Source of the DNA: Eledone cirrhosa
Lineage: Eukaryota
Direction: 5' to 3'
Length of the DNA stretch: 64,000 bases
NCBI GenBank assembly: GCA_964016885.1
Contig: OZ024740.1
Location: forward strand, 223,076,001-223,140,000
Shown: piece after piece, positions 1 to 64,000 of the stretch
How positions within the stretch are numbered: position 1 is the stretch's first letter
Layout of the letters: the number at the start of each line of letters is the position of its first letter
Position numbers and translations under genes: made by a program
The notes under the pieces: generated by a model
The model's input: only the letters and a program-made list of their open reading frames with translations
Database searches by the model: none
Told to the model about the DNA's origin: nothing

Positions 1-624
1 AATTCACACTCAATTTATTCTACTCACTTTTATTACAATCTCTGGTTTTTCCTCATACTCTGTGTCATTTGATAGCCTACTACGTCCTAATTATTATTTG
101 TATGACAGTAAATAAAATCACATTGAAAGTGTTACATGTGATTATGATAAAGAATGTCATTTACTATATAAATAGTAGATAAGTCCATCAAATAAAACAG
201 TATGTTGACAGTCTAGAAAAACATCAGATGATTGACACCAGCTGGTAATTATTTCTGAGCTTGAATTTTGTGCACAATTATTAACAAATGACAGTTTGTT
301 TCTAGACATCTTACTGATTCAAATGAAACAGAGGTCTTTTCAGCATCTAATACTTCCAACATTGATAAAATTAGCGATTGATTAACTAAATAGGTGGACA
401 ACTCATCTATAGACTAGTAAGATGACAAATATCGGACAGAGAATGTAGGTATCTGAGATTCTAAAGATGAATACTTTCAGCCATGCAATAAAATCAAAGG
501 TATACAAGTCATTATATATCGAGGTAAAATATAAGTACAATGTAAGTAGAACAATATCAAAAACAACAAAAACGTACAAAGTCAATATGATTGTGATGTG
601 GAGGAAAAGATAGGAAGATATTAT

Positions 625-827
625 GGCAGAATCAGCAGAAGGTTGGACACCATGCTTTGCAGTATAGAGTTATGGTCCTTTTACGTTCTGAATTCCAATC
701 CCGCCGAGATTGTTTTTGCCTTTCATCCTTATGGGGTCGATAAAATAAAGCATGCAGTTAATTTAATCGACTTTTCCCTCCCCACCCCCGAATCACTGGC
801 CTTGTGCCTATAGTAAAAATCATTATA
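625..827 (+). mobile_element. tRNA-derived SINE family 1 (MetaSINE-like central domain), diverged copy
   Basis: Box-A-like TGGCAGAATCAG, box-B-like GAATTCCAATCC, central GCCTTTCATCCTTATGGGGTCGATAAAATAAAG, tail GGCCTTGTGCCTATAGTAAAAATCATTAT; same family as >10 other copies in the window. Confidence 0.8.
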
Positions 828-1411
828 TGATTTCTAACTGGTTCCTCATCTGGTTATAAAACATAGTACTCTTATTTCTCAGTTTCAGGATGAATATCAA
901 TTGATATCCCACATAAGAAACAGATGTACTTGTAAATAAGTAACTCGCTTTCCTTTAATCCAAACACATATTATACTTCTTCATTTCTTTTCTAAACATA
1001 CACTTACACATTGTGTATACATTCATACACTCCACATCACCTACCACACCTACCCATACACTCACTCACATACATCCTCATCATCCATCTTCCATTCATA
1101 CACATCCCACTCAATGATGGTTGGCACACACAACCCAATACCATTATGGCGTACTCAGCCAACACACACATAACATTACTTACTATCATGATGTTGGCAC
1201 GGATTGGACAAGCGTTTTCAGGTGATATTCTATGACCTGATATCCTTCCTAAAAGCAACCTTGATTTGTTGTTGATTTTAAAAAAGTAAGGATCAGATTT
1301 TTACATATCTAATCACTGAGCTCAGGACCTCTGTTTTTGTGAATCATAAACCAGCAATATCAAAAGAAAATGATACACACACACATAATTGTATTTATTA
1401 TAAAGAAATAA

Positions 1412-1465
1412 CTTCTATATGCCTGATGATTTCATATGAATGAAGCAATTTTAGTCTTGTAGGAG
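1412..1465 (+). ncRNA. Degenerate minimal hammerhead ribozyme remnant (probable Penelope-like pLTR)
   Basis: CTTCTATA..CTGATGA-T-TTCA-TA-TGAA-T-GAAG..GTC-T-TGTAGGAG; stems I and II pair, GAAA changed to GAAG; AATAAA and a (TA)n tract follow. Confidence 0.35.
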
Positions 1466-1774
1466 GCCTTTCTATATAATAAATAGGCATATTCTCTACT
1501 AACGTATATATATTGTTCCTTATTTAACAGTGGTTATTTCCCAATCCCCTTCAGGATACCATTCTTATAAATATATATATATATGTATCTATTTCCTGAT
1601 TTCTTTGGATGTTCATATATATATAGTGATATTATGATTAAATATAGCTGAATATATGAGTGTTGAGCATGTGTGTGTCTATATGTATGTATGTGCGTAA
1701 ATATATACATAATTTCTCATATAGAATGGCGATATTTGTGTATTTGTGTATGATAAAAAGCTGTTAGATGATCG

Positions 1775-3082
1775 CTATAAGAAAGGTTCTTAGAGAAGAA
1801 TAAGGCACTATACTTAGCTTTGGTTGACCTAGAAAAGGCTTTTTATAGCATACCACGATCTGTCATCTGGTGGTCCCTAAGGAAACTAGGTGTAGAGGAA
1901 TGGCTTGTGAGTACAGTGCAGACTATGTACAGGGGTGCTGTCAGTAAAGTGAGGGTAGGAATGGAGTGTAGTGAGGAATTCAAGATACAAGTAGGAGTGC
2001 ATCAGAGTTCGGTCCTCAGCCCGCTCTTGTTCATTATAGTCCTCCAAGCCATAACAGAGGAGTTAAGACTGGCTGACCACGGGAACTTCTCTATGCTGAC
2101 GATCTGATACTTATAACCGAATCAGTAAAGGAGCTAGAGAATAAATTCTGGCTATGGAAACATCAGTTGGAATTAAGAGGACTGAGAGTGAACCTAGCTA
2201 AGACTAGAGAGTTGATAAGTAGAAAAGAGGACAAAACTCTGATTCCATCAGGGAAATGGCCATGTTCGGTATGTAGAAAAGGAGTTGGCATAAATTCTAT
2301 AAAATGTACACAATGCAGATCTTGGGTACACAAGAGATGTAGTTGAATAACAGACAAACTAACAGGTAGGGAAAACTACATATGCAGTAGATGTACAGGG
2401 AAATTTGACAGTAGAAGTCACAGTGATAGACACATTTTTTCAAATCCAGGTAGGATCTATAGAGGTGGTTGATAGCTTCTAATACCTAGGTGATCAGATT
2501 AACAAGGGAGGAGGGTGTTCCAAGATCATAGTATTTAGAATAAGGATGGGTTGGAAGAAGTTGAGGGAGCTGCTTCCTCTGTTGACAAAGAAGTGTTTCT
2601 TCCTATGAATGAAAGGCTGGTTATATGATGCCTGTGTGAGATACATGATGCTGCATGGTAGTGAGACATGGGCAGCAACTGCGGTGGATATGTGACGGCT
2701 GGAGAGAAATGAAGAAAGCATCTCCATTGGATGTGCAATGTCAATGTGCGTGAACGACCAAGCATAGATGAGATGAGAGAGAAATTTTGTATAAGAGAGA
2801 TAGGCTGTAGTGTGCAGGAGAGAAGACTGCATGGGTATGGGCATGTGATACGCATGGAGGATGACCACTGGGTAAAGAAGTACTAAGAAATCCCAATTGA
2901 AGGAAGACGCAGTAGAGGAACACCACAAAAAACATGGGCGGAGGTGGTGACAGCTGAGCTCAGATCGCTGAATCTCACGGAGGAGATGATAAAGGACCAT
3001 GTCGAATGGAGAGATGCTGTGCTGAACAGGACCCATCCCACCCTTGTAAGCAGGGAAAAGCAGACGTAAAATGATGATGATG
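1775..3082 (+). mobile_element. RTE-clade LINE family A, 5'-truncated and decayed (RT + PHD-like finger + C-terminus)
   Basis: ORF 1820-2107 VDLEKAF..VGVHQSSVLSPLLFIIVL; downstream YADD-equivalent and WPCSVCRKG..WVHKRCS; ends CCCTTGTAAGCAGGGAAAAGCAGACGTAAAA(TGA)n. Confidence 0.92.
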
Positions 3083-4782
3083 TATGTATATGTGTGTGTA
3101 TGTATATGTATGTAATGGGCTTTATATGGTTTCCATCTCCCAAATCTAGTTTCAAGGCATAGGTCAGGAACCTAAGGCAGTAAATAGTATACACCGAAAG
3201 TGTCACACAAGACTTGAACCAGAAATTGTGTTGTTTTAGAATGAACGTCTTAACCACACAGCCATTCTGAAGGTGCTTAGAGTAGCAGCCTAGAGCTATC
3301 ATGTTCAAATTCAACTAACATTCTGATACAATCTTTTGATATAATAACAAAGCAAAAGAATGTATAGAATTGCAGCCATGAATATAAATGCCTTCTACAC
3401 ACTTTACCACAATGTGTATAGAATAGTTTAATATTTGCATATATAAATCAAAGCATACATATTATGCACATAACCCATAACAGAAACATTTGATGCATTA
3501 TATTTTTAATATATAGTTACTCTAGGTCATTTCTGATGTTATGGGACATCACTTTTCATCAATATTATCAGGAGAAAATATCTCACAATGTCAAACATGA
3601 ACAACAGTCAAGATATATTTGTAAGACAAAGTGCTAAACACAGATAGGATATGATGGGAGTCAACGTCTTATAGCATTTAATAATAAGTTTCAGAAATGA
3701 GTGAAATATTCAAAACAGCCAAAATATTAGACAGTGTAAATGTTTAATACTAATGTCTTGTTAGTATAATTATTGTCATTATTCATGCATACAGACAATA
3801 ACATACATAAAATAACTGTATGCAAATTAAGCAATATACACACTGAGGTGCATATAGATAGAAACAAACAAACACATCAAACATAGGTAAATGTAAACTG
3901 AGAAATTTAAAATCCCACACATACTCAGAATGTAAGTGAAAGAAAGTTGAGCAGCTTACACACACATAGAAAGTAGATGAACGAAGGTTGAACAATTGAC
4001 ATACAATGTCCACATACATATATAAATACAAGTACACACACACAAACATATATATAATGTAGGTGAATGACTGGAATAGAACAATTTTATACACATACAG
4101 ACAAACATATGTATATATACACCTGCACACTCTGACAAATAAACAAAGGAAATCACAGTAGAAAAACACTTTGAATTATAAAATATAAAAAGATAATTCT
4201 CACTCAAAAGTAACTAAGAAAAGAGTAACGTTTATAATACGTTTCTTGCATAAACACGCATGCATACATTTTGTTTTATATTTGTGATTGCTAGTAAGAA
4301 ACACAATGACAGGAATTAAAAATCATAACTTCAGCTTATTGTGTAAAACAGGCTGCAAATTAGTAGAGGTGTAGGTCAAAATGTACTTATTTTGGCTCTC
4401 TGCACTGTGTCAAATACAACTATGCTCTTAGCTTTATTATTCTTCAGGGTAGATAAAATGAATTAGCAATATAGAACACCCGACCATAAGACTTGAGATA
4501 TTTTTTTAGGCTCTTTTATTTCTGAGTTTCAATAACACTGGCAGAAATTGGGTGATAGAACTAATTTGTTACTCAGCTTAACTCTCCACACTTTTGATTT
4601 AAATCAAACTTCTGGTTTGAGGATACCTAGTTCTTACTCTTTCTCCCTCTTACCAGTCATAAATGCGCTAAAAAGGGCCATTGGCAATGCTCTTCCCTAC
4701 CTGACTAAACAATAAAACTAGAAATTAAATGCAACTCTTTACAATGTAGGAAAAGCATCAATCACATTTTCTATTTATCTAA

Positions 4783-4955
4783 CTACCATATTTACTTGAA
4801 TATAAGCCGAGGAATTTGACCAAAACATCTATGATAAAATGTGTTGATTAGCTGCCTCAGGCAAAAATCCAAACCTCATTTATAAACTATTTCTCAGACA
4901 TAAAATAGTGGGGTTGGCTTATATTCAGATAGAATTATATTCGAGGGTATACAGA
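4783..4955. mobile_element. Tc1/mariner (pogo/Tigger-like) MITE, degenerate
   Basis: Left end TACCATATTTACTTGAATATAAGCCGA has an imperfect inverted counterpart GGCTTATATTCAG..TTATATTCGAGGGTATACAG; non-coding. Confidence 0.45.
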
Positions 4956-5899
4956 ATGTTACACATATCTATTTTCTCTACTGAATTGCCACTTTGACAG
5001 TGACATCATATTTCTTGAAATACATTAGTAACATTTCTATGTTGATACATATAATACATAGCAGAATATCTCACCTTGATTTGCTGATATTAATAATTAA
5101 TAATGTTGGTTTTATGTTCAATTATATTTATTGTTAGTGGAATATGAATGTATTATAAATTAACATATAAAAGTTTAAGTCATTCTCAAATCCTAGAAAT
5201 TCTTCAGGCCAGAGCTTGTCTAGCTTTAAGTAACTGAGAGTACAAGACTTCCCCCTGGGTAGGATGCCAGTCAATCATAGCTGCCTGTGTTTCTTCTAAT
5301 CATATTAGCAGCTTCATATTAACACATGGTGTAGTGTGAAGGGCATACTTCAAAGACACAATATTTTTTATTAATTAACTACTAAAGTTTTTAATACAAA
5401 TATAGTTATATATTACAGGGTTTGGCAGTCAACATATGGTTTCAGAGGAATCCTCAGACTGGCTGAGCATATAATAACCTCTAGTTTTTCGTGTCAATGT
5501 AAGATGCACTCAATCCACTTCATAAAGTGTATGCTCCCTTAGGTGCTTGTTGTTAGGAAAGTTATGCAGCCATAGAAAACTTGTTATATATGCAACATTT
5601 GATCAAGATGAGGTTTCTCCAGTTGGTTAGGTCTCAGAGTGTGATAACATGCCCAAAACATGTCAGGATGCAAAGCAGATGTAAAATAATGTTGATGATA
5701 GTTTGTAAGTAGCACTTAGAGATAAACAAATGAGAACAAATCCACTTACAAGATTCACACGACTGGCAGCCTGATGGAGGCAAGGTTTTCTCCTTGTCCA
5801 GAGAATTTGTTGTTGCATTTTATCATATATTGATTTTACTGTTTATACTAAAAATCATAGCTGTTATGACATATGTCTAAAGTTTATAAGCCAGAAGGC

Positions 5900-6145
5900 T
5901 TGTTAGGCTGGTGCTTATCCTGGTTTCATGGTGTGAAGCAACTGAGAGTACAAGACTCCTCTCTGGACAGGACACCAGTCCATTGCAGGGTTAAACCTCC
6001 AGGTAATGCTGGTACTCATTTTCAGCTGAGTATACAGGAGTAACGTGAAAATTAAGTGTTTTGCTCAAGAACACAACACATAATCTAGCTCAGAAATCGA
6101 ACCCATGACATTATGATTGTAAGACCAACACACTTACCACAAGTT
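5900..6145 (-). mobile_element. Degenerate CORE-like tRNA SINE
   Basis: CATTTTCAGCTGAGTATACAGGAG..AAGTGTTTTGCTCAAGAACACAAC..AATCGAACCC matches the reverse complement of the head/core of the SINE at 47048-47398. Confidence 0.55.
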
Positions 6146-6189
6146 ATGTATGTATTCATGTATGTTCTTCTGGTTTTGTTATTTTATAA

Positions 6190-6545
6190 ATGTTCACCAA
6201 TAGAGAGAGCCAGTTTCTAATATAGAAATATGATCCTTTCATTGGAATTTAGACAAATCCAACTAGGTAATTATATATGTCTGTATGTGTTGTGAGTAAA
6301 TGTGTGCAGATATGAATATGTTTGCTTGTGTGGATCTGTATGATTTGAGTTATATGTGTACACATGCATGTGTTTTTGTATCTATACATGTGTATATGTA
6401 GTTATTACATGCTGAATTTCTGAAATGTTTTACATAATTTTACAGTTCTATTAATGGATCGTACTTGCAACTTCCTAACTAGTCATGATCTTTCAGATTC
6501 TGTTAAGTCCAGCTGCTCAAGATTTTTAATGGAGCAGTTAGTAAT
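6190..6545 (-). mobile_element. 3' end fragment of an R4/Dong-like LINE (family 2)
   Basis: Colinear with 7420-7740 (3' UTR plus the TVKI..F ORF end); (TATG)n on both sides. Confidence 0.7.
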
Positions 6546-6785
6546 GTATGTATGTATGTATCTTTCTTTCATTTCAACTTATTTGAATTCTTCCCATAAG
6601 GAAGGAGATAGTTTCTAACAAAGAAACAGTGTTGGAATTTCGACAACAACAGTGTCACGTGTTAGCTGGCCTGAAAAGCTTAGTTTTTCCATTCATCAAA
6701 ATAGCTAAATGCATCAGTAATTATTGGCATGAATATGAATTTATTATCTGGACAGAGAAGCTGAAGGTATGTATGTCCTAGTTTC

Positions 6786-7418
6786 ATTATTTTATTAATT
6801 TTTTATTGGTGGATTGGCAGTATCGGTGGAGGGTCGGACGCCATGCTTTCCAGCATAGTTACGTCCCTTTACGATCTGAGTTCAAATCCCACTGAGGTTG
6901 ACTTTGCCTTTCATCCTTATGGGGTCGATAAAATAAAGTACCAGTAATGCACTGGGTAATTGCTGGCCTTGTGCCTAAAGTAGAAACAATTATTTTATTA
7001 ATTTTTTAAGGGCGGTGGATTGGCAGTATCGGTAGAGGGTCGGACGCCATGCTTTCCAGCATAGTTACGTCCCTGTACGATCTGAGTTCAAATCCCACTG
7101 AGGTTGACTTTGCCTTTCATCCTTACGGGGTCGATAAAATAAAGTACCAGTAATGCACTGGGTAATTGCTGGCCTTGTGCCTAAAGTAGAAACAATTATT
7201 TTATTAATTTTTTAAGGGCGGTGGATTGGCAGTATCGGTAGAGGGTCGGACGCCATGCTTTCCAGCATAGTTACGTCCCTTTACGATCTGAGTTCAAATC
7301 CCACCGAGGTCGACTTTGCCTTTCATCCTTACCGGGTCGATAAAATAAAGTACCAGTAATGCACTGGATAATTGCTGGCCTTGTGCCTAACGTAGAAACA
7401 ATTATTTTATTAATTTTT
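6786..7418 (+). repeat. Head-to-tail trimer of SINE family 1, 206-bp period
   Basis: Three near-identical copies (6808-6987, 7010-7193, 7216-7399), each bounded by ATTATTTTATTAATTTTT (4 copies). Confidence 0.95.
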
Positions 7419-10400
7419 ACAACTAGAGAGAGTTGGTTTCTAACATAGACACAATACTCTTTCATTGGAATTTAGATAACAACAACTAGGTAAATGTCTA
7501 TGTTGGCATCCATGCATGTGCGTGTGTGCAGGGATGGATGTTATTGTATGTGTGGATATGTATGCTGTGAGATATATGTGTGCACATTAATATGTTTTGT
7601 ATCTATATATGTGTATATGCAGTTATTACATACATAAACTTTGGAATGTTTTACATATTTTTACAGTTCCAAAAACAGGATTGTATTTGTAACTTCTTAA
7701 CAAGACGTTCTTTTTGGGGTCTGTGAAGCCCAGCTTCTCAATATTTGTACTGAGGCAGTTGATAACACATCCCAGTGCACCAATAATCACAGATATAAAT
7801 CTGAAGGCATAGTCAGGGTGAAGTATACGCAAATTCCTCATTAGTTCTGCATAGATTTCATTTGGCTAATCTTTAATAATATATTGTCATCTTCTGGGCT
7901 GCTGACTCCCACTACTGAGCATGCCTTATTTTCCCTGTCTCATATCATTATATCTGGTCTGTTGTGTTTTCATTTTATTGGGGTTTTGACTGGAACATTG
8001 CACCAGTGCTCTTTCGTATTATATATGTATATATCTTCTACATTGCTATAACTTTTAATATGTTTATTGTTGGGGCTATCTTTTCTATGGATTGCATTGT
8101 ATAGTGTGTTGGCCATTACATCATAGGTAGATAGTAACGTGATAGTAACGTCTTTGGACAACTGCTTATGACATGGGTGACATGTTCAATGTAAACTCTA
8201 CATCTAGGTGTTTCATCTAGATGCTTTTCCTGCATCCCTATCTCTTTAGTGAATCAGTTATTTTGTGTTGATATCCTGTTCTTGATTGCAAAACATATCC
8301 TTCAATGTGAGAGCCAATATAGTGATTGTTAGTCCAAGATAGACTACTTTGCTTATTTATATTACTCTTACTTTGAAGCCTCCTTGCAATATATCCATGC
8401 ATGATTTTTTACTGATAAGCATGCATTTTCCCCCCATGGTTTGACTGTGGTATTGCTGGGCAATTTCACTGGCTGTGAGTTTTTGATTGTCATACAGGGA
8501 GTATTTTTCAATGACTCCCTTCCCAACTCTCATGATCTCATCTGTCTCATGTAGACAGACTTGTACAATAGATAGGCTCCTATTCTTGGTCGTTTGTAGA
8601 TGTTGGCGGGACATGGTGCAACACTCAAATGCTGTCTGGATTGATGTTAGACCACTGTCTCCCCACTTACATTTCAAAAGAGGTGGTCTATGTCACTGTT
8701 GATGTGGAAGTTTCTGGTGTTGTTTAGGATTTGGGGGGGTTTAACATCAGTAGCTTGGATATAATCTATTGTCCAATCAAGTATTCTAAACGTTGGTGTT
8801 AGGACAGGCACAGAAAACACATTGTGAGCCACTGTTTTATTGTGCACAGAGTGTAATATTCCTTGGTTACACATTCCGTGTTACAAATACCATCATAGGA
8901 TATATTCTGATCTATCTCTAGTTATTTGAGCAGTCCTCATCAGGTAATGGTGAAACAGTTAGGCCATTGATAAAACTGTTGCTAGATTGGCTTGTAGTTT
9001 TTCCCTGCCCTCCTCAGAGCCAATTATTTATCATTTACATTTCTTGAGCAGAAAGGACAAGGGGGTCTAATGATAGAATAAATAGTAGCGCAGAGAGAGA
9101 CTGTCTCCTTGAAATATATCCCTATGTTATTCTATTTTGATCAGTGAAAATAGAGTCCTCCTTCTCTGCTTATAACTTTTGGATAGTAGCCCAAGAAAAA
9201 AATAGATTCTGTATGGCTCTGATAATAGTGTTGGAGGGCCTCTATCATCAAAGAGTGGAGAACAGCCAAACTGTAACTATATTCCTCCTATGTTGCCTCA
9301 CCTCTGACATCATGGTTTTGTTAATTTGGAGTTGTTCAGCACACTTCCAAACACTTTTCATCCCAGCTGCTTGCTTATCTGTGATGATGTTATTACTGTC
9401 ACAGTGATCTTGAAGAAATAAGTTTAGGCAGGCTGTTTACATTTTATACATTAGGTTCCGGCATGTAATGGGTCATTGGGTTTTTGCCAAGTGGGTGTCT
9501 GTGTCCTTGCTCACCAATATTGTTTGTGCTAATGTCAACCACCTTGGTATACTGAGAGTTTGCTGGTAGAGGTTGATAAGATTCATCTGATAGAATGTCA
9601 GATTGTTGTACCACTACCGATTAAGTTTCTTCCTGGTCTTTTCTTATCTTGAAGTTTTCCTATCACAGTCTCAAGGGTATTATCATTCATTCTGTATGTT
9701 TTTGTTGTAGTGCCGGGCAGTAGTTCTTTTAGATCCCTTTTAGCCACACTGCATCGAGGTTGAATTTCTTCTCATCACCCCATATTTTTTTCTCCAGGAG
9801 GAATGTATGTCTTTCTTGGATGGGCCTCATTGACATTTATTGATTGCCATTTATTGATTGCTCTATAGACTGATGTTTGGTTTTGACTGAATCTTTTATT
9901 AATTATTTTTCTTTCAGCCACCCTTTTCTGGTATCAAAATTTCTTGCTTCTTGTGTGAGAGTTCTGTTTATAGTGTCTTCAAACATCATTTCTATTTTAT
10001 TTTTTAATCTTTGGTGGCGATGAGTTTACTTATATTTTTTTATGAGGAGAGCATTGTCATGTATCCTATAGTTTTCAATAGGTCAGCAATCTCCTTTTTC
10101 TATTTTTGTATTAGAAGATGGCGTTTTTGATGGTATTTTGTTTTTGTTAATATCTTCGTTATCACCAAGGCAGGGCATATAAACAAACGTTGATTTGCTA
10201 AAATGTTGGGGCTTTAATCTGTCATAAATATTCACCTCAATGGCATGCAGAATTATATTATCAGGTCTCCTTTCGTTTACTTTTGTTGTTTTATATCGTT
10301 CCATGAGAGAAATGTTTACACATGAATTAATTTCTCTCTGAAAAGTTTCGCTGAGGGTATATTCTAATTGTTTATATTCTTGATTTTCCTAGCTAACAAC

Positions 10401-10590
10401 AGTTGCGGTAGAATCAATGGATACGTGTGGTGTCAAATTTCTTACTGGCAAATTTGTTTTATGGGACTGTTTGTGTATTACTGCTGTTTGTTGATGCTCA
10501 ACCTTGTTGCTAGAGAGTCTAGTAACATCGTGGCCTGAAGCATGTGTTGTTGATTGCAAGTTTCGATCTGGGGGATTTACAATGAAAACA
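7419..10590 (-). mobile_element. R4/Dong-clade non-LTR retrotransposon (RT + restriction-like endonuclease), long decayed copy
   Basis: Minus-strand fragments: GIFQGDSL..LLFILSLDPLS (RT, ~9.1 kb), GGLCH/KWGDSGLT, EHWCNVPVKT, KHNRPDIMI.D (RLE PD..D), IIGALGCV..GTVKICKTF; many stops and frameshifts. Confidence 0.85.
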
Positions 10591-10601
10591 TTTCATGTTA
10601 T

Positions 10602-10782
10602 TGCTAGTATCAGTAGAGGTTCGGACGCCATGCTTTGCAGCACGGAGTTACGTCCCTTTAGGGTCTGAGTTTAAATCTCGCCGAGGTTAACTTTGCCTTT
10701 CATCCTTACGGGATTGATAAAATAAAGTAGCAGTAATGCACTGGGATAATTGCTGGCTTTGTGCTAAAACTAGAAACAATTA
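10602..10782 (+). mobile_element. SINE family 1 copy
   Basis: CGGACGCCATGCTTTGCAGC..GCCGAGGTTAACTTTGCCTTTCATCC..TAGAAACAATTAT. Confidence 0.85.
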
Positions 10783-12294
10783 TAAATCCGATTTATAATT
10801 TTATTATAATTGAGATTTATAATTTTGTTTCCTTCTGTAGCTACAACTAAAGAAATTTTAGAAATTTGTGTTGGTGCTCTGAAATAGCGATGTATATATG
10901 AATGTACGTATTATATATTTACTGTATATTTATTTTAAAACATTTTGAAGGCCTTTCAGTATGAATTTAAGATAGTGACTAAAGTCACATACCCAGCTTC
11001 AGCAAAAACAAAGGGAAATAACTGACGATAATTTCTCACTGTTTAGTGGTTATCAAGGCTATATATCCCTTGTTTTTACTGTAAGATGTAGAAGCTGGAT
11101 TCTTATAGAATTCTAATTATGTTTTTGAGCAGTTTAAACTCATTTAACATACAGAGTGGTTGATGGCCCAGCAACAATAAGAAATTTGTGTTGGAAATTC
11201 TGTTTACCTTTCTCGTTGTTTTTCTTCGGTTCTTCATGAATGTTGTTGATGTTATGTTCAACCATGCTGCATGTAGGAAATGCTTGTAAAATGATCTTAG
11301 TATTTAGTCGGACATCTCTACAAATTCGAATAAAAGGTGTCTTCAGTGAGTATAATTAGAAGAATATCCAGTTATACAACACAGCTGGTATTTATGGTAT
11401 TTATGTCAGAGATAGTATCCAACTTAAATTTAATGAATAATCTCCCAAATCAGTGTGTGTGACTGGTGGTATTGTTGAATGTATGTATGTATGCATCTCT
11501 GCTGTGTGTATGAATGTATTCTCCTCTGCCTGCCTCTATGTATGTGGTTATGTATATTTGAGAAAGCATGCATTCATGTAGGTACAAACGTATATTTATG
11601 GAATTTCAAAATAACAGCATCAATACATAATTTATGATATAAATCTGAGAAAATATGTCTAATGATGCTCTCCTTGTCTTCACAAGATATTGGTAATTAA
11701 AATTTCTAAAATCCTGTAGTGCTAAAATAATTTCCGAAATTCTGTAATTATTTAAGATGCAACTATATTGTGGAAGATTTCAAGGAGGTCTTGACAAACT
11801 TTATCTCATTTTCCATCCGTACAGCTAAATATTTGTAATCATAACATTATTGAAGATCAGTTTCCTTTAAGATGCCTTCTCCATCAAGTTGATGGAGCAT
11901 TAAAGACAAGCTTGGCAAGGAAGCGTTGAAGCATGTAAGCTGTTAAGATGATCACAAATCATCTATGATGATCAAATGTGCAACTGGCCATGAAGCCACT
12001 TAGCTTGATTAACAGATGATTTGATTGGATTAGCTAGATCAAATATTAATAAGATTCTCAACAGCCAAGTAGATTTGCTAAACATGTATGTTTGCACATA
12101 GCAATATGAATATGAATTGACTGACACATTGAATTATCAATGTTGTGGCATATAACTATATAATAATTGCATAAATATGGATTTATAAAAGAAATTAACT
12201 GAGGAAATATTGAAGAAATATGTTAATTCATATATTCACTTATGAATATTTCCCCATTCTCAATATAAATTGAAGCAAAGAAACAAAAATAGCT

Positions 12295-12745
12295 CATGCA
12301 TTTTAATGGCTGCAATATCAACAATGATAATTTTTATTACAAGTATATGTGAGTGATTCAACTTCTGCATCAGTCAAAGGTTTGAAGAGCCCAGGAGGGG
12401 ATTGAAACTATCTGACACCCATTTTAAAGAAAATAAAACACTCTAAGACCCTTTGAATTTTGGAAAGAGTTCTCCTAGATCAGTTATGAATATTTTCTCG
12501 TTTACAATAGAAATGCAGGCTAAGAAACAAAACTAGCTTATTAATTTTAATGGAAACAATATCAGCATCGATAGTTTTTATTACCAGAACATATTGAGAG
12601 TGGTTCAGTTGCTGCATCAGTCCAATGCTGGAAGAGCCCAGGAGGAGAATGTAACTAACTGACGCACCATTTTAAAGAAAATAAAACACTCCAAGGTCTT
12701 TTGATTTTGAGAAGAGTTCTCCCAAATCTTGGAGTTAAGAGTATA
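12295..12745 (+). repeat. Diverged tandem duplication, ~245-bp unit
   Basis: Both units contain TTTTAATGG..CTGCATCAGTC..GAAGAGCCCAGGAGG..CCATTTTAAAGAAAATAAAACACTC..AAGAGTTCTCC. Confidence 0.8.
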
Positions 12746-13129
12746 GTTAATTAAATCTTCCCTCTGTACTTTATCTTATAGGCTCAGGGGGGATGAAATG
12801 TGAGGTTAACCTCCAGTATATTTGAATGCTAGTAGCAGAAATGTGCAAGGATATATTAAAATAGAAATAAACAGGAAGTGGGCTTGAAAGTAGAAATAAC
12901 AACAACAATAGTTAGAACATGAGATATAATAAAAAGTAATGTACACATATTTAACTTTACAGATATTTCTAGGTTCCAGGTGCCCAAAATTGTAAATTCA
13001 ACACTGCACTTACTTGGATACAAACTAGGATTGTAAGTATAGAAGTTATTTGTTTGAAAATAGAGTTTTATCTGTAAAATTAAATTTCTATAGTCATTTA
13101 AAATTAACTGTAGTTTGATAGTGAAGGTA

Positions 13130-13440
13130 TGTGACTTAATGGTTTGAACAATGAATTCATAATCATTAGGGTCCGATATCAATTTCCTGACTGAGTGGTG
13201 CATTGTCTCAGAACAAGACACTTTATTTCATGTTCCTCCAGATCTCTCAGCTTGAAATGTGTTGCAATGTCTCTGGTGCCTTTGCATTTCCCTTGAACCA
13301 CAGTGGTGTCATGGAGAGGGGAGATTTGTATGCATAGTCAACTGCTGGTCTTCCATAAAAACAACTTGCCCAGGTCTGTGGCTTGGAGAGAAACATTCTA
13401 GGTATAAAACCCTTTTTCCTACATAACCAAAATGGGCTTT
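13130..13440 (+). mobile_element. Degenerate CORE-like tRNA SINE
   Basis: GAACAAGACACTTTATTTCATGTTCCTCCAG..CTCAGCT core resembles 47139-47180; different 3' part. Confidence 0.5.
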
Positions 13441-14188
13441 TAGAATGTTAATCGCCAACAAATCAACCATTGAAAAAAATATTTTAACATTTGTTGTAGG
13501 TTTCTGTTTAGACTTTGTATTGTTGCTGACATTTGTTTAACGTCTATGACTCAAACTTTTTTGACAATTATTTTTTTTTATTGTATTCAATATATTTTAA
13601 AACTATTTTTTTATAAAAATATTCTTTAAAGATTTGGAGCTTCCTAGATTAATATTCATTAATAAACGGTATGGAACACATATTTCAAATATGGTATTTG
13701 AATCTGCTTGGTAATGTTAATCACACTAAACCTTTTGACTACTAGAATAGAGAAAAAAGAAGCAAAATATGATAGTAATTCCCATTGTAGTTAGTGTATC
13801 AAGATATTTGGCAAAAGATATCGGTGAAAGCAAACTTAAATGAAATTGAAAATCAAAGAATACCAAACCAATATTTTAAGAAAGTAATAATGACCTTAAT
13901 AAATATTTAAATTATTTCCATATGTATGATTGTGTAAGAAATCACTGATTAATACTAAACAGCCAACTGAAATATTCTGAAATAATTATTTAACATTTCT
14001 CACTTCTCACCTTTTGTTTTGTTATATATATATATATCATCATCATCGATTAACATCTATCTTCCATGCTAGCATGGGTTAGACATATATAAATATATTA
14101 TTAGTACAGATTAAAGTTTAAGCAAAGAATGTCCGCCTTCACCCTATATAGGAACTTCTGAAACATATATATATATATAAGTAAGATG

Positions 14189-14230
<42 letters not shown>

Positions 14231-14543
14231 TAAATCTACTAAAATATACGATAGTGTCCAATCCGTATGAAGAACTCAATGTAATCCAAATATCATGAAA
14301 AGAGAAGATGCATTCAAAAATTTTCGATGAAAATCATAGGAAAATCATTTCTGAAGACAGCATATATATGTGAAGGTATGTATATTTCCTCTGATAGTTT
14401 AATATTTTTACATAGATCTATATGATATACATACCAATACACATATACATCCTAGAAACGATCATAAAGTGATGAATTTTTTAATATAAGGAACTTGTTC
14501 TTTGTTTTTATTTCATTAATTTTATTAATTTATATATATATAT

Positions 14544-15462
14544 ATTGGAAGCAAGAGGACTGAGAGTGAATCTAGCTAAGACAAAAGTGTTGATGAGTAG
14601 AAAAGAGGACAAAACCCTGATTCCGTCAGGGAAATGGCCATGTTCGATATGCAGAAAAGGAACTGGCATAAATTCTATAAAATGCACACAATGCAGATCC
14701 TGGGTACACAAGAGATGTAGCGGGATAGCAGGCAAACTAACAGGTAGGGAAAATATGTATGCAGTAGATGTACAGGGAAATTAGACAGTAGAAGTCACAC
14801 TGATAGACACATTTTTCAAATGCAGGAGGGCGCTATAGAATTGGTGGATAGCTTCTGGTACCTAGGAGATCAGATTAGCATGGGAGGAGGGTGTGCCAAG
14901 GCCATAGTATCTAGAATAAGGACGGGTTGGAAGAAGTTTAGGGAGCTGCTTCCTCTGTTGATGAAGAAGGGTTTCTCCCTGCGTACGAAAGGCTGGTTGT
15001 ATGATGCCTGTGTGAGGAGCGCGATGCTGCATGGTAGTGAGACATGGGCAGCAACTGCAGATGATATGCGATGGCTGGAGAGAAATGAGGCAAGCATGCT
15101 CCATTGGATGTGCAGTATAAATGTGCGTGAACGACCCAGCATAAATGTGTTGAGAGAGAAACTGTGTCTGAGAGGGATAGAATGTAGTGTACGGGAGAGG
15201 AGACTGAGGTGGTATGGACATGTGATGCGCATGGAGGATGACCGATGGGTGAAGAAGTGCCAGGAATTGCCAGTTGAAGGAAGACGTGGTAGAGGTAGAC
15301 CACGAAAAACATGGGCGGAGGTGGTGAGAACAGACCTCAGAGGATTGAAGCTCACGGTGGAGATGACGATGGACCGTGACGAGTGGAGAGATGCAGTGCT
15401 GAATAAGACCCGTCCCACCCTTGCAAGCAGGGAAAAGCGGACGTAAAATGATGATGATGATA
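14544..15462 (+). mobile_element. RTE LINE family A, 5'-truncated, relatively young
   Basis: ORFs 14545-14784 (NLAKTKVL, WPCSICRKG..CTQC..WVHKRCSG) and 14820-15446 (FWYLGD, LHGSETW, RLRWYGHVMRM, GRGRPRKTW); (TA)n at 5' junction; (TGA)n tail. Confidence 0.95.
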
Positions 15463-15467
15463 TAATG

Positions 15468-15688
15468 ATAATGCTTTCTAGTATAGGCACAAGACCAGTA
15501 ATTTGGGGGAAGGGGAAAGTCGATAAATCGACCCCAGTGCATTACTGATACTTTATTTTATCGACCCCCATAAGGATGAAAGGCAAAGTTAACCTCGGCA
15601 GGATTTGAACTCAGACCATAAAGGGCCATAACTCTATGTGGCAGAGCATTACGTCCGACGTTCTACCGATACTGCCAAACCACCGCCC

Positions 15689-15689
<1 letters not shown>
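15468..15689 (-). mobile_element. SINE family 1 full-length copy abutting the RTE tail
   Basis: Reverse complement of the consensus, from TTTCTAGTATAGGCACAAG to GCCAAACCACCGCCC. Confidence 0.9.
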
Positions 15690-15726
<37 letters not shown>

Positions 15727-16170
15727 CGATCACATTGCCCGATTAGTCGAGGGCTGTGAGTGCCTGAAGACATTCAAGTCTCCAAGCGCTCCCTCTCGGT
15801 CTTCACTTGACTGCAGCTTCGTCAAGGAGACGAGCAGGGGGAAAGATGCGTCTAGCAAACTGTGACCACACCTGATCACCATCGAGGAAGAGGTGGAGAT
15901 GTCGTAGCTTGAGCGCGTGTCGGCGCATCATCAGCCACGGCATGCCCAGCCCTCCACATAGTGGGTGTTGACAGCAGATGGACCGCCTGACCATCGGAGC
16001 ACGTCCCTTCCACAAAAAGCGAAAGAGCAAACACTCCAGCGCAGTAAGGCGAGGCTTAGGACAAGGTACGACGGTCAGGCGGTAGTAGATGACGGACATG
16101 ATGTACGCGTTAGCCACCTCCGCTCGACCTTTCAGGGATAGCTTCCTCTCTGCCCATTTCTGGTTGAGAG
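15727..16170 (-). mobile_element. Internal fragment of Tx1/L1-clade ORF2, embedded in (TAA)n
   Basis: WAERKLSLKGRAEVAN..LFRFLWKG..PLCGGLGMP is the typical L1/Tx1 post-RT region; GC-rich; (AAT)n at 15694-15726 and 16171-16197. Confidence 0.85.
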
Positions 16171-16519
16171 AATAATAATAATAATAATAATAATAATGAT
16201 AAGGGTAAACTCTTGAAAGATGAAATAGTAAAGTCATGCCAAGAAAATTCGAAGCTCAATGGGGTTTTACAATTAGTAGATAGAACAGACGTATTCACCC
16301 AAGGTATAATCCATGTGGAATCAGGAATTAAAAGTTGGGCTAAATGAATCCAGAGTATTGTATAAATGCAAGAGTGCAGAGCATTTAAAATGTAAATACA
16401 AAAATTACGAGGGAATTTATGACTTTTTTTTATTAGTTATACATCTGTTTCACCAAATTAAATGTAAAGAATGTGGTAAATGAAAGAAAGAAATCAAAGT
16501 TGCATCTATATATATATAT

Positions 16520-17478
16520 AGTGGAACTCTATTCACATGCAAAGTGCACTGTGTAGGCTTCCTTGAGAAGAGTGTCCCAGTTTTCACAGCACTGATTTTC
16601 CTTACTGCCATGCAGCAATTGGTATCAAATCTATTAAGTGCAAGTCGGAGATCACCTTCTGTTAAGTTACGTAACACCATGTCGTCTGTAAATTCCACTT
16701 GCCTGATTTTACACCCACCAGTTGGGACACCACTTCTAACCTGGCTGATCATGTCAATTCTGTTCATGTAAATAATGAACAGGAAAGATGACAGTACTCA
16801 TCCTTGATGGAGTCCAATCGCCACATTGAATGGTTTCGATTTAGTACTATTTATCCAAACACAAATACTTGGGTATTCATGTAGAGACATCAAGGCAACA
16901 AGAAGCTGACCATCAATCCTATACTCCTGCACAACCTTCCAGATCTTGAGAAATGTGGTCATATGCCTTTTTGAGGTCTACAAAACAAGAATATACCTCT
17001 TGGCAATACTCCCATGATTTCTCACAGACCTGCCACAGTTTGAACATTTGGTTTGCAAAAATCACACTGTTCATCAGCTAGCTTGGATTCGACAATTGCT
17101 TGCATCTCTTTGCCAGACATTTAGCATAAACTTTACCAAAGAGGCTTAACATGGAGTTCCCTCTGTAATTGAAACAATCTCTCTTGTCTGCCTTTTTGAA
17201 AATTGGTATTGTCATTCTCGATTGCTATTGCTTAGGTGCCATTCAAGAGAGCCAGGCCACCTGGCACACATGAGTCAGCCAGAGAATACCTTCTCTATTC
17301 AAGGTTTTAACATCTCCAGCAGGACACCCAGGGACCGAACCTGAAAAAGATGGTTTGTCTCACTTGGGAATCCAGCCAGATCAGTTGGAGATGGTTGCTT
17401 CTGACGTGACCTGTTGGAAGGAGTGTTTGAGGACCCTGCCCCCACGACTCTCTCAGGACTAAGTGGGTGAAGAAGAAT
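16520..17478. mobile_element. Rex3/Expander-like RTE LINE with 5' inversion
   Basis: RT on minus strand ~17330->16520 (IPIFKK.DKRDCFNYRG, FVDLKKAYD, GLHQG, FTDD); C-terminus and tail on plus strand 17335-17478 (LGIQPDQLEMVASD..LPPRLSQD*, GAAGAAGAA); (TA)n at both ends. Confidence 0.85.
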
Positions 17479-17647
17479 ATATATATATATATATATATTC
17501 TTCTTCACCCACTTACTCCTTCACTCTTTCTACTGCTTTCACCCGTAACAGGATCTTCAGAAGATCCCATTAAGGGCGAAAGCAGCAATTCTGTGCTCAA
17601 AATTTAATTTGTTATTTTAATATATATATATATGAGTATATATGTAT

Positions 17648-17830
17648 GTAAAAGGTAAACAGAAATAACAACACAATCGGTACAGTATATGGAAGGTATA
17701 TATTAGGTTAACGCTTGATATAGCAGGAAGAGAGTCTTAACGTTTCGGACGCTAGTCCTTCATCAGAAGAAAGAATGAGAAATAAAATAAATTAAGGGGA
17801 CGGGTGGGATAATCCATATGCTAATATCTG
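17648..17830 (-). mobile_element. Solo Penelope-like pLTR fragment, family P1 (also at 43553-43770 and 47414-47610)
   Basis: Shared block GTAAACAGAAATAACA..AAGAGTCTTAACGTTTCGGAC..CCTTCATCAGAAGA in three places, each beside a (TA)n or (TG)n tract; contains a hammerhead motif. Confidence 0.65.
17735..17770 (-). ncRNA. Minimal type I hammerhead ribozyme motif
   Basis: Minus strand TCTT-CTGATGA-A-GGAC-TAGC-GTCC-GAAA-CG-TT-AAGA: intact core, stem II, palindromic AACGTT helix III. Confidence 0.75.
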
Positions 17831-18150
17831 AACATAACAATGTATAAACCACCTTGACACATGACTTTACATGCCATTTGTATCAACAAACATTAAAATC
17901 ATACATAAGTTGTTGGAGAAAGGGATATCCTGAAGACAAAAAAACAACCAAGCCTTCTTGTATTTAATATCATTATTATTATTCTTTGAAACCTCCTTTG
18001 AGATTTGCTTCATTTCCAAATTATGAGGCAAAATTTGATGATACACACATTTTACAATCAATTTTCATACAAATGATTCCACAAGGGCACAGACATCAGT
18101 TAATGTCTTTGCAAAGTTTTTAAATTTCCTTATTATTATTATTATTATTA

Positions 18151-19625
18151 CAGCTGCATTTATCTTGCTTTATGTTCATACGAGTTATCACCAAGTCACA
18201 ACCAGTGACCTCAAGAGACAACAAGGTCCGCCATGTTCAAGAAAGAACATACATACTCACACATGCATCTTTAGGTGTTTAGACTTGTGATGTACTTATA
18301 TTGACAGAATCTTCCTTAGTATATGGGCAGTTCCCATTAGTACTATCTTTTGTATTTCTCCTATACGCGGGTTTCCTGGGATTTGCGATAAGTAATCATT
18401 AGACCCCTTAAGTATCATTCCTAGAGCGCCTACAACTACTGGTATTGTTTTAGTTCTCAATTTCCACATTTTTCCAATTTCTATCTCCAGGTCCTTATAC
18501 TTGCTCAATTTTTCAAATGTTTTTATAGATGCATTCTTGTCTATTGGAACGGACATATCAATTAGCAGGCATACCCTCTTTTTAAAGTCCTTCAGTATTA
18601 TATCAGGTCTATTTGCATCTATTTTTCGGTCTGTTTGGATGCTAAAGTTCCACAAGATTGAGATGTGATCTTTTTCAAGTATGGGAGGTGGTTGATGCCC
18701 CCACCAATTCTTTTGATGGGGCAGGTCAAAATGCTTACACATTATCCAATGTATGTATTGTGCAGCTCTGTCATGCCTGTTTAGGTATTCGGTTGGAGCT
18801 ATAGGACTGCAATTGAAATTATATGGTCAATGGTCTCTGGTTGTTTTTTACATACATGGCATAATGGGCTGCATCCATTTTTTATTATGTTGGCTTGGTA
18901 ATTTTTTGTTGGCAGACACTGATCTTGTGCTGATATAATCAGTCCTTCAGTCTCTGATTTCAGTCCAGAGGATGCCAACCACTGATGGGTTAAAATTTTG
19001 TCAACATCAGGATTGTTAGCTCATTCTGGGTATTTTCCATACAGAGGCTTTTCTTTCCATTTCTTAGCCAGTTTCTGTAGCAGTTCTTTCTTTGCAGTTA
19101 CTTTTACCTGCTTTGCTTTTTCTGTGTTTTCCATTTCAGCAGTAAATGGGACTTCTGAAATTTGTAGTCCATTACTGTATCTTTGTGCATCTTTTGTAAT
19201 GGAGTATGATCTTTTGATGCTTTCGTGTTTCAAAACGAGTTTGATCATCCAATCATGTGATTCCCTTAGATATGTAGATAATCCAATTGTTGCAGTTTTC
19301 AACGCAATGTCTAACTGGATTAACCCACGTCATCCTTCTTTCCTAGGGAGACATATTCTATCTGTATCTGCCTTAGGGTGATGCATTATGTGCATGATTA
19401 AGAATTTTCAAATTGTTGTATCGAGCCTACGGATCTCTGTGCTTGACCAGTTGATGACATTATAACTGTAGGTTACTACTGGTATGGCAAGCGTGTTTAT
19501 GGCATCGATCCTATCCCTTGCATTCAATTCCGTTCTTAAGATTGCTCTTACTCTGCGGTAACATTCATTCCTTATCCTTTCCCTCATTGTCGAGTGCTTG
19601 ATTCCGTCTCCTTCACAAACTTCCT
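18151..19625 (-). mobile_element. R4/Dong-clade LINE family 1, 5'-truncated, in a (TAA)n microsatellite
   Basis: ORFs 19408-19701, 19021-19302, 18296-18742 (ANRPDIILKD..IDMSVP..EKLSKYKDL..VVVGALG..VLMGTAHILRK = RLE domain); (TTA)n at 18131-18150 and 19633-19675. Confidence 0.92.
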
Positions 19626-19631
19626 TATTAA

Positions 19632-19676
<45 letters not shown>

Positions 19677-20860
19677 CATCATATATCAGCTGAAGTGTCA
19701 ATTCTCCTTAGTATACAGATGTTGCCACTTTTGGTTATAATTTGTGATTCTTCTTTAATCAGACTGGAATTAGTAAGCCTCTATTTATCCTACAGCTCCC
19801 CATAATTATCTCAAGAAATTATGGTGTTTTTATGCCACATTCTTTTAACTATATTTTATTTTATGGATCTACATACCTGTCATTATTATCTAAGCATACA
19901 CTTTTAACCAATCAAAAAGACTTTCTAATGACAAGCATTGTTATTTCATTCTTTTTTTTATTTTTCCAGACAAAGATTTCCTAATGACAAACTAAACACT
20001 CTGGAACTAACATCCCTAATGTAGATATACCATTGCAGATTCTTCTCAATGATTATTTTTTGTCGCTAAAGCACATTACACCTGATTTCGTTATCTTTTA
20101 CCTATGTTACAATCAGTCCTTCCTTAACTATAGTTTAGTTGCACATGATTATTAAACTAATTGTCCATAATCAAGGCTAGCTTACAATCTCTATTAGAAA
20201 GAAAAGAAAAATATGTCATAGAACGTATAATTTCACTTCTCTAACTTTATGTCATCATAAATATTATTGCTTCAGGATGTAATTTACTCAGTAGCAAATT
20301 ACAAATTAGTGGCTCAGCTAAGCAGTAGAAATTGGAATCCTGCATCAACAATTAGCTCTTATCTCCTTTTTGTTATAGAGCTTCTGTAACCTAATGGTGA
20401 CACATACCTTATATATCTTATTGAACATTGCATCTAATACAACTTATACACAAGAGGAAAGTTTCGTTTCTGTTGTAGTAGTAGTTATAGTAAATTGGTC
20501 AAGTTGTCAAGTATGTGAAATATTTGTTAGTTGCCAAGATCTTAACAGGTATATTAAAATGGTTTTTACTGATGGTGGTAGTAATTTGTGATTAATGATG
20601 CTTATCTGCTAATTCTGACATCTATAGATAATTAATTATATTATTATTTCAAGAGGGTATATATTCCACTAGTTCTGATATCAATCTGTATAAGTGTGTA
20701 TATGTGTATGTGTAAGCACGCACATACATATACACATGCACACACAAGCTATGTCACAAATTGACAGAAATGTTAGTTTGTTGGATAGAATAATGTATAT
20801 ATCATCATCATCATCGTCACTAGTTTTATGTCTGTTTTTCCATGTTAGTATGTATGTATG

Positions 20861-21803
20861 TTTCTCTTCCTCTTAATTTCGAGTACATTTTTGACTGGCC
20901 ACCTTCCTGGTGGCAAGGTTGTAAAAGAAAAGAAAGTGTCATCCCTTGACTCGCAAGAATGTTTTGCAAATTTTGAACGTGCCATTTGTAGTCTATAAAT
21001 TAGGGAGCTGTGCTCTTTGTCCACGAATCCAAGTTCAGTTATACTTTGGGCTAAGTGGGTTGGGATATAGCCTGTAGCTCCAATAATGATGAGTATGAAG
21101 CTAAAGGTGTATCTTGGACACTGGATCTGCAAACTCCTCATCAATGGTCCATAGATGTCCTCCTCCTCTTGTATTTTTCTTACAACGTTAACATCAAGTG
21201 GGCCGCTGATCTCTACAACGTTTTCAATGTGTGATCCCAAATACTAATATCAGGCCAGTTGTGCTTTGATTTGGTGGTGGTTTTTATTTTCAGGTTCCAC
21301 CAGTATTCTTTAGTGCCATCTATCTCAACATATTCCACTTCATTTGTTTTAAATTTTGTTTTCTTAAGTGCACTCCAGATGTTTCTAGCTATCACATCGT
21401 GTCTCATTGGGAGGTAGTAGTGACACAACATTCTTTCGCAGCAATGTGGCTAACATCTTTGATCTTTGTTTTACAAAGCCTACATTTATTGTCAACCGAT
21501 GGCCCTCCACTTTTGTGTAGCAGATATTTGGTAGGGATTTCTTGTTCCTGGATTGCATAGAGATATCTTTCAAGGTGGGATGTCATAAACTTTTTGGAAC
21601 TCCATGCCAGGCTTTTTGAATGATTTATACCCTCTATGGTCTGTGTTTTTCATCTCAGGTACACATGCACAACTTTCTCTGTAAATTGGTCCATTTTATT
21701 TTCTTGTTCAAACATTGAATATTTCCCTGGGAGAGAGATTTATATCAGTCCTTATTTCATATCTCTCCTCCAGATCAGTGGCTATCCTAATATTATTTCC
21801 TTC
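20861..21803 (-). mobile_element. R4/Dong-like LINE 3' fragment (related to family 2), flanked by (TATG)n
   Basis: AIQEQEIPTK, CRLC..SHI..C zinc finger, RHDVIAR, HNWPDISIWD, IIIGATGYIP. Confidence 0.88.
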
Positions 21804-24142
21804 ATGTATGTATGTATATATGTTTGTATGTACACACAACAACAATAATAATGTGTTTTAAAGTCACTTACCCTGCTAAAACTGGGGTTAGCTTTGTGGT
21901 CCTTAATCATTATGTGGTCCATTTTACAGTTGGATGGCCTTCCTGGCCCCAACCCATTTAGTTGCCCCTTATGATATATAGTGATATGGTTTATTTGTTT
22001 CTATACTGAGATATATGTGTGTGTATGTAACTGTGTGTCTACTTCTGTCTGACTTCTATGCATTTTTCATATCCCCAGAGCAGGAAGTTATACATTCCAC
22101 ATAAATAGAAATCTTGACGTTCAGTTGTTAGATATGCAAAATATTTTAATTTACTTAGAAAAAGACGAGGATTGGTGTTATTAAGGGCATACAGCCATAA
22201 TAAAACAGCTTCAAAACGTCTCAACCAACCAAAACCAACATGGGAAAAGATGAGCATAAAAATTAAAATGATGTTGGTGTTGATCAGGTTCTTAGTTTCC
22301 TTTCAGCTACGACATTGTAATAAGGTAGAGATGGAGTAAAGTTAATAATTTTGGTTGATTTTTGCACAATATAACACTTATTGTTTCTTTGCTAATATGT
22401 TGTTATGCATTATACCTCCCATATTCATGCATGGATGGTCCCATAACTTCTGAGTGAGTTGTAGAAGCCTCGTATTGGCATACAGCATTTCTAGGGCATT
22501 GTTTTAAAACCTGGCAGATCCAATCTCCTCTTCAGATCTTAACACAGACGATCTCTTCCAGAGAAAGATAGCGAGTGAGAGAACAGACGTGAGAAAAAGA
22601 TATAGAAGAAGAATCAATCCTAGTACTTGACTGGTACTTTTTTATCGACCTCGAATGGATGTAAAGCAAAATTGACCTTGGCAGGATTTGAAATCAGAGA
22701 GAAGAGAGCTAGAATGAATATCACAATGCCTTCTAATGATTGTCAATTCGCTGTCTTACATACCTTATTATTTCAACAATAAAATATTTCATAGTTTATA
22801 TAAATCATTGAGAGATATATGGTTGAAATCTTTTTTAGGGAAGTTAATACAAATCAAATCAGTAATAAAGGAGTGAAAATTGATATAAAATAAGACTAAA
22901 TAAAACAAGTTTACACATGACCCTTACATTTCAAAAGAAAAAGAATTCCGATGACAGTGGTAAGCTGAGTTCCTGTTTTGAAAATGTTTTAAGCCTGATA
23001 TATCATGAAATATATGATACAAGTGTACACTATTGTTTTATATTGTATTTTAATTTACTCTTGCTTTCGCTTCTTGTATTCTAACTGGCATTGTATAGGC
23101 TTCCTTAAGATAATCTTACTAAATAAACTATTTATTAAAAGGTAGTAAAATCCATCATCTTTATGTTACTAATTACCATTAACTTTGTACTGATTTTACA
23201 TGTTTTCGTAGATGAAATTTATTGTAGCAATATTTTGGTGAGAAAGATACCACAATACTATCCTCATACTTTGATATTTATCATCTTCCTTGGCAATTTA
23301 ATACACATTAATCTATTTTACTAACATTTTCCACCTCCTTAATTTGGTCAAAGTCCAACAGCTCTAAACTGTATTAATCATCTATCTTCTCTACTGAATT
23401 AGCTATAATGGCTCACTATTTCAATGTAACAGAGATATTTATCAAACTCTTCTTGTTTCTATACTCAGTAATCTTCTTCACTAGTTTGACTGATCACAAT
23501 TTGATATTTCTCAGTTTAGCAAATTGATGACGATAAAGTCACAAATATATAGCATAATTCAGTAGAGATTCGGGATGTCACAGAAATGTGACAAAGACAA
23601 TTAAAGCTGACAGAGCCTTTTCCTTATTATAGCTGGATTTAAAGACATGGGGATGGTAATTTTTGTGGAAAGGAACTATTTAGTAACAATGATCCAAACT
23701 TCTTTCACAAAACATTAGTAATACAAATCAAGTGAAAATGTTCTAATTCAGCCCTTATCCTAGATTTCACAAATTATTCTATGTCTGAACTGAGATTGCA
23801 AAAGTATTATAACTTAAATTTCATAATTATCCATTTGAAATTGAGCTTACTATCTGAAAAAGAATATATACAATAACGCAATACTTGGCTCCAAAAATGT
23901 TAAGTAAAGTATTAGAATCTGAGAGAAGTAATATTAGTTTATATCAGGAATATAGTTGTTAAAAAAAGTTTGTAAAGTGGGATAAATTATTTCAGTAAAT
24001 TTCTCAATAAAATTATAATATATTCTAAGGAACTAACAATCAAAACTGTCATAAAGATATACTTGTACAACACCATCATACTATACTACTAAAGCATTAT
24101 ACAAAAGTTTGACTTAGAGAATCCCCCCAAAAGTTAATGGAA

Positions 24143-24500
24143 ACTTGATGTTTTCCAACAGCAGTGCATGTGCACCATATATAAAGTTAGCCTGGTGTAA
24201 CTGTATAATGAAGACATTTTTTGAAGGACAAACGTTGAACCATTCCAATATGTTATGGCAGGATACCAGTTCTGATTGGCTGAACACATCCTATGGCTCT
24301 CAGACATTCAAGATGACAAATTGTTGGATACCAACAAAGGCTAAATGGTAAAGAGAAAGATCCAAGAAGTTCAGTCACAGTGCTTTCCTGAAGGTCCTCC
24401 AGAGATGGGGATGAACATCAACTGGGAATATATGGAAACAAAATGAACTAATCGTTTGGAATGGCAGAACGTTGATGTCCAATGCAAAATGCTACTCTGG
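24143..24500 (+). mobile_element. Old RTE-like LINE C-terminal remnant
   Basis: Interrupted translation LDVFQQQC..LYNEDIF..LAEHIL..WIP..NRLEW resembles an RTE C-terminus. Confidence 0.5.
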
Positions 24501-25792
24501 AGTACCTAAGTTTAAGTAATTCAAAGCAAATAAAACCAATATACATTTGAAGGAATGAAGCATCTTTTTCTTTAAAATGCAATGAAGACATATATAAATA
24601 CAATCACATTAAGTGCTATATAATATATTTGTTATTCTGATGTTTTGAAAACTGGTTTCAATTACAATTGGTATTTTGTGCAATGCAATCTATATTTATT
24701 TATTTTATTTCATGCAATTATACTTCAAAGAGCACCAATAACTAAAAAAAGTCCTGGATATGGTGGAATGTTAGAATCTTACATTTATTCTGTAAGAATC
24801 ATCAGTAAAAATTCTATAGTATTAGTATAGTTAATACAAAGCATTGTGAGATATGTAATAGAAGAGCATTAAGTTTCAAAAAGCCAACACGATGAGGCAG
24901 AAATATATAAACGGCAAATTATGACTAATAAAACAGAAACTAATGTTTTACCTAGTATATTTCACCTAGGCCAGTTAAGGAAGAGCACATGAATCGTTTG
25001 TTTCTGTTTTGAACCATTTCTTCTTCACATTTGAAAAAAGGGTATTAGCCCTGAAATATTATGTTGAAATATATTGGGTAAAACATTTTATTTTATTGTC
25101 ATCCTTTGCCTTTTACATATTTCTACTCCATTATACCGGCTTTTTGAAATTTATCAGTCTTTTATTTTATATTATTGTTTTAAAACCTATTACAAATATT
25201 CAGGGTCATCATATGTCTTGAGAGACATGAATTTGCACTGGGAAAGTTATTCACTAAGACACAGGCGTGGGCAGGTTTCATTGTAGAAAACCAGCTGTTA
25301 CCCATGCAAGCAAGTCTCCCCTCTCTATGCTACCAATGGTGTTGATGGGAAAGGCAAGCAAAGACCAATACAACATATCAACAGTGATGTCACAGATAAA
25401 CTGAGAAAGCAAAGAGTAAAAAAAGATACTACAAAGTATTATGTCTGATACATTAACCACACCACCAATCCACCACACTGGACTAGTATTTTATTTTAAC
25501 CAAACTGAAAGTGTGAAACGTAAAGTTTAGCTTATCAAAAGTAAGAAGGCCATGAATTTAACTAACTTTCAGGATCATTTGATAAAACTCTCATATCTAT
25601 TGTTATTAAATAAATCAGTATATATATATATATTATCGCTCTAGATGGCTGAATAAAATAAATGTAATCTGAGTTTTTTTTAATATTAATAATAATATTT
25701 GATTCATTTGCAATTATACAAACACCCTCATTTTTAAAGCCATGTCAGTAGAATGAGCCCCTCATTCTTGCTCTTGTGTTGGCTTGTTAACA

Positions 25793-25838
25793 GAACTGCA
25801 GACACTAATGTTTCTGGGTATTACCCTTCATCATCAGC
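25793..25838 (-). ncRNA. Hammerhead motif, left arm (5' strand of helix I lost at the inversion junction)
   Basis: Minus strand ..TGATGA-A-GGGTA-A-TACCC-A-GAAA-CATTAGT-GTC-TGCAGTTC; GUC triplet. Confidence 0.6.
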
Positions 25839-25934
25839 CTAATTTGCATATTAGCAGATGGCTGATCAGTCAAATCTGCATATTAGCAGATCCACTGATA
25901 AGCTAGATTTGCATATCAGCAAACAGGCTAGTCT

Positions 25935-25984
25935 GAACTGCACTGATGAAGAGTAATACCCAGAAACATTAGTATCTGCAGTTC
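25935..25984 (+). ncRNA. Minimal type I hammerhead motif, right arm
   Basis: GAACTGCA-CTGATGA-AGAGTAATACCCA-GAAA-CATTAGT-ATC-TGCAGTTC; perfect 8-bp helix I, intact core. Confidence 0.75.
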
Positions 25985-26112
25985 TGTTTACATGCCTACA
26001 CAAGAGCAAGAACGAGGGGCTCATTCTACTGACATTGCTTTAAAAATGAGGCTGTTTGCATAATTGCAAATGAATCAAATATAATTTTTAATATTTGAAA
26101 AACTCAGATTAC

Positions 26113-26145
<33 letters not shown>

Positions 26146-26146
<1 letters not shown>

Positions 26147-26780
26147 ATGGATGAGTAATATACGTGAATGGCAAAGCATAAACGAATTGAGAGAGACTGC
26201 ATAAGAGGAATCACATGCTGTGTGCAGTAGAGGAGGTTGCATTTGTATGGACATGTGATGCATATGAAGGATGACAGCTGCATAAAAGGGTGCAGAGCAC
26301 TAAAAGTCGATGAAGGCCTTGGAGTGGGGAGACCCCAAAAAGACCTGGGATGAGGTGATAAAAGCTGACTATGCCCAATTGCACCTCACAAAGGCGATGA
26401 CACAGGACCATAACCACTGGCGTCACGCAGTAATACAGAATACCTGACTTCCCAAGGGTACAAGCTGAAGCTGAAGCATATAGACATTATGCTCCCATCC
26501 CCTGCCACTGCAAAGTGGTTGTGGAGGTGTCATGACAAAAAAAAGCACCCAGCCCACACTGTAAAGTTGTCGTGTAGGCGCCACAGTAGAAAAGCAGCCA
26601 GCACTCACTCTAAATGAGGTTGGGTTTAGGAATGGCATCCAGCTGTAGAAATCAAGCCAAAATCAGTTCCCGTATGAGCAAGACAAGGTCACCCAACCTG
26701 GCATTGCCCACAACAGGACAACCCGTCTAACCCATGCTAGCATGGAAGAATGGACATAAAACTGTGATGATGATGATGAA
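26146..26780 (+). mobile_element. RTE LINE family B, 3' fragment with long 3' UTR
   Basis: Colinear with 60236-60920 (IREWQ.INELR, YGHVM.MKDDSCIK); ends CCATGCTAGCATGG..(TGA)n. Confidence 0.85.
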
Positions 26781-28727
26781 TGATTACGCTGGATTAGAAG
26801 GTTGATAAAAAGATTCAATTTTAACTAAATGTGTTAAAATTTCAACACAAATATCCACTAAATAATTGTTATTGTCAGAATTATTTAAAAATAGATCCAA
26901 CACCAATATATTTAATGCTTAACATCCTGTATTAGATGATTCCACTTGCATCAGCAAGATTATCTGAACAGTATGAAATGGTAGCAATAATTATTCATTT
27001 AATGGAAGGGAGGAAGTGTTTAATGTAAGAGAGAAAATCCTAATTGCTTCTGTCATTCTGTTTTATTTTCATGTTGAAAAATATCCATGTGTCATTGAGT
27101 TTTATAAAACATTTTCCAGACTGTTCACTGATATTTTTCTTTACAAAATGGTTGCTGAACATTATATCAACATCGATGAATATTGATGATATAATCGTTG
27201 AATTAAGAGCTGATAAGATTATTTTGCTTTTGGAGATGTTTGTTACTAATGACATTTAATTTATTATTAACATTTTTCTTTCCTGTCGTCTTTGAGTGAA
27301 ACTATTTTTAAAACTATTATGTAATTAATTATAACCACACATACACAATATTTTTTTAATGTATAAATGACTACATCACATTAAAAAATCAAACAAAAAA
27401 CAAAGCCTTTTTGCTGTTTTGCAAATTTTCTAAACAGTCTGCTTCTAAGTAAAGATGTTATAAACATTTCAATAAACAAATCTTTTATAAGGTTGTATAA
27501 CCCCAGGTTAGCCTCAAACCAGCTTTAATTGAGCTGCTGTGGCTAATTTGTTTACTGTGGTCGTTTTCTTCAGGAATATATAATAAAGTGTAATTTAAGG
27601 TGGATTTTGCCTTCTATTTTGATCAACAGTATAAACAGTATAAACGCAGGTAGACTGGCTTTTTTGCAGTACTTATTCCGGCACTTCCACTCTAAATTCA
27701 AATCATACCAAGATCAACTTTGCTTTTCCTCATTTCAGGGTCGATAAATGACATAGCATTTCAGAGTAGTGGTTTGGTATAATTGTTAGAGTGCTATATG
27801 AGATGCTTTGTAGTATTTATTCTGGCTCTTTGCAATATGAGTACAAATCCTTCTGTGACATACTTGGCAGTTTACAATGTACAGTTTAACACCACTACCT
27901 GGCTATTGGGTGCCTTCAACCCAATTCACTCTCTTACATGTATTCAGTTACGTTTATCCTTCCCTCACTCCCACCAGTCTCAGAGGCTCTGAAGAAGGTT
28001 ATGTGAACGATTCAACCCTTACTGATTAAACAATAAAACCCCAAAACATTAAAATTTTCTTTTAACCATTCTTAAACGACCATTAAAGAATATATAAAAT
28101 ATTACAAAGTTTATAGTTGTCATATTAATAGATAAAAAATACAAAGAGAATACATTATTATGAAATGAGACATTAACATATGAAATAAACCTGAGTGATA
28201 CTTGTTATGAAATTTAAACATTAATATATTAAAAGAATAAGCTTGTTCTAAGATTTAAACATTAATATAGTAAGTAAATAATGTCAATATTTCTTTTATT
28301 TAAAACAAATAGGTGTGCCTATTCTAAGATTTAAGTGTTAATATACAATGGAAACAATGTTGATACTTATTCTAAAATATAAGATTGTATGTAAGTGCAA
28401 AGGCATGGAAATATAATTTGGTGCCCACTGGAAGTGAGAGATCCCTGGTCCTTGTTCTGACACCATTCTAGGAGAAAGAAAACTCTGATGTAAATCCTGT
28501 GACTTGATTGCAGACTATAATGTTGCCTTGTTCTTTTTCAGAGAGTGGGATCAGTCCATTGCAAAGTTTTTTTTTCTTCACTTAAAAATCCTTGAAGCAC
28601 TGACTGTAAAGTCTGTGACAAGACTAAAAAGTTATGTTTGCAAAACCCATGTATGAGAAAGGGATCAAATGATGGCAATTCTTGAAACGTATGTGTATAT
28701 ATATATATAACAAAATGTGTATATATA

Positions 28728-28806
28728 TAACAAAATAAGATGCTGAGGTTATATAGATCATTTAATCATTATATGATCTATGTAACCTCAGCATCTTATT
28801 GTGTTA
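28728..28806. repeat. ~80-bp palindrome beside (TA)n
   Basis: TAACAAAATAAGATGCTGAGGTTATATAGATCAT / ATGATCTATGTAACCTCAGCATCTTATTGTGTTA with an 11-nt loop. Confidence 0.85.
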
Positions 28807-29134
28807 TTTTTATAAAAATTCTCCATCGTAACTAATTACTACGATTGTTGAGAGCTTTCTCCTGCTTGCTCCTGTTTTTAATAGCTCTCATTCTTTTCTA
28901 ACCTGTTCTGATAATCTTTTCCTGCCAGATTAATGATGACAGACCACCAGTTAACTCTGTCGGTGAAAAGGCATGCTGTAATTGTTGCCTTACATGCAGA
29001 TCATAGAGATTTAGTGATTGCACATTTCCTGAAAGTTGCAGTAGTCAAATTTAAAATGGCAATACTATCAGAACACCCAAATTCATAGAAGAGATGTAGA
29101 AAATTATCAATAATAACACCAGAAAGTCAATTAG

Positions 29135-29915
29135 CCAAAACTAAAGTGTTAGTAAGTAGGAAAGAAGATAGGATCCAAATTCTCTCAGGGAAGTGGCCCT
29201 GCTCAATATGAAGAAAAGGAGTAGGCATAAAGTGCACAATGTAAATCTTGGATACAGAAAAGCTGCAGTGGGATTATGAGTAGACTAACAGGAAAGGAGA
29301 ACTTTGCATGTAGAAGATGCTTAGGAGTAATTGAGAGGAAAAATGCCAATGATATAAAAGTTTTCTAGTTTCAGAAAGGATACATAGACGTGGTTGTTAG
29401 CTTTTGCTATCTAGGTGACCTAGCAGCAAAGGAGGGTGTGCTGAGAGTATAATAGCTAGAATAACGATAGAATGGAAGAAGTTTAGAGAACTACTCCTAC
29501 TGTTGACAACAAAAGGATTCTCCCTACATACAAAAGGAAGGTTGTATGACGCCTGTATGTGGTGCACAATGCTGCATGGTAGTGAAATATGGGCTGTGAC
29601 TGCAGAGAACATGCAAGCCTGGAGAGAAATGAAGCAACCATGCTTCATTAGAGGTGCAATATAATTGTGAGAGAAAGGTAGAGCTTGGGCGAGCTGTGGG
29701 AGAAGCTGGGTTTAAGAGGAATCCGAGGCAGTGGGAGAAGGGAAGACTGCATAGGTATGGACATGGGATGGGCAAGAACAATGACCACTGGATGTAGAAA
29801 TGCCAGGAAATCCTAGTGGAAGGAAGCTGCAGTAGTGGAAGACAAATAAAGACAAATCACTAAAACTAGCTGAGGAGATGATGCAGGAATCCGATGAGTG
29901 GATGATGATGATGAT
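29135..29915 (+). mobile_element. Decayed RTE LINE 3' fragment
   Basis: LAKTKVL, SGKWPCS, WKKFRELL, MLHGSE.W recognisable through stops. Confidence 0.8.
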
Positions 29916-30566
29916 ATATATATAAACAAATATACAATCAATATATGTAGCTAAGTGATTGGACTTTGAAGTGTTGGAAATAGTTTAAATGCCTGGGTTG
30001 TTTGGTATTCGATTCCTCATGGGGGCTGATGGCATCTTCTTTTTATGTCTTTTGAGGGTACCCTCCCCCCGCCCCCCGTTTTATAAGTTATTTTGTTGCA
30101 TCTCTGAACATAAGCACATCAGCCTATACATTTATTTATTTATATATATGTGTGTGTAATGTGCGCTGGTAATATGGTAAAATGCACCGAGATGTAAAAC
30201 AGTTGTCATTAGGAAGGACATCCAGCAGCAGCAGAAATCATGCAAGAACTGGAAGGCATGCAAGCAAGAAGTAGCTCCTCGCAAGATTGTTCATATGTTC
30301 CATATTTGGCATGGTTTCTATGGATGACATGTGACAAAATGTGTACTTTTTTTTCAATATACTTTTTTTTCTTTCACTAAATGTCCCCCCACCCCTTTTT
30401 TTTTTGCATCTACCTTCTATTTCATTTAAGTGTTAAGCTTATATATCATGAATATGTGTTGTTGTCTGCTACTGATGTTTTCTCATGTTCTTTTACTCTA
30501 TACAGACACACAAACACACACACAAATATAAATTGTGTAGAGTTAGTTATATTGGTAGAGTTAGTT

Positions 30567-30760
30567 ATATTTGAAAAAAAGAAAAGAATCACTTTGCTTG
30601 TGGTTGGTATTCTATAATAATTTAATTTCATATATTCTTTTCGATTTTACAACTTTGCTATATACATCTACACACAAAAAATTGTAAAATTATAAAGTTA
30701 AATAATTATAGAATACCAACTACAAGTGAAGTCATTATTTTCCTTTAAAAAAGAAAATAT
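30567..30760. repeat. ~190-bp fold-back made of the terminus of the element at 41562-43410
   Basis: Imperfect inverted arms; AACTACAAGTGAAGTCATT.TTTTCCTTT matches 43372-43405. Confidence 0.7.
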
Positions 30761-30777
30761 ATATATATACATATATA

Positions 30778-31937
30778 TCATCATCATCATCATTTTACGT
30801 CCGCCTTTCCCTGCTTGCAAGGGTGGGACAGGTCCTATTCAGCATCTCTCTACTTGTCGCGGTCCTTCGTCATCTCCTCTGTGAGTTTCAGCGATCTGAG
30901 GTCTGCTCTCACCACCCCCACCCATGTTTTTCATGGTCTACCTCAACTGCGTCTTCCTTCTACTGGGATTTCTTGGTACTTCTTTACTCAGCGGTCATCC
31001 TCCATGCGCATCACATGTCCATACCATCTCAGCCTTCTCTCCTGCACGCCACAACTTATCTCTCTTATACCCAGTTTCTTTCTCAACTCGTCTATGCTTG
31101 GTTGTTCACGCACATTGACATTGCACATCCAACGGAGCATACTTGATTCCTTTCTCTCCAACCATCGCATATCTTCTGCAGTTGCTGCCCATGTCTCACT
31201 ACCATGCAGCATCACGCATCTCACACACGCATCATATAACCGTCCTTTCATACGCAGGCACAAACCCTTCTTTGTCAACAGAGAAAGCAGCTCCCTAAAC
31301 CTCTTCCAACTAGTCCTTATTCCCTGATACTATGGCCTCAGAACAGCCCCCTCCCATGCTAATCTGATCACCTAGGTACCGGAAGCTATCAACCACTTCT
31401 ATAGAACCCACCTGCATTGGAAAAATGTGTATATCACTGCGATTACTACTGTCAACTTTCCATTTACATCTACTGCATACGTAGTTTTCCCTACTTGATA
31501 GTTTGCCTGCTATCCCACTACATCTCTTGTGTTCCCAAGATCTGCATTGCATACATTTTATGGAATTTATGCCAGCTCCTGTCCTACATATCGAACTTGG
31601 TCATTTGCCTGATGGAATCAGAGTATTGTCCTCTCTCTCTTCTACTTATCAACACTTTTGTTTTAGCTATGTTCACTCTCGGGCCTCTTGATTCCAACTG
31701 TTCTTTCCATGGCCAGAATTTATTCTCTAACTCCTCCACTGATTCTGTTATAAGAACCAGATCATCAACATAGAGAAGTTCCCATGGGCATCCAGTCTTA
31801 ACCTCCTCTGTTATGGCTTGGAGGACTATAATGAACAAGAGCGGGCTGAGGACTGAACCCTGATGTACACCTACTTGTATCTGGAATTCCTCACTAATCT
31901 CCATTCCTATTCTCACTTTACTGGCAGTACCCCTGTA
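30778..31937 (-). mobile_element. RTE LINE family A, 5'-truncated
   Basis: ORFs 31584-31985 (GVHQGSVLSPLLF..YVDD), 31310-31552, 30988-31278; (CAT)n tail next to (TA)n. Confidence 0.93.
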
Positions 31938-32214
31938 TTTATATATAGGTGGTGAATTGGTCGTTAGAATGTCAGAGGACAACATTGTCTTTCATCCATT
32001 CAAGGCCAATAAAGAAAAGTACCAGTAAAGTACTGGGCTCAATTCTTCCTGTATATTTTTTTCTCAATTCCTTTCACTCACTCTCTCTATCCTTCAATGG
32101 AATAAATCTACTGTATTGAGGCCTGGAGAGGAGATGGGCTCTGCTAGATTTAAACAATGCCCTAAAACTCCTTTAATCTATATTAATAATAAATATTTCC
32201 TCTATGGGTATTTC

Positions 32215-32552
32215 ATTTCATCATTTCATTTTACGTCCACTTTTCCCTGCTTGCAAGGGTGGGACAGGAACTGATTCTGGCTTGATTTTTACAGCTGGAT
32301 TACCTTCCTAACACCAACCTCATTTACAGTGAGTGCTGGGTGCTTTTTTGCTGCGGCACCTCCACTACAACTTTGTAGTGGAATGATAGGGACCCCGGTC
32401 CCTATTATCTCATTTCTACAGCTGAGTAAACTGGAGCAATGTGAATTAAAGTGTCTTGCACAAGGAAACAACACATCACCTGGTCTGAGAATAGAACTCA
32501 CAACCTTTCGATTGTAAGGCCAATGCTCTAACCACTAAGCCATGTGCCTCCA
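32215..32552 (-). mobile_element. SINE family 2 (tRNA head + CORE-like domain + RTE-derived tail)
   Basis: Reverse complement of 47048-47398; (CATTT)n tail. Confidence 0.9.
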
Positions 32553-32957
32553 TTTATATAGATATACAATCTTTATTGAGTCCACTTCGGATTTTGGTCT
32601 TTGTATCTATTATAGCTGTGTTTATATATATATAAGAACTAACATATGTTTAATGATTATATAATGGCATATGTATTTGTAGGATGTGTAACTGGATTAG
32701 CTTCATGGTGATGATATAATATACCAATTAAACTAAACATGAAATTCTCTGTAAAAAAAACGGAAAGCACACTGAAATATAGAAAGTAGCTGATAGAATA
32801 TTTAGAAATGGGTGTTTAATATTTATTTTTACATCAACGTATCTCATATTTTTATTTTGGGGAAAAATCTAGAAAAAGTTAAATTACTCATAAACATAAT
32901 ATTGGCAACTTACTCTATAGATCATCATCAATATTATTATCATTATTATATATAAGT

Positions 32958-33180
32958 GTGGTGGATTGGAGTATTGGTAGAGTGTTGGATAACATATTTT
33001 GTGACATATAAGTTAAAGCTCTTTATATTCCGTGTTAAAATCCTGCCAAATTTAGCTTTGCCTTTCATCCTTTCGGAGTCAATAAAATAAAGTAACAGTC
33101 ATGCACGGGGGTCAATTTAATCGAATTTTCTCCTTCCCCCAAATTGCTGGCCTTGTGCCTAAATCAGAAACCATTATTAT
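32958..33180 (+). mobile_element. SINE family 1, diverged full-length copy with (TTA)n tail
   Basis: GGTGGATTGGAG..TTTGCCTTTCATCCTTTCGGAGTC..GCCTAAATCAGAAACCATTATTAT. Confidence 0.8.
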
Positions 33181-33689
33181 TGTTATTACTATTATTATTG
33201 TTATTGCTATTTTCTTGAAGAGATGAGTCTTATCTGTCTCTTGGAGTAACTGGTATTGATCATCTGAAATTATTTTGGCCAGTAAACATACAAAAAGCAA
33301 AAACAATCACAGGCACAAGAAACTCAATAGATATATTTCAAGCTGAAAACCCTTTGCTGAGATTGGCAGAGCAACTCTAGCAACAAACATCTGATGCCCA
33401 GATCACCAATGGCACATCCAAATTAAGCCTAATAAATCTTCATTATCCACCTCTCTTGAATTACTATTCATGAATATGGTAGAACAAATAAGTAGGTAGA
33501 TTAACGATGCAATGAACACCTGGAAAACATTTGATAGCTACATTGATCAGTTTGAGTGATAACCTTATAAAACTATCAAGAGAATTCTACGATTGACAGT
33601 TTAGAAGCTTCCTTGGTAGTTAATAAAGCTTATGCATAAAGAGGGCAGCTTCACTATTGAAGGACATTTAGCTGATATAGGTTACATAT

Positions 33690-34212
33690 ACAGAATCTTG
33701 GACAGCTGATCAATGAGGAATACAGTCATATAGAGGTATTAAATAGACAAATCCAAGCTGGATCATGTGTATTCAGAAAACTGAATGATATCATGAAAAA
33801 GTACGATGTTATTAGTCTTGAGTTGCAGAGTGTTTGAACTATGTATAGTAATAATTACATACACAACAGAGATATGATTGATGACTAAGAACATGGAACA
33901 GAAGCTTAAAACAGCACAAACAAATATGGAAATATGCATGCTATGAATCACTAAAAAGGAAAGAAAAATGTGTCAATGTATAAGAGAGCAAACAAAAGGA
34001 GAAGACATCATAAAACATATTAGGAAAAGAAAATGAAAGTGAGAAGGACATGTGACATGGACAAATGACAACAAATGGACAAAACTATGTTTGGAATAGA
34101 GATTGAGGGCTTGTGGGATGAGGTAGAAGGAGGTGGTCGGGAATCTTATTGGCATTACATAGATGAGAGCAGGACAATATATGAACAATTGGTACTGGCT
34201 GATGATGATGAT
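33690..34212 (+). mobile_element. Old RTE (BovB-like) C-terminal remnant
   Basis: IREQTKGEDIIK..KRK.K.EGHV..KWTK; (GAT)n tail. Confidence 0.55.
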
Positions 34213-34319
34213 ATAGAAGCTGGCTTGCATATTTTTGGATGCAATATTTAATTAAAATTTCTAACACAAATCTTGAATAAACAATACAGATAATGCTTAG
34301 TGATATATATATGTAAGTC

Positions 34320-34522
34320 CAATTATTGCTAGTAGGGAAAGCAGTCGTTAAACTATGTTGATGATTATACACACACACATATATATATATAAACACCTAT
34401 CCTTCTTAGCTGGGAAAGCAGTCGTTAAACTATGATGATGATGATACTTATATATATATGTATATATATAAACTTATACCCTTGTTAGCAGGGAAAGCAG
34501 TCATTATACTACGATGATGATA
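34320..34522 (+). repeat. Three stacked ~50-bp RTE 3' termini separated by (TA)n/(CA)n
   Basis: GGGAAAGCAGTC(G/A)TTA(A/T)ACTA..GATGAT three times. Confidence 0.75.
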
Positions 34523-35361
34523 TATATTTGATATATATATATATATTCCATAGATGTTTCCTACTATCATATGATAAGCCATTAATATTTCATGATATTT
34601 ATCTGACAGGTTGACAAGCATATGATATATTTAGAACCTGTTGTCAGTGAATGATACCAATGTATGCGATCAGGCAACAGTGTATATGTTATTTTCTACT
34701 TTGTATTTTCAAGATACGGAAATTACTCTATATTGTTATTTGCAATTAGCAAGTTAGTGGAATTACTCCTGTCAGCTTCAAATTGAATTATATATCTTTT
34801 AATTTTCCTTCTGTCAAATCATTGATTTAAATAGTAAAGTGTTTAACTTTATCAATCCAATTACACTTTGATCAGCTCTTCTAATTCAATCACATATTGA
34901 ATTCAATTCAATCACTATTTGGGAGGAAAGTAGAAAACGTCCTACACAGCATGAAATAGTTTTACTTCATACACATATACATTAGTATAACCTTGTGCAT
35001 GTGGGGTCAAAATCAAAGCCTAACACATCCTCACATATATATATTATTAAAATGACATTGTGTATGTGTACACATGTGTGGTCAAACTCAAAGCCATACC
35101 CCCCCACACAGACACATACATACACATGTATATTACTAAAACAATATTTCGTATGTGTGTACATGTGTGTGTGCAAGATACTTTCACCTAGACCTTCAAA
35201 AACAATTTAGATGGAATTAAATCCTTAAATCCTTGGCAAAGAAGTAGGTGTATGCTGCAATGTGTTTCATAGAAATCAAATTATATACTCTAATATGCTA
35301 CCATTATATCATTCATTTCACGTAAAATGTTCCTTTCCTTTTGTTTTCTCTTTGGAAACAG

Positions 35362-35453
35362 GGTAGCATTGTTTCTGTTTCTCTGGTAGAATACAAATTA
35401 TTTAATGTTCAATGTAAAGCACAAAGTGAAAGTTCAAATCCAGTTGCTATATT
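35362..35453 (+). CDS. Candidate host exon (GSIVSVSLVEYKLFNVQCKAQSESSNPVAI), unknown gene
   Basis: Long pyrimidine tract + CAG acceptor, open frame, GTATGT donor (which lies in a TATG repeat); phase matches 38738. Confidence 0.2.
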
Positions 35454-35816
35454 GTATGTATGTATGTATGTATGTATGTTAGTCAATAATTTTAAATTCT
35501 GGTTTTATTATCATTCCATTTACCCTTGAGTTGAATGAATTATCACAGCTTAAATTGGTTCTTATTTGGAGCTAACAACCCTCTTAGATCTCACAGATGA
35601 TGTTATCTCAAACAAAAGTTTGTTTTGGCATGTTTTCTGTGGTCGGATTCCTGTCTTAACACCAACTGCTTTACACGGTATACTAAGTGCATTTTATAAT
35701 GGCTCTAATACTAGATAGGTTGTTGTGTCCTAACCATGACTGAGGGATCCTTTCACTCCTATGCTGTCATATATCTTATCAGTAGAGCTCATGGACATTT
35801 ATACATACATTATTAA

Positions 35817-35997
35817 TTGGCAGTATCGGTAGATGGTCGGACGCCATGCTTTCCAGCATAGTTACGTCCCTTTACGATCTGAGTTCAAATCCCGCCGAAG
35901 TTGACTTTGCCTTTCATCCTTACGGGGTCGATCAAATAAAGTACCAGTAATGCACTGGGTAATTGCTGGCCTTGTGCCTAAAGTAGAAACAATTATT
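35817..35997 (+). mobile_element. SINE family 1, young copy
   Basis: Nearly identical to the units of the 6786-7418 trimer. Confidence 0.92.
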
Positions 35998-36647
35998 AGT
36001 TAATTTAATTTAAGGCTCTTCAAAGTTGTGCATAAACTATAAGAATGTGAGAAAAACTTAAATTGAGAACATACTCTGAATACTTTTACATGCCATTACT
36101 AAGTATATAACTGAGCAAATGGGGGTAAATCTACATGATCACTAAACCTGTTAGAAATAGCAGCTAAAACTCCCACAAATCTCTCAAATAATTAATGACT
36201 GAGCATACCTATAGGACTGATCATATAACTAGAAAATACCTACACATGTAACCTGCAGTTATAAGCAGTTGTATATTGGTATGATAGGTACCTGTTTTAT
36301 ATTTGAATATGCATGAATAATATTCTTTTTTATTATAAAGTTTTTATTTTATTTGTCTACCCTTCTATATATAACTATTTGTAACATATATCAATCAATC
36401 AGATTCATGCAACTGATACAGCCAGTTGTTGGCAGGAGGGGAGAGCACTCTAGACGCTTTTGTAGTCAGCAGATGTCATTGGTCTCTATTCTCTGTGCTG
36501 TGACCAGTTCAGTCTTTGATGTTGTTAGAACAGGATTTTTTTTGGCCTGCCTCTCCTTCACCCTCCTGCAACAGTGTTCTGAAGGATGGTTTTACACAAG
36601 GAATTTTGGTGGGGTAGATGAACATACCAAACAAGCTTCTACTCTAT

Positions 36648-36878
36648 GTAGGATGACCGATGGGTGAAGAAGTGCAAGGAAGTCCCAGTGGAGGGAAGAT
36701 GCAGTAGAGATAGACCACGAAAAACATGGGCGGTGGTGGTGAGAGCAGACCTCAGATCGCTGAAACTCACAAAGGAGATGACGAAGGACCATGACAAGTG
36801 GAGAGATGGTGTGCTGAATAGGACCCGTCCAACCCTTGCAAGGAGGGAAAAGCAGACGTAAAATGATGATAATGATGA
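36648..36878 (+). mobile_element. RTE family A 3' end
   Basis: DRWVKKCKEVPVEGR..RPRKTW; CCCTTGCAAGGAGGG..ACGTAAAATGATGAT. Confidence 0.9.
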
Positions 36879-36887
36879 TATATACTG

Positions 36888-36942
<55 letters not shown>

Positions 36943-36970
36943 GTGGTAACACAACAGTTAGTTCACCATA

Positions 36971-37010
36971 CCGAGAACAATTGTTTCACCTTAGCGGATC
37001 ATCAGCTCGG
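36971..37010 (-). ncRNA. Minimal type I hammerhead ribozyme motif (left pLTR)
   Basis: CCGAG-CTGATGA-TCC-GCTAA-GGT-GAAA-CAATTG-TT-CTCGG; palindromic ACAATTGT helix III, GUU triplet. Confidence 0.8.
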
Positions 37011-37172
37011 AATGGGCATGGTTATAGGAACAGGAAGGACAACCTTACGTACGCGCATGCGCAGAAACCCAGTAACTTCACACAGGCAATACTAGACTGC
37101 GTGCGAGAGATGTAAGCGAGATAACTGCGAAAGTCCGAAAAGTTCTTAGGTTGAAAATAAAATTACAAAAAA

Positions 37173-37714
37173 TCAGTCCGGAGCCTTGTAGTTATGCAAT
37201 AGGTGTTTGCCGACGTGTAGACAACGTGTGAAAAATTCATTTCTCGTGTTTAGGCAATCACTATTACGTAATCTCTTTAGAATAGTTATTCGTTCGTCAA
37301 TACATAAGCCACACGTCGTATTTTCCCTTGCGTATGGCTTGGACTTAGTGATGGCTTTCCATTGAATGGAGTAGTGTATACTTGAGTCCTTGAGGGACCA
37401 TACGTGGCTCACGAGTTTCGTGGATGAACGTCTGTCCGGGTACCTGAAGGTAGACGGGTGGTTCAGGAAACGTTCCTTAAATCGGCCCTCCGCCATGCCC
37501 ACATAGGATTTGACCTTCTGTGGTTCGTTTGGTCGGTTGGAAGTGACCACAGCTTCAGAAATTACAGCTGGTGTGTTGCATTGCTTTTGAAGGGGGCAAG
37601 CTTCAGGCTTACGGCACGAGCACCCTGGTGGGGTGTTGCTCCTAGGGCTGCTGGTGATGTTGGCCTTCATGTTCTTAGCGCATGAGTATCCTAGTTTATC
37701 TTTGTGTAGGTTAA
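37173..37714 (-). pseudogene. Penelope-like linker + GIY-YIG endonuclease C-terminus (left arm)
   Basis: KLGYSCAKNMK..CSCRKPEACPL..C..VISEAVV..SYVGMAEGRFKERFLNH..STKL..VWSLK..CGLCIDE..LNTRNEF..RCLH; the N-terminal part of ORF 37173-37907 is just antisense of the right arm. Confidence 0.85.
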
Positions 37715-38162
37715 CCACCAGGGTGCTCTTGCCGTAAGCCCCCTTCAACAGCAATGTAACACACCAGCTGTAATTTATGAAGCTGTGGTTACTTCCAACC
37801 GACCAAACGAACCACAGGATGTCAAATCCCATGTGGGCATGGCGGAGGGCCGATTTAAGGAACGTTTCTTGAACCACCAGTCTACCTTCAGGTACCCGGA
37901 CAGACATTCATCCACGAAACTCGCGAGCCACGTATGGTCCCTCAAGGACTCAAGTATAGACTACTCCATTCAATGGAAAGCCATCACTAAGTCCAAGCCA
38001 TACGCAAGGGGAAATCCGACGTGTGGCTTATGTATTGACGAACGAATAACTATTCTAAAGAGATTACGCAATAGTGATTGCCTAAACACGAGAATTGAAT
38101 TTTTCACACGTTGTCCACACATCGCCAAACACCTATTGCATAACTACAAGGCTCCGGACTGA
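37715..38162 (+). pseudogene. Penelope-like GIY-YIG endonuclease C-terminus (right arm)
   Basis: VIYEAVV..SHVGMAEGRFKERFLNHQSTF..CGLCIDE..RCPH; 11-bp deletion near 37740 relative to the left arm. Confidence 0.85.
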
Positions 38163-38311
38163 TTCTTTGTAATTTTATTTTCAACCTAAGAACTTTTCGG
38201 ACTTTCGCAGTTATCTCCCTTACACTTCTCGCACGCAGTCTAGTATTACCTGCGTGAATTGACCGGGTTTCTGCGCATGCGCGTTCTTACGGTTGTTCTT
38301 CCTGTTCCATT

Positions 38312-38351
38312 CCGAGCTGAGGATCCGCTAAGGTGAAACAATTGTTCTCGG
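38312..38351 (+). ncRNA. Minimal type I hammerhead ribozyme motif (right pLTR)
   Basis: CCGAG-CTGAGGA-TCC-GCTAA-GGT-GAAA-CAATTG-TT-CTCGG; helix I extends to CCATTCCGAG/CTCGGTATGG. Confidence 0.8.
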
Positions 38352-38484
38352 TATGGTGAACTAACTGTTGTGTAACCACTTCTACCTAACTCGTCCCATG
38401 GACTGAGTGCTCTACCACTACGGATATTACTTCCAGTGTTCCACCACTATATATATATATATATATCAGTAGAGAGAGAGATTT

Positions 38485-38515
<31 letters not shown>

Positions 38516-38737
38516 CATACATACTTACATATATGCATATATGTTAAAAGTTGATGATGATAATACATGTATATATATATATATGTACATTATCATCATC
38601 ACTTAACATCAGCTTTCCCTGATATATACTTTACAACTTCTCTAAGCAAGTTAGCTAGTTTGTAATGTTTTACGTAGAGATAGCTGAACAATAATTAATA
38701 TTGACTACTTTTGCAGTCGGTGCATATTTTATTTCAG

Positions 38738-38769
38738 TCATACTGATGACCTCAAAATAACCCCTGAAG
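38738..38769 (+). CDS. Candidate 32-nt host micro-exon (HTDDLKITPE), unknown gene
   Basis: TTTTATTTCAG acceptor and AG|GTGAGT donor, both near consensus; non-repetitive context. Confidence 0.35.
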
Positions 38770-39459
38770 GTGAGTGCAAATCAATTTAGCACATTGCCAC
38801 TAATGAACAATCTGACGTAGAAATTAAGAGAAGGATAAAAAAATAAAAAAATCAAGCAAGCAACAAAAATATATTGCTATAATAGTATCTATGAATTAAG
38901 TGTTTAATAAAATAACAAAAATGTTTAGCCTACTCAAATTTCTCACGTAGACAGGCCATTTACCTCATTACGAAAGAGCATCATGTTGATGAGTTGTTTT
39001 CCTGTTGATCAATCGCTTTAACCACAATGATCGATATTTTCTCTCATATTTCTATAGCTACCAAATCACTTTGCATATATATATGTATGTAAAAGGTGAA
39101 AGGAATGCCTGTGCTTATGTGTCTCTAGGGTGAGAGTGATATGCTATATAACTTACATATCAATGTATTGCATAATGACTTAATAAATACTGTGGTATTA
39201 GATCGAATTTGTGCGTTAGATTTTGAATTGTATTCTTATTGATTTTGAATCAGAAAATGTGTGTGAGATAAAAACGCATGGGACAGTCTGAGTAGGGTCA
39301 CATTCCAAATGCTAAAACCACAAACAGAATAAATGGGAAAAAAGCAACAAAATATCCGTAGTAGAATAGTTTGTATAGGTTTGATTTTACAAACAGAAAA
39401 ACTGAGCTTATTATATAAAGCTTTTGCATGGAGTTTTAGAACATTGATTCAGTTAAGTT

Positions 39460-39815
39460 ATTTCACATCTAATAATTGTTTCTACTTTTGGCACAAGGCC
39501 AGCAATTACCCAGTGTATTACTGGTACTTTATTTTATCGACCCCGTAAGGATGAACGGCAAAATTAACCTCGGCGGGATTTGAACGGGATTTCACATCTA
39601 ATAATGGTTGCTGATATAGGCACAAGGTCAACAATGTTGTGGGGGGCGGGGAAGTCGATGAAATTGACTTCAATTCCTTATTTCTACTTTATTTTATCAA
39701 CCACGAAAGGGTGAAAGGCAAAGCTAACAGCAGTAGGAATTTAACTCAGACTGTAAAGGGCTGTAAATCAATGTCACAAATTATGCTGTCCGATGCTCTA
39801 CCGATCCTGCCATTT
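39460..39815 (-). mobile_element. Two adjacent SINE family 1 copies; the younger, truncated copy has a 17-bp TSD
   Basis: ATTTCACATCTAATAAT at 39460-39476 and 39589-39605 flanks the truncated copy; an older copy follows. Confidence 0.85.
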
Positions 39816-39829
39816 TTACAATAAACAGT

Positions 39830-40270
39830 AGAATGTGTGAATTCACAGAATGTGTAGGAGCTAGAGCTTAGAGCAGGTGAGAAGTTTAGGAGACTAGTAC
39901 CCCTGTCAATGGCAATAACACAGGAGTTTTGATTGAAGAATATCTGTGAAAGTAAAAATGAAATGAAGCAAGTATTCTCCAGTGAATGTGTAATGTTAAT
40001 GTATATAATGAACATAGCCTAGATTAAGCATGAGGAATTAGATGTAGTGAGAAAGAAATAAGATTGCATTGGTATGGACATGGGATGAGTATGGGAGATT
40101 AGAGGTTTATAAAGAAATGTATAGAAATCAGTTAATGAGATCCATGGAAAAGGCAAACCAAGGACAACATGGGATGATATAGTAAACACTGACCTTAGAA
40201 AGGTGCACCTTATGACAGAGAAGAAATAAAAACATGGTGATTAGTGACATGCAGTACTGGGGTACATTCA
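39830..40270 (+). mobile_element. Old RTE C-terminal remnant
   Basis: KFRRLVPL, LHWYGH, KGKPRTTW recognisable. Confidence 0.6.
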
Positions 40271-40935
40271 CCTACTGGTATAAGAATGTGACATGACCCA
40301 GTCACCCTCATCTCTGACTTCACAACTTAGTATATATTTCCACTATCCCTGCGACCCTTTCTCTTTCTGTCCAAATCACCTCATTTCTCTACTTCACAGC
40401 TCTTTACCATCACTGTATAGCATCAAATCTATGCAAGATCACTTTCACCCTTTATCTCTCTTACATCACCCTATTAAATTCCACCACAATTATCATACTC
40501 CAGTGACACTTTCTTACCAATTATCTACCTTGTATCCCCCTCTTTAAATTCATGACATCATACTTGTGATCCTCTCTTCCAACTCATTCTTACTCAACCA
40601 TGAAACTATATCTATCACCCCTATCACTAATCCTTCTTCTGCTTAAACACATCAGGTCACTGCATGACATCATAGTGTTGGTGCTAGGAATATACTGTGA
40701 AAAGATTGGTGATAGGAAGGACAACCATCCATTAAAAAGCTTCAATAGTGTCAAAAAGATTACAATTTCCTTAGTGCTGGTGGAAAAATAAAATGCCCCC
40801 ATGCAGTCTGCAAAGTGTCGAAATGAGAGATGAAGCTCATCTGAAAAGTCTAAAGCTCTGATTAATTACTAACTTAGTCTGTGTCAACCAGCCCAATCCA
40901 TGCTAGCAGTGACTGCAGATGGTAACAAGTGATGA

Positions 40936-40985
<50 letters not shown>

Positions 40986-41432
40986 TGGCTGAGCCCTTGC
41001 ACCTACAACACTTTCCCACCAGTAGAAACTAAACATAAACAAAGCATACAATATACAAGCAGGACCTTGTCACCTGACTGGTCTAGTCTCAGCATGCCAC
41101 AACTGTCTAACCCATGCAAACATGGAAAACAGACAAGAAAGATTGGTGATGATAATGATGATATATATATACACACACAAGTAGTCTCTCCAACTTGTTC
41201 TAAATGAAATCTGGATTAAGGCTCAGTTTTGCTGCTGCTGATGTCGTTTATTTGCATACATCGATAAACTTACCAAAGACACTAACTTAGACCCACAGGC
41301 CTTTGACTATGTTTTATTTGCTTATAATCAAAGCATTCTGAATTTTAAAAAAAGGAATTGCTAGGAAAAACATTCAAACAGTTTGAACAACTGTGATGGT
41401 TTGAGAATGAAGATCAATACAAAGAAGAGAGA

Positions 41433-41555
41433 AATAATTGTTTCTACTTTTGGCACAAGGTCAGCAATTAACCAGTGGATTACTGGTACTTTATTTTATC
41501 GACCCCGTAAGGATGAAAGGCAAAGTTAACCTCGGCGGGATTTGAACTCTGAATG
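41433..41555 (-). mobile_element. SINE family 1, 5'-truncated
   Basis: AATAATTGTTTCTACTTTTGGCAC..CTCGGCGGGATTTGAACTC. Confidence 0.88.
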
Positions 41556-41561
41556 CAACTC

Positions 41562-43410
41562 TATAATATTATAAATTGGTAATCTAGTAAGTTCTTTGTT
41601 AACTTCGGTGGGAAGAATTTTAAAGTTTCCTGCTTAACTTTCCTGAAGAACTTTCTCGCATTCGTTGATGGCGATTATCAAACTGAGATCAGGTTGTGTT
41701 GTGATATGTGACTCTATATATAAGAGAGATTTGGATGTGTCTGAGGTGTGGGGTGCAGTGTTAATGAGTGTGGGAGTGAAGGGGTGTTGATGAAGATTTA
41801 AAGGAATTAAAGCCTACGCACACACACGCACACACACACGCACACACACACACACACACACATATATATACATACACAGAAATGGTGAAAGTTGACAACA
41901 AGAAGATAATGAGATAGCAGTGTTTAAGAAAGGGGCTGTAAAAGTTCCCTGCTGCTGGTTCCATTTCAGTAATTAACCTTTGATGAATATAACTGTTTCT
42001 ACTTTTGGCACAAGGCCAGCAATTATCACAGTACATTGCTGGTACTTTATTTTATCGACCCCGTAAGGATGAAAGGCAAAGTTTACCTCGGCGGGATTGA
42101 ACTCAGTCCATAAAGGGCCATAACTCTTTGCTGCATGGCATCAGACCCTCTACCGATACTGCCAATCCACCATCTTTTGATGAATATAATGTCAGAATGT
42201 TTTTCAAATTCGTTTCTTATAGCTGAATCAACTCTCTTAAATTTATACAGAATACATTCAACAATTTAAAGATGAAAGTGGTACGAACCACTACTGAACA
42301 CAAAAACAATGATATTCCATCTTCAAATAACGGGATTCTCTCTCCTCTCTCTTTTCTTTAAAAAATCACATATTGAAAAAGAAAAATATCCAAATAGAAG
42401 TTGAAGACACCCACCCTTTCAAACATTCGATCGTTGAAGAGAAGAAAAACCCTCAGAGGTACACTAACAGTTCATTAATTTCCCCTTCTCCACTCCAATG
42501 TATATGTGAACTTAAATACTTGAGTAGATGTGTGTATAGATGTATTTGTATGTGTACAGGTATGTGTATACATGTGTATATGTATGTGTGTATATGTGTG
42601 TGTATATATGAATATATGTGTGTGCGTGTGTGTATGTGTGTGTGTATATATGCAATATATATGGTCTGAAAGTACATTTATATATAGGGAAGTGAATATG
42701 TTAGCTAGCACCCCCCCCCCCCACGCTTCCCCTCCCAAACCAATATCACCAACATACATTTCTGACAAATATTCCAAAACTATCCTTATTCTTCTCTTTG
42801 CTGTCATCCCATTCTTATCAAAAGAGATGTATCTTACACTTCATTAACCCCACCACCACCACCAGACAAGCACCTAAATTCATCTTTAAATTGTTGAGGT
42901 ATTCTTTATAAATTTAAGAGAGTTGATTCAGCTGTAAGAAATGAATTTGAAAAACATACTGCCATTATATTCATCAAAGGTCATTTATTGAAATGGAACC
43001 AGCAGCAGGGGACTTTTACAGCCCCTTTCTTAAACACTCCTATCCCATTAACTTCTTGTTGTCAACTTTCACTATTTTGTGTGTATATATGTGTGTGCAT
43101 GTGTGTGTGTATGCTTTAATTCCCTTAAATCTTCATCAACACTCCTTCACTCCCACACTCATTAACACCACACCCCACACCTCAGACACATCCAAATCTC
43201 TTTTGTATATAGAGTCACACATCACAACACAACCTGATCTCAGTTTGAGAAAGTTCTCCAGGAAAGTTAACCAGGAATCTTTAAAAATCTTCCCACCGAA
43301 GTTAACAAAGAACTTACTAGATCTACCAACTCATAATATTATAATATTATAAAATTAAATCAATTTGTTTAGAACTACAAGTGAAGTCATTCTTTTCCTT
43401 TTTATTCAAA
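41562..43410. mobile_element. Large diverged inverted-repeat element, Penelope-like by architecture
   Basis: Arms 41562-42276 (interrupted by a SINE) and 42879-43343 are reverse complements; ~600-bp spacer; the right arm extends to (TA)n at ~43410. Confidence 0.7.
41993..42173 (-). mobile_element. SINE family 1 inserted in the left arm, with TSD
   Basis: TTTGATGAATATAA on both sides; a single copy in the opposite arm (TTATATTCATCAAAG ~42965-42979). Confidence 0.93.
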
Positions 43411-43552
43411 TATATATATATAGAAAGAGAGAGAGGGGGAGAGAGGGGGGGGGGGTAAAGAGGGAGAGAGAGTCTGGAACTAGCTGTTGAAATGGCAAGA
43501 GTTCAGCTGTCAGGCCCAAACTCTTTCTAATATATATATATATATATATCTA

Positions 43553-43770
43553 TAAAGTAAACAGCAATAACAAAGCAAACAACATATTACATTAAAGTAA
43601 TATATTAATTTAACACTTGAAATAACAGGAAAAGAGTCTTAACGTTTTGGACACTATTCTTTCAGCAGATAATATAAATAGACGTAAAAGATGAAATAGA
43701 AAGAAAAATGCAAGAAGAGGGAGGAATGGAAAAAAATGAGAAAAAACACATGGCATATTCAGTGAGCCAT
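43553..43770 (-). mobile_element. Penelope-like pLTR family P1, degenerate hammerhead
   Basis: Homologous to 17648-17830; AAGAGTCTTAACGTTTTGGAC..TTCAGCAG. Confidence 0.55.
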
Positions 43771-43794
43771 TGTGGATATATATATGTGCAGATA

Positions 43795-44191
43795 AATTTC
43801 TTTATTAGCCACAAGGGCACAAAAGAAGGGGACAAAAACAAATGGAGAGTTTACATACAGGTATATGAAAATAAAACTATTAATACAATAACAAATAACA
43901 ATTGAAATCCCCAATAGGGGGGGGGGGGGTTATACAGGGGTTGTACACACACCAAAAAAATGTACAACCCTCATCTCCTCTTTTTCCTCAACCTACAGGC
44001 TTATATAGAGAGAAGGCCCAACCACTCAGGCCATCTTTGCCACATTCACCCACCTTTTATAACATTTGCTGGAGTACAGCACCTCTCTTTCTCCATCCTG
44101 ATTCTTCTTCCAAAATGATATTTGAAAAAACGAATCAGTTGCTTGCCGGAGAGAAAGGTGTCTGACCTCAGTCCTTTTAACCCCGTCCACC
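43795..44191 (-). mobile_element. Tx1/L1-like 3' end, 5'-truncated, 17-bp TSD
   Basis: ATATATATGTGCAGATA at 43778-43794 and 44192-44208; minus strand WWTGLKGLRSDTFLSG..FFKYH..KRWVNVAKMA, then a 3' UTR ending GGCTAATAAAGAAA. Confidence 0.75.
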
Positions 44192-45077
44192 ATATATATG
44201 TGCAGATAGAGAGATAGATACACACGCACACATAAACACATACACATACGTAATCTTGAAAAGAGAAGAGAAAAATACAATTATATGTCTGGTTGATGTA
44301 GTTAAGCATGAGTTCTTATTTTTTCATCAATTTCTGTTACTTTTCTTAAAATTTAATGATAGACCAAGAATAGACTTTCCTACTTTCAGAAAACATTCAA
44401 TCTTTTTTTTACGCAATGTATAATTTTAAACTAATTTTAACAATAAGACTATAATTTTCCAGACTAATAATAAATATTTTAATATCTACATATACTCTAC
44501 TTTTCAATCTCTTATAGTCATTAGATGTCTTATTTCAGGATACATATGTATATTCTATCCGAATAAATTTAAACTAGGAATCATTATTTGTACACAGAGT
44601 GATAATGTTCTTATCCACTACACCAGTTTTTCCACAATTGGATCTCAGGAAAAATTGAAACATTCTAGGATTTCATGAGATTAGATGTCTGATTAAAATT
44701 GAGAATAAGTTTATTATAAATGTATTATTGCGAAAATAACTGAATTTATATCAGTGATTTCTGGTCATGACCCATTCATTGAATGAGATAATAATCCTGC
44801 AGTTGGGAGGTTGCATTTTAAAATACACTGTGCACAGAAATAGATTGATGAAATAGGTACCAGTAAAATAAGACAGATTCTGATTCACTCTAATATTCTC
44901 CCTACAACAGTTATTAAAAGTTCTATATGAAGAGAATTGCATAATATCAGAAGCTTAATAAATTTAGGATAGTGGGGACAGTTGTCTATAAAATATAGGT
45001 GTGGATTCTGTGATTTTTAGAAAATTATATAAGATCATAGCAACAAAATAAATTTTGGAATAATATCTATACTATAT

Positions 45078-45357
45078 TCATTTCATTCATTTCATTTCAT
45101 TTCATTTTACGTCCGCTTTTTCCCTGCTTGCAAGAGTGGGACGGGAACTGATTCTGGCTTGATTTCTACAGATGGATGCCCTTCCTAACACCAACCTCAT
45201 TTACAGTGAGTGCTGGGTGCTTTTTTGCTGTGGCACCTCCATGACCACTTTGCAGTGGAATGATATGGACCCTTATCATCTCATTTCTACAGCTGAGTAA
45301 ACTGGAGCAATGTGAAATAAAGTGTCTTGCTCAAGGAAACAACACAACACCCGGTCT
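45078..45357 (-). mobile_element. SINE family 2, 5'-truncated
   Basis: (CATTT)n-TTTACGTCCGCTTTT..CTTGCTCAAGGAAACAACAC. Confidence 0.9.
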
Positions 45358-45402
45358 ATATATAAGTTAGTGTATATATCTATACATTAACTTATTTTTT
45401 TA

Positions 45403-45730
45403 ATCACTTCTAAATAATTGTTTCCACTTTTGGTACAAGGCCATCAATAACCCAGTACATTACTGGTACTTTATTTTATTAATCACTTCTAAATAATGAT
45501 TTCTAGTATAGGCACAAGGCCAGTAATTTGGTGGGAGGAGAAAGTTGATTATATCGCCCCCAGTACGTTACTGGTGCTTTATTTTATCGACCCCATAAGG
45601 ATGAAAGAAAAAGTTAACTTCAGTGGGACTTGAACTCAGACCATAAAGGGCCATAACTCTATGCTGCAAGGCATGGTGACCGACTCTCTACTGATATTGC
45701 CAATCCACCACCCTATCACTTCTAAACAAT
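45403..45730 (-). mobile_element. Two SINE family 1 copies at one site (triplicated TSD)
   Basis: ATCACTTCTAAA(T/C)AAT at 45403-45418, 45482-45497 and 45715-45730; a short truncated copy plus a full-length copy of a different subtype. Confidence 0.9.
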
Positions 45731-46074
45731 GAATTTGAAAATACATTTGAAAAGCAGGATAGCTAAACTTCTATTTCTGTCTATTACTTTTATTTAAAGC
45801 ATCAAGATCTTAGTGATTTATATTCACCAACTGAATATATATAGTTTGCCCCTTTTAAATATATTTGTGTGTGTATTAGGAAAAAGCATAACTGTACCCA
45901 ATTTTTATTTTCTTATTAATTTCATTTATATTTGTGTTTAGGACAAGACGTTTCTATTTCTATTAATGCTTCTAAATCTGCATTGTCCTTTCTTCTGAAT
46001 TGAATGGCTATTGGTACTGCTTGCAATTATTATATTTTTGTAAGCATAAATCAGGGAATTATGTGGTAATAATG

Positions 46075-46290
46075 GTTTCTTATATAGGCACAAGGCCAGT
46101 AATTTGGGGTAGGGGAAAGTCGATTAAATCAACCCCAGTGCGTGACTGGTACTTTATTTTATCGACCCCATAAGGATGAAAGGCAAAGTTAACCTCGGTG
46201 GGATTTGAGCTCAGATCATAAAGAGCCATAACTCTATGCTGCAAAGCATGGCGTCCGACCCTCTACCAATACTGCCAATCCACCGCCCTC
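46075..46290 (-). mobile_element. SINE family 1 full-length copy with ~19-bp TSD
   Basis: GAATTATGTGGTAATAATG at 46056-46074 and 46292-46310. Confidence 0.95.
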
Positions 46291-47047
46291 AGAATTATGT
46301 GGTAATAATGATGATGTTAGTGCAGGTGTTGAAAATGTTCACTAACATCACACTCCTGTAGCAATCAGGAATTAGATTGGCCATGGTGAACAGTCATCAT
46401 CATCATTTCATTTTCCTGTATTGTAGTTGAATGTTAAATGTTGCATTCTAGATTGTTAATATACAATAGGAAACTGCACCTTACTCTGTGATAGAAACCA
46501 AGCTGTTTCTTTTAAAGTGAATATGTTTATCTAAAACCTTTCATTATGATTTTATTAAAAAACTCTGATAAGTTATCTACCAGTTTAATAATGATGAAGT
46601 TGGTTATATTACTAAATCCCTCTAAATGCTTTGCAGTTTCAAAATTATTTGAAAATCTTAGTAGCATCTATTTATTAGAAATATAGTTTCAATTAGGCAA
46701 CAAAATATAGTTTCCATTACACAATATAATGCAATGCAATTCTTTGTTGTAAATGCATAAACAGTTGGAAAGTATGGCACTTATGTCATGTGGGTTAATG
46801 ATGTTTACAACTACATATTTACATACATTTGTTACTTCCAAAAATTTCTCTTATCACAATAATTAATAAAAATAAAGAGATGTTAGGCTGCTGACAATGT
46901 TTTGTCTTTGAGAAATATTTAGAGAGTAACACCAACATGCCCTATTGTAGAGAACAACTATGTACGTCCCGTTTTTTTCACTTTTTAATCTTCAGTTTTA
47001 CTGTTTTATAAATTATAAACATTATATAAATTATTTGTATATATATG

Positions 47048-47398
47048 TGGAGGCACATCGCTTAGTGGTTAGAGCATTGGTCTTGCAATCGAAAGGTTGT
47101 GAGTTCAATTCTCAGACCGGGTGGTGTGTTGTTTCCTTGAGCAAGACACTTTATTTCACATTGCTCCAGTTTACTCAGCTGTAGAAATGAGATGATAGAG
47201 GCAGGGGTCCCTATCATTCCACTGCAAAGTGGTCGTGGTGGTGCCACGGCAAAAGAAAAAAGCACCCAGCACTCACTGTAAATGAGGTTGGTGTTAGGAA
47301 GGGCATCCAGTTGTAGAAATCAAGCCAGAATCAGTTCCTGTCCCACCCTTGCAAGCAGGGAAAAAGCGGACGTAAAATGAAATGAATGAATGAATGAA
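47048..47398 (+). mobile_element. SINE family 2, full-length (tRNA head, CORE-like domain, RTE-derived body and tail)
   Basis: Box A TCGCTTAGTGG, box B GAGTTCAATTC, CCTTGAGCAAGACACTT core; 3' end identical to RTE family A; (TGAA)n tail. Confidence 0.92.
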
Positions 47399-47413
47399 TG
47401 TGTGTGTGTTCAT

Positions 47414-47610
47414 GTAAAAAGTAAACAGAAATAACAAAGCAAATGACACAATACAATGAAAAATATATTAGTTTAATACTTTAAATGATAAAGAAAGAGT
47501 CTTAAGATTTCAGACTCTAGTCCTTCATCAGAAGATAGAATGAGAGATAAAAGATGAAATTGAAAGGTAAAGATCGAGAGAGAAAAAAGCGTATGCAGAT
47601 TCAGTCAATT
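47414..47610 (-). mobile_element. Penelope-like pLTR family P1 with hammerhead motif at 47500-47535
   Basis: Minus strand TCTT-CTGATGA-A-GGAC-TAGA-GTCT-GAAA-TCTT-AAGA. Confidence 0.6.
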
Positions 47611-49175
47611 TACAATAAAATGTAAGTTTTTAACTTCTTTTTATTGTGAACAGAATATACACATTTGGTGTCATAACAAATTTGTAAATAATACTAGTCA
47701 TCTGAAATTTATTTAGTGGGCTGCAGGAATCTGGTTTGCTGGCAATGTAAAAATGTTTTGTGTTTTATAATATAGTTCAAGTTATAATTTTCCTTCAGCC
47801 CTAAGTTTACTCTGATTGATCGAAGGTATTTCAGTCATGAATATCCTGCCTGTTTATCTGACATGGTATATCTAGAATCACATTATCTAATGTGTTCTTC
47901 CATTTTAGTTTTAAAATGTAGGGTTTGATTTAAGGGAGATTTGACTGCTATTTCTAGTAGATTGACCATATATTGGAGAAAAATTTACCTTTAGGATTTT
48001 CATTAGCCATTATATTGGCTGTATGATGGTTGGCAATAGTTGTGCAACCTAAAGAAAAATCCTGGCATAATCTTGTTTCAACTTTGAAGATTAATTATTT
48101 TGATTAATGTAATTTAGAGTTGATTTGGAAAACAAATGAATGATTAAGTTTTGGCTAGTTGTTAGTACTGGCAACATATTCTATGTTTTCATTGTAAGTT
48201 CTCTCAAATAAATTTACTATTACAGAAATTCATCTAATAAGAGGAAAATTGATTGAACAGCTTTTATTTAAACCTCTCAGCTGAAATAAGTCAATTTGAC
48301 TATCATTTACATTCTCGAGAATCTAAGTGAAATAGCAATAAAAACAAAACTGCTTTAAGTGTAAAATACGTCTTGATTTAAAGACACTTTAAATTGTTTT
48401 ATTTGCTTTGAATACACAGTATATCCGTCTCCCAAATAGTAAGAAACTAATTTCATCTTTTTGGTAACTTATCAAAACTGTGGAAATGACAAAATGTTTT
48501 GAAAGTTCTACATTTGATTTGATTGTTGATTTCTAGAGGTGAGATGGTAGCTCAAAGATTAGAAGTCATATTGGGCACTATAAATTCAGCAAAAATTCTA
48601 AGTTCAGGTTTTACCAAAGGTGATTAACTCATGCATTAGCATATTTCTTGAGACTGATTTTAAAAATAATGAAGAATTTATAAGAATTTAGTAACATAAC
48701 TTACTTTCTCATTATTAATCAGATGCTTGAAACATAAATCCTAACATAAAATTATGATGGAATAGTTTTAGATAAATATAGATATTTTTGAACAACGAGT
48801 TTGTATCATAGAACCAGAAAATGTTTGATGTCTGAAGGGTTAAGCAAAACTGAAAATATCAAACATGTTTTGAAAATTCCATATATTCATATCAGATTCT
48901 GTTGCATAATTTAAAGATGAGATGGTGGATATTCATAAAATAATATTTAAAATTTTTAGATCAAACCTCTACTAAAGATGAGATCAAACCTCTACTAGAT
49001 GTGTATGGATCATTTGCCTAGCATGATTTTACTCTTAGTTTAGACATTTAAATTTCTAGTTTGAATCTACACATCCAGGAATAAGATACCTTAGGATAAT
49101 CAAAGATCATACCGAACAAAATTTAGAGTAGATGAAAATATTTGAATACTTTGATCTGTAAAGATAACGGTAATG

Positions 49176-49350
49176 CTGCCAATCCACCAAATAATTGTTT
49201 CTACTTTTGGCACCAGGCCAGCAATTATCCCAGTGCATTACTGGTACTTTATTTTATCGACCCCGTAAGGATGAAAGGTAAAGTTAACCTCGGCGGGATT
49301 TGAACTCAGATCATAAAGGGAGGTAACTATATGCCAATCCACCAAATAAT
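49176..49350 (-). mobile_element. SINE family 1 truncated copy flanked by the direct repeat TGCCAATCCACCAAATAAT
   Basis: Repeat at both ends; it includes SINE-head sequence. Confidence 0.85.
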
Positions 49351-52154
49351 AAAATCTAATAATGCTTGCACTTTCCCTCCCTTTCTTTGCATTTAAGGCA
49401 TTTATAGTCCTTTCCATTTAATTTCCTATACATCCAGATCTGCCCTTCATTTCTCCTTCCCCCTTCTCTCTTCATTACTTAACTTTGTTTTTACCTTGCT
49501 TTAATATTTTCCATCTTTTTCTTAATTATATTTTGAAACACAAATGCTTTGAATTTTGGTTTCTTAGTCTTTCTCTGAGTTTATATAAAACCTTTATCTA
49601 TCAAAATAATTCAAACAACAGATGCAAATAATATCATATTATATTGGGTTATTAATTTCTCATTGAAATATTTGTTCCAATGTTTATGAAAAATATGATG
49701 AACTACTTGAATATCAAAGAATATGGCAAGATTTGAGTATATTTAATATACTTTTTACTAGTTTCAGCCATTAGACTGTGGCTAAGCTGGGGCACCATCT
49801 TAAAGGGATTTATTCAATCATAGCAAACCTAATACTGGTATTTATTTTATCAAACTGCTAGGGTCTGAGACAAATACTGACACACATAAACATGGATACA
49901 CATGCAGACACATACATATATTAGATGACGAGTTTCTGTAGTTTTTATTTGTTAAATTCCGCTCACAAATCATTGGTCAACATGTAGATGTAGTAGAAGA
50001 CACTTGCCCAAGGTGCTACACAGTATATGTGAACCTGAAAGCTTGTGGCTATAAAGTATTCACCTTATCAACACAGTCAAGCACGCACCAATGAAAGCTA
50101 ACAGAATATACATCTCTTTTAATAATGAACTAGAACTCCTATAGCAGCAACATTGTTTGCAGCAATAATGATGAGAAATGAATTGTGAACACTTCAACAA
50201 GTTTGACTCCCAATTAATAGCTACAAAATATGCATCAAAAATGCTACAAAAATATTTATATAATACGAATATTTCTATTTTTCATATGCATGGATATGGA
50301 AATTTTATTATAATATTCTCTTAAATAATAAAAATATTTTTGTCATATTATAAAGGAAATTCATTTCTAGTTAATTGCTAAATTTAATATGGAAGTTTCG
50401 GAAAATATATTTGTATTTCTTTAGTTTATATTGATTTATTCATTACCAACCTAAATCAGCTTTCCAATATCTATGTACTTAGTGTTCCACAATCAAATTA
50501 GACAACATCTGTGAGAATATTTAACAACAGTACATTTTCCAGGTGGATGTGCTTCCAAACCTCAAAACTTATTTAAATATTGTTTTTTCTTTAAGTTTTC
50601 ATCATATAATTAAAAAGTTAACACTTTCTTTAAGAAATCAATATCATCATCAAAGTTATATTCTATTGTGGTTATATCTAATAATCTCGATTCTTTGCTA
50701 TCATTTCTGTTTTATGAGATGTGATCATATCATATTTTTTTCCCTATACTTTCTTTAGCTTTTTCCTTTTCTACATATACCACTCACCACAAACATAGAT
50801 CATACATCACTTTTCCACCAACCAATCATTGTGTAATTCTAATGAAATACACTCTATTTCAATTAATTAATGAAGAACTTTGAGGTATTCACAGCAAATA
50901 TAAATTCCTAAGATAACAACTTAACATATGTTTCTTATATAAAATTCTGTTGGTAGATTTTAAATTTAAATGGGTGGTTTTGTTTCATAGCAACATAACT
51001 GGTTTTGGCCAAGTTAATATCAAAACAATTAATTCCCAGCTGCTCTCATAGCACCTCTCTCCTGCTCTGGTTCTGATCTTGCTGAATATTTTATATCCAC
51101 CAGAGCATATTTACTTTTGTCAAAGGGAACAGTCACTATAAATAACAATTATAAAGAAGGAATCAATTGAAAAAATGCCAGACCTCATATGCTTACCATG
51201 TAGGATGGAGCACATCAAATCAAACAAAGAAAACAATGTTTCCCTTGGTCTTTGCATTGCTGGTACTGGTTGCAACACTTGACAGAATGAGCAATGTGAA
51301 ATAGAGTGTCATGCTCAAGAGCATAATGCACCACTCAGTCCAGGAAGCAAACTTCCAACCTCACAATTCATTAACCACTAGGTCATATGACTTCATGGCA
51401 TTATACAGACTCTATACAGTCTCTCATTCAGTTCATATTGAGTGTGTTTATTACAGAAATCCATAAAATAAGTATTTATGGTTTAATAAATGAATTCATA
51501 AACTATATAAGATCATTTATATTGCCACATGAATTCATAAACGATATAAAATCATTTATATTACCACATTATGAAATATATATATATGAAATAATAATCT
51601 GATATTCTGTGAATGAAATTAAAAACTATTTTCGTTACTGGGGGTATAATAATAATACTAAACTCTCTCATTAATATATTTCTAATGAAAATCGCTGCCT
51701 ATTATTTTTAATTGATTTTTTAATACTAAGGAATTTGTAGAAACTTAGTAATATAACTTTTTCATTATTAATGTAATGTTTGGAATATACCATGACAAAG
51801 TTTCTTACATAAAACCATAATAAAATGTTTTAAAATAAACATTTTAAAATAAGCAACTTTGTATCCTGTTGGTGTCAAAAGGATACCAGAAAGTAAAACT
51901 ATAAGTTCATGCCAGCAAAAAATGTGACCTCTCCCATCCTTGTGTCCTTGCTCCACTAGCTCTCCCTAGTGGCTATATTCACCATCACTGTACCCCCCCC
52001 CCCCCCCCCCCCTCCACTTCATTCATGCTCCCTCCACTATCAGTCCTTAGCTATTTTCCACCCACTTTAATGTCCTTAGATACCCCCTATCACTCACTAG
52101 TAGCTACTTTCTTCACTCCCATGCACCTCCACTCTTGCCATTCCCCCTACACAT

Positions 52155-53305
52155 GTGATGTGTATGATAGATGACAGCTATATAAAGAAATACAGAGATA
52201 TCTCAGTGGCTGGAACTTGTCAAGGAGGTAGATCCAGGAAGACTTGGCAAGAGCTAGTGAGGATAAACATTAAAAACATAAACCTTACAACAGAGATGAC
52301 AAATGGCAGCAAAGGCTGGTGCTATGCTGTGCTGATGAAGGCCCAACAACCAGCTTAAAATGTAATCTGACCCATCTCCATGCCCCCCACATCTGTGCAC
52401 CCCATACTGTTGATGCTCATTACACTTCCACTCCTTAGCTATTGTCTCCATCACTACACTCACCCACCAAACACTGGGAAGTGCCTCCCCCAACATTATT
52501 GAACTCAAGGTCCATGCCTTCGCCCCTATCACTGCTTAAGCATTCTCTCCATCGCAACCGCCTCCGCCATACTATCAGAGGTCACCTCTTTCCTTCCTAC
52601 TTATCATCCTGTCAAATCTCACCATCCTTTTCATACATCAATAACATATTTATGTTTCTTCTCCTCCCTCATCCAATCCCAAGCAAAGAGCTCTTCAGTT
52701 GGAACAATAAACAACAACCTCTCTTGTATTAGTGCCAGGAACATGCACTCAGTACACCCTGTGAGTTAGTTGGTAATAGGAAGGGCACTGCACTGTATAA
52801 ACCATGCAAAAATGGTTGAGAGGACACTTCTGTTATGTCAATGGTACGACAACCTTTCTAGTGTTGGGGATCTACATAATAAACACATCAAGTACACACT
52901 GTAAACTGGTTGGTGATAAGAAGGGCATCCAGCCATAGAGCACTTCTAAGGGCTGAGAGGAACATTCAGGTGTGTCAAGGACATGACGATCTCCCTAGTG
53001 TGGGTGTTCAACATGATAAATGCACTGAGTATATGCTGTAAAGTGGTTGGTGATTTGAGGAGCATCCAGCCATAGAAATCTTGCCAAGCATAGGTTTGGG
53101 AGGGCCTTCAGTTAGGTGAAAAACATAATAATCTCTCTAGTGCTGGTCTCATGATAAAATGTGCTCAGTAGAGTGTGGGACCTTATAGAAGTGAGTTGCA
53201 GAGCCCCAGTCTATCTGGGAGGTCAGTATCTCCACTTGAGTAATGACTCATACCATGAAGACCTGCCAAATAGCAGAGAAATCAAACATTGAATGATAAT
53301 GATGA
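52155..53305 (+). mobile_element. Old RTE 3' end with ~135-bp module repeated four times downstream
   Basis: ORF 52155-52358 (GGRSRKTW); CTAGTG..CTGTAAA..TGGTTGGTGAT..GGGCATCCAGCCATAGA units at ~52730, 52858, 52996, 53138. Confidence 0.6.
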
Positions 53306-54022
53306 AGTCCATTTGACATTACTTCTATTGGAATAACATTTATTTACACTTATTGTCCCCATCAAGTCTTATTACATAAAACTTTTTTCCAGTTAGATGC
53401 TGGAAACCAAATGAGATTTTATTAGTGATTTTGTGATAACTGATAAACAATTTTCGGCAATAGGTTAGTAAATATATTGAAAACATGTTTTAATAATAAT
53501 TTTCTGGAACCGATCCCATATAATGGGAATTTAACATAATAGAATAGATTTGTTTAAAATGAGATTGCTGCAAGGAACAATTATGTTGGTTGCTGCTAAC
53601 CCCAATTTGGGAGAAGCAGAAAGAAGGGGAGAAGGTAGAGATTAGAATGCTTGATTGTGTGTTTAAATACAGGAATATTCTGTGCTAAGGCGGAAGGAAG
53701 GAAAACTTTCAGAGATGTTGAAATTGTTATGATCTCTAATCAATAGGAGATAACATGAATATTCGACAATATAGAGATTATAAATTATTATTGCTTATAT
53801 GAATAGATTCCAATAAGTACAAAGTTGATAGTTTTAATTAAAGCAGTAACTAGATAGAGTTTTCAATCCCAGTAAAATATATCCCAAATGACTTGGGAAA
53901 ATTAGGGAATGTGTAAAAGGACAAGCTTATGTAATTATTCTGAAAGGATTAAGGGAAATATTAAAAACAACAATTAAAGGATTAAGAAGGTTATGTAAAA
54001 ACATAGTTGTTTACAGCAAAAC

Positions 54023-55180
54023 AAATATACTCTACATTAATACACAATAAAACAACTCACACAACATATACTCTACATTAATACACAATAAAACAACACA
54101 ACTCACACAACATATACTGTACATTAATACACAATAAAACAACACAACTCACATAACATATACTCTACATTAATACACAATAAAACAACACAACTCACAT
54201 AACATATACTGTACATTAATACACAATAAAACAACACAACTAACATAACATATACTCTACATTAATACACAATAAAACAACACAACTCACATAACATATA
54301 CTCTAGATTAATACACAATAAAACAACACAACTCACATAACATATACTCTACATTAATACACAATAAAACAACACAACTCACATAACATATACTGTACAA
54401 GATTAATACACAATAAAATAACACAACTCACATAACATATACTCTACATTAATACATAATAAAACAACACAACTCACATAACATATACTCTACATTAATA
54501 CACAATAAAACAACACAACTCACATAACATATACTTACATTAATACACAATAAAACAACACAACTCACATAACATATACTGTACATTAATACACACTAAA
54601 ACAACACAACTCACATAACATATACTCTACATTAATACACAATAAAACAACACAACTCACATAACACATACTGTACAAGATTAATACACAATAAAACAAC
54701 ACAACTCACATAACATATACTGTACATTAATACACAATAAAACAACAAAACTTACATAACATATACTCTACATTAATACACAATAAAACAACACAACTCA
54801 CATAACATATACTCTACATTAATACACAATAAAACAACACAACTCACATAACATATACTGTACAAGATTAATACACAATAAAACAACACAACTCACATAA
54901 CATATACTCTACATTAATACACAATAAAACAACACAACTGACATAACATATACTCTACATTAATACACAATAAAACAACACAACTGACATAACATATACT
55001 GTACAAGATTAATACACAATAAAACAACACAACTCACATAACATATACTCTACATTAATACACAATAAAACAACACAACTGACATAACATATACTCTACA
55101 TTAATACACAATAAAACAACACAACTCACATAACATATACTCTACATTAATACACAATGAAATAACATAACTCATATTAC
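54023..55180. repeat. 46-bp minisatellite, ~24-25 copies
   Basis: Unit ACATATACTCTACATTAATACACAATAAAACAACACAACTCACATA; 49-bp GTACAAGATT variant at 54395, 54673, 54860, 55001. Confidence 0.97.
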
Positions 55181-55394
55181 AGAAACCAAACATAACAGAA
55201 TAAACACTAAAATAATACAAGAAACTACATGTAAACTACATAACAAAACAAGACTGATGCAAGGCACTAACAGGAGAAGTCTTTACACCTGCAACCATCA
55301 CAAAAATAAGAACACAATTCCATGCACACCTCAGAAGCACAGGGATGCATCAAATGATGCAGTAGAAAACTACCTGAAATTACTGAAGAAATCA

Positions 55395-55585
55395 TAATAA
55401 TTGTTTCTACTTTTGGCACAAAGCCAGCAATTACCCAGTACATTACTGGTACTTTATTTTATCGACCCCGTAAGGATGAAAGGCAAAGTTAACCTCGGCC
55501 GGATTTGAACTCAGAATGGCAAGGGCCATAACTCTATGCGTCAAAGCATGGCGTCCGACCCTCTACCGACGCTGCCAATCCACCA
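55395..55585 (-). mobile_element. SINE family 1, full-length
   Basis: TAATAATTGTTTCTAC..GCCAATCCACC. Confidence 0.92.
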
Positions 55586-55635
55586 ATGATTTTCAAGTTA
55601 GATCAATAATTCTAGGTGAAAGGAAAAGTCATTAA

Positions 55636-55857
55636 CCCTTTAGCATTTACATTATTCTATATATACTATTATATTTCCATGGTAAAAAGCTTTACCCCAC
55701 TTAATTATCTCACATAATATTGAATCTATGAGATTTTGATATCATTTATTTTGAGAACACTACCTTAACATCAGTATGAGTGGCCAGCTATTGCCTGTTT
55801 GAACAGAAAGAGGTGAGAGAATTCTGGTCGGATATGGCTGGTGGAAATGCGAAAGGG
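55636..55857. mobile_element. piggyBac-type MITE
   Basis: TTAA|CCCTTTAGCATTT ... AAATGCGAAAGGG|TTAA: TTAA duplication with 13-bp near-perfect TIRs. Confidence 0.75.
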
Positions 55858-57200
55858 TTAAGGATGAATGGCAAAGTTGACCTTGGTTAAATTTGAAACC
55901 AGAACATAGAGAGCTGTAATGATATATGGCGAAATGATGATAATGGTTGTCATAATGATGAAGATGATGATCATAAAAATAATATACATGATTCAATACT
56001 TGACATTAGATTTTATACAGTTCTGTGAATTCAACTTAATCAATGGAATTTGAACATGGAAGAATCATTTAATACTGGAAAAGACTAAGATGATTGCTTT
56101 CTTCCTTTAAAATTTGTTCTGTTTTAGCAAATGATATTTTCTGCTTGCTATAAGGTGAATTAAGGGGAATTACTCATCTTGTTGAAGATTATAGTATATC
56201 ACTAATGATATTGCTTAATATATAAATAGTGAATAGTTTAGTATGTCCTGTGTTTTAAAATAAAACAGAATTGTCAGAATACCTAAAAATAAAAATATAT
56301 GTACAACATATCCCATTTTAATTCGATCATGTCTATTCTATGTATACTAATTAACTAAATTGTCAGCATATTTTCTATACTCATATACTGATCTGTAGTT
56401 AATTATTAAATGATATGTTTGTCTGATCACAATGTATATCTAGAAATTTCTTTTGTAACATGATTGTAATTATCTGAAATCAAACTGCATACATAACTCA
56501 GTAGGCTATAAATAAGGAATTATGGTTTATTTTCGAGTAATATTAACCCTTTGTTGAACCCAACTTCGTGTAATGTGCAGATTAAAAAGGCACACACTAA
56601 ATTGCTTTTCATCTTGATGAATTGTTATGGGATATGAATGATTAGTTTTGTTCATACTGACAGAAGAAATAGTGATGATTGTGATACTGGCAGAGATAAT
56701 ATTACTGGTGTTGATGGAAAACATCGATTAGGTTTTCTTTAGAACTTCTATAATCAATACCTGCTTGACTACTATATAAAGCCTCAAATCCCACAAGTGT
56801 TTCCAAACGATCCATATCTCATATTCAATATGCTACTGCCTATTGTATTTTGACTAATTTTCTTTGCAGTTATTTCAGTTCTGCAAAGCCAAGATTATGT
56901 TTGTTTAAATTTCTATTGCTAATAGAGTCAAATGGATAGAAATTATAGGATTTTCTTCTATAATATTTCATATCAATAATATTTATCAATTCTGCCCAAA
57001 TGTTCATCAATTATTCGTTAAGAGAGTGTGTGAAGTACCTAGCTTATATTATTGATGTATTTTTTAACTTCTTGAACAATAGCAAATTTTAAATTCCATT
57101 CATGAATAGAAAAAAATGTTTGTGTGATATATTACATTTTACATCCTCCAGCTACAAAAAGATCATTCATGTTGAATGTTATACTAACTTTAATCTCCAG

Positions 57201-57238
57201 CTCAACATTTAGTTGCTGCACTTGCAGCTCACACTAAT
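57201..57238 (+). CDS. Candidate 38-nt host exon (QHLVAALAAHTN), unknown gene
   Basis: TACTAAC branch motif + TTTAATCTCCAG acceptor, GTAGGT donor, open frame phase-compatible with 38738-38769. Confidence 0.25.
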
Positions 57239-57329
57239 GTAGGTTTAGTTAGCATCTTATGAAGTTGAATCTCACAAGAGATTTCTCATGTGTCTTAATG
57301 ATAGGGTCTTTATTTTTATTAATTTCTTC

Positions 57330-57895
57330 ATTATCATCATCGTTTTAATGTCTGCTTTCCTTGCTAGCAAGGGTTGGATAGGTCAACATAGATCATGCTA
57401 GTACTGAAGCGGTGGCTACTGATCTCCCAAACAAGTCAGAGATCTGTTGGCTTTTTTATGAACAGTCTCACATTCTACTAAGTGCACAGAGGAGGTTGTC
57501 ATATCTTTGACAAAACTGAATGTCCTCGAAACCCTTTGTTTAGCAAGCTTTCTATGGCTGGATGCCCCTCCCATCATCAATCACACAGCATGTACTGAGT
57601 GTATTGTGTAGATCACCACCACCACTAGGGAGGCTGTCATGTCTTTGGCATGAGTGAAAGGTCCTCCCAACCAATTGTGTGGCAAGTTTTCTATGGCTGA
57701 ATGCCTTTTCTACCACCAACCATTTTACAGTGTGTACTGAGTATCATGTGTGTACTGAGTATCATGTAGATACCCAAACACTAGGGAGGCTATCATGACT
57801 TGACACTACTGAAGGGTCGTCCTAACCCTTTGTTTGGCAATTGTTCTATGGCTGGATACACTCCCTATATTTTAATAACTTTACAATATGTTGCT
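57330..57895 (-). repeat. RTE-type tail plus degenerate tandem of the GGGCATCCAGCCATAGA module
   Basis: TCTATGGCTG(G/A)AT units at ~57552, 57690, 57845; (CAT)n tail at ~57333. Confidence 0.6.
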
Positions 57896-58307
57896 GCTGG
57901 TACTCAATCGGTTTCAACCAAGTAGTCAGAGCAGTCTTAAAATACAACAAAGGCACATGCTATGAATTAAGAATCAAACCCACAAACTTATTATTGGGAC
58001 TCCAAACCCCTAACCACTAAGACTTAGGAACTCACTGTTTACCTGTAATCTCCTTCAATTATTTTTACATACATGCTTCTGTGTGTGAGTACATATAAAG
58101 GGGTAATAGAGAGATGTTCATCACAATTCATCTAGAATAAACAGTCTCCATAGACATTTCACTCCCATGTAAACTTTTACACTTAATTCACTCACATATA
58201 CATACTTACATTCAACTCAATCAAATATACCCTTGACTGACTCACATACAGATATACTATTTCTCTCCTCAGTTTTACTCTATATCACCTATGTATATAT
58301 ATATAAA

Positions 58308-60920
58308 TATGGAAGCTAAAGGACCCCACAGCCAGAAATAAATTTCAAAGCATATTACTTGATGCTTTCGACAGTAAGGAAGAGCATTTAGAGTCGTACA
58401 ATATAGAGGAACAGTGGGAATTCCTGAAATCAAACCTGCTGATGACGGCAGACGAAGTCTGTGGCCGGAGCAGGCCTATAGGCAGGAGGAGAGTAACATG
58501 GTGGTGGAACAGTAAGGTGGAGGAGTCGATTAAGGCCAAAAAGCAGGCTTGGAAAGTATGGCGGGATGGGGGAAGTAGAGAAGACTATCAAGTGGCCAGG
58601 AGGGAAGCTAGGAGACAAGTGTACTTCGCAAGAAGGGAAGCAGAGGAAAGAAAGTTCAAGCATGTTCTACAACGCGAGGAGCAAAAACGTGAGGTGTTCA
58701 GGATTGCTAGGCAATGTGTCAAGGAAAACCGTGATATTGTCGGGGAGAAGTGTGTACTAAATGATGATGGCGTACTTGCCATCACTGACGCTGATAAGAA
58801 GGTAGCTTGGAAGTGTCACTACGAAAGGCTACTAAATGAGTAGAATAAATGAGAGAAGGATAGTCTGCCCCAAATCGATCCAATAGAGGGAGTGTTAGTT
58901 GAAGGTAGTATAATGAGTAAGGCAATCAAAGATGTGAAGACGGGTAAGGCGGCTGGGCCTTCGGAAATAGTTGCTGAGATGCTGAAAGCCTCTGGAACGG
59001 TGGGACACACCATGGTCACCTGGATAGTAAACCAAGTCATACAGAATGGGGTTGTTCTGAAGGACTGGCATAGCAGCATCATCATTAACTGTTACAAGGG
59101 TAAAGGAGACGCCCTAGATAGGAGTAACTATAGAGGCATTAAATTAATCGACCAGGTCATGAAGGTCACGGAAAAAGTAATAGTGCAACTAATCAGAGAG
59201 AGAATTGATCTAGATGAAATGCAGTTCGGGTTTGTGTCAGGCAAAAGTGCCACAGACGCTCTTTTCATTGTACGACAACTACAGGAGAAGTACCTAGCTA
59301 AAAGTAAACCCCTATACTTAGCTTTTGTCGACTTGGAGAAAGCCTTCGACAGAGTTCCCCGTTCCATTATCTGGTGGGCTCTTAGAAAACTAGGTGTTGA
59401 TGAATGGCTTGTGAGAGCTATACGAGCCATGTATAAAGAAACAGTCAGCAAGGTTAGAATTAACAACGAATATAGTGAAGAGTTTAGCGTAAAAGTTGGT
59501 GTTCATCAGGGCTCTGTTCTTAGCCCCCTACTATTTATTATTGCCCTACAGGCTATAACAGTGGAGTTCAAAACAGGCTGCCCATGGGAACTCCGATACG
59601 CAGATGATCTAACGCTCATAGCTGAATCGATGGCTGAACTAGAGAAGAAATTCCAAACATGGAAGCATGGCCTAGAATCAAAAGACCTTAAAATTAACCT
59701 GGCTAAGACTAAAGTTCTAGTTTGTAGGAAAGAAAATAAGGCGCCGGTCCCTTCCGGGAAATGGCCATGCTCAGTGTGTAGGAAAGGCGTAGGTAGAAAC
59801 TCCATTTTATATCCCAAATGCAAAGTATGGGTGCATAAAAGATGTAGTGGGATCACAGGTAAGCTAACTAAGAACATTGATTTTACATGTGGCCGGTTCT
59901 CTGGTGCAATAAGTAGCAGCAAGTGCCCACAAAATACTAGCTCTTTCAATTGCGCAGAGGGTTCTATAGAAATAGTGGACAGCTTCCGTTACCTGGGTGA
60001 CAAAATCAGCAGTGGGGGAGAGTGCTCTGAAAGTACAGTAGCTAGACTCAGAACTGGATGGAAAAAGTTCAGAGAGCTTATACCACTATTAGCCGCTAAA
60101 GGGTTCTCCCTAAAAATGAAAGGCAGGCTGTATGATGCCTGCATACGAACAGCAATGTTGCATGGCAGTGAGACCTGGGCATTGTGTGCAGAGGATATAC
60201 CCAGACTAGAGAGGAACGAAGCTTGCATGCTCCGCTGGATGTGTAATAGTAATATACGCGAATGGCAAAACATAAACGAACTAAGGGAAAAATTAGAAAT
60301 AAGAGGGATCAGATGTTGTTTAGTCGAGAGAAGACTACGTTGATGCGCATGAAAGACGACAGCTGTATAAAAAAGTGCAGGGCAATAAAGATAGACGGTA
60401 GCCACAGAGTAGGCAGACCCAGAAAAATCTGGGACGACCTGATAAATTCCGACCTCACACACACTTACACCTCTCCAAGACAATGTCACTGGACCGAGAT
60501 CTTTGGCGGTACTCAGTAATAGAGAAGACCCGCCTTACCTGAATACAAAGTAAAACCTACTACAGTCAGTAGGCATCTCTAACAAAACACTCCCAGTCCC
60601 ACCACCCCCACCACACCTCCCCTTTCAATGTAAAGTTACGTTGGTGCCACAACATCCAGGCCAAAACAAATGAGATCGTGTAGGTGTCACGACAAAAAAA
60701 CACACAGTCCACGCTGTAATGTGGCCGTGTAGGCAACATGGTAAAAACCTCCCAGTCCCACACTGTAAATGTGGTTGGTGTTAGGAAGGGCATCCAGCTG
60801 TAGAAAACCCACCAGACAGTCCTATACGAGCAAGACAACCACTCTTACCTCAAGTGGGAAAACTCCCGTCCAAACCCATGCAAGCGTGGAACATGGACGT
60901 TAAACGATGATGATGATGAT
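58308..60920 (+). mobile_element. RTE LINE family B, longest copy (no APE endonuclease; 5'-truncated)
   Basis: One reading frame from ~58310 to 60343 with in-frame stops at 58841 and 58850; 3' UTR ends CCATGCAAGCGTGG..(GAT)n; ATATATAAAT on both flanks (possible TSD). Confidence 0.96.
58892..60343 (+). CDS. RTE reverse transcriptase with inserted PHD-like finger (disrupted copy)
   Basis: NYRGIKL, QFGF, FVDLEKAFDRV, GVHQGSVLSPLLF, YADD, NLAKTK, FRYLG, LHGSETW. Confidence 0.92.
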   Translation: MLVEGSIMSKAIKDVKTGKAAGPSEIVAEMLKASGTVGHTMVTWIVNQVIQNGVVLKDWHSSIIINCYKGKGDALDRSNYRGIKLIDQVMKVTEKVIVQLIRERIDLDEMQFGFVSGKSATDALFIVRQLQEKYLAKSKPLYLAFVDLEKAFDRVPRSIIWWALRKLGVDEWLVRAIRAMYKETVSKVRINNEYSEEFSVKVGVHQGSVLSPLLFIIALQAITVEFKTGCPWELRYADDLTLIAESMAELEKKFQTWKHGLESKDLKINLAKTKVLVCRKENKAPVPSGKWPCSVCRKGVGRNSILYPKCKVWVHKRCSGITGKLTKNIDFTCGRFSGAISSSKCPQNTSSFNCAEGSIEIVDSFRYLGDKISSGGECSESTVARLRTGWKKFRELIPLLAAKGFSLKMKGRLYDACIRTAMLHGSETWALCAEDIPRLERNEACMLRWMCNSNIREWQNINELREKLEIRGIRCCLVERRLR

Positions 60921-61081
60921 GATATATAAATGGAATAGAATGAAACGAAATTTCATTTCTCACTCTTAGTACGGCAGTTACTTAAATGTAAGTATGTATA
61001 TATGTATACGTACATACATATATATATACAGACGTACAGTTGTATGTATATATATACATACATGCACACATATATATATAT

Positions 61082-61288
61082 GCACGTATCGGTTTACCGA
61101 ACATTTATTATAATGCTCAGTTTGTTTGTTTGTAAACAAACAAACAGCCCGAATTACACCGTACAGTGTTTAGGCAACCACGTCACCTTTTTGTTCAACA
61201 CTGGCACAGGAACGATGCACTAGTTTCCAGCATATTAGCTATCGTCAGCATCGTATACCTTCCTGCCAGATGGTTGAACGTCTGAAAG
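61082..61288 (-). mobile_element. ~200-bp hammerhead-bearing insert between (TA)n tracts (solo Penelope-like pLTR / retrozyme-like)
   Basis: Hammerhead motif followed on the minus strand by AATAAA (~61103-61108); (TA)n on both sides. Confidence 0.65.
61212..61254 (-). ncRNA. Minimal type I hammerhead motif with a non-cleavable GUG triplet
   Basis: ACGATG-CTGACGA-TAGC-TAATAT-GCTG-GAAA-CTAG-TG-CATCGT; 6-bp helix I, palindromic ACTAGT helix III. Confidence 0.75.
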
Positions 61289-61639
61289 TATATATATATA
61301 TATATATTCCTAATATTTCTTTCACTTCTTACATAGTCCGTTTTTTTGGCTAGATACTATGATATTAAACATCTTGCCAAGCCCTTTAAACTTACCTTAA
61401 TAGGAGCAATTTAGTTAATAATTAAATGAAAATGTTTTTCTTTGTGTGTTTTAATGATTTTAATTATTGCATATCAAACTTTCTAAGTATGTCGTACAGA
61501 ACGTTTAATAGGATGAATGTTATCCTCTGTCAATTTAAATCACTGATTTGAAACGGTGAAGCTAAAATATTCTATCTACCTAATATTTCTTGGGAATTGA
61601 TATGACATCATTGTTATGCAATATCAATGAATATAAATT

Positions 61640-62780
61640 TAGTAGAACAGCCTCTTTCTGACTAGAATCCAATTTAAAATATTAATGTAAAGATTAGATT
61701 TGAAGTGACTGTTAATCATTTCTTGAAATTCTCTAAATGTTGAAGGTGTCCATGAACCAAACCATTGTAGTAATAGGATTTTTAAGAAGAAACAAATGTT
61801 ATTATACAACAGGACCTTGGGTTTAATTCTACTTGATGATAGCAAATATTAAGATTTAGGTTTGAAGAAATGCATGCTCCATTCAAATTTTTCAGTGCCT
61901 CCTCATATGGACAACTATGGTTGCTCTGCATAGGTTCAGCAACAAATAGATACTCATCTTTCTTTGCTTCCCCCTCAATCAACAATGAAAGTCACATTCT
62001 AGAGACATCAAATGTTTAACCCTATAATACTAAGTTACTTGTAACTGCCTTTGGTTCTATGATACAAAGCTGTCTATTTTGAACTATTTATATCTATCAA
62101 TAAAACCTCCACTGCAATTTCATATCAGCACGCATATTAAATTATGCTCCAAGCACCAGCTCAATAATTATAAATTTGGTTATTTTACTAAGTCCTTCCA
62201 ATTAATTTCAAAATTATTTGAAAATCACAGGCAGTCTTCCATTAGAAATATGGTAACAAAAGATTGATATTAGAGATATCCCTGTTCAATAAACATTTTT
62301 TATATTTTATAACATATAAATGAAACTGTTCCATGGGTTATATCACCAATTTTATATCATGGATGATTAATAATTGTAACATAAAGTCATATAATTTACC
62401 AATACCTTGTAATACCTCAAGGAATTTTTTTTGTATTTAAATCATTTTTTACTGTTGATAGAGTATTGATGTATTTTATATTATTAAATGAAATGAAGCT
62501 GCATTACACATCAATAAGCAGTTACCAGCCATAGATTTGATAACTATGTAATGAATGAAAAAAATTAAACTAGTTCTGGCTGTGACTCAAATGACCAGTT
62601 AAGCCATAGGTGAATATGTCAATGCTGCATGTTTGGATAAATTGTTTCAGGTTTAAATCCCTTGGTTCTTGTGAATGTTGCTCCAGAATCAATAAAGTAT
62701 GATGTAGATATTCCAACAGCCTTTATTTGAAATATAAATTCACCACACTTCTTGAAGCAAAAAGGAATATTTTGTTTTGT
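61640..62780 (-). pseudogene. Ancient Ty3/Gypsy pol remnant (protease + RT)
   Basis: FIDSGAT (aspartic protease) at ~62690; LNGACISSNLNLNICYHQVELNPRS..ITF and EFQEMI (RT) at ~61900-61700; protease-RT order. Confidence 0.6.
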
Positions 62781-62899
62781 GGTGGTGATATGATAAAATA
62801 AACCCAGTACAAACACACAAACACTCATACATAAATGCATCTCATGCACATTATTAAGTGGCCAACAATTGGAGACAACACAGGCATAGAAGAGCTTTT

Positions 62900-63562
62900 T
62901 AGTCTTGTCAGGAACTTGACAACCTCTCTAGTTTTGGTATCCTAATCGGCGTTTCCCTGAGGCTCGGCCTCCGGATCTGCCAGCCACACCAATGTCACTG
63001 CGGTTCCACCGTGGACTCTTTTGGCCTCCACCTGCTTTCCTGTCGCAACAGTGCCAACCGCATTCCACACCATGCTGCCCTCAACGAGGTCATTAAGCAT
63101 GGCTTGGACACTGCAGGCTTCCCTTCCCAGCTTGAGCCGGTGGGGCTAGATCGAGGGGACAGCAAAAGGCCAGATAGCATGACCATCTTCCCATTCCGTG
63201 GTGGCAAACCCCTCGTCTGGCATGCCAATTGCACCAACACTTTCTGCAGCCACAACTTGGTGCAGTCTGTGACTGAACCAGGTTCTGCGGCACGTTGGGC
63301 TCACGGGGTCAAACTCCACAAATACCGGTCGCTCTCTGACAGGTTTGCAGTCGTACTCCTGGCAGTGGAGACTTCTGGTGTCCTCGGCCCCAGGGCTACC
63401 TCCTTACTCACCACCATAAGCGCTGAGCTGGCCAGCCGCAGGTGTGAGCCCCATGAGTTGGAGTGGCTTTTCCAGCGCGTCTCCCTTGCCGCCCTCCTGG
63501 GAAATGCCTTCTCCATTCTGTCCGCCGGGGTTGTGGGTGGGCCCCATCACGTACCGTTCTAG
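62900..63562 (+). mobile_element. CRE-clade non-LTR retrotransposon 3' fragment (CCHC finger + RLE)
   Basis: LRLGLRICQPHQCHCG..LHLLSC, LEPVGLDRGDSKRPD, KLHKY, AVETSG.LG, LFQRVSLA..GNA; GC-rich island. Confidence 0.85.
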
Positions 63563-64000
63563 TTGTTGTAGAAGAAACAGGAAGACAACAACTGGAAAGT
63601 TTGATTTTCTACTTTACCATTTAATGTGAGAAGTAGTAGTACTAGTAGCTTTATTAGAGATATGGAATAAAGAAACAAATGAATTAATATATAAATAAAA
63701 GAGGTTGTTGTTATGAAGAGCATTTAATCATGGAAACTATGTAGAAGAATCTATTCACTTAGGAGGCTGCACCTCCAAATGAGAACTAATACACACTAAT
63801 CAATCGGTCCAACCCATGCCTGCATATAAAGCAGATATCAAATGATGATGACAGATTTTGCTTTTCCAGATAACTTACTACAATTGCTCTTCACATCTAC
63901 TGGATGTGTAATGAATGACTCAGCACATATAAGCCAAGAAAATAAATTGGGTATATGGGGGATCAGATGTAATGAAGAAGAGAGAAGTCTGTACTGATTT

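What the first reader, a model, noticed from the sequence alone, without database searches (positions are those of the whole stretch)
1..64000. Size series of ribozyme-bearing fold-back elements at (TA)n tracts
Seen: inverted-repeat structures beside (TA)n at 41562-43410, 36939-38445, 25634-26118, 30567-30760 and 28728-28806. The three larger ones have an extra extension on one arm only. Two have hammerhead motifs in both arms and one encodes a GIY-YIG domain. Known: Penelope-like elements form inverted pseudo-LTR arrangements, have a terminal extension and carry minimal hammerheads. Inference: Penelope machinery here routinely makes short non-coding hairpins that mimic MITEs, possibly a non-autonomous, ribozyme-processed hairpin retro-element class.
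Basis: partly seen in the sequence, partly recalled or inferred. Interest (0 to 1): 0.8.

Follow-up and report, generated by a model that had tools for sequence, protein, structure and literature searches.

The report
Truncated, inverted Penelope retroelement insertions
The five hairpins are real, but they are cut-short, back-to-back ends of four families of Penelope-type jumping genes, likely formed anew at each insertion rather than a new mobile class; one family is a non-coding ribozyme repeat that likely borrows the Penelope machinery.

Summary
All five inverted repeats exist. They are not one size series of a propagating hairpin. They come from four repeat families, each with 269-4,381 exact end-motif matches in this 3.0-Gb genome. 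36939 and 28728 are 3' ends of Hydra-type PLEs; 41562 is a Neptune-type PLE end, and 30567 shares its terminus. Each family has two fixed 3' ends (with or without a tail) at (TA)n, variable 5' truncation, and often a head-to-head inverted copy. This anatomy is published (Craig 2021; Cervera 2014).

Junctions differ between loci: none of 32 tail/no-tail B hairpins shares an exact junction (one segmental duplicate set aside). Truncations rarely sit at the hammerhead cut site.

Two things remain of interest. First, the tail lies on exactly one arm in 32 of 35 and 29 of 32 hairpins, and arms are often not nested, which favours priming from both ends of one break. Second, 25634 belongs to a 441-bp non-coding tandem hammerhead unit that carries the full PLE insertion fingerprint. 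That is insertion-level evidence that PLEs move an animal non-LTR retrozyme; expression and cleavage are untested.

The parts
36939..37714 (-). B inverted arm: 5'-truncated Hydra-type PLE end without tail; reaches 83 nt further into the ORF than its partner
   Evidence: reference -747..+28
37715..38447 (+). B sense arm: endonuclease remnant (to 38162), 3' UTR, hammerhead, short end near 38384, 64-nt tail, then (TA)n
38312..38351 (+). minimal type I hammerhead motif of B, palindromic stem III
36971..37010 (-). mirror hammerhead motif of B
41562..42276 (-). A inverted arm (Neptune-type PLE 3' UTR), outer end missing, interrupted by a SINE
41989..42172 (.). later SINE-like repeat inserted in A's left arm (about 20 related copies in the window)
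42281..43410 (+). A sense copy: last codons of the RT/GIY-YIG ORF, about 1.1 kb 3' UTR, short end at (TA)n
25634..25933 (-). C sense arm of the 441-bp non-coding hammerhead unit; tail at 25634-25658; an internal deletion of about 78 nt removes the 5' strand of stem I
25935..26118 (+). C inverted partner arm without tail; hammerhead with two substitutions at 25935-25986
30532..30640 (-). D arm with partial, duplicated tail; A-related terminus
30663..30760 (+). D arm without tail; 75-79% identical to A's end
28720..28765 (-). E arm without tail: last ~45 nt of a Hydra-type PLE with a ~1.5-kb 3' UTR
28766..28880 (+). E arm with tail (about 28813-28880)

Best explanation
The five hairpins are 5'-truncated, head-to-head copies of the 3' ends of four Penelope-type families with a different junction at each sampled locus, likely made when a Penelope RT/GIY-YIG protein cuts a (TA)n tract and primes cDNA from both ends of the break. 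Shown: fixed double 3' ends, (TA)n flanks, variable 5' ends, locus-specific junctions, tail on one arm only, coding parents for A, B and E, and no coding parent found for C. Inferred (about 0.6): one broken end primes at the tail start site and the other at the short start site, matching the two internal RT start sites and two-strand extension shown in vitro for an anole PLE; the two cDNAs are then joined by end repair. Inferred (about 0.75): the 441-bp hammerhead unit C is a non-autonomous passenger copied from multimeric or circular RNA by a PLE protein in trans. Ribozyme cleavage is likely not what sets hairpin size.
For: Fixed ends: all 30 top B copies end at the same base before TA; two ends, +29 and +93, in the pattern sample. 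A ends at +41 and +70; C at +34 and +61-70. Orientation: 17 divergent and 0 convergent close pairs among the first 100 listed B matches (counted by eye). Junctions: no exact match among 32 tail/no-tail B hairpins; the one identical pair, L267/L268, is 97% identical over 1.4 kb of flank. Arms of one hairpin differ by 5.2% (59 of 1140) against 6.9-9.8% between loci, and share subfamily letters at 11 of 11 and 8 of 8 loci. Tail on exactly one arm: 32 of 35 B (P 2e-7) and 29 of 32 complete C hairpins (P 1e-6), while about half of solo copies are tailed (18 of 32 B, read; 20 of 39 C). In 7 of 32 B hairpins, including the window's, the tail-less arm reaches at least 5 nt further 5', so neither arm contains the other. 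Parents: A family RVT_1 E 4e-9 and GIY-YIG E 5e-7; B RT and endonuclease frames; E endonuclease frame 36% identical to B's, E 1e-10. C: 441-bp unit, 37% GC, longest sense ATG frame 21 aa; 18 of 30 long copies run on into the previous unit's tail, and the other 12 stop near the unit start. Literature: PMC8557442, PMC11167929, PMC4209133, PMC3846280.
Against: B junction pairs agree within 3 nt more often than shuffled pairs (9 against 2.9, P 0.008); the clustered junctions differ letter by letter, so I read this as a hotspot, but it is the strongest point for shared origin. C arms end within 2 nt of the cut site in 7 of 37 nearby ends (P 0.03, uncorrected). Non-nested arms could also come from trimming after a single fold-back. 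No hammerhead core was found in A, though PMC8557442 calls HHRs universal in C-terminal EN+ PLEs. Only the first 100 of 2,742 C matches, 30 of 553 and 41 top DNA-search loci were examined, so a rare coding parent of C is not excluded. B and E proteins have no Pfam hit, and a search for longer homologues found none.
Confidence: 0.85

Rival explanations
1. Same PLE origin, but each hairpin comes from one cDNA that folds back or switches template and copies itself, ending at the TA of the short end by annealing to the far target end.
For: It explains the tail on one arm only and the shared subfamily letters. In 25 of 32 B hairpins the tailed arm is the longer one or within 4 nt. Several junctions overlap by 1-10 nt.
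Against: In 7 of 32 B hairpins and many C hairpins (for example L310, L312, L321) the tail-less arm reaches further 5', by up to 83 nt in the window's B, which self-copying cannot give without extra trimming. PAc extends both strands in vitro (PMC11167929).
Confidence: 0.3
2. Family C is not non-autonomous but the pLTR or 3' region of a coding PLE that was not sampled.
For: PLE partial tandems also give head-to-tail repeats of the end (PMC8557442). E and A have 1.1-1.5-kb non-coding 3' regions, so short samples can miss an ORF.
Against: Upstream of the unit start lies the previous unit's tail (18 of 30); arms run to -606 and -747 through unit sequence. Of 161 C loci, the 13 inspected ones with PLE-like frames nearby show no ORF continuing in sense into C's 5' end; two further hit loci (L312/313, L326) were judged only from coordinates and flanks as neighbours in the same TA tract.
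Confidence: 0.15
3. One reading: hairpin RNAs, cut by their ribozymes, are retrotransposed as a unit.
For: Short B arms crowd at -25 to -80 around the hammerhead (60 of 104 arms); near-shared junctions are in excess; several tiny E hairpins centre near the cut site (but these were selected by a hairpin query).
Against: No exact junction is shared except in a segmental duplicate. The two near-shared C pairs among 50 differ in junction letters or polarity. Arms resemble their partner more than same-side arms elsewhere. E's 5' ends peak at -170 to -177 (12 of 57 loci), far from the cut site at -17. A and D show no ribozyme.
Confidence: 0.04
4. MITEs of DNA transposons, or assembly fold-back artefacts.
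For: Terminal inverted repeats at TA sites resemble Tc1/mariner-type MITEs (recalled).
Against: Length and centre vary per locus, about half of the loci have one arm only, ends are asymmetric, and arms run into RT/endonuclease ORFs. Arms differ by 6-9% or more, unlike read chimeras.
Confidence: 0.01

Closest known systems
Hydra clade of C-terminal EN+ Penelope-like elements (Craig et al. 2021, PMC8557442; passages and section 11 read)
   Same: [quoted passage not shown]
   Different: E has a ~1.5-kb 3' UTR and a hammerhead with a long stem II. No tree was built.
Neptune/Nematis-type PLEs (same paper)
   Same: A's parent has RT, a CX4CxxC linker and GIY-YIG with the CCHH residues.
   Different: No hammerhead core found near its end; Neptune versus Nematis not resolved.
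Inverted pLTR plus tail structure of PLE insertions (PMC8557442; PMC3846280, parts 1-3 of 5; PMC4209133, parts 1-2 of 4; PMC11167929, parts 1-2 of 4)
   Same: Inverted 5'-truncated partner, tail at one end, microsatellite bias. Opposite-strand hammerhead pairs 100-700 bp apart were already ascribed to truncated PLEs. The tail equals the stretch between two RT start sites.
   Different: B's and E's tails (64 and ~90 nt) exceed the usual 30-40 bp. I saw no published count of tail asymmetry or arm nesting in the text read.
Animal non-LTR retrozymes (Cervera and de la Pena 2020, PMC7229834, passages; Li et al. 2026, 10.64898/2026.07.22.740005, part 1 of 5, passages and Discussion)
   Same: C is a non-coding, low-GC tandem unit with one type I hammerhead per unit and a strongly self-pairing predicted circle.
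   Different: 441 bp against ~170-400 nt; mostly dispersed, truncated and inverted copies of up to about two units, not long arrays; carries PLE tails. Those papers infer PLE mobilisation from co-occurrence and phylogeny; the preprint's main text has no use of 'tail' or 'target site'.
Non-autonomous Chlamys elements such as MRC1 (PMC8557442, passage)
   Same: Non-autonomous PLE passengers with pLTRs and head-to-tail copies.
   Different: Algal, and resemble an autonomous family at the 3' end; no such parent was found for C.

Membership tests
EN+ PLE (families A/D, B, E) | RT and C-terminal GIY-YIG ORF upstream of the terminus | tested here: met
   A: Pfam RVT_1 and GIY-YIG. B: RT and endonuclease frames, no Pfam hit, Atlas leads only. 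E: endonuclease frame only. D: by similarity to A's end only.
EN+ PLE (families A/D, B, E) | variable 5' truncation with fixed 3' end and inverted partner | tested here: met
EN+ PLE (families A/D, B, E) | optional 3' tail, often on one end | tested here: met
EN+ PLE (families A/D, B, E) | hammerhead in the terminal repeat | tested here: inconclusive
   core pattern in 41 of 54 B and 37 of 53 E copies spanning it (segmental duplicates not removed); no recurring core in 30 A copies
Hydra clade (B, E) | CxCX5C linker, DKT, no CCHH, (TA)n target | tested here: met
   read from translations; DKT seen in B only, E's RT not recovered
Hydra clade (B, E) / Neptune (A) | placement in the RT phylogeny | not tested
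   no reference proteins fetched, no tree built
Neptune/Nematis (A) | CX2-5CxxC linker and CCHH endonuclease | tested here: met
   translations
Non-LTR retrozyme (C) | non-coding head-to-tail unit with one type I hammerhead, GC under 45% | tested here: met
   the strict core pattern matched 14 of 27 spanning copies, with more under the relaxed scan; stem II is closed by an A-A mismatch
Non-LTR retrozyme (C) | monomer of about 170-400 nt | tested here: inconclusive
   441 bp, about 10% above the quoted range
Non-LTR retrozyme (C) | expressed as circular RNA and self-cleaving | not testable with these tools
   needs RNA data and a cleavage assay
Autonomous PLE (C) | own RT/endonuclease ORF | tested here: not met
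   (161 loci of several thousand copies)
MITE / propagating hairpin | fixed length, fixed symmetric TIRs, shared internal junction | tested here: not met
MITE / propagating hairpin | 2-9 bp target-site duplication | tested here: inconclusive
   both ends lie in (TA)n, so a duplication cannot be read

The most novel reading that the evidence does not exclude
Family C is an animal non-LTR retrozyme whose thousands of copies carry the PLE-specific insertion fingerprint (two start sites, one-sided tail, inverted partner, TA target). That would be insertion-level evidence that PLE proteins retrotranspose retrozymes in trans. Every PLE hairpin would record coupled priming of both ends of one break at two different start sites; locus L127, where a B-type arm is joined head-to-head to a C arm, may be one event that used both RNAs.
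Probability: 0.5. Interest if true: 0.6.

Novelty: new member of a known kind. Interest (0 to 1): 0.38.

Why it matters
The hairpins are a known by-product of Penelope insertion, and a trap for MITE annotation in (TA)n-rich genomes. The useful residue is mechanistic. How PLEs make inverted repeats is called open in PMC8557442, and who moves animal retrozymes is only proposed in PMC7229834 and the 2026 preprint. A genome with thousands of short insertions makes both countable: the one-sided tail and non-nested arms constrain the insertion model, and family C gives a defined RNA to test in a PLE reaction.

Tried and rejected
Rfam scan of the window found no hammerhead family, only AT-repeat noise. 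Pfam gave nothing for B's frames, and a search for longer homologues was blank (weak evidence). Single-strand folding of hammerhead stretches was uninformative (the L185 stretch there was misplaced and is not used). A cut-site pile-up suggested by tiny E hairpins vanished in the pattern sample. An antisense frame in C is not kept (stops in 117 of 127 hits). A possible partner element upstream of two C copies (L309, L384) proved to be a same-sense neighbour cut at the junction; such flank deletions also weaken L127, the only mixed head-to-head junction against 195 same-family ones. Other mixed hits were microsatellite matches. Earlier-findings look-ups were empty. Paper searches found no report of a propagating PLE hairpin class or of PLE tails on retrozymes; the library lacks most subscription papers.
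Full report
OBSERVATION. I label the loci A (41562), B (36939), C (25634), D (30567) and E (28728). All five inverted repeats are real, with arms 73-94% alike, too diverged for read chimeras. B holds a minimal type I hammerhead motif in each arm (2 hits; shuffles 0.04) and an endonuclease remnant. C's two motifs are damaged: one has two substitutions, the other lost stem I by deletion. E keeps only the 3' strand of stem I; A and D show none. Tails exist in B, C, D and E; A's asymmetry instead comes from a missing outer end beside a SINE, and another SINE interrupts its left arm.

FAMILIES. The window lies in a 3.0-Gb genome. Exact end motifs occur 4,381 (B), 2,742 (C), 1,920 (A/D) and 269 (E) times, with 0 for reversed controls. 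Long B copies carry RT and endonuclease frames with DKT and a CxCX5C linker, the marks of the Hydra clade. E is the last 45 nt of another element with that linker and a 1.5-kb 3' UTR (36% identical to B's endonuclease). A is the end of an element with Pfam RVT_1 and GIY-YIG domains and a CX4CxxC linker, Neptune or Nematis type; D is 75-79% identical to A's end. Clade names rest on motifs, not a tree. C is different: a 441-bp unit, 37% GC, one hammerhead per unit, in head-to-tail partial tandems. In 18 of 30 long copies the sequence upstream of the unit start is the previous unit's tail; the other 12 stop near the start. No inspected locus shows an ORF running in sense into C (161 loci searched).

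SAMPLES. For B I examined the first 30 pattern matches (27 loci), all 14 remaining close pairs among the first 100 matches, 26 further stretches chosen at single matches, and the window copy. The 36 hairpins in 68 loci therefore overstate the rate; the unselected figure is 14 of 27, and a two-armed locus has two chances to be listed. For C all of the first 100 matches were examined: 50 hairpins and 39 solos (tails classed by script, so a few may be wrong). For E, 57 loci were tallied after dropping 7 duplicates, and some entries are microsatellite artefacts.

Every family has two fixed 3' ends at (TA)n and variable 5' ends. Among 32 tail/no-tail B hairpins (L268 dropped as a segmental duplicate of L267; 3 two-tail hairpins left out) no junction pair is identical. 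Nine pairs agree within 3 nt against 2.9 expected (P 0.008), but their letters differ. Arms of one hairpin differ by 5.2% against 6.9-9.8% between loci and share subfamily letters. C has two near-shared pairs among 50, differing in letters or polarity; no permutation was run for C. So hairpins arise locally and do not spread as units.

RIBOZYME ROLE. In B, 60 of 104 arms begin at -25 to -80, around the 5' half of the hammerhead, but none within 2 nt of the cut site at -8. In E the peak is at -170 to -177 (12 of 57), far from the cut at -17. C shows a weak excess at the cut (7 of 37, P 0.03). PMC11167929 found cleavage unnecessary for insertion in vitro. I infer the peaks mark RNA 5' ends or RT stall sites; this is untested.

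MECHANISM. The tail sits on exactly one arm in 32 of 35 B and 29 of 32 complete C hairpins, while about half of solos are tailed. In 7 of 32 B hairpins the tail-less arm reaches further 5' (83 nt in the window's B), so neither arm contains the other. PMC11167929 shows that an anole PLE cuts and extends both strands of AT-rich DNA and starts at two internal sites whose spacing is the tail. The simplest fit is priming from both ends of one break, one end at each start site, then joining of the two cDNAs (inferred, about 0.6). Self-copying of one cDNA with later trimming remains possible. One locus, L127, joins a B-type arm head-to-head to a C arm, against 195 same-family junctions; flank deletions are common at 5' junctions, so this is a lead only.

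COMPARISON. Inverted truncated partners, one-sided tails and microsatellite bias are described in PMC8557442 (passages, section 11), PMC3846280 (parts 1-3 of 5) and PMC8969392 (passages). Opposite-strand hammerhead pairs 100-700 bp apart are in PMC4209133 (parts 1-2 of 4). A, B, D and E are therefore ordinary. C works like a non-LTR retrozyme (PMC7229834, passages): non-coding, low GC, tandem, and predicted to self-pair strongly as a circle (-147 against -93 +/- 6 kcal/mol in 60 shuffles; internal repeats contribute). It is slightly long, and circular RNA and cleavage are untested, so membership is likely, not shown. The 2026 preprint (part 1, passages, Discussion) argues PLE mobilisation from phylogeny and distribution; C adds an insertion fingerprint. 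My searches found no such report, but the library is partial and supplements were not seen.

VERDICT. Real features, mostly known biology; the proposed propagating hairpin class is not supported. Interest 0.38, carried by family C and the tail-asymmetry counts.

Noticed in passing
L125:1229-1668 (family C unit): The unit holds two perfect ATGCAAAT octamers within 32-bp internal repeats that are expanded in L124. An snRNA-type promoter with an octamer is recalled for newt satellite 2; my search did not confirm it.
   Followed up: partly
L127:506-975: A B-type tailed arm is joined head-to-head, with about 5 unassigned bases, to a tailed C arm; the only mixed junction against 195 same-family ones.
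   Followed up: partly
flanks of the 464 fetched loci: A relaxed scan found many further hammerhead-like families, by eye more than a dozen, mostly beside TA tracts; the genome appears very rich in such elements.
   Followed up: no
window 17766-17735 (minus): A further hammerhead motif, of a family recurring in other loci, ending at the TA tract near 17620-17650.
   Followed up: partly
window 17455-17520: Near-perfect 66-bp palindrome centred on (TA)n (97%), likely an inverted duplication of flanking DNA; a similar one occurs in L303.
   Followed up: no
   Followed up: partly
window 6786-7418 and 54025-55181: Three tandem copies of a 206-bp SINE-like unit, and a 46-bp satellite of 25 copies.
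   Followed up: no
window 18296-18826, 62903-63562, 58307-60343: Frames resembling restriction-like endonuclease and RTE-type RT domains of non-LTR elements (names recalled; Pfam gave no hit for the first two).
   Followed up: no
L154-L165 (G000:C1:217.3-217.7 Mb): A segment carrying an E-family hairpin is repeated about nine times at roughly 50-kb spacing.
   Followed up: no
E family, position -170 to -177: Sharp 5'-end peak in 12 of 57 loci, a candidate transcription start of the terminal repeat.
   Followed up: partly

Follow-up and report, generated by a model that had tools for sequence, protein, structure and literature searches.

Animal non-LTR retrozymes have been described by Cervera and de la Pena 2020 (PMC7229834) and by Li, Clavereau and Pollet 2026 (10.64898/2026.07.22.740005). 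In the available text of these papers, the monomer is non-coding, AT-rich and a few hundred nucleotides long, and each unit contains one type I hammerhead. The monomers form head-to-tail repeats, are present in thousands of copies, and are predicted to fold into a highly self-paired circle. Both the transcription of animal retrozymes and the enzyme that copies them are treated there as proposals, not as demonstrations.

EN+ Penelope-like elements (PLEs), in which an inverted pLTR carries a tail, form partial tandems, 5′-truncated copies and inverted 5′-truncated copies (PMC8557442, PMC3846280, PMC11167929). They also have a tail at one end only, insert into microsatellites, and can carry a hammerhead with a short self-complementary helix III, as described together with dimer-dependent animal hammerheads in PMC4209133. 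For an anole PLE, it has been observed in vitro that reverse transcription begins at two adjacent internal sites and that both nicked strands are extended (PMC11167929). A further related system, cited in PMC2220036, is newt satellite 2, whose hammerhead repeats are arranged in tandem and contain an internal Pol II promoter of snRNA type.

Here, we describe a hairpin in a 64-kb stretch of Eledone cirrhosa DNA, which is termed the window. We read it as one inverted insertion of a high-copy, 441-nt, non-coding hammerhead repeat, likely a PLE-copied retrozyme that sits in a TA microsatellite and is likely inactive (probability about 0.85). A first-pass annotation had described the hairpin as two hammerheads around three octamer-like repeats, with no open reading frame (ORF), and had proposed it as a minimal non-autonomous unit. 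The inverted repeat is real: its 159-nt arms (25675–25833 and 25944–26102) are 92% complementary and lie 110 nt apart, and the hairpin reaches 25658 and 26118. It occurs once in the window, between two (TA)n runs, and has the following parts.

25620 to 25633, no strand: left (TA)n target flank.
25634 to 25934, minus strand: left arm, a 5′-truncated monomer copy that runs from about family position 220 to 157 and ends at the long, tailed 3′ end.
25634 to 25657, minus strand: tail extension of PLE type, on the left arm only (family positions 134–157).
25793 to 25833, minus strand: left hammerhead remnant with helix II, GAAA, helix III, the GUC site and the 3′ helix I strand.
25833 to 25834, minus strand: 77-nt deletion, with family positions 322–398 missing between short CTGA repeats.
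25835 to 25934, minus strand: three 33-bp quasi-palindromic repeat units, at 25842, 25874 and 25907.
25931 to 25935, no strand: head-to-head inversion junction of both arms.
25935 to 25984, plus strand: right type I hammerhead motif; relative to the family, helix II (25952) and helix III (25974) each have one G>A change.
25935 to 26118, plus strand: right arm, a monomer copy that runs from family position 389 to 133 and ends at the short, tail-less 3′ end.
26119 to 26144, no strand: right (TA)n target flank.

All three repeat units are present, and two of them carry ATTTGCAT; the octamer ATGCAAAT is found on the minus strand in units 25842 and 25907, with a one-mismatch variant in unit 25874. 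The ~110-bp spacer that holds them belongs to the left, minus-strand copy and is not an inter-arm loop. The longest ATG ORFs are of 32 aa (plus strand) and 52 aa (minus strand), in agreement with the non-coding description. There are, however, no two working hammerheads around the repeats, since the motifs are on opposite strands, pointing away from each other, and both are damaged. The left remnant, with a predicted cut between 25801 and 25800, has lost its 5′ helix I strand to the 77-nt deletion, which also removed the PSE-like core, the TATA-like stretch and the predicted start (see below). The right motif has AUC instead of GUC; A 25974 disrupts pair 15.2–16.2, and A 25952 disrupts helix II. 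The hammerhead that had been assembled on paper from both arms does correspond to real family copies, which match it at 94–96% over the hammerhead in L011, L017 and L009.

The window copy contains the inverted arrangement only, with no consecutive head-to-tail hammerheads. The hairpin is very stable, and imposing helix I on the computed fold of its plus strand carries a cost of 46 kcal/mol. Together with the deletion and the changes at 25952 and 25974, this cost means that the locus would not use the family's hammerhead, and the window copy is likely an inactive, decayed inverted product. An Rfam search of the whole window gave zero matches at gathering score. Three sequencing runs (one sample of one study, maybe the window's own source) cover the unique flanks of the hairpin evenly and behave as DNA; no empty-site joint was found among the matches listed.

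The sequence is decisively not single-copy. A search of the whole 3.0-Gb genome with the hairpin gave at least 160 matches, with 40 of 4,345 candidates scored. The exact 34-nt hammerhead core has 1,305 matches in the genome, while its reversed control has none, so neither the hairpin nor its hammerhead is due to chance. When helix II is left free, the core has 2,518 matches, again with none for the reversed control. From 96 listed matches that differ at one further site, we estimate a divergence of ~4% per site and roughly 6,000 hammerheads genome-wide.

Iterated alignment of 108 segments gave a monomer of 441 nt, to which the copies at 244 loci are identical at 91% of positions on average. 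The order of its parts is constant at the 72 mapped loci, which include head-to-tail repeats; 21 cut-to-cut monomers were found among 102 loci, and arrays are short, the longest contiguous stretch being 838 nt. The monomer is non-coding, with GC below 50% and no ATG ORF longer than 93 aa when doubled, and no LTR was seen in the locus maps. As a circle it folds with a z of −10.9, and the antisense fold is equally stable (z −10.8). Three of the 33-bp units are present in 107 of 146 full spacers (range 2–9, with none scored in one spacer). There are at least three subfamilies, one of which has a helix II tetraloop and no T run. This tetraloop variant, examined in the search for a partner, is another subfamily of the same monomer in 11 of 12 loci. 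The T run at the long end was rejected as a Pol III terminator: it does not end tandem copies, which continue beyond it, and it is missing from the tetraloop subfamily. As a separate observation, a SINE-like repeat of ~190 nt has inserted repeatedly, in many copies, into the AT-rich palindrome of the retrozyme tail (family positions 99–116).

The proposal of a minimal non-autonomous unit thus held in part. The family is a high-copy, non-coding, non-autonomous hammerhead element; the hairpin is not its minimal unit, since the unit is the 441-nt head-to-tail monomer, of which the window holds a truncated, inverted and deleted copy. In composition, size, single type I hammerhead, head-to-tail repetition, copy number and self-paired predicted circle, the family resembles the animal non-LTR retrozymes. 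In contrast to those described, its monomer is of 441 nt, its arrays stay below two full units in our sample, and it is known here from DNA alone. Moreover, most of its insertions are inverted, follow the long/short end rule of PLEs and target (TA)n, and no pLTR homologue was found for it in the sampled loci. The word "inverted" does not occur in the available text of PMC7229834. Among the papers listed in a literature search, none describes this family or chimeras of a retrozyme with a PLE; bioRxiv supplements and Repbase may contain the family. We suggest that the family belongs, as a new member, to the animal non-LTR retrozymes and bears the insertion footprint of PLEs, its cleavage, circles and promoter being predicted.

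In the family motif, a type I hammerhead, helix I has 8 bp and helix III has 3 bp; helix II has 4 bp and is closed by an A·A pair, which is atypical. No hammerhead family was reported by Rfam for a tandem family copy, even at E ≤ 5. The isolated hammerhead is predicted to favour an inactive fold (−16.4 vs −10.2 kcal/mol), and two copies of the helix III strand are predicted to pair with each other along their full length (−8.8 kcal/mol). Both properties are in line with the dimer-dependent animal hammerheads of PMC4209133. Formal covariation is weak (RNAalifold term +0.65 on 20 monomers, with any double change in 4 of 87 pairs), as is expected for neutrally decaying copies. At the subfamily level, five one-sided stem sites and one two-sided pair (G-C 103, A-U 238) have changed without loss of pairing; the sole pair-breaking site (135) falls at the short end, at which the alignments enter target sequence. 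A two-sided change in helix I is found in four copies. The A·A pair, the inactive fold of the isolated motif and the weak covariation count against the retrozyme reading, as do the short arrays and the equally stable antisense fold.

The 5′ ends of genomic copies bear on cleavage. Among 351 arms, 12 begin at positions 429–432, next to the cut predicted after 431, compared to 2.3 expected (p = 7e-6); half of these come from the 29 loci of one search, and without them the count is 6 vs 1.7 (p = 0.008). Throughout the body of the hammerhead, too, the 5′-end hazard is raised roughly twofold (22 vs 10.3), and a second peak lies at positions 5–8, so stalling at a stem could contribute to the pile-up at the cut site. 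Of the 123 arms that reach position 433, the majority continue upstream, which means that most templates were uncut or ligated. On the strength of this pile-up, the 5′ ends of family copies may record some in vivo cleavage at GUC.

The way in which copies are inserted was assessed at 244 loci after duplicate loci and pieces shorter than 40 nt had been omitted; the 5′-end analysis further omits 27 tail-pattern loci and two duplicates. In this set, 141 loci are inverted, 98 are in a single orientation and 5 are mixed. The 3′ ends fall into two classes, short (family positions 124–139) and long (150–183). Setting aside 45 of the 141 inverted loci, which have an unclassed end, 96 remain, and these comprise 87 long+short, 8 long+long and 1 short+short combinations (p = 1e-17 vs independent ends). 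The window copy follows the same rule, with a tail on its left arm only. In the first 102 loci, 112 of 138 classed ends adjoin TA-type repeats, and most junction overlaps are of 0–5 nt. The arms are 5′-truncated at scattered points, and junction position and arm length vary between loci.

It is highly improbable that the hairpin itself is a functional minimal unit in which two hammerheads flank a promoter spacer and excise or process a small RNA. Inverted forms are in the majority and the hairpin is very stable, but hammerheads on opposite strands leave only one in any transcript, both window hammerheads are damaged, and the variation in junctions and arm lengths means that there is no fixed hairpin unit, which largely refutes this explanation. 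Long inverted arms flanked by TA repeats would also fit a MITE-like DNA transposon whose terminal inverted repeats are long and whose target is (TA)n. We give it equally little credence, given the scattered 5′ truncation of the arms, the asymmetry of the ends, the 98 loci in a single orientation and the existence of head-to-tail tandems. The same architecture has been reported for PLEs (PMC8557442, PMC3846280). The long+short asymmetry is their published footprint, and the window copy was likely pasted into its TA microsatellite by a Penelope-type element.

An ORF-bearing PLE is present in the window itself, as an inverted insertion at 36939–38383 in (TA)n/(GA)n with the same architecture as the hairpin: a short end on one arm and a tail of ~66 nt on the other. 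It comprises the GIY-YIG 3′ part and its own hammerhead with a self-complementary helix III. Its translation contains a C-terminal GIY-YIG, a CCHH and a cysteine linker, and by these motifs and the definitions in the available text of PMC8557442, an assignment made without a tree, it appears to be of Neptune/Nematis type. Pfam did not recognise its endonuclease fragment. At least 150 close copies exist, at 90–96% amino acid identity, and the 441-nt monomer has no real sequence similarity to it.

Several other elements lie in the window. An older inverted repeat at 24836–25180 belongs to another family (2,223 candidates, ~80% identity) that shares the two-end/tail architecture and has a comparable motif at its short end; a simple core scan, which does not cover permuted forms, found no canonical hammerhead in it. 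In addition, RT-bearing LINE fragments, matched by Pfam RVT_1 and weakly by a PHD finger, are present together with a number of SINE copies (58853–60343; 1928–3107, 14545–15459 and 30757–31937).

The architecture that the hairpin has in common with the ORF-bearing PLE, and the published derivation of retrozymes from pLTRs (10.64898/2026.07.22.740005), raise the question of whether the family is merely the pLTR remnant of an autonomous PLE with an unsampled ORF, and not an independent non-coding monomer family. We consider this improbable. In every copy long enough to tell, the hammerhead is preceded by the previous monomer and not by an ORF, and a tblastn search with the RT-EN of the window PLE found no PLE ORF running into the hammerhead at any of 140 loci, the rearranged L245 aside. 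A search for the tail pattern with altered upstream letters gave 27 matches and no ORF-bearing relative; 11 belong to one segmental duplication and the rest are truncated or rearranged copies. Among these 140 and 27 loci, there was no pLTR of an autonomous partner that shares the monomer's hammerhead or tail, and among the 96 matches listed, no other family combines the same helix III with a different helix II. Unlike EN+ PLEs, the family has no RT or GIY-YIG ORF, either in its sampled loci or in the window copy.

Eleven loci (L280–L289 and L291, on contigs C16, C19, C20 and C27) are 99%-identical copies of a segment of at least 3 kb that contains a retrozyme copy. The segment also holds a second perfect hairpin of ~110 nt with a hammerhead-like core in its loop (L281:493–602), and may be a young segmental duplication or a larger mobile unit.

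The reading of an independent monomer family that is inserted by a PLE is supported by three direct chimeras, in which a retrozyme arm meets the 3′ end of a Neptune/Nematis-type PLE with an overlap of 1–4 nt and no microsatellite between. In L037 the two are head to head and the PLE is 76% identical to the reference; in L275 they are in tandem (92%); and in L319 the long end of the PLE is combined with the short end of the retrozyme (81%). Two of these chimeras combine long+long ends and so depart from the usual end rule. Three chimeras in 244 loci is not a frequency, since L275 and L319 came from targeted searches; L245, L059 and L099 were left out of the count. Nested insertion followed by deletion may be an alternative origin. 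The chimeras point to a PLE partner that would act without shared sequence. In the available text of PMC3846280, the PLE types studied are not reported to cross-mobilise one another; the chimeras here, in contrast, join sequence-unrelated RNAs.

A promoter role for the octamers had been suggested as speculation. This idea finds partial support at the family level, while the window copy has lost the PSE-like core and the predicted start. The comparison was made with this genome's own snRNA genes (U1, U2, U5 and U6). All three U6 promoters with a distal element have an octamer, exact or with one mismatch, at −76 to −78, with TATA 46–48 nt further on; 14 further U6 matches, none with promoter boxes in place, were excluded. 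An ATCAGT-type core box near −57 is present in all 15 U1/U2/U5 promoters used. In the 441-nt monomer, octamers at 240 and 306 and an ATCAGT-like box at 322 lie on the hammerhead strand, and both registers (octamer and box) predict a start at ~377–383, directly before helix I. The PSE-like box scores 14.7, on the sense strand only, a value reached by 2 of 826 genomic background tiles in a test devised after the likeness had been noticed, and the result survives the omission of each snRNA family. With all three boxes in the model the result is less distinct (15 of 142 window tiles), since the monomer lacks the −90 box and the distal element and has a weak TATA. The AATTAAAT-type box at about −90 scores −8.7 in the monomer, compared to −0.3 to 12.8 in held-out promoters, and no distal TTACCTCCCTT-type element (~−260) was found at the upstream position. 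The octamer at 306 is followed 45 nt further by a weak TATA-like stretch, and the remaining U6 box differs.

In the snRNA promoters themselves (upstream regions of L113–L178), the distal TTACCTCCCTT-type element near −260 is common to U1, U2 and U6. The U1/U2/U5 boxes are AATTAAAT (−90), ATCAGT (−57) and a TATA-like box (−31), and the U6 octamer is at −77 rather than distal. The ~190-nt SINE-like repeat mentioned above also sits between TATA and start in some U6 genes (L119, L124).

These observations can be read in two ways. The 33-bp repeats may be kept only for RNA structure, as a rod-like hairpin, with an incidental likeness to octamer and PSE, and we place this slightly above an even chance. 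As quasi-palindromes, the repeats are predicted to fold into a long stem, their number varies from 2 to 9, and two of the expected boxes are absent with a weak TATA score. Against this stand the score of the PSE-like core with its robustness to leaving out families, and the coincidence of the predicted start with a slight enrichment of 5′ ends at 373–380 (19 vs 9.7, p = 0.006, in an interval drawn after the data were seen); some junctions in this interval are formed at the inverted repeat of the element itself. That the family monomer carries a real promoter is a prediction which we rate at somewhat below even odds. The promoter of newt satellite 2 uses octamer and PSE boxes. The family resembles it as a tandem hammerhead repeat with a candidate snRNA-type promoter in the monomer, and differs in that it belongs to another phylum, has another sequence, and has a promoter that is a partial sequence match only.

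Taken as a retrozyme copied by a PLE, the family may have the following life cycle. Source tandem copies would be transcribed, possibly from an internal snRNA-type promoter that starts just upstream of helix I. Some transcripts would be cut at GUC, probably as hammerhead dimers held by the self-complementary helix III strand, and most templates would remain multimeric or circular, as the 5′-end pile-up suggests. From the ends and flanks, a PLE RT-endonuclease would nick both (TA)n strands, and two cDNAs would begin at two fixed internal sites ~25–40 nt apart. The two 5′-truncated arms would then join head to head by short overlaps, giving the one tailed and one tail-less end that are seen in the DNA structure. 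The window copy later lost 77 nt and gained point changes, both of which are directly visible, and in any transcript that spans it the hammerhead would be buried within a long hairpin.

In its most extended form, this model holds that the retrozyme captured a host snRNA promoter core, convergently with newt satellite 2, that it starts its RNA just upstream of the hammerhead, and that it is copied in trans by a sequence-unrelated Neptune/Nematis-type Penelope enzyme. The chimeras would name the partner, and genomic 5′ ends would preserve traces of the start site as well as of ribozyme cuts made in vivo. As a whole, this combination is doubtful.

The window copy is an ordinary decayed product, and the interest of the finding lies at the level of the family. 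Its strict long/short end rule would map two RT start sites on a protein-free RNA, and its chimeras would name a candidate PLE partner. The candidate snRNA-type promoter, with its predicted start, may provide a third handle on retrozyme biology that can be obtained from the genome only.

What the first reader, a model, noticed from the sequence alone, without database searches (positions are those of the whole stretch)
36939..38445. 1.45-kb Penelope palindrome with GIY-YIG and a hammerhead in each arm
Arms of ~690 bp flank an 83-bp spacer. They carry complementary mutations (VIS..YVG versus VIY..HVG), so the ancestral VIY..YVG motif can be rebuilt from this locus alone. Each arm ends in CCGAG-CTGA(T/G)GA..GAAACAATTGTT-CTCGG with a palindromic helix III, the signature of dimer-dependent minimal hammerheads. 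Because the arms are inverted, any transcript carries only one sense ribozyme, buried in a long duplex (inference).
Basis: partly seen in the sequence, partly recalled or inferred. Interest (0 to 1): 0.75.

Follow-up and report, generated by a model that had tools for sequence, protein, structure and literature searches.

The report
Twin head-to-head Penelope-like retrotransposon insertion
This 1.5-kb inverted repeat is two dead, 5'-truncated copies of a very abundant Penelope-like retrotransposon joined head to head inside a (TA)n/(GA)n microsatellite, likely made in one integration event that primed DNA synthesis from both cut strands; this insertion form is already described for such elements and is the commonest one in this genome, so the locus is ordinary.

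Summary
Window 36939-37714 (- strand) and 37715-38448 (+ strand) are two copies of one repeat family, 669 nt alignable with 35 mismatches. Each carries a GIY-YIG endonuclease remnant (VIS..YVG on the left, VIY..HVG on the right) and an identical minimal type-I hammerhead motif.

- The "83-bp spacer" is not a spacer. It is the extra coding sequence of the longer arm, and the arms abut directly.
- The right arm carries a 65-nt 3' "tail" that the left arm lacks.

The family is very abundant: at least 4248 first-look candidates and 2563 exact hammerhead 35-mers. In an unselected sample of 37 hammerhead loci, 20 are such head-to-head pairs, each with exactly one tailed arm.

Published work already describes inverted 5'-truncated copies, one-sided tails, (TA)n targeting and dimer-type hammerheads in these elements. 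It also reports two-strand cleavage and extension with two reverse-transcription start sites in vitro. The best explanation is therefore a single double-strand target-primed insertion, which is an inference.

Verdict: a new member of a known kind, of low interest. Ribozyme activity is untested.

The parts
36939..37714 (-). Arm 1 (no-tail arm): a 5'-truncated copy covering ref 1484-2259, with the endonuclease C-terminal part plus the 3' UTR. It ends ...CCACTTCT and runs directly into (TC)n/(GA)n.
   Evidence: BLAST to the family reference is 94.3% over 776 nt. The flank is shown.
37715..38448 (+). Arm 2 (tail arm): a 5'-truncated copy covering ref 1567-2325. It ends ...CCACCACT and runs directly into (TA)n.
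   Evidence: BLAST is 92.5% over 759 nt. The flank is shown.
37632..37714 (-). It is the extra 83 nt (ref 1484-1566) of the longer arm and is coding sequence upstream of the CxCX5C linker.
   Evidence: The frame stays open through it. It is homologous to the L013 ORF ...KLGYSCAKNMKAHITSSPRSNTP... and to the reference coordinates.
37173..37714 (-). Endonuclease ORF remnant of arm 1, including the stop codon. Motifs: CxCX5C linker, VIS (mutated GIY), YVG, R, H, CxxC-E, N, CxH.
37716..38162 (+). Endonuclease ORF remnant of arm 2, including the stop codon. Motifs: VIY, HVG (mutated YIG), R52, H56, E111, N126. Only the last Cys of the linker is kept.
   Evidence: The model's best fold match is the I-TevI catalytic domain, Z 5.8.
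36966..37015 (-). Hammerhead motif of arm 1 (N7 = U). Predicted cleavage is after the U at 36976.
38307..38356 (+). Hammerhead motif of arm 2 (N7 = G): helix I CCAUUCCGAG/CUCGGUAUGG, core CUGAGGA...GAAA, stem II CC/GG flanked by U...U, helix III ACAAUUGU. Predicted cleavage is after U38346.
   Evidence: The column-by-column comparison uses the Hydra-clade table.
38384..38448 (+). The 65-nt 3' 'tail' (ref 2261-2325), present on arm 2 only.
   Evidence: In one search the inverted copy matches only query 1-668 of 730.
36893..36938 (.). Left target flank: (TA)n followed by (GA)n.
38449..38481 (.). Right target flank: (TA)n CAG TA(GA)n. It is possibly the second copy of a target-site duplication of about 30 bp made of compound microsatellite. 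This is an inference; the repeat makes it unprovable.

Best explanation
The locus is a head-to-head pair of two dead, 5'-truncated copies of a high-copy Penelope-like retrotransposon with the Hydra-clade motif signature. It was likely created in a single integration event in which both strands of a (TA)n/(GA)n target were nicked and each 3' end primed reverse transcription of the element's RNA.

Shown:
- The two arms abut without filler or target repeat at the centre.
- Each arm's 3' end faces outward into microsatellite.
- One arm ends at the family's proximal end point (ref 2260, ...CUUCUA) and the other at the distal one (ref 2325), so only one arm carries the 65-nt tail.
- The same one-tail rule holds in 28 of 33 opposite-arm loci examined.

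Inferred:
- The left flank's ...GAGA-3' end primed at CUUCU (2-3 nt of microhomology).
- The right flank's bottom-strand (TA)n end primed at the UAUAUA that follows the tail in tandem templates.
- The two cDNAs (776 and 734 nt) stopped independently and were joined 3' end to 3' end, each serving as template for the other's second strand.

The hammerheads and GIY-YIG remnants are passengers of the 3' part of the element. At this locus they are predicted to be inert. There is no reverse transcriptase part, and a catalytic Tyr is mutated in each arm. In any read-through RNA the sense ribozyme would pair with its antisense copy.
For: Architecture:
- In one search the inverted copy matches only query 1-668 of 730, so it lacks the tail.

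Recurrence:
- 10 of 10 simple long pairs have exactly one tailed arm (window, L003, L005, L017-L019, L022-L025). Their junction overlaps range from -10 to +4 nt, measured on the 9 of these listed.
- In an unselected sample (the first 40 rows of the exact-motif list, which make 37 loci), 20 of 37 are one-tail head-to-head pairs, 11 are single copies and 6 are other forms.
- L005 and L018 partner arms are reciprocal nearest neighbours (d = 0.014-0.016 against medians of 0.03-0.056). L018's arms are both about 10% from the reference but 1.6% from each other, which points to one source and one event.

Target:
- The outer ends run into (TA)n in nearly all pairs.
- (GA)n/(CT)n abuts ...CCACTTCT in the window and in L065.
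- In tandem full-length copies the template continues ...CCACCACT-ATAT-ACGTCTCC after the tail.

Literature:
- Craig et al. [quoted passage not shown] Repbase Penelope-13_HM carries an inverted 5'-truncated copy with a hammerhead on both strands.
- Frangieh et al. 2024 (PMC11167929) report that a Poseidon PLE protein cleaves and extends both target strands in vitro. They also report that the tail equals the stretch between two reverse-transcription start sites.

Family identity.
Against: - No experiment or polymorphism data exist for this locus, so the one-event origin is inferred from architecture.
- The window's own arms are not each other's nearest relatives (d = 0.053, ranks 10 and 20 of 25). 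That fits independent decay under a star-like family history but gives no positive support.
- 5 of 33 opposite-arm loci break the one-tail rule (L016, L020, L021, L044, L059).
- The short pairs are nearly symmetric: the median difference between the arms' 5' ends is 8 nt in 17 pairs. Two independently stopping cDNAs do not predict this, so a fold-back or run-off component may exist.
- The in vitro data come from another clade (Poseidon). There the start sites showed no homology to the cut DNA, whereas here I infer microhomology.
Confidence: 0.7

Rival explanations
1. Fold-back origin. A single cDNA, or later a replication fork, switched template onto its own nascent strand and produced an inverted duplication of one inserted copy.
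For: The short pairs are near-symmetric, with a median difference of 8 nt between the arms' 5' ends in 17 pairs. Some loci carry only small inverted pieces at the 5' junction (L009, L011, L043, L073).
Against: In the window the arms start 83 nt apart in element coordinates (ref 1484 against 1567). They also end differently, at 2259 against 2325. A fold-back copy of the tailed arm would carry the tail and continue into the flank. The untailed arm instead ends at the same defined point (ref about 2260) in 28 of 33 opposite-arm loci. Among the 9 long pairs the arms' 5' ends differ by a median of 471 nt.
Confidence: 0.15
2. Two independent insertions of the same family into one (TA)n hot spot, in opposite orientation and at different times.
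For: The family targets (TA)n and has thousands of copies. The window's arms are as diverged from each other (5.2%) as random copies are.
Against: A second insertion into the microsatellite beside the first would leave target repeat between the two 5' ends. Here the arms abut with 0 nt between them, and in the other 8 long pairs the range is -10 to +4 nt. The strict pairing of one tailed with one untailed arm (28 of 33) is not expected from independent events, since single copies show both end types (5 tailed, 6 untailed of 11). Pairs make up 20 of 37 sampled loci, far above chance for about 0.7 motifs per Mb.
Confidence: 0.05
3. A selected functional unit: a hairpin-RNA (small-RNA source) gene or a regulated ribozyme pair.
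For: A read-through RNA is predicted to form an imperfect duplex of about 690 bp. Both hammerhead 35-mers are intact.
Against: Substitutions between the arms look neutral: 15 nonsynonymous and 4 synonymous codon differences, two uncompensated indels, and a catalytic Tyr lost in each arm. The same architecture recurs with arbitrary arm lengths. Nothing shows transcription.
Confidence: 0.05
4. An assembly or sequencing artefact, such as a chimeric palindromic read.
For: Inverted PLE structures are known to trouble assemblies (Craig et al. 2021, passage). No laid contig spans the locus.
Against: The arms differ by 35 substitutions and two indels and have different outer ends. An artefactual palindrome would be near-identical and symmetric. 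The same form occurs at dozens of loci on several chromosomes.
Confidence: 0.02

Closest known systems
Hydra clade of Penelope-like elements (Craig et al. 2021, PMC8557442). [quoted passage not shown]
   Same: - A single ORF with a C-terminal GIY-YIG domain.
- A CxCX5C linker and no CCHH between GIY and YIG.
- DKT in the reverse transcriptase, and CxxC/CxH around E and N.
- (TA)n target and a unit under 3 kb.
- A type-I hammerhead near the 3' end written CUGANGA-U...U-GAA with a palindromic stem III.
- Tandem (pLTR) and inverted 5'-truncated arrangements, and a one-sided tail.
   Different: - It is a different family. At the protein level it is at most 50% identical to the database relatives.
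- Stem II of its hammerhead has only 2 canonical pairs (CC/GG), against 3-7 in the 29 Hydra-clade rows of the paper's table.
- The tail is 65 nt, not 30-40.
- The copy number is in the thousands, whereas the paper reports only a small number of Hydra families outside cnidarians.
- The N-terminal RWK motif reads RWR here.
Poseidon element PAc of Anolis in vitro (Frangieh et al. 2024, PMC11167929)
   Same: Both target strands are cleaved and extended. There are two reverse-transcription start sites, and the distance between them equals the genomic 'tail'. The target is AT-rich. The hammerhead is not needed for insertion.
   Different: It belongs to another clade. There the start sites lie inside the next unit's ORF, and the hammerhead overlaps the start codon. 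Here both end points lie in the 3' UTR, 28 and 93 nt after the hammerhead. The authors saw no homology between the cut DNA and the start site, whereas here 2-6 nt of microhomology with the microsatellite is possible.
Minimal, dimer-type hammerheads of metazoan PLEs (Cervera and de la Pena 2014, PMC4209133)
   Same: A canonical core, a short helix I, an extra nucleotide after position 9, and a palindromic 15.2-16.2/loop 3 that allows an intermolecular helix III. They are massively abundant and mostly sit in truncated copies. The paper also notes pairs '~100-700 bp' apart 'in opposite strands'.
   Different: That paper stresses a long helix II (6-8 bp) and a conserved G10.1-C11.1 pair. Here helix II is CC/GG with U.U beside the core. 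Helix I can extend to 10 positions with one U.U mismatch.
L1 5' inversions by twin priming (recalled from the LINE-1 literature; not read here)
   Same: Both ends of a staggered break prime reverse transcription, which gives an inverted 5' part joined by microhomology.
   Different: In L1 the second primer anneals internally on the same RNA, so the two parts do not overlap in element coordinates. Here both arms start from dedicated 3'-terminal start points and duplicate the same 690 nt, which forms a true palindrome.

Membership tests
Penelope-like element, endonuclease-containing (C-terminal GIY-YIG) | A single ORF with a reverse transcriptase followed by a C-terminal GIY-YIG endonuclease | tested here: met
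   Longer family copies (L013) read the reverse-transcriptase motifs (KDHK..CRLINPA, FDIVDFYPSI, YRDDG) and then the endonuclease on one strand, in three frame pieces. Relatives P0071, P0083, P0066, P0046 and P0087 carry both in one protein. The window's two arms hold only the endonuclease part.
Penelope-like element, endonuclease-containing (C-terminal GIY-YIG) | GIY and YIG motifs plus the catalytic R, H, E and N | tested here: met
   Alignment A2 shows invariant G43, R52, H56, E111 and N126. GIY reads VIY on the right and VIS on the left. YIG reads HVG on the right and YVG on the left.
Penelope-like element, endonuclease-containing (C-terminal GIY-YIG) | GIY-YIG fold | tested here: met
   The AlphaFold2 model has pLDDT 67 and pTM 0.62. 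Among 48161 chains the two best matches are the I-TevI catalytic domain (Z 5.8, rmsd 3.0, 80 aligned) and T4 EndoII (Z 4.2). The UvrC GIY-YIG domain scores Z 2.8. These Z values are middling, so support is moderate.
Penelope-like element, endonuclease-containing (C-terminal GIY-YIG) | A match to the Pfam GIY-YIG (PF01541) or RVT_1 profiles | tested here: not met
   There was no Pfam hit at E<=1 for either arm or for the L013 ORF pieces. One of 8 alignment members reaches PF01541 at E 0.084. One relative reaches RVT_1 at E 6.9e-5, below the cut-off. The Atlas gives one cluster (score 0.94) with PF01541 on 22% of its members. The paper also needed profile methods for Hydra endonucleases.
Penelope-like element, endonuclease-containing (C-terminal GIY-YIG) | The reverse transcriptase groups with PLE/telomerase reverse transcriptases in a phylogeny | not tested
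   No reference PLE or TERT sequences were available through the tools.
Penelope-like element, endonuclease-containing (C-terminal GIY-YIG) | Insertion forms: heavy 5' truncation, partial tandems (pLTR), adjacent inverted 5'-truncated copies, and a one-sided tail | tested here: met
   There are 4248 first-look candidates for the 3' part against 505 for the 5' part. Tandem upstream copies occur in L034, L036, L033 and L027. An inverted copy plus pLTR occurs in L030, L031 and L037. The one-tail rule holds in 28 of 33 loci.
Hydra clade of PLEs (Craig et al. 2021) | Linker motif CxCX5C upstream of GIY-YIG | tested here: met
   The left arm reads CSCRKPEAC. Relatives read CNCRNKEQC and similar. The right arm is truncated inside the linker.
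Hydra clade of PLEs (Craig et al. 2021) | The CCHH motif (two Cys between GIY and YIG) is absent | tested here: met
   VIYEAVVTSNRPNEPQDVKSHVG contains no Cys, and relatives have no conserved Cys pair there.
Hydra clade of PLEs (Craig et al. 2021) | DKG is changed to DKT, and an N-terminal RWK motif is present | tested here: met
   LSDKTNNIY occurs in L013 and in full-length copies. Relatives read ADKT (5 of 6) or ADKS (1 of 6) at this position. The N-terminal motif reads RLRWRA, that is RWR rather than RWK, so this half is only approximately met.
Hydra clade of PLEs (Craig et al. 2021) | [quoted passage not shown] | tested here: met
   CGLCIDE ... N ... CPH (right arm) and CLH (left arm). C105, C108, C135 and H137 are invariant in A2.
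Hydra clade of PLEs (Craig et al. 2021) | Insertion into (TA)n and an element shorter than 3 kb | tested here: met
   (TA)n lies at the outer ends of nearly all copies examined. The unit is about 2.57 kb from ACGTCTCC... to ...CCACCACT.
Hydra clade of PLEs (Craig et al. 2021) | Clustering with Hydra families in a reverse-transcriptase/endonuclease phylogeny | not tested
   No reference sequences were at hand. Named relatives come from Exaiptasia, Apostichopus and a Solemya-associated record, which fits the clade's reported hosts.
Type-I minimal hammerhead ribozyme of PLEs | Catalytic core C3 U4 G5 A6 N7 G8 A9 ... G12 A13 A14, an A15.1-U16.1 pair, and H17 that is not G | tested here: met
   CUGA(G/U)GA ... 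GAA-AC AAUU GU-U|C in both arms. Across the 2563 exact genomic matches N7 varies among G, A, U and C, as seen in the first 100 rows.
Type-I minimal hammerhead ribozyme of PLEs | Helix I formed by the 5' and 3' flanks | tested here: met
   CCGAG/CUCGG gives 5 bp, extendable to CCAUUCCGAG/CUCGGUAUGG with one U.U. A frequent family variant, CCAUUACGAG, breaks one pair without compensation.
Type-I minimal hammerhead ribozyme of PLEs | Helix II of several base pairs with G10.1-C11.1 | tested here: not met
   Only CC/GG (2 bp, loop GCUAA) flanked by U.U is compatible with the core. ViennaRNA prefers an alternative pairing that uses G12. The published Hydra-clade motifs have 3-7 bp.
Type-I minimal hammerhead ribozyme of PLEs | A short, palindromic helix III that allows a dimer | tested here: met
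   ACAAUUGU is self-complementary. The predicted homodimer is -32.0 kcal/mol against 2 x -12.1 for the monomers, with intermolecular helices I and III.
Type-I minimal hammerhead ribozyme of PLEs | A match to an Rfam hammerhead covariance model | tested here: not met
   There was no hammerhead hit at E<=1 in 30000-45000, and no hit of any family at E<=10 in 36900-38450.
Type-I minimal hammerhead ribozyme of PLEs | Self-cleavage after H17 | not testable with these tools
   This needs in vitro transcription. The published PLE minimal hammerheads cleave weakly, and only as dimers or with protein.

The most novel reading that the evidence does not exclude
In this genome a Hydra-clade Penelope-like family integrates mostly (at least half of its hammerhead-bearing loci) by symmetric two-strand target-primed reverse transcription. 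The two strands use two different start points 65 nt apart, which leaves thousands of palindromes that each have exactly one tailed arm. The very short, nearly symmetric palindromes, whose arms begin at ref about 2152-2197 just upstream of the hammerhead, would then mark run-off at a discrete RNA 5' end such as a promoter in the pseudo-LTR. If so, the genome itself would be an in vivo record of the PLE integration mechanism that has so far been seen only in vitro in another clade. It would also hold thousands of potential double-stranded-RNA sources.
Probability: 0.3. Interest if true: 0.45.

Novelty: new member of a known kind. Interest (0 to 1): 0.2.

Why it matters
For the locus itself, little. 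It is a decayed, non-coding relic of a described insertion type, and its hammerheads and endonuclease remnants are predicted to be inert.

For annotation, it shows three things:
- A family that neither Pfam nor Rfam recognises can still fill a 3-Gb genome with thousands of copies.
- Its palindromes should be masked as PLE/Hydra rather than read as hairpin genes.
- Apparent 'spacers' and 'arms' should be mapped on a full-length copy before they are interpreted.

For the field, the strict one-tail rule in head-to-head pairs (28 of 33 loci) is genomic evidence from a second clade. It is consistent with the two-strand, two-start-site behaviour seen in vitro for a Poseidon element. A full census here could make the still 'undefined' origin of inverted PLE structures testable.

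Tried and rejected
- Rfam: no hammerhead hit at E<=1, and no hit of any family at E<=10 on the element itself. The mir-297, mir-3149 and similar hits lie on TA/TG microsatellites and were disregarded.
- Pfam: nothing for the arms or the L013 ORF pieces. Six relatives gave only one sub-threshold RVT_1 hit. The alignment members gave only one PF01541 hit at E 0.084. PF26215 and PF28514, listed for relatives, are not in the local Pfam copy, so their names are unknown to me.
- PDB by sequence profile: 0 matches at E<=1.
- The search for homologous proteins with the endonuclease ORF and 'longer' lengths: none of 446 candidates scored.
- The search of earlier findings: nothing on this genome.
- Sequencing runs: no RNA holder is listed. 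The contigs of X1, X2, X3 and X5 laid on 36700-38700 are short repeat fragments. None spans the junction or the whole stretch, so they say nothing about this locus or its expression. They do show family copies whose untailed end (window 38383/38384) runs into (TA)n.
- Foldseek 'pdb' could not be run because the machine was busy. VIA-align wide was used instead.
- The nearest-neighbour test of the window's own arms was uninformative.
- Not attempted: a covariance model from the published Hydra hammerheads (it would need typed literature sequences); a reverse-transcriptase phylogeny (no references available); a search for other Hydra families in this genome to test hammerhead covariation.
- A target-site duplication cannot be delimited because both flanks are microsatellite.
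Full report
**1. What is in the sequence**

The region 36939-38448 is an inverted repeat. The repeat finder reports arms 37027-37597 / 37738-38308 (571 nt, 94% complementary) and 36930-37015 / 38307-38392 (86 nt, 93%). A global alignment of the two arms gives 669 aligned positions, 35 mismatches (5.2%; 18 transitions, 17 transversions, 10 at CpG) and 24 gap columns. The gaps are one 11-nt and one 13-nt indel.

Both arms read open through an endonuclease remnant to a stop codon. The left arm has VIS...YVG and the right arm VIY...HVG. The 35-nt hammerhead string occurs exactly twice in the 64-kb window, at 36971-37005 (-) and 38317-38351 (+). It occurs 0 times in 100 shuffles.

**2. The "spacer" and the arm ends**

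The family is very abundant in the window's own 3.0-Gb genome. A 730-nt query gave 4248 first-look candidates, of which 40 were scored, all at 91-100% identity. The hammerhead 35-mer with N7 free matches 2563 times exactly (1278 + 1285), and the reversed control matches 0 times.

I mapped both arms on a longer copy (ref = L013 5384-7708). The left arm is ref 1484-2259 and the right arm is ref 1567-2325, and they abut at 37714/37715. This has two consequences.
- The 83 "spacer" bases are simply ref 1484-1566 of the longer arm. They are coding sequence that continues the frame and is homologous to the ORF of other copies.
- The right arm carries 65 nt (38384-48) that the left arm lacks. In one search the inverted copy matches only query 1-668 of 730.

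The hammerhead lies inside the 3' UTR, 27 nt from the outer end of the left arm and 92 nt from that of the right arm.

**3. What the element is**

Longer copies encode reverse-transcriptase motifs (KDHK..CRLINPA, FDIVDFYPSI, YRDDG) followed by the endonuclease. Full-length units are about 2.57 kb. They sit in partial tandems in which the tail runs straight on (...CCACCACT-ATAT-ACGTCTCC...) into a 5' UTR and an ATG. Some have an inverted 5'-truncated copy in front. All 5 full-length copies whose ORF I read have premature stops.

Profile and sequence libraries do not recognise the proteins.
- Pfam gives nothing for the arms or the ORF pieces.
- A PDB sequence-profile search gives 0 matches.

Other searches do find relatives and a fold.
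- The reverse-transcriptase part has 538 relatives at E<=0.001 in the protein collection. The best is 4e-121 at 46% identity, and named ones come from Exaiptasia, Apostichopus and a Solemya-associated record.
- Five of these relatives carry the endonuclease at their C-terminus, at 30-38% identity to the window's ORF.
- The endonuclease alone has 4229 cluster representatives at E<=0.001.
- A model of the right-arm endonuclease (pLDDT 67) matches I-TevI's catalytic domain best among 48161 chains (Z 5.8). T4 EndoII is next (Z 4.2), and both are GIY-YIG nucleases.

The alignment shows the GIY, YIG, R, H, E and N positions. It also shows a CxCX5C linker, no cysteines between GIY and YIG, CxxC before E and CxH after N, and DKT in the reverse transcriptase. 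Craig et al. 2021 give exactly these features for their Hydra clade, together with (TA)n insertion, a length under 3 kb and readily detected hammerheads. I read passages of that paper, its supplementary metadata and its hammerhead table. I therefore file the element as a new family with the Hydra-clade signature.

**4. The hammerhead**

The motif reads CCAUUCCGAG-CUGA(G/U)GA-U-CC-GCUAA-GG-U-GAA-ACAAUUGU-U|CUCGGUAUGG.
- The core, A15.1-U16.1 and H17 = U are canonical.
- Helix I has 5 pairs and can extend to 10 positions with one U.U.
- Helix III is a perfect 8-nt palindrome: 2 bp plus a tetraloop as a monomer, 8 bp as a dimer.
- The U...U beside stem II is the same as in most Hydra-clade rows of the published table ("ctgatgat tgcc ... 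ggca tgaa").

ViennaRNA gives -9.1 kcal/mol for the ribozyme-compatible monomer fold against -12.1 for the best alternative. The homodimer, with intermolecular helices I and III, comes to -32.0.

Departures from the published motifs:
- Stem II has only two canonical pairs, against 3-7 in the table.
- A frequent family variant breaks a helix I pair without compensation.
- No Rfam model matches, even at E<=10.

Published PLE minimal hammerheads cleave weakly, only as dimers (Cervera and de la Pena 2014; I read parts 1-2 of 4) or only with the element's protein. They are also dispensable for insertion in vitro (Frangieh et al. 2024, main text). So the motif fits the published kind, and its activity is untested.

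At this locus a read-through RNA of either strand holds one sense and one antisense copy.

**5. How common the architecture is**

Ten simple long pairs were examined: the window, L003, L005, L017-L019 and L022-L025. Several were chosen because they looked like pairs. In all 10, one arm ends at ref about 2260 and the other at about 2325. In the 9 of them listed the arms meet with -10 to +4 nt of overlap, and the outer ends run into microsatellite.

For an unselected view I took the first 40 rows of the exact-motif list (C1, 3.0-68.2 Mb), which make 37 loci.
- 20 are head-to-head pairs with exactly one tailed arm. L047 and L048 are identical including their flanks and are probably one segmental duplication.
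- 11 are single copies, 5 tailed and 6 untailed.
- 6 are other forms: L059 has both arms tailed, and L016, L043, L044, L045 and L073 are complex.

Over all loci with two opposite arms, 28 of 33 follow the one-tail rule. The 5 that do not are L016, L020, L021 (a tail-to-tail palindrome), L044 and L059.

The untailed end reads ...CCACUUCUA|(TA)n. In the window and in L065 it reads ...CCACUUCU|(CU)n. The tailed end reads ...CCACCACU|AUAU, and in tandem templates UAUAUA follows there.

Partner arms are reciprocal nearest neighbours in L005 and L018 (d about 0.015), intermediate in L022, and not nearest in the window (d 0.053; ranks 10 and 20 of 25).

**6. Most likely mechanism**

The literature I read states the following.
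- PLE insertions often have an inverted 5'-truncated copy adjacent at the 5' end, and a tail at only one end.
- Hydra families target (TA)n.
- A Repbase Hydra family carries such an inverted copy with a hammerhead on both strands.
- Hammerheads on opposite strands about 100-700 bp apart were seen in Schistosoma.
- A purified Poseidon protein cleaves and extends both target strands and starts reverse transcription at two sites, with the spacing between them equal to the tail.

Taken together with the geometry here, the best explanation is one integration event at a staggered break in (TA)n(GA)n. The geometry is 3' ends facing outward, 5' ends abutting, one tailed and one untailed arm, and overlapping element coordinates. 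In this model the top-strand 3' end (...GAGA) primed at CUUCU, giving the untailed arm. The bottom-strand 3' end in (TA)n primed at the UAUAUA beyond the tail, giving the tailed arm. The two cDNAs stopped at ref 1484 and 1567. They were then joined 3' end to 3' end, each templating the other's second strand. The (TA)n..(GA)n on both sides may be a target-site duplication of about 30 bp. All priming and joining steps are inferred; only the anatomy and its recurrence are shown.

The rivals fare as follows.
- **Fold-back:** it is contradicted for the window by the 83-nt offset and the unequal ends. It may contribute to the short, near-symmetric pairs, where the median offset is 8 nt in 17 pairs against 471 nt in the 9 long pairs.
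- **Two independent insertions:** they would leave target repeat at the centre, and would not give the one-tail rule.
- **A selected hairpin or ribozyme unit:** there is no sign of constraint, with 15 nonsynonymous against 4 synonymous codon differences, uncompensated indels and a catalytic Tyr lost in each arm.
- **An assembly artefact:** the arms are too different for that.

**7. Novelty and verdict**

Every component has been described: the clade, the (TA)n target, the pseudo-LTR and inverted forms, the one-sided tail, and the dimer-type hammerhead present on both strands of an inverted pair. My two literature searches found no paper that quantifies the one-tail rule or spells out a two-strand model for the inverted pairs. 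I read only the papers named above, and I did not see the supplementary figures of Craig et al. (the Hydra alignments).

The locus is a new member of a known kind and is ordinary. The modest added value is threefold: the clade assignment, the correction of the "spacer", and the family-wide statistics. Those statistics give a second-clade genomic footprint consistent with two-strand, two-start-site integration.

Noticed in passing
G000 loci L040-L068 (for example L046, L051, L054, L063): Most head-to-head pairs of this family are tiny. Their arms are 45-170 nt and nearly symmetric: both start at ref about 2152-2197, just upstream of the hammerhead (ref 2183-2232). The median offset is 8 nt in 17 pairs. 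This could mark run-off at a discrete RNA 5' end (a promoter in the pseudo-LTR?) or a fold-back mode.
   Followed up: partly
L047 (C1:35.17 Mb) and L048 (C1:36.10 Mb): The two loci hold an identical short palindrome, an identical 10-nt filler and identical flanks, in opposite orientation about 0.93 Mb apart. This is probably an inverted segmental duplication rather than two insertions.
   Followed up: no
L021 (C1:139.884 Mb) and L006 (C4:94.845 Mb): Other arrangements exist. L021 is a tail-to-tail palindrome joined inside the tail (both arms stop at ref 2286). L006 is a copy whose upstream part (ref 54-1017) is inverted relative to its 3' part (ref 1407-2325), with small shuffled pieces between them.
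   Followed up: no
window 36652-36861 (+) and 36862-36892: An open frame (...RDRPRKTWAVVVRADLRSLKLTKEMTKDHDKWRDGV...) is followed by (ATG/ATA)n. It looks like the C-terminal end and 3' tail of a LINE-type element. That resemblance is recalled and was not tested. It lies directly upstream of the (TA)n(GA)n into which the PLE pair went. A similar tail in reverse orientation lies at about 38540-38610, and one occurs beside L003.
   Followed up: no
window 35862-35999 and 39460-39766: Inverted repeats of 96-117 nt (75-94% complementary) flank the region at a distance of 3.5-3.7 kb. The right-hand side holds two to three direct copies at 129-160-nt spacing (I2, I4, D3, D4). They are probably copies of a short interspersed or satellite-like repeat unrelated to the PLE.
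   Followed up: no
window 38482-38538, 42564-42634, 34373-35172: The sub-threshold Rfam matches to mir-297, mir-3149 and others lie on TA/TG microsatellites and are composition artefacts.
   Followed up: no
family-wide: Hammerhead position N7 varies among the exact copies: mostly G, often A, rarely U or C. A common sub-lineage has CCAUUACGAG in the helix I 5' strand, which breaks a pair without a compensating change.
   Followed up: partly
one search hit list: Relatives carry precomputed Pfam accessions PF26215 and PF28514, which the local Pfam copy does not hold. Their names could not be checked.
   Followed up: no
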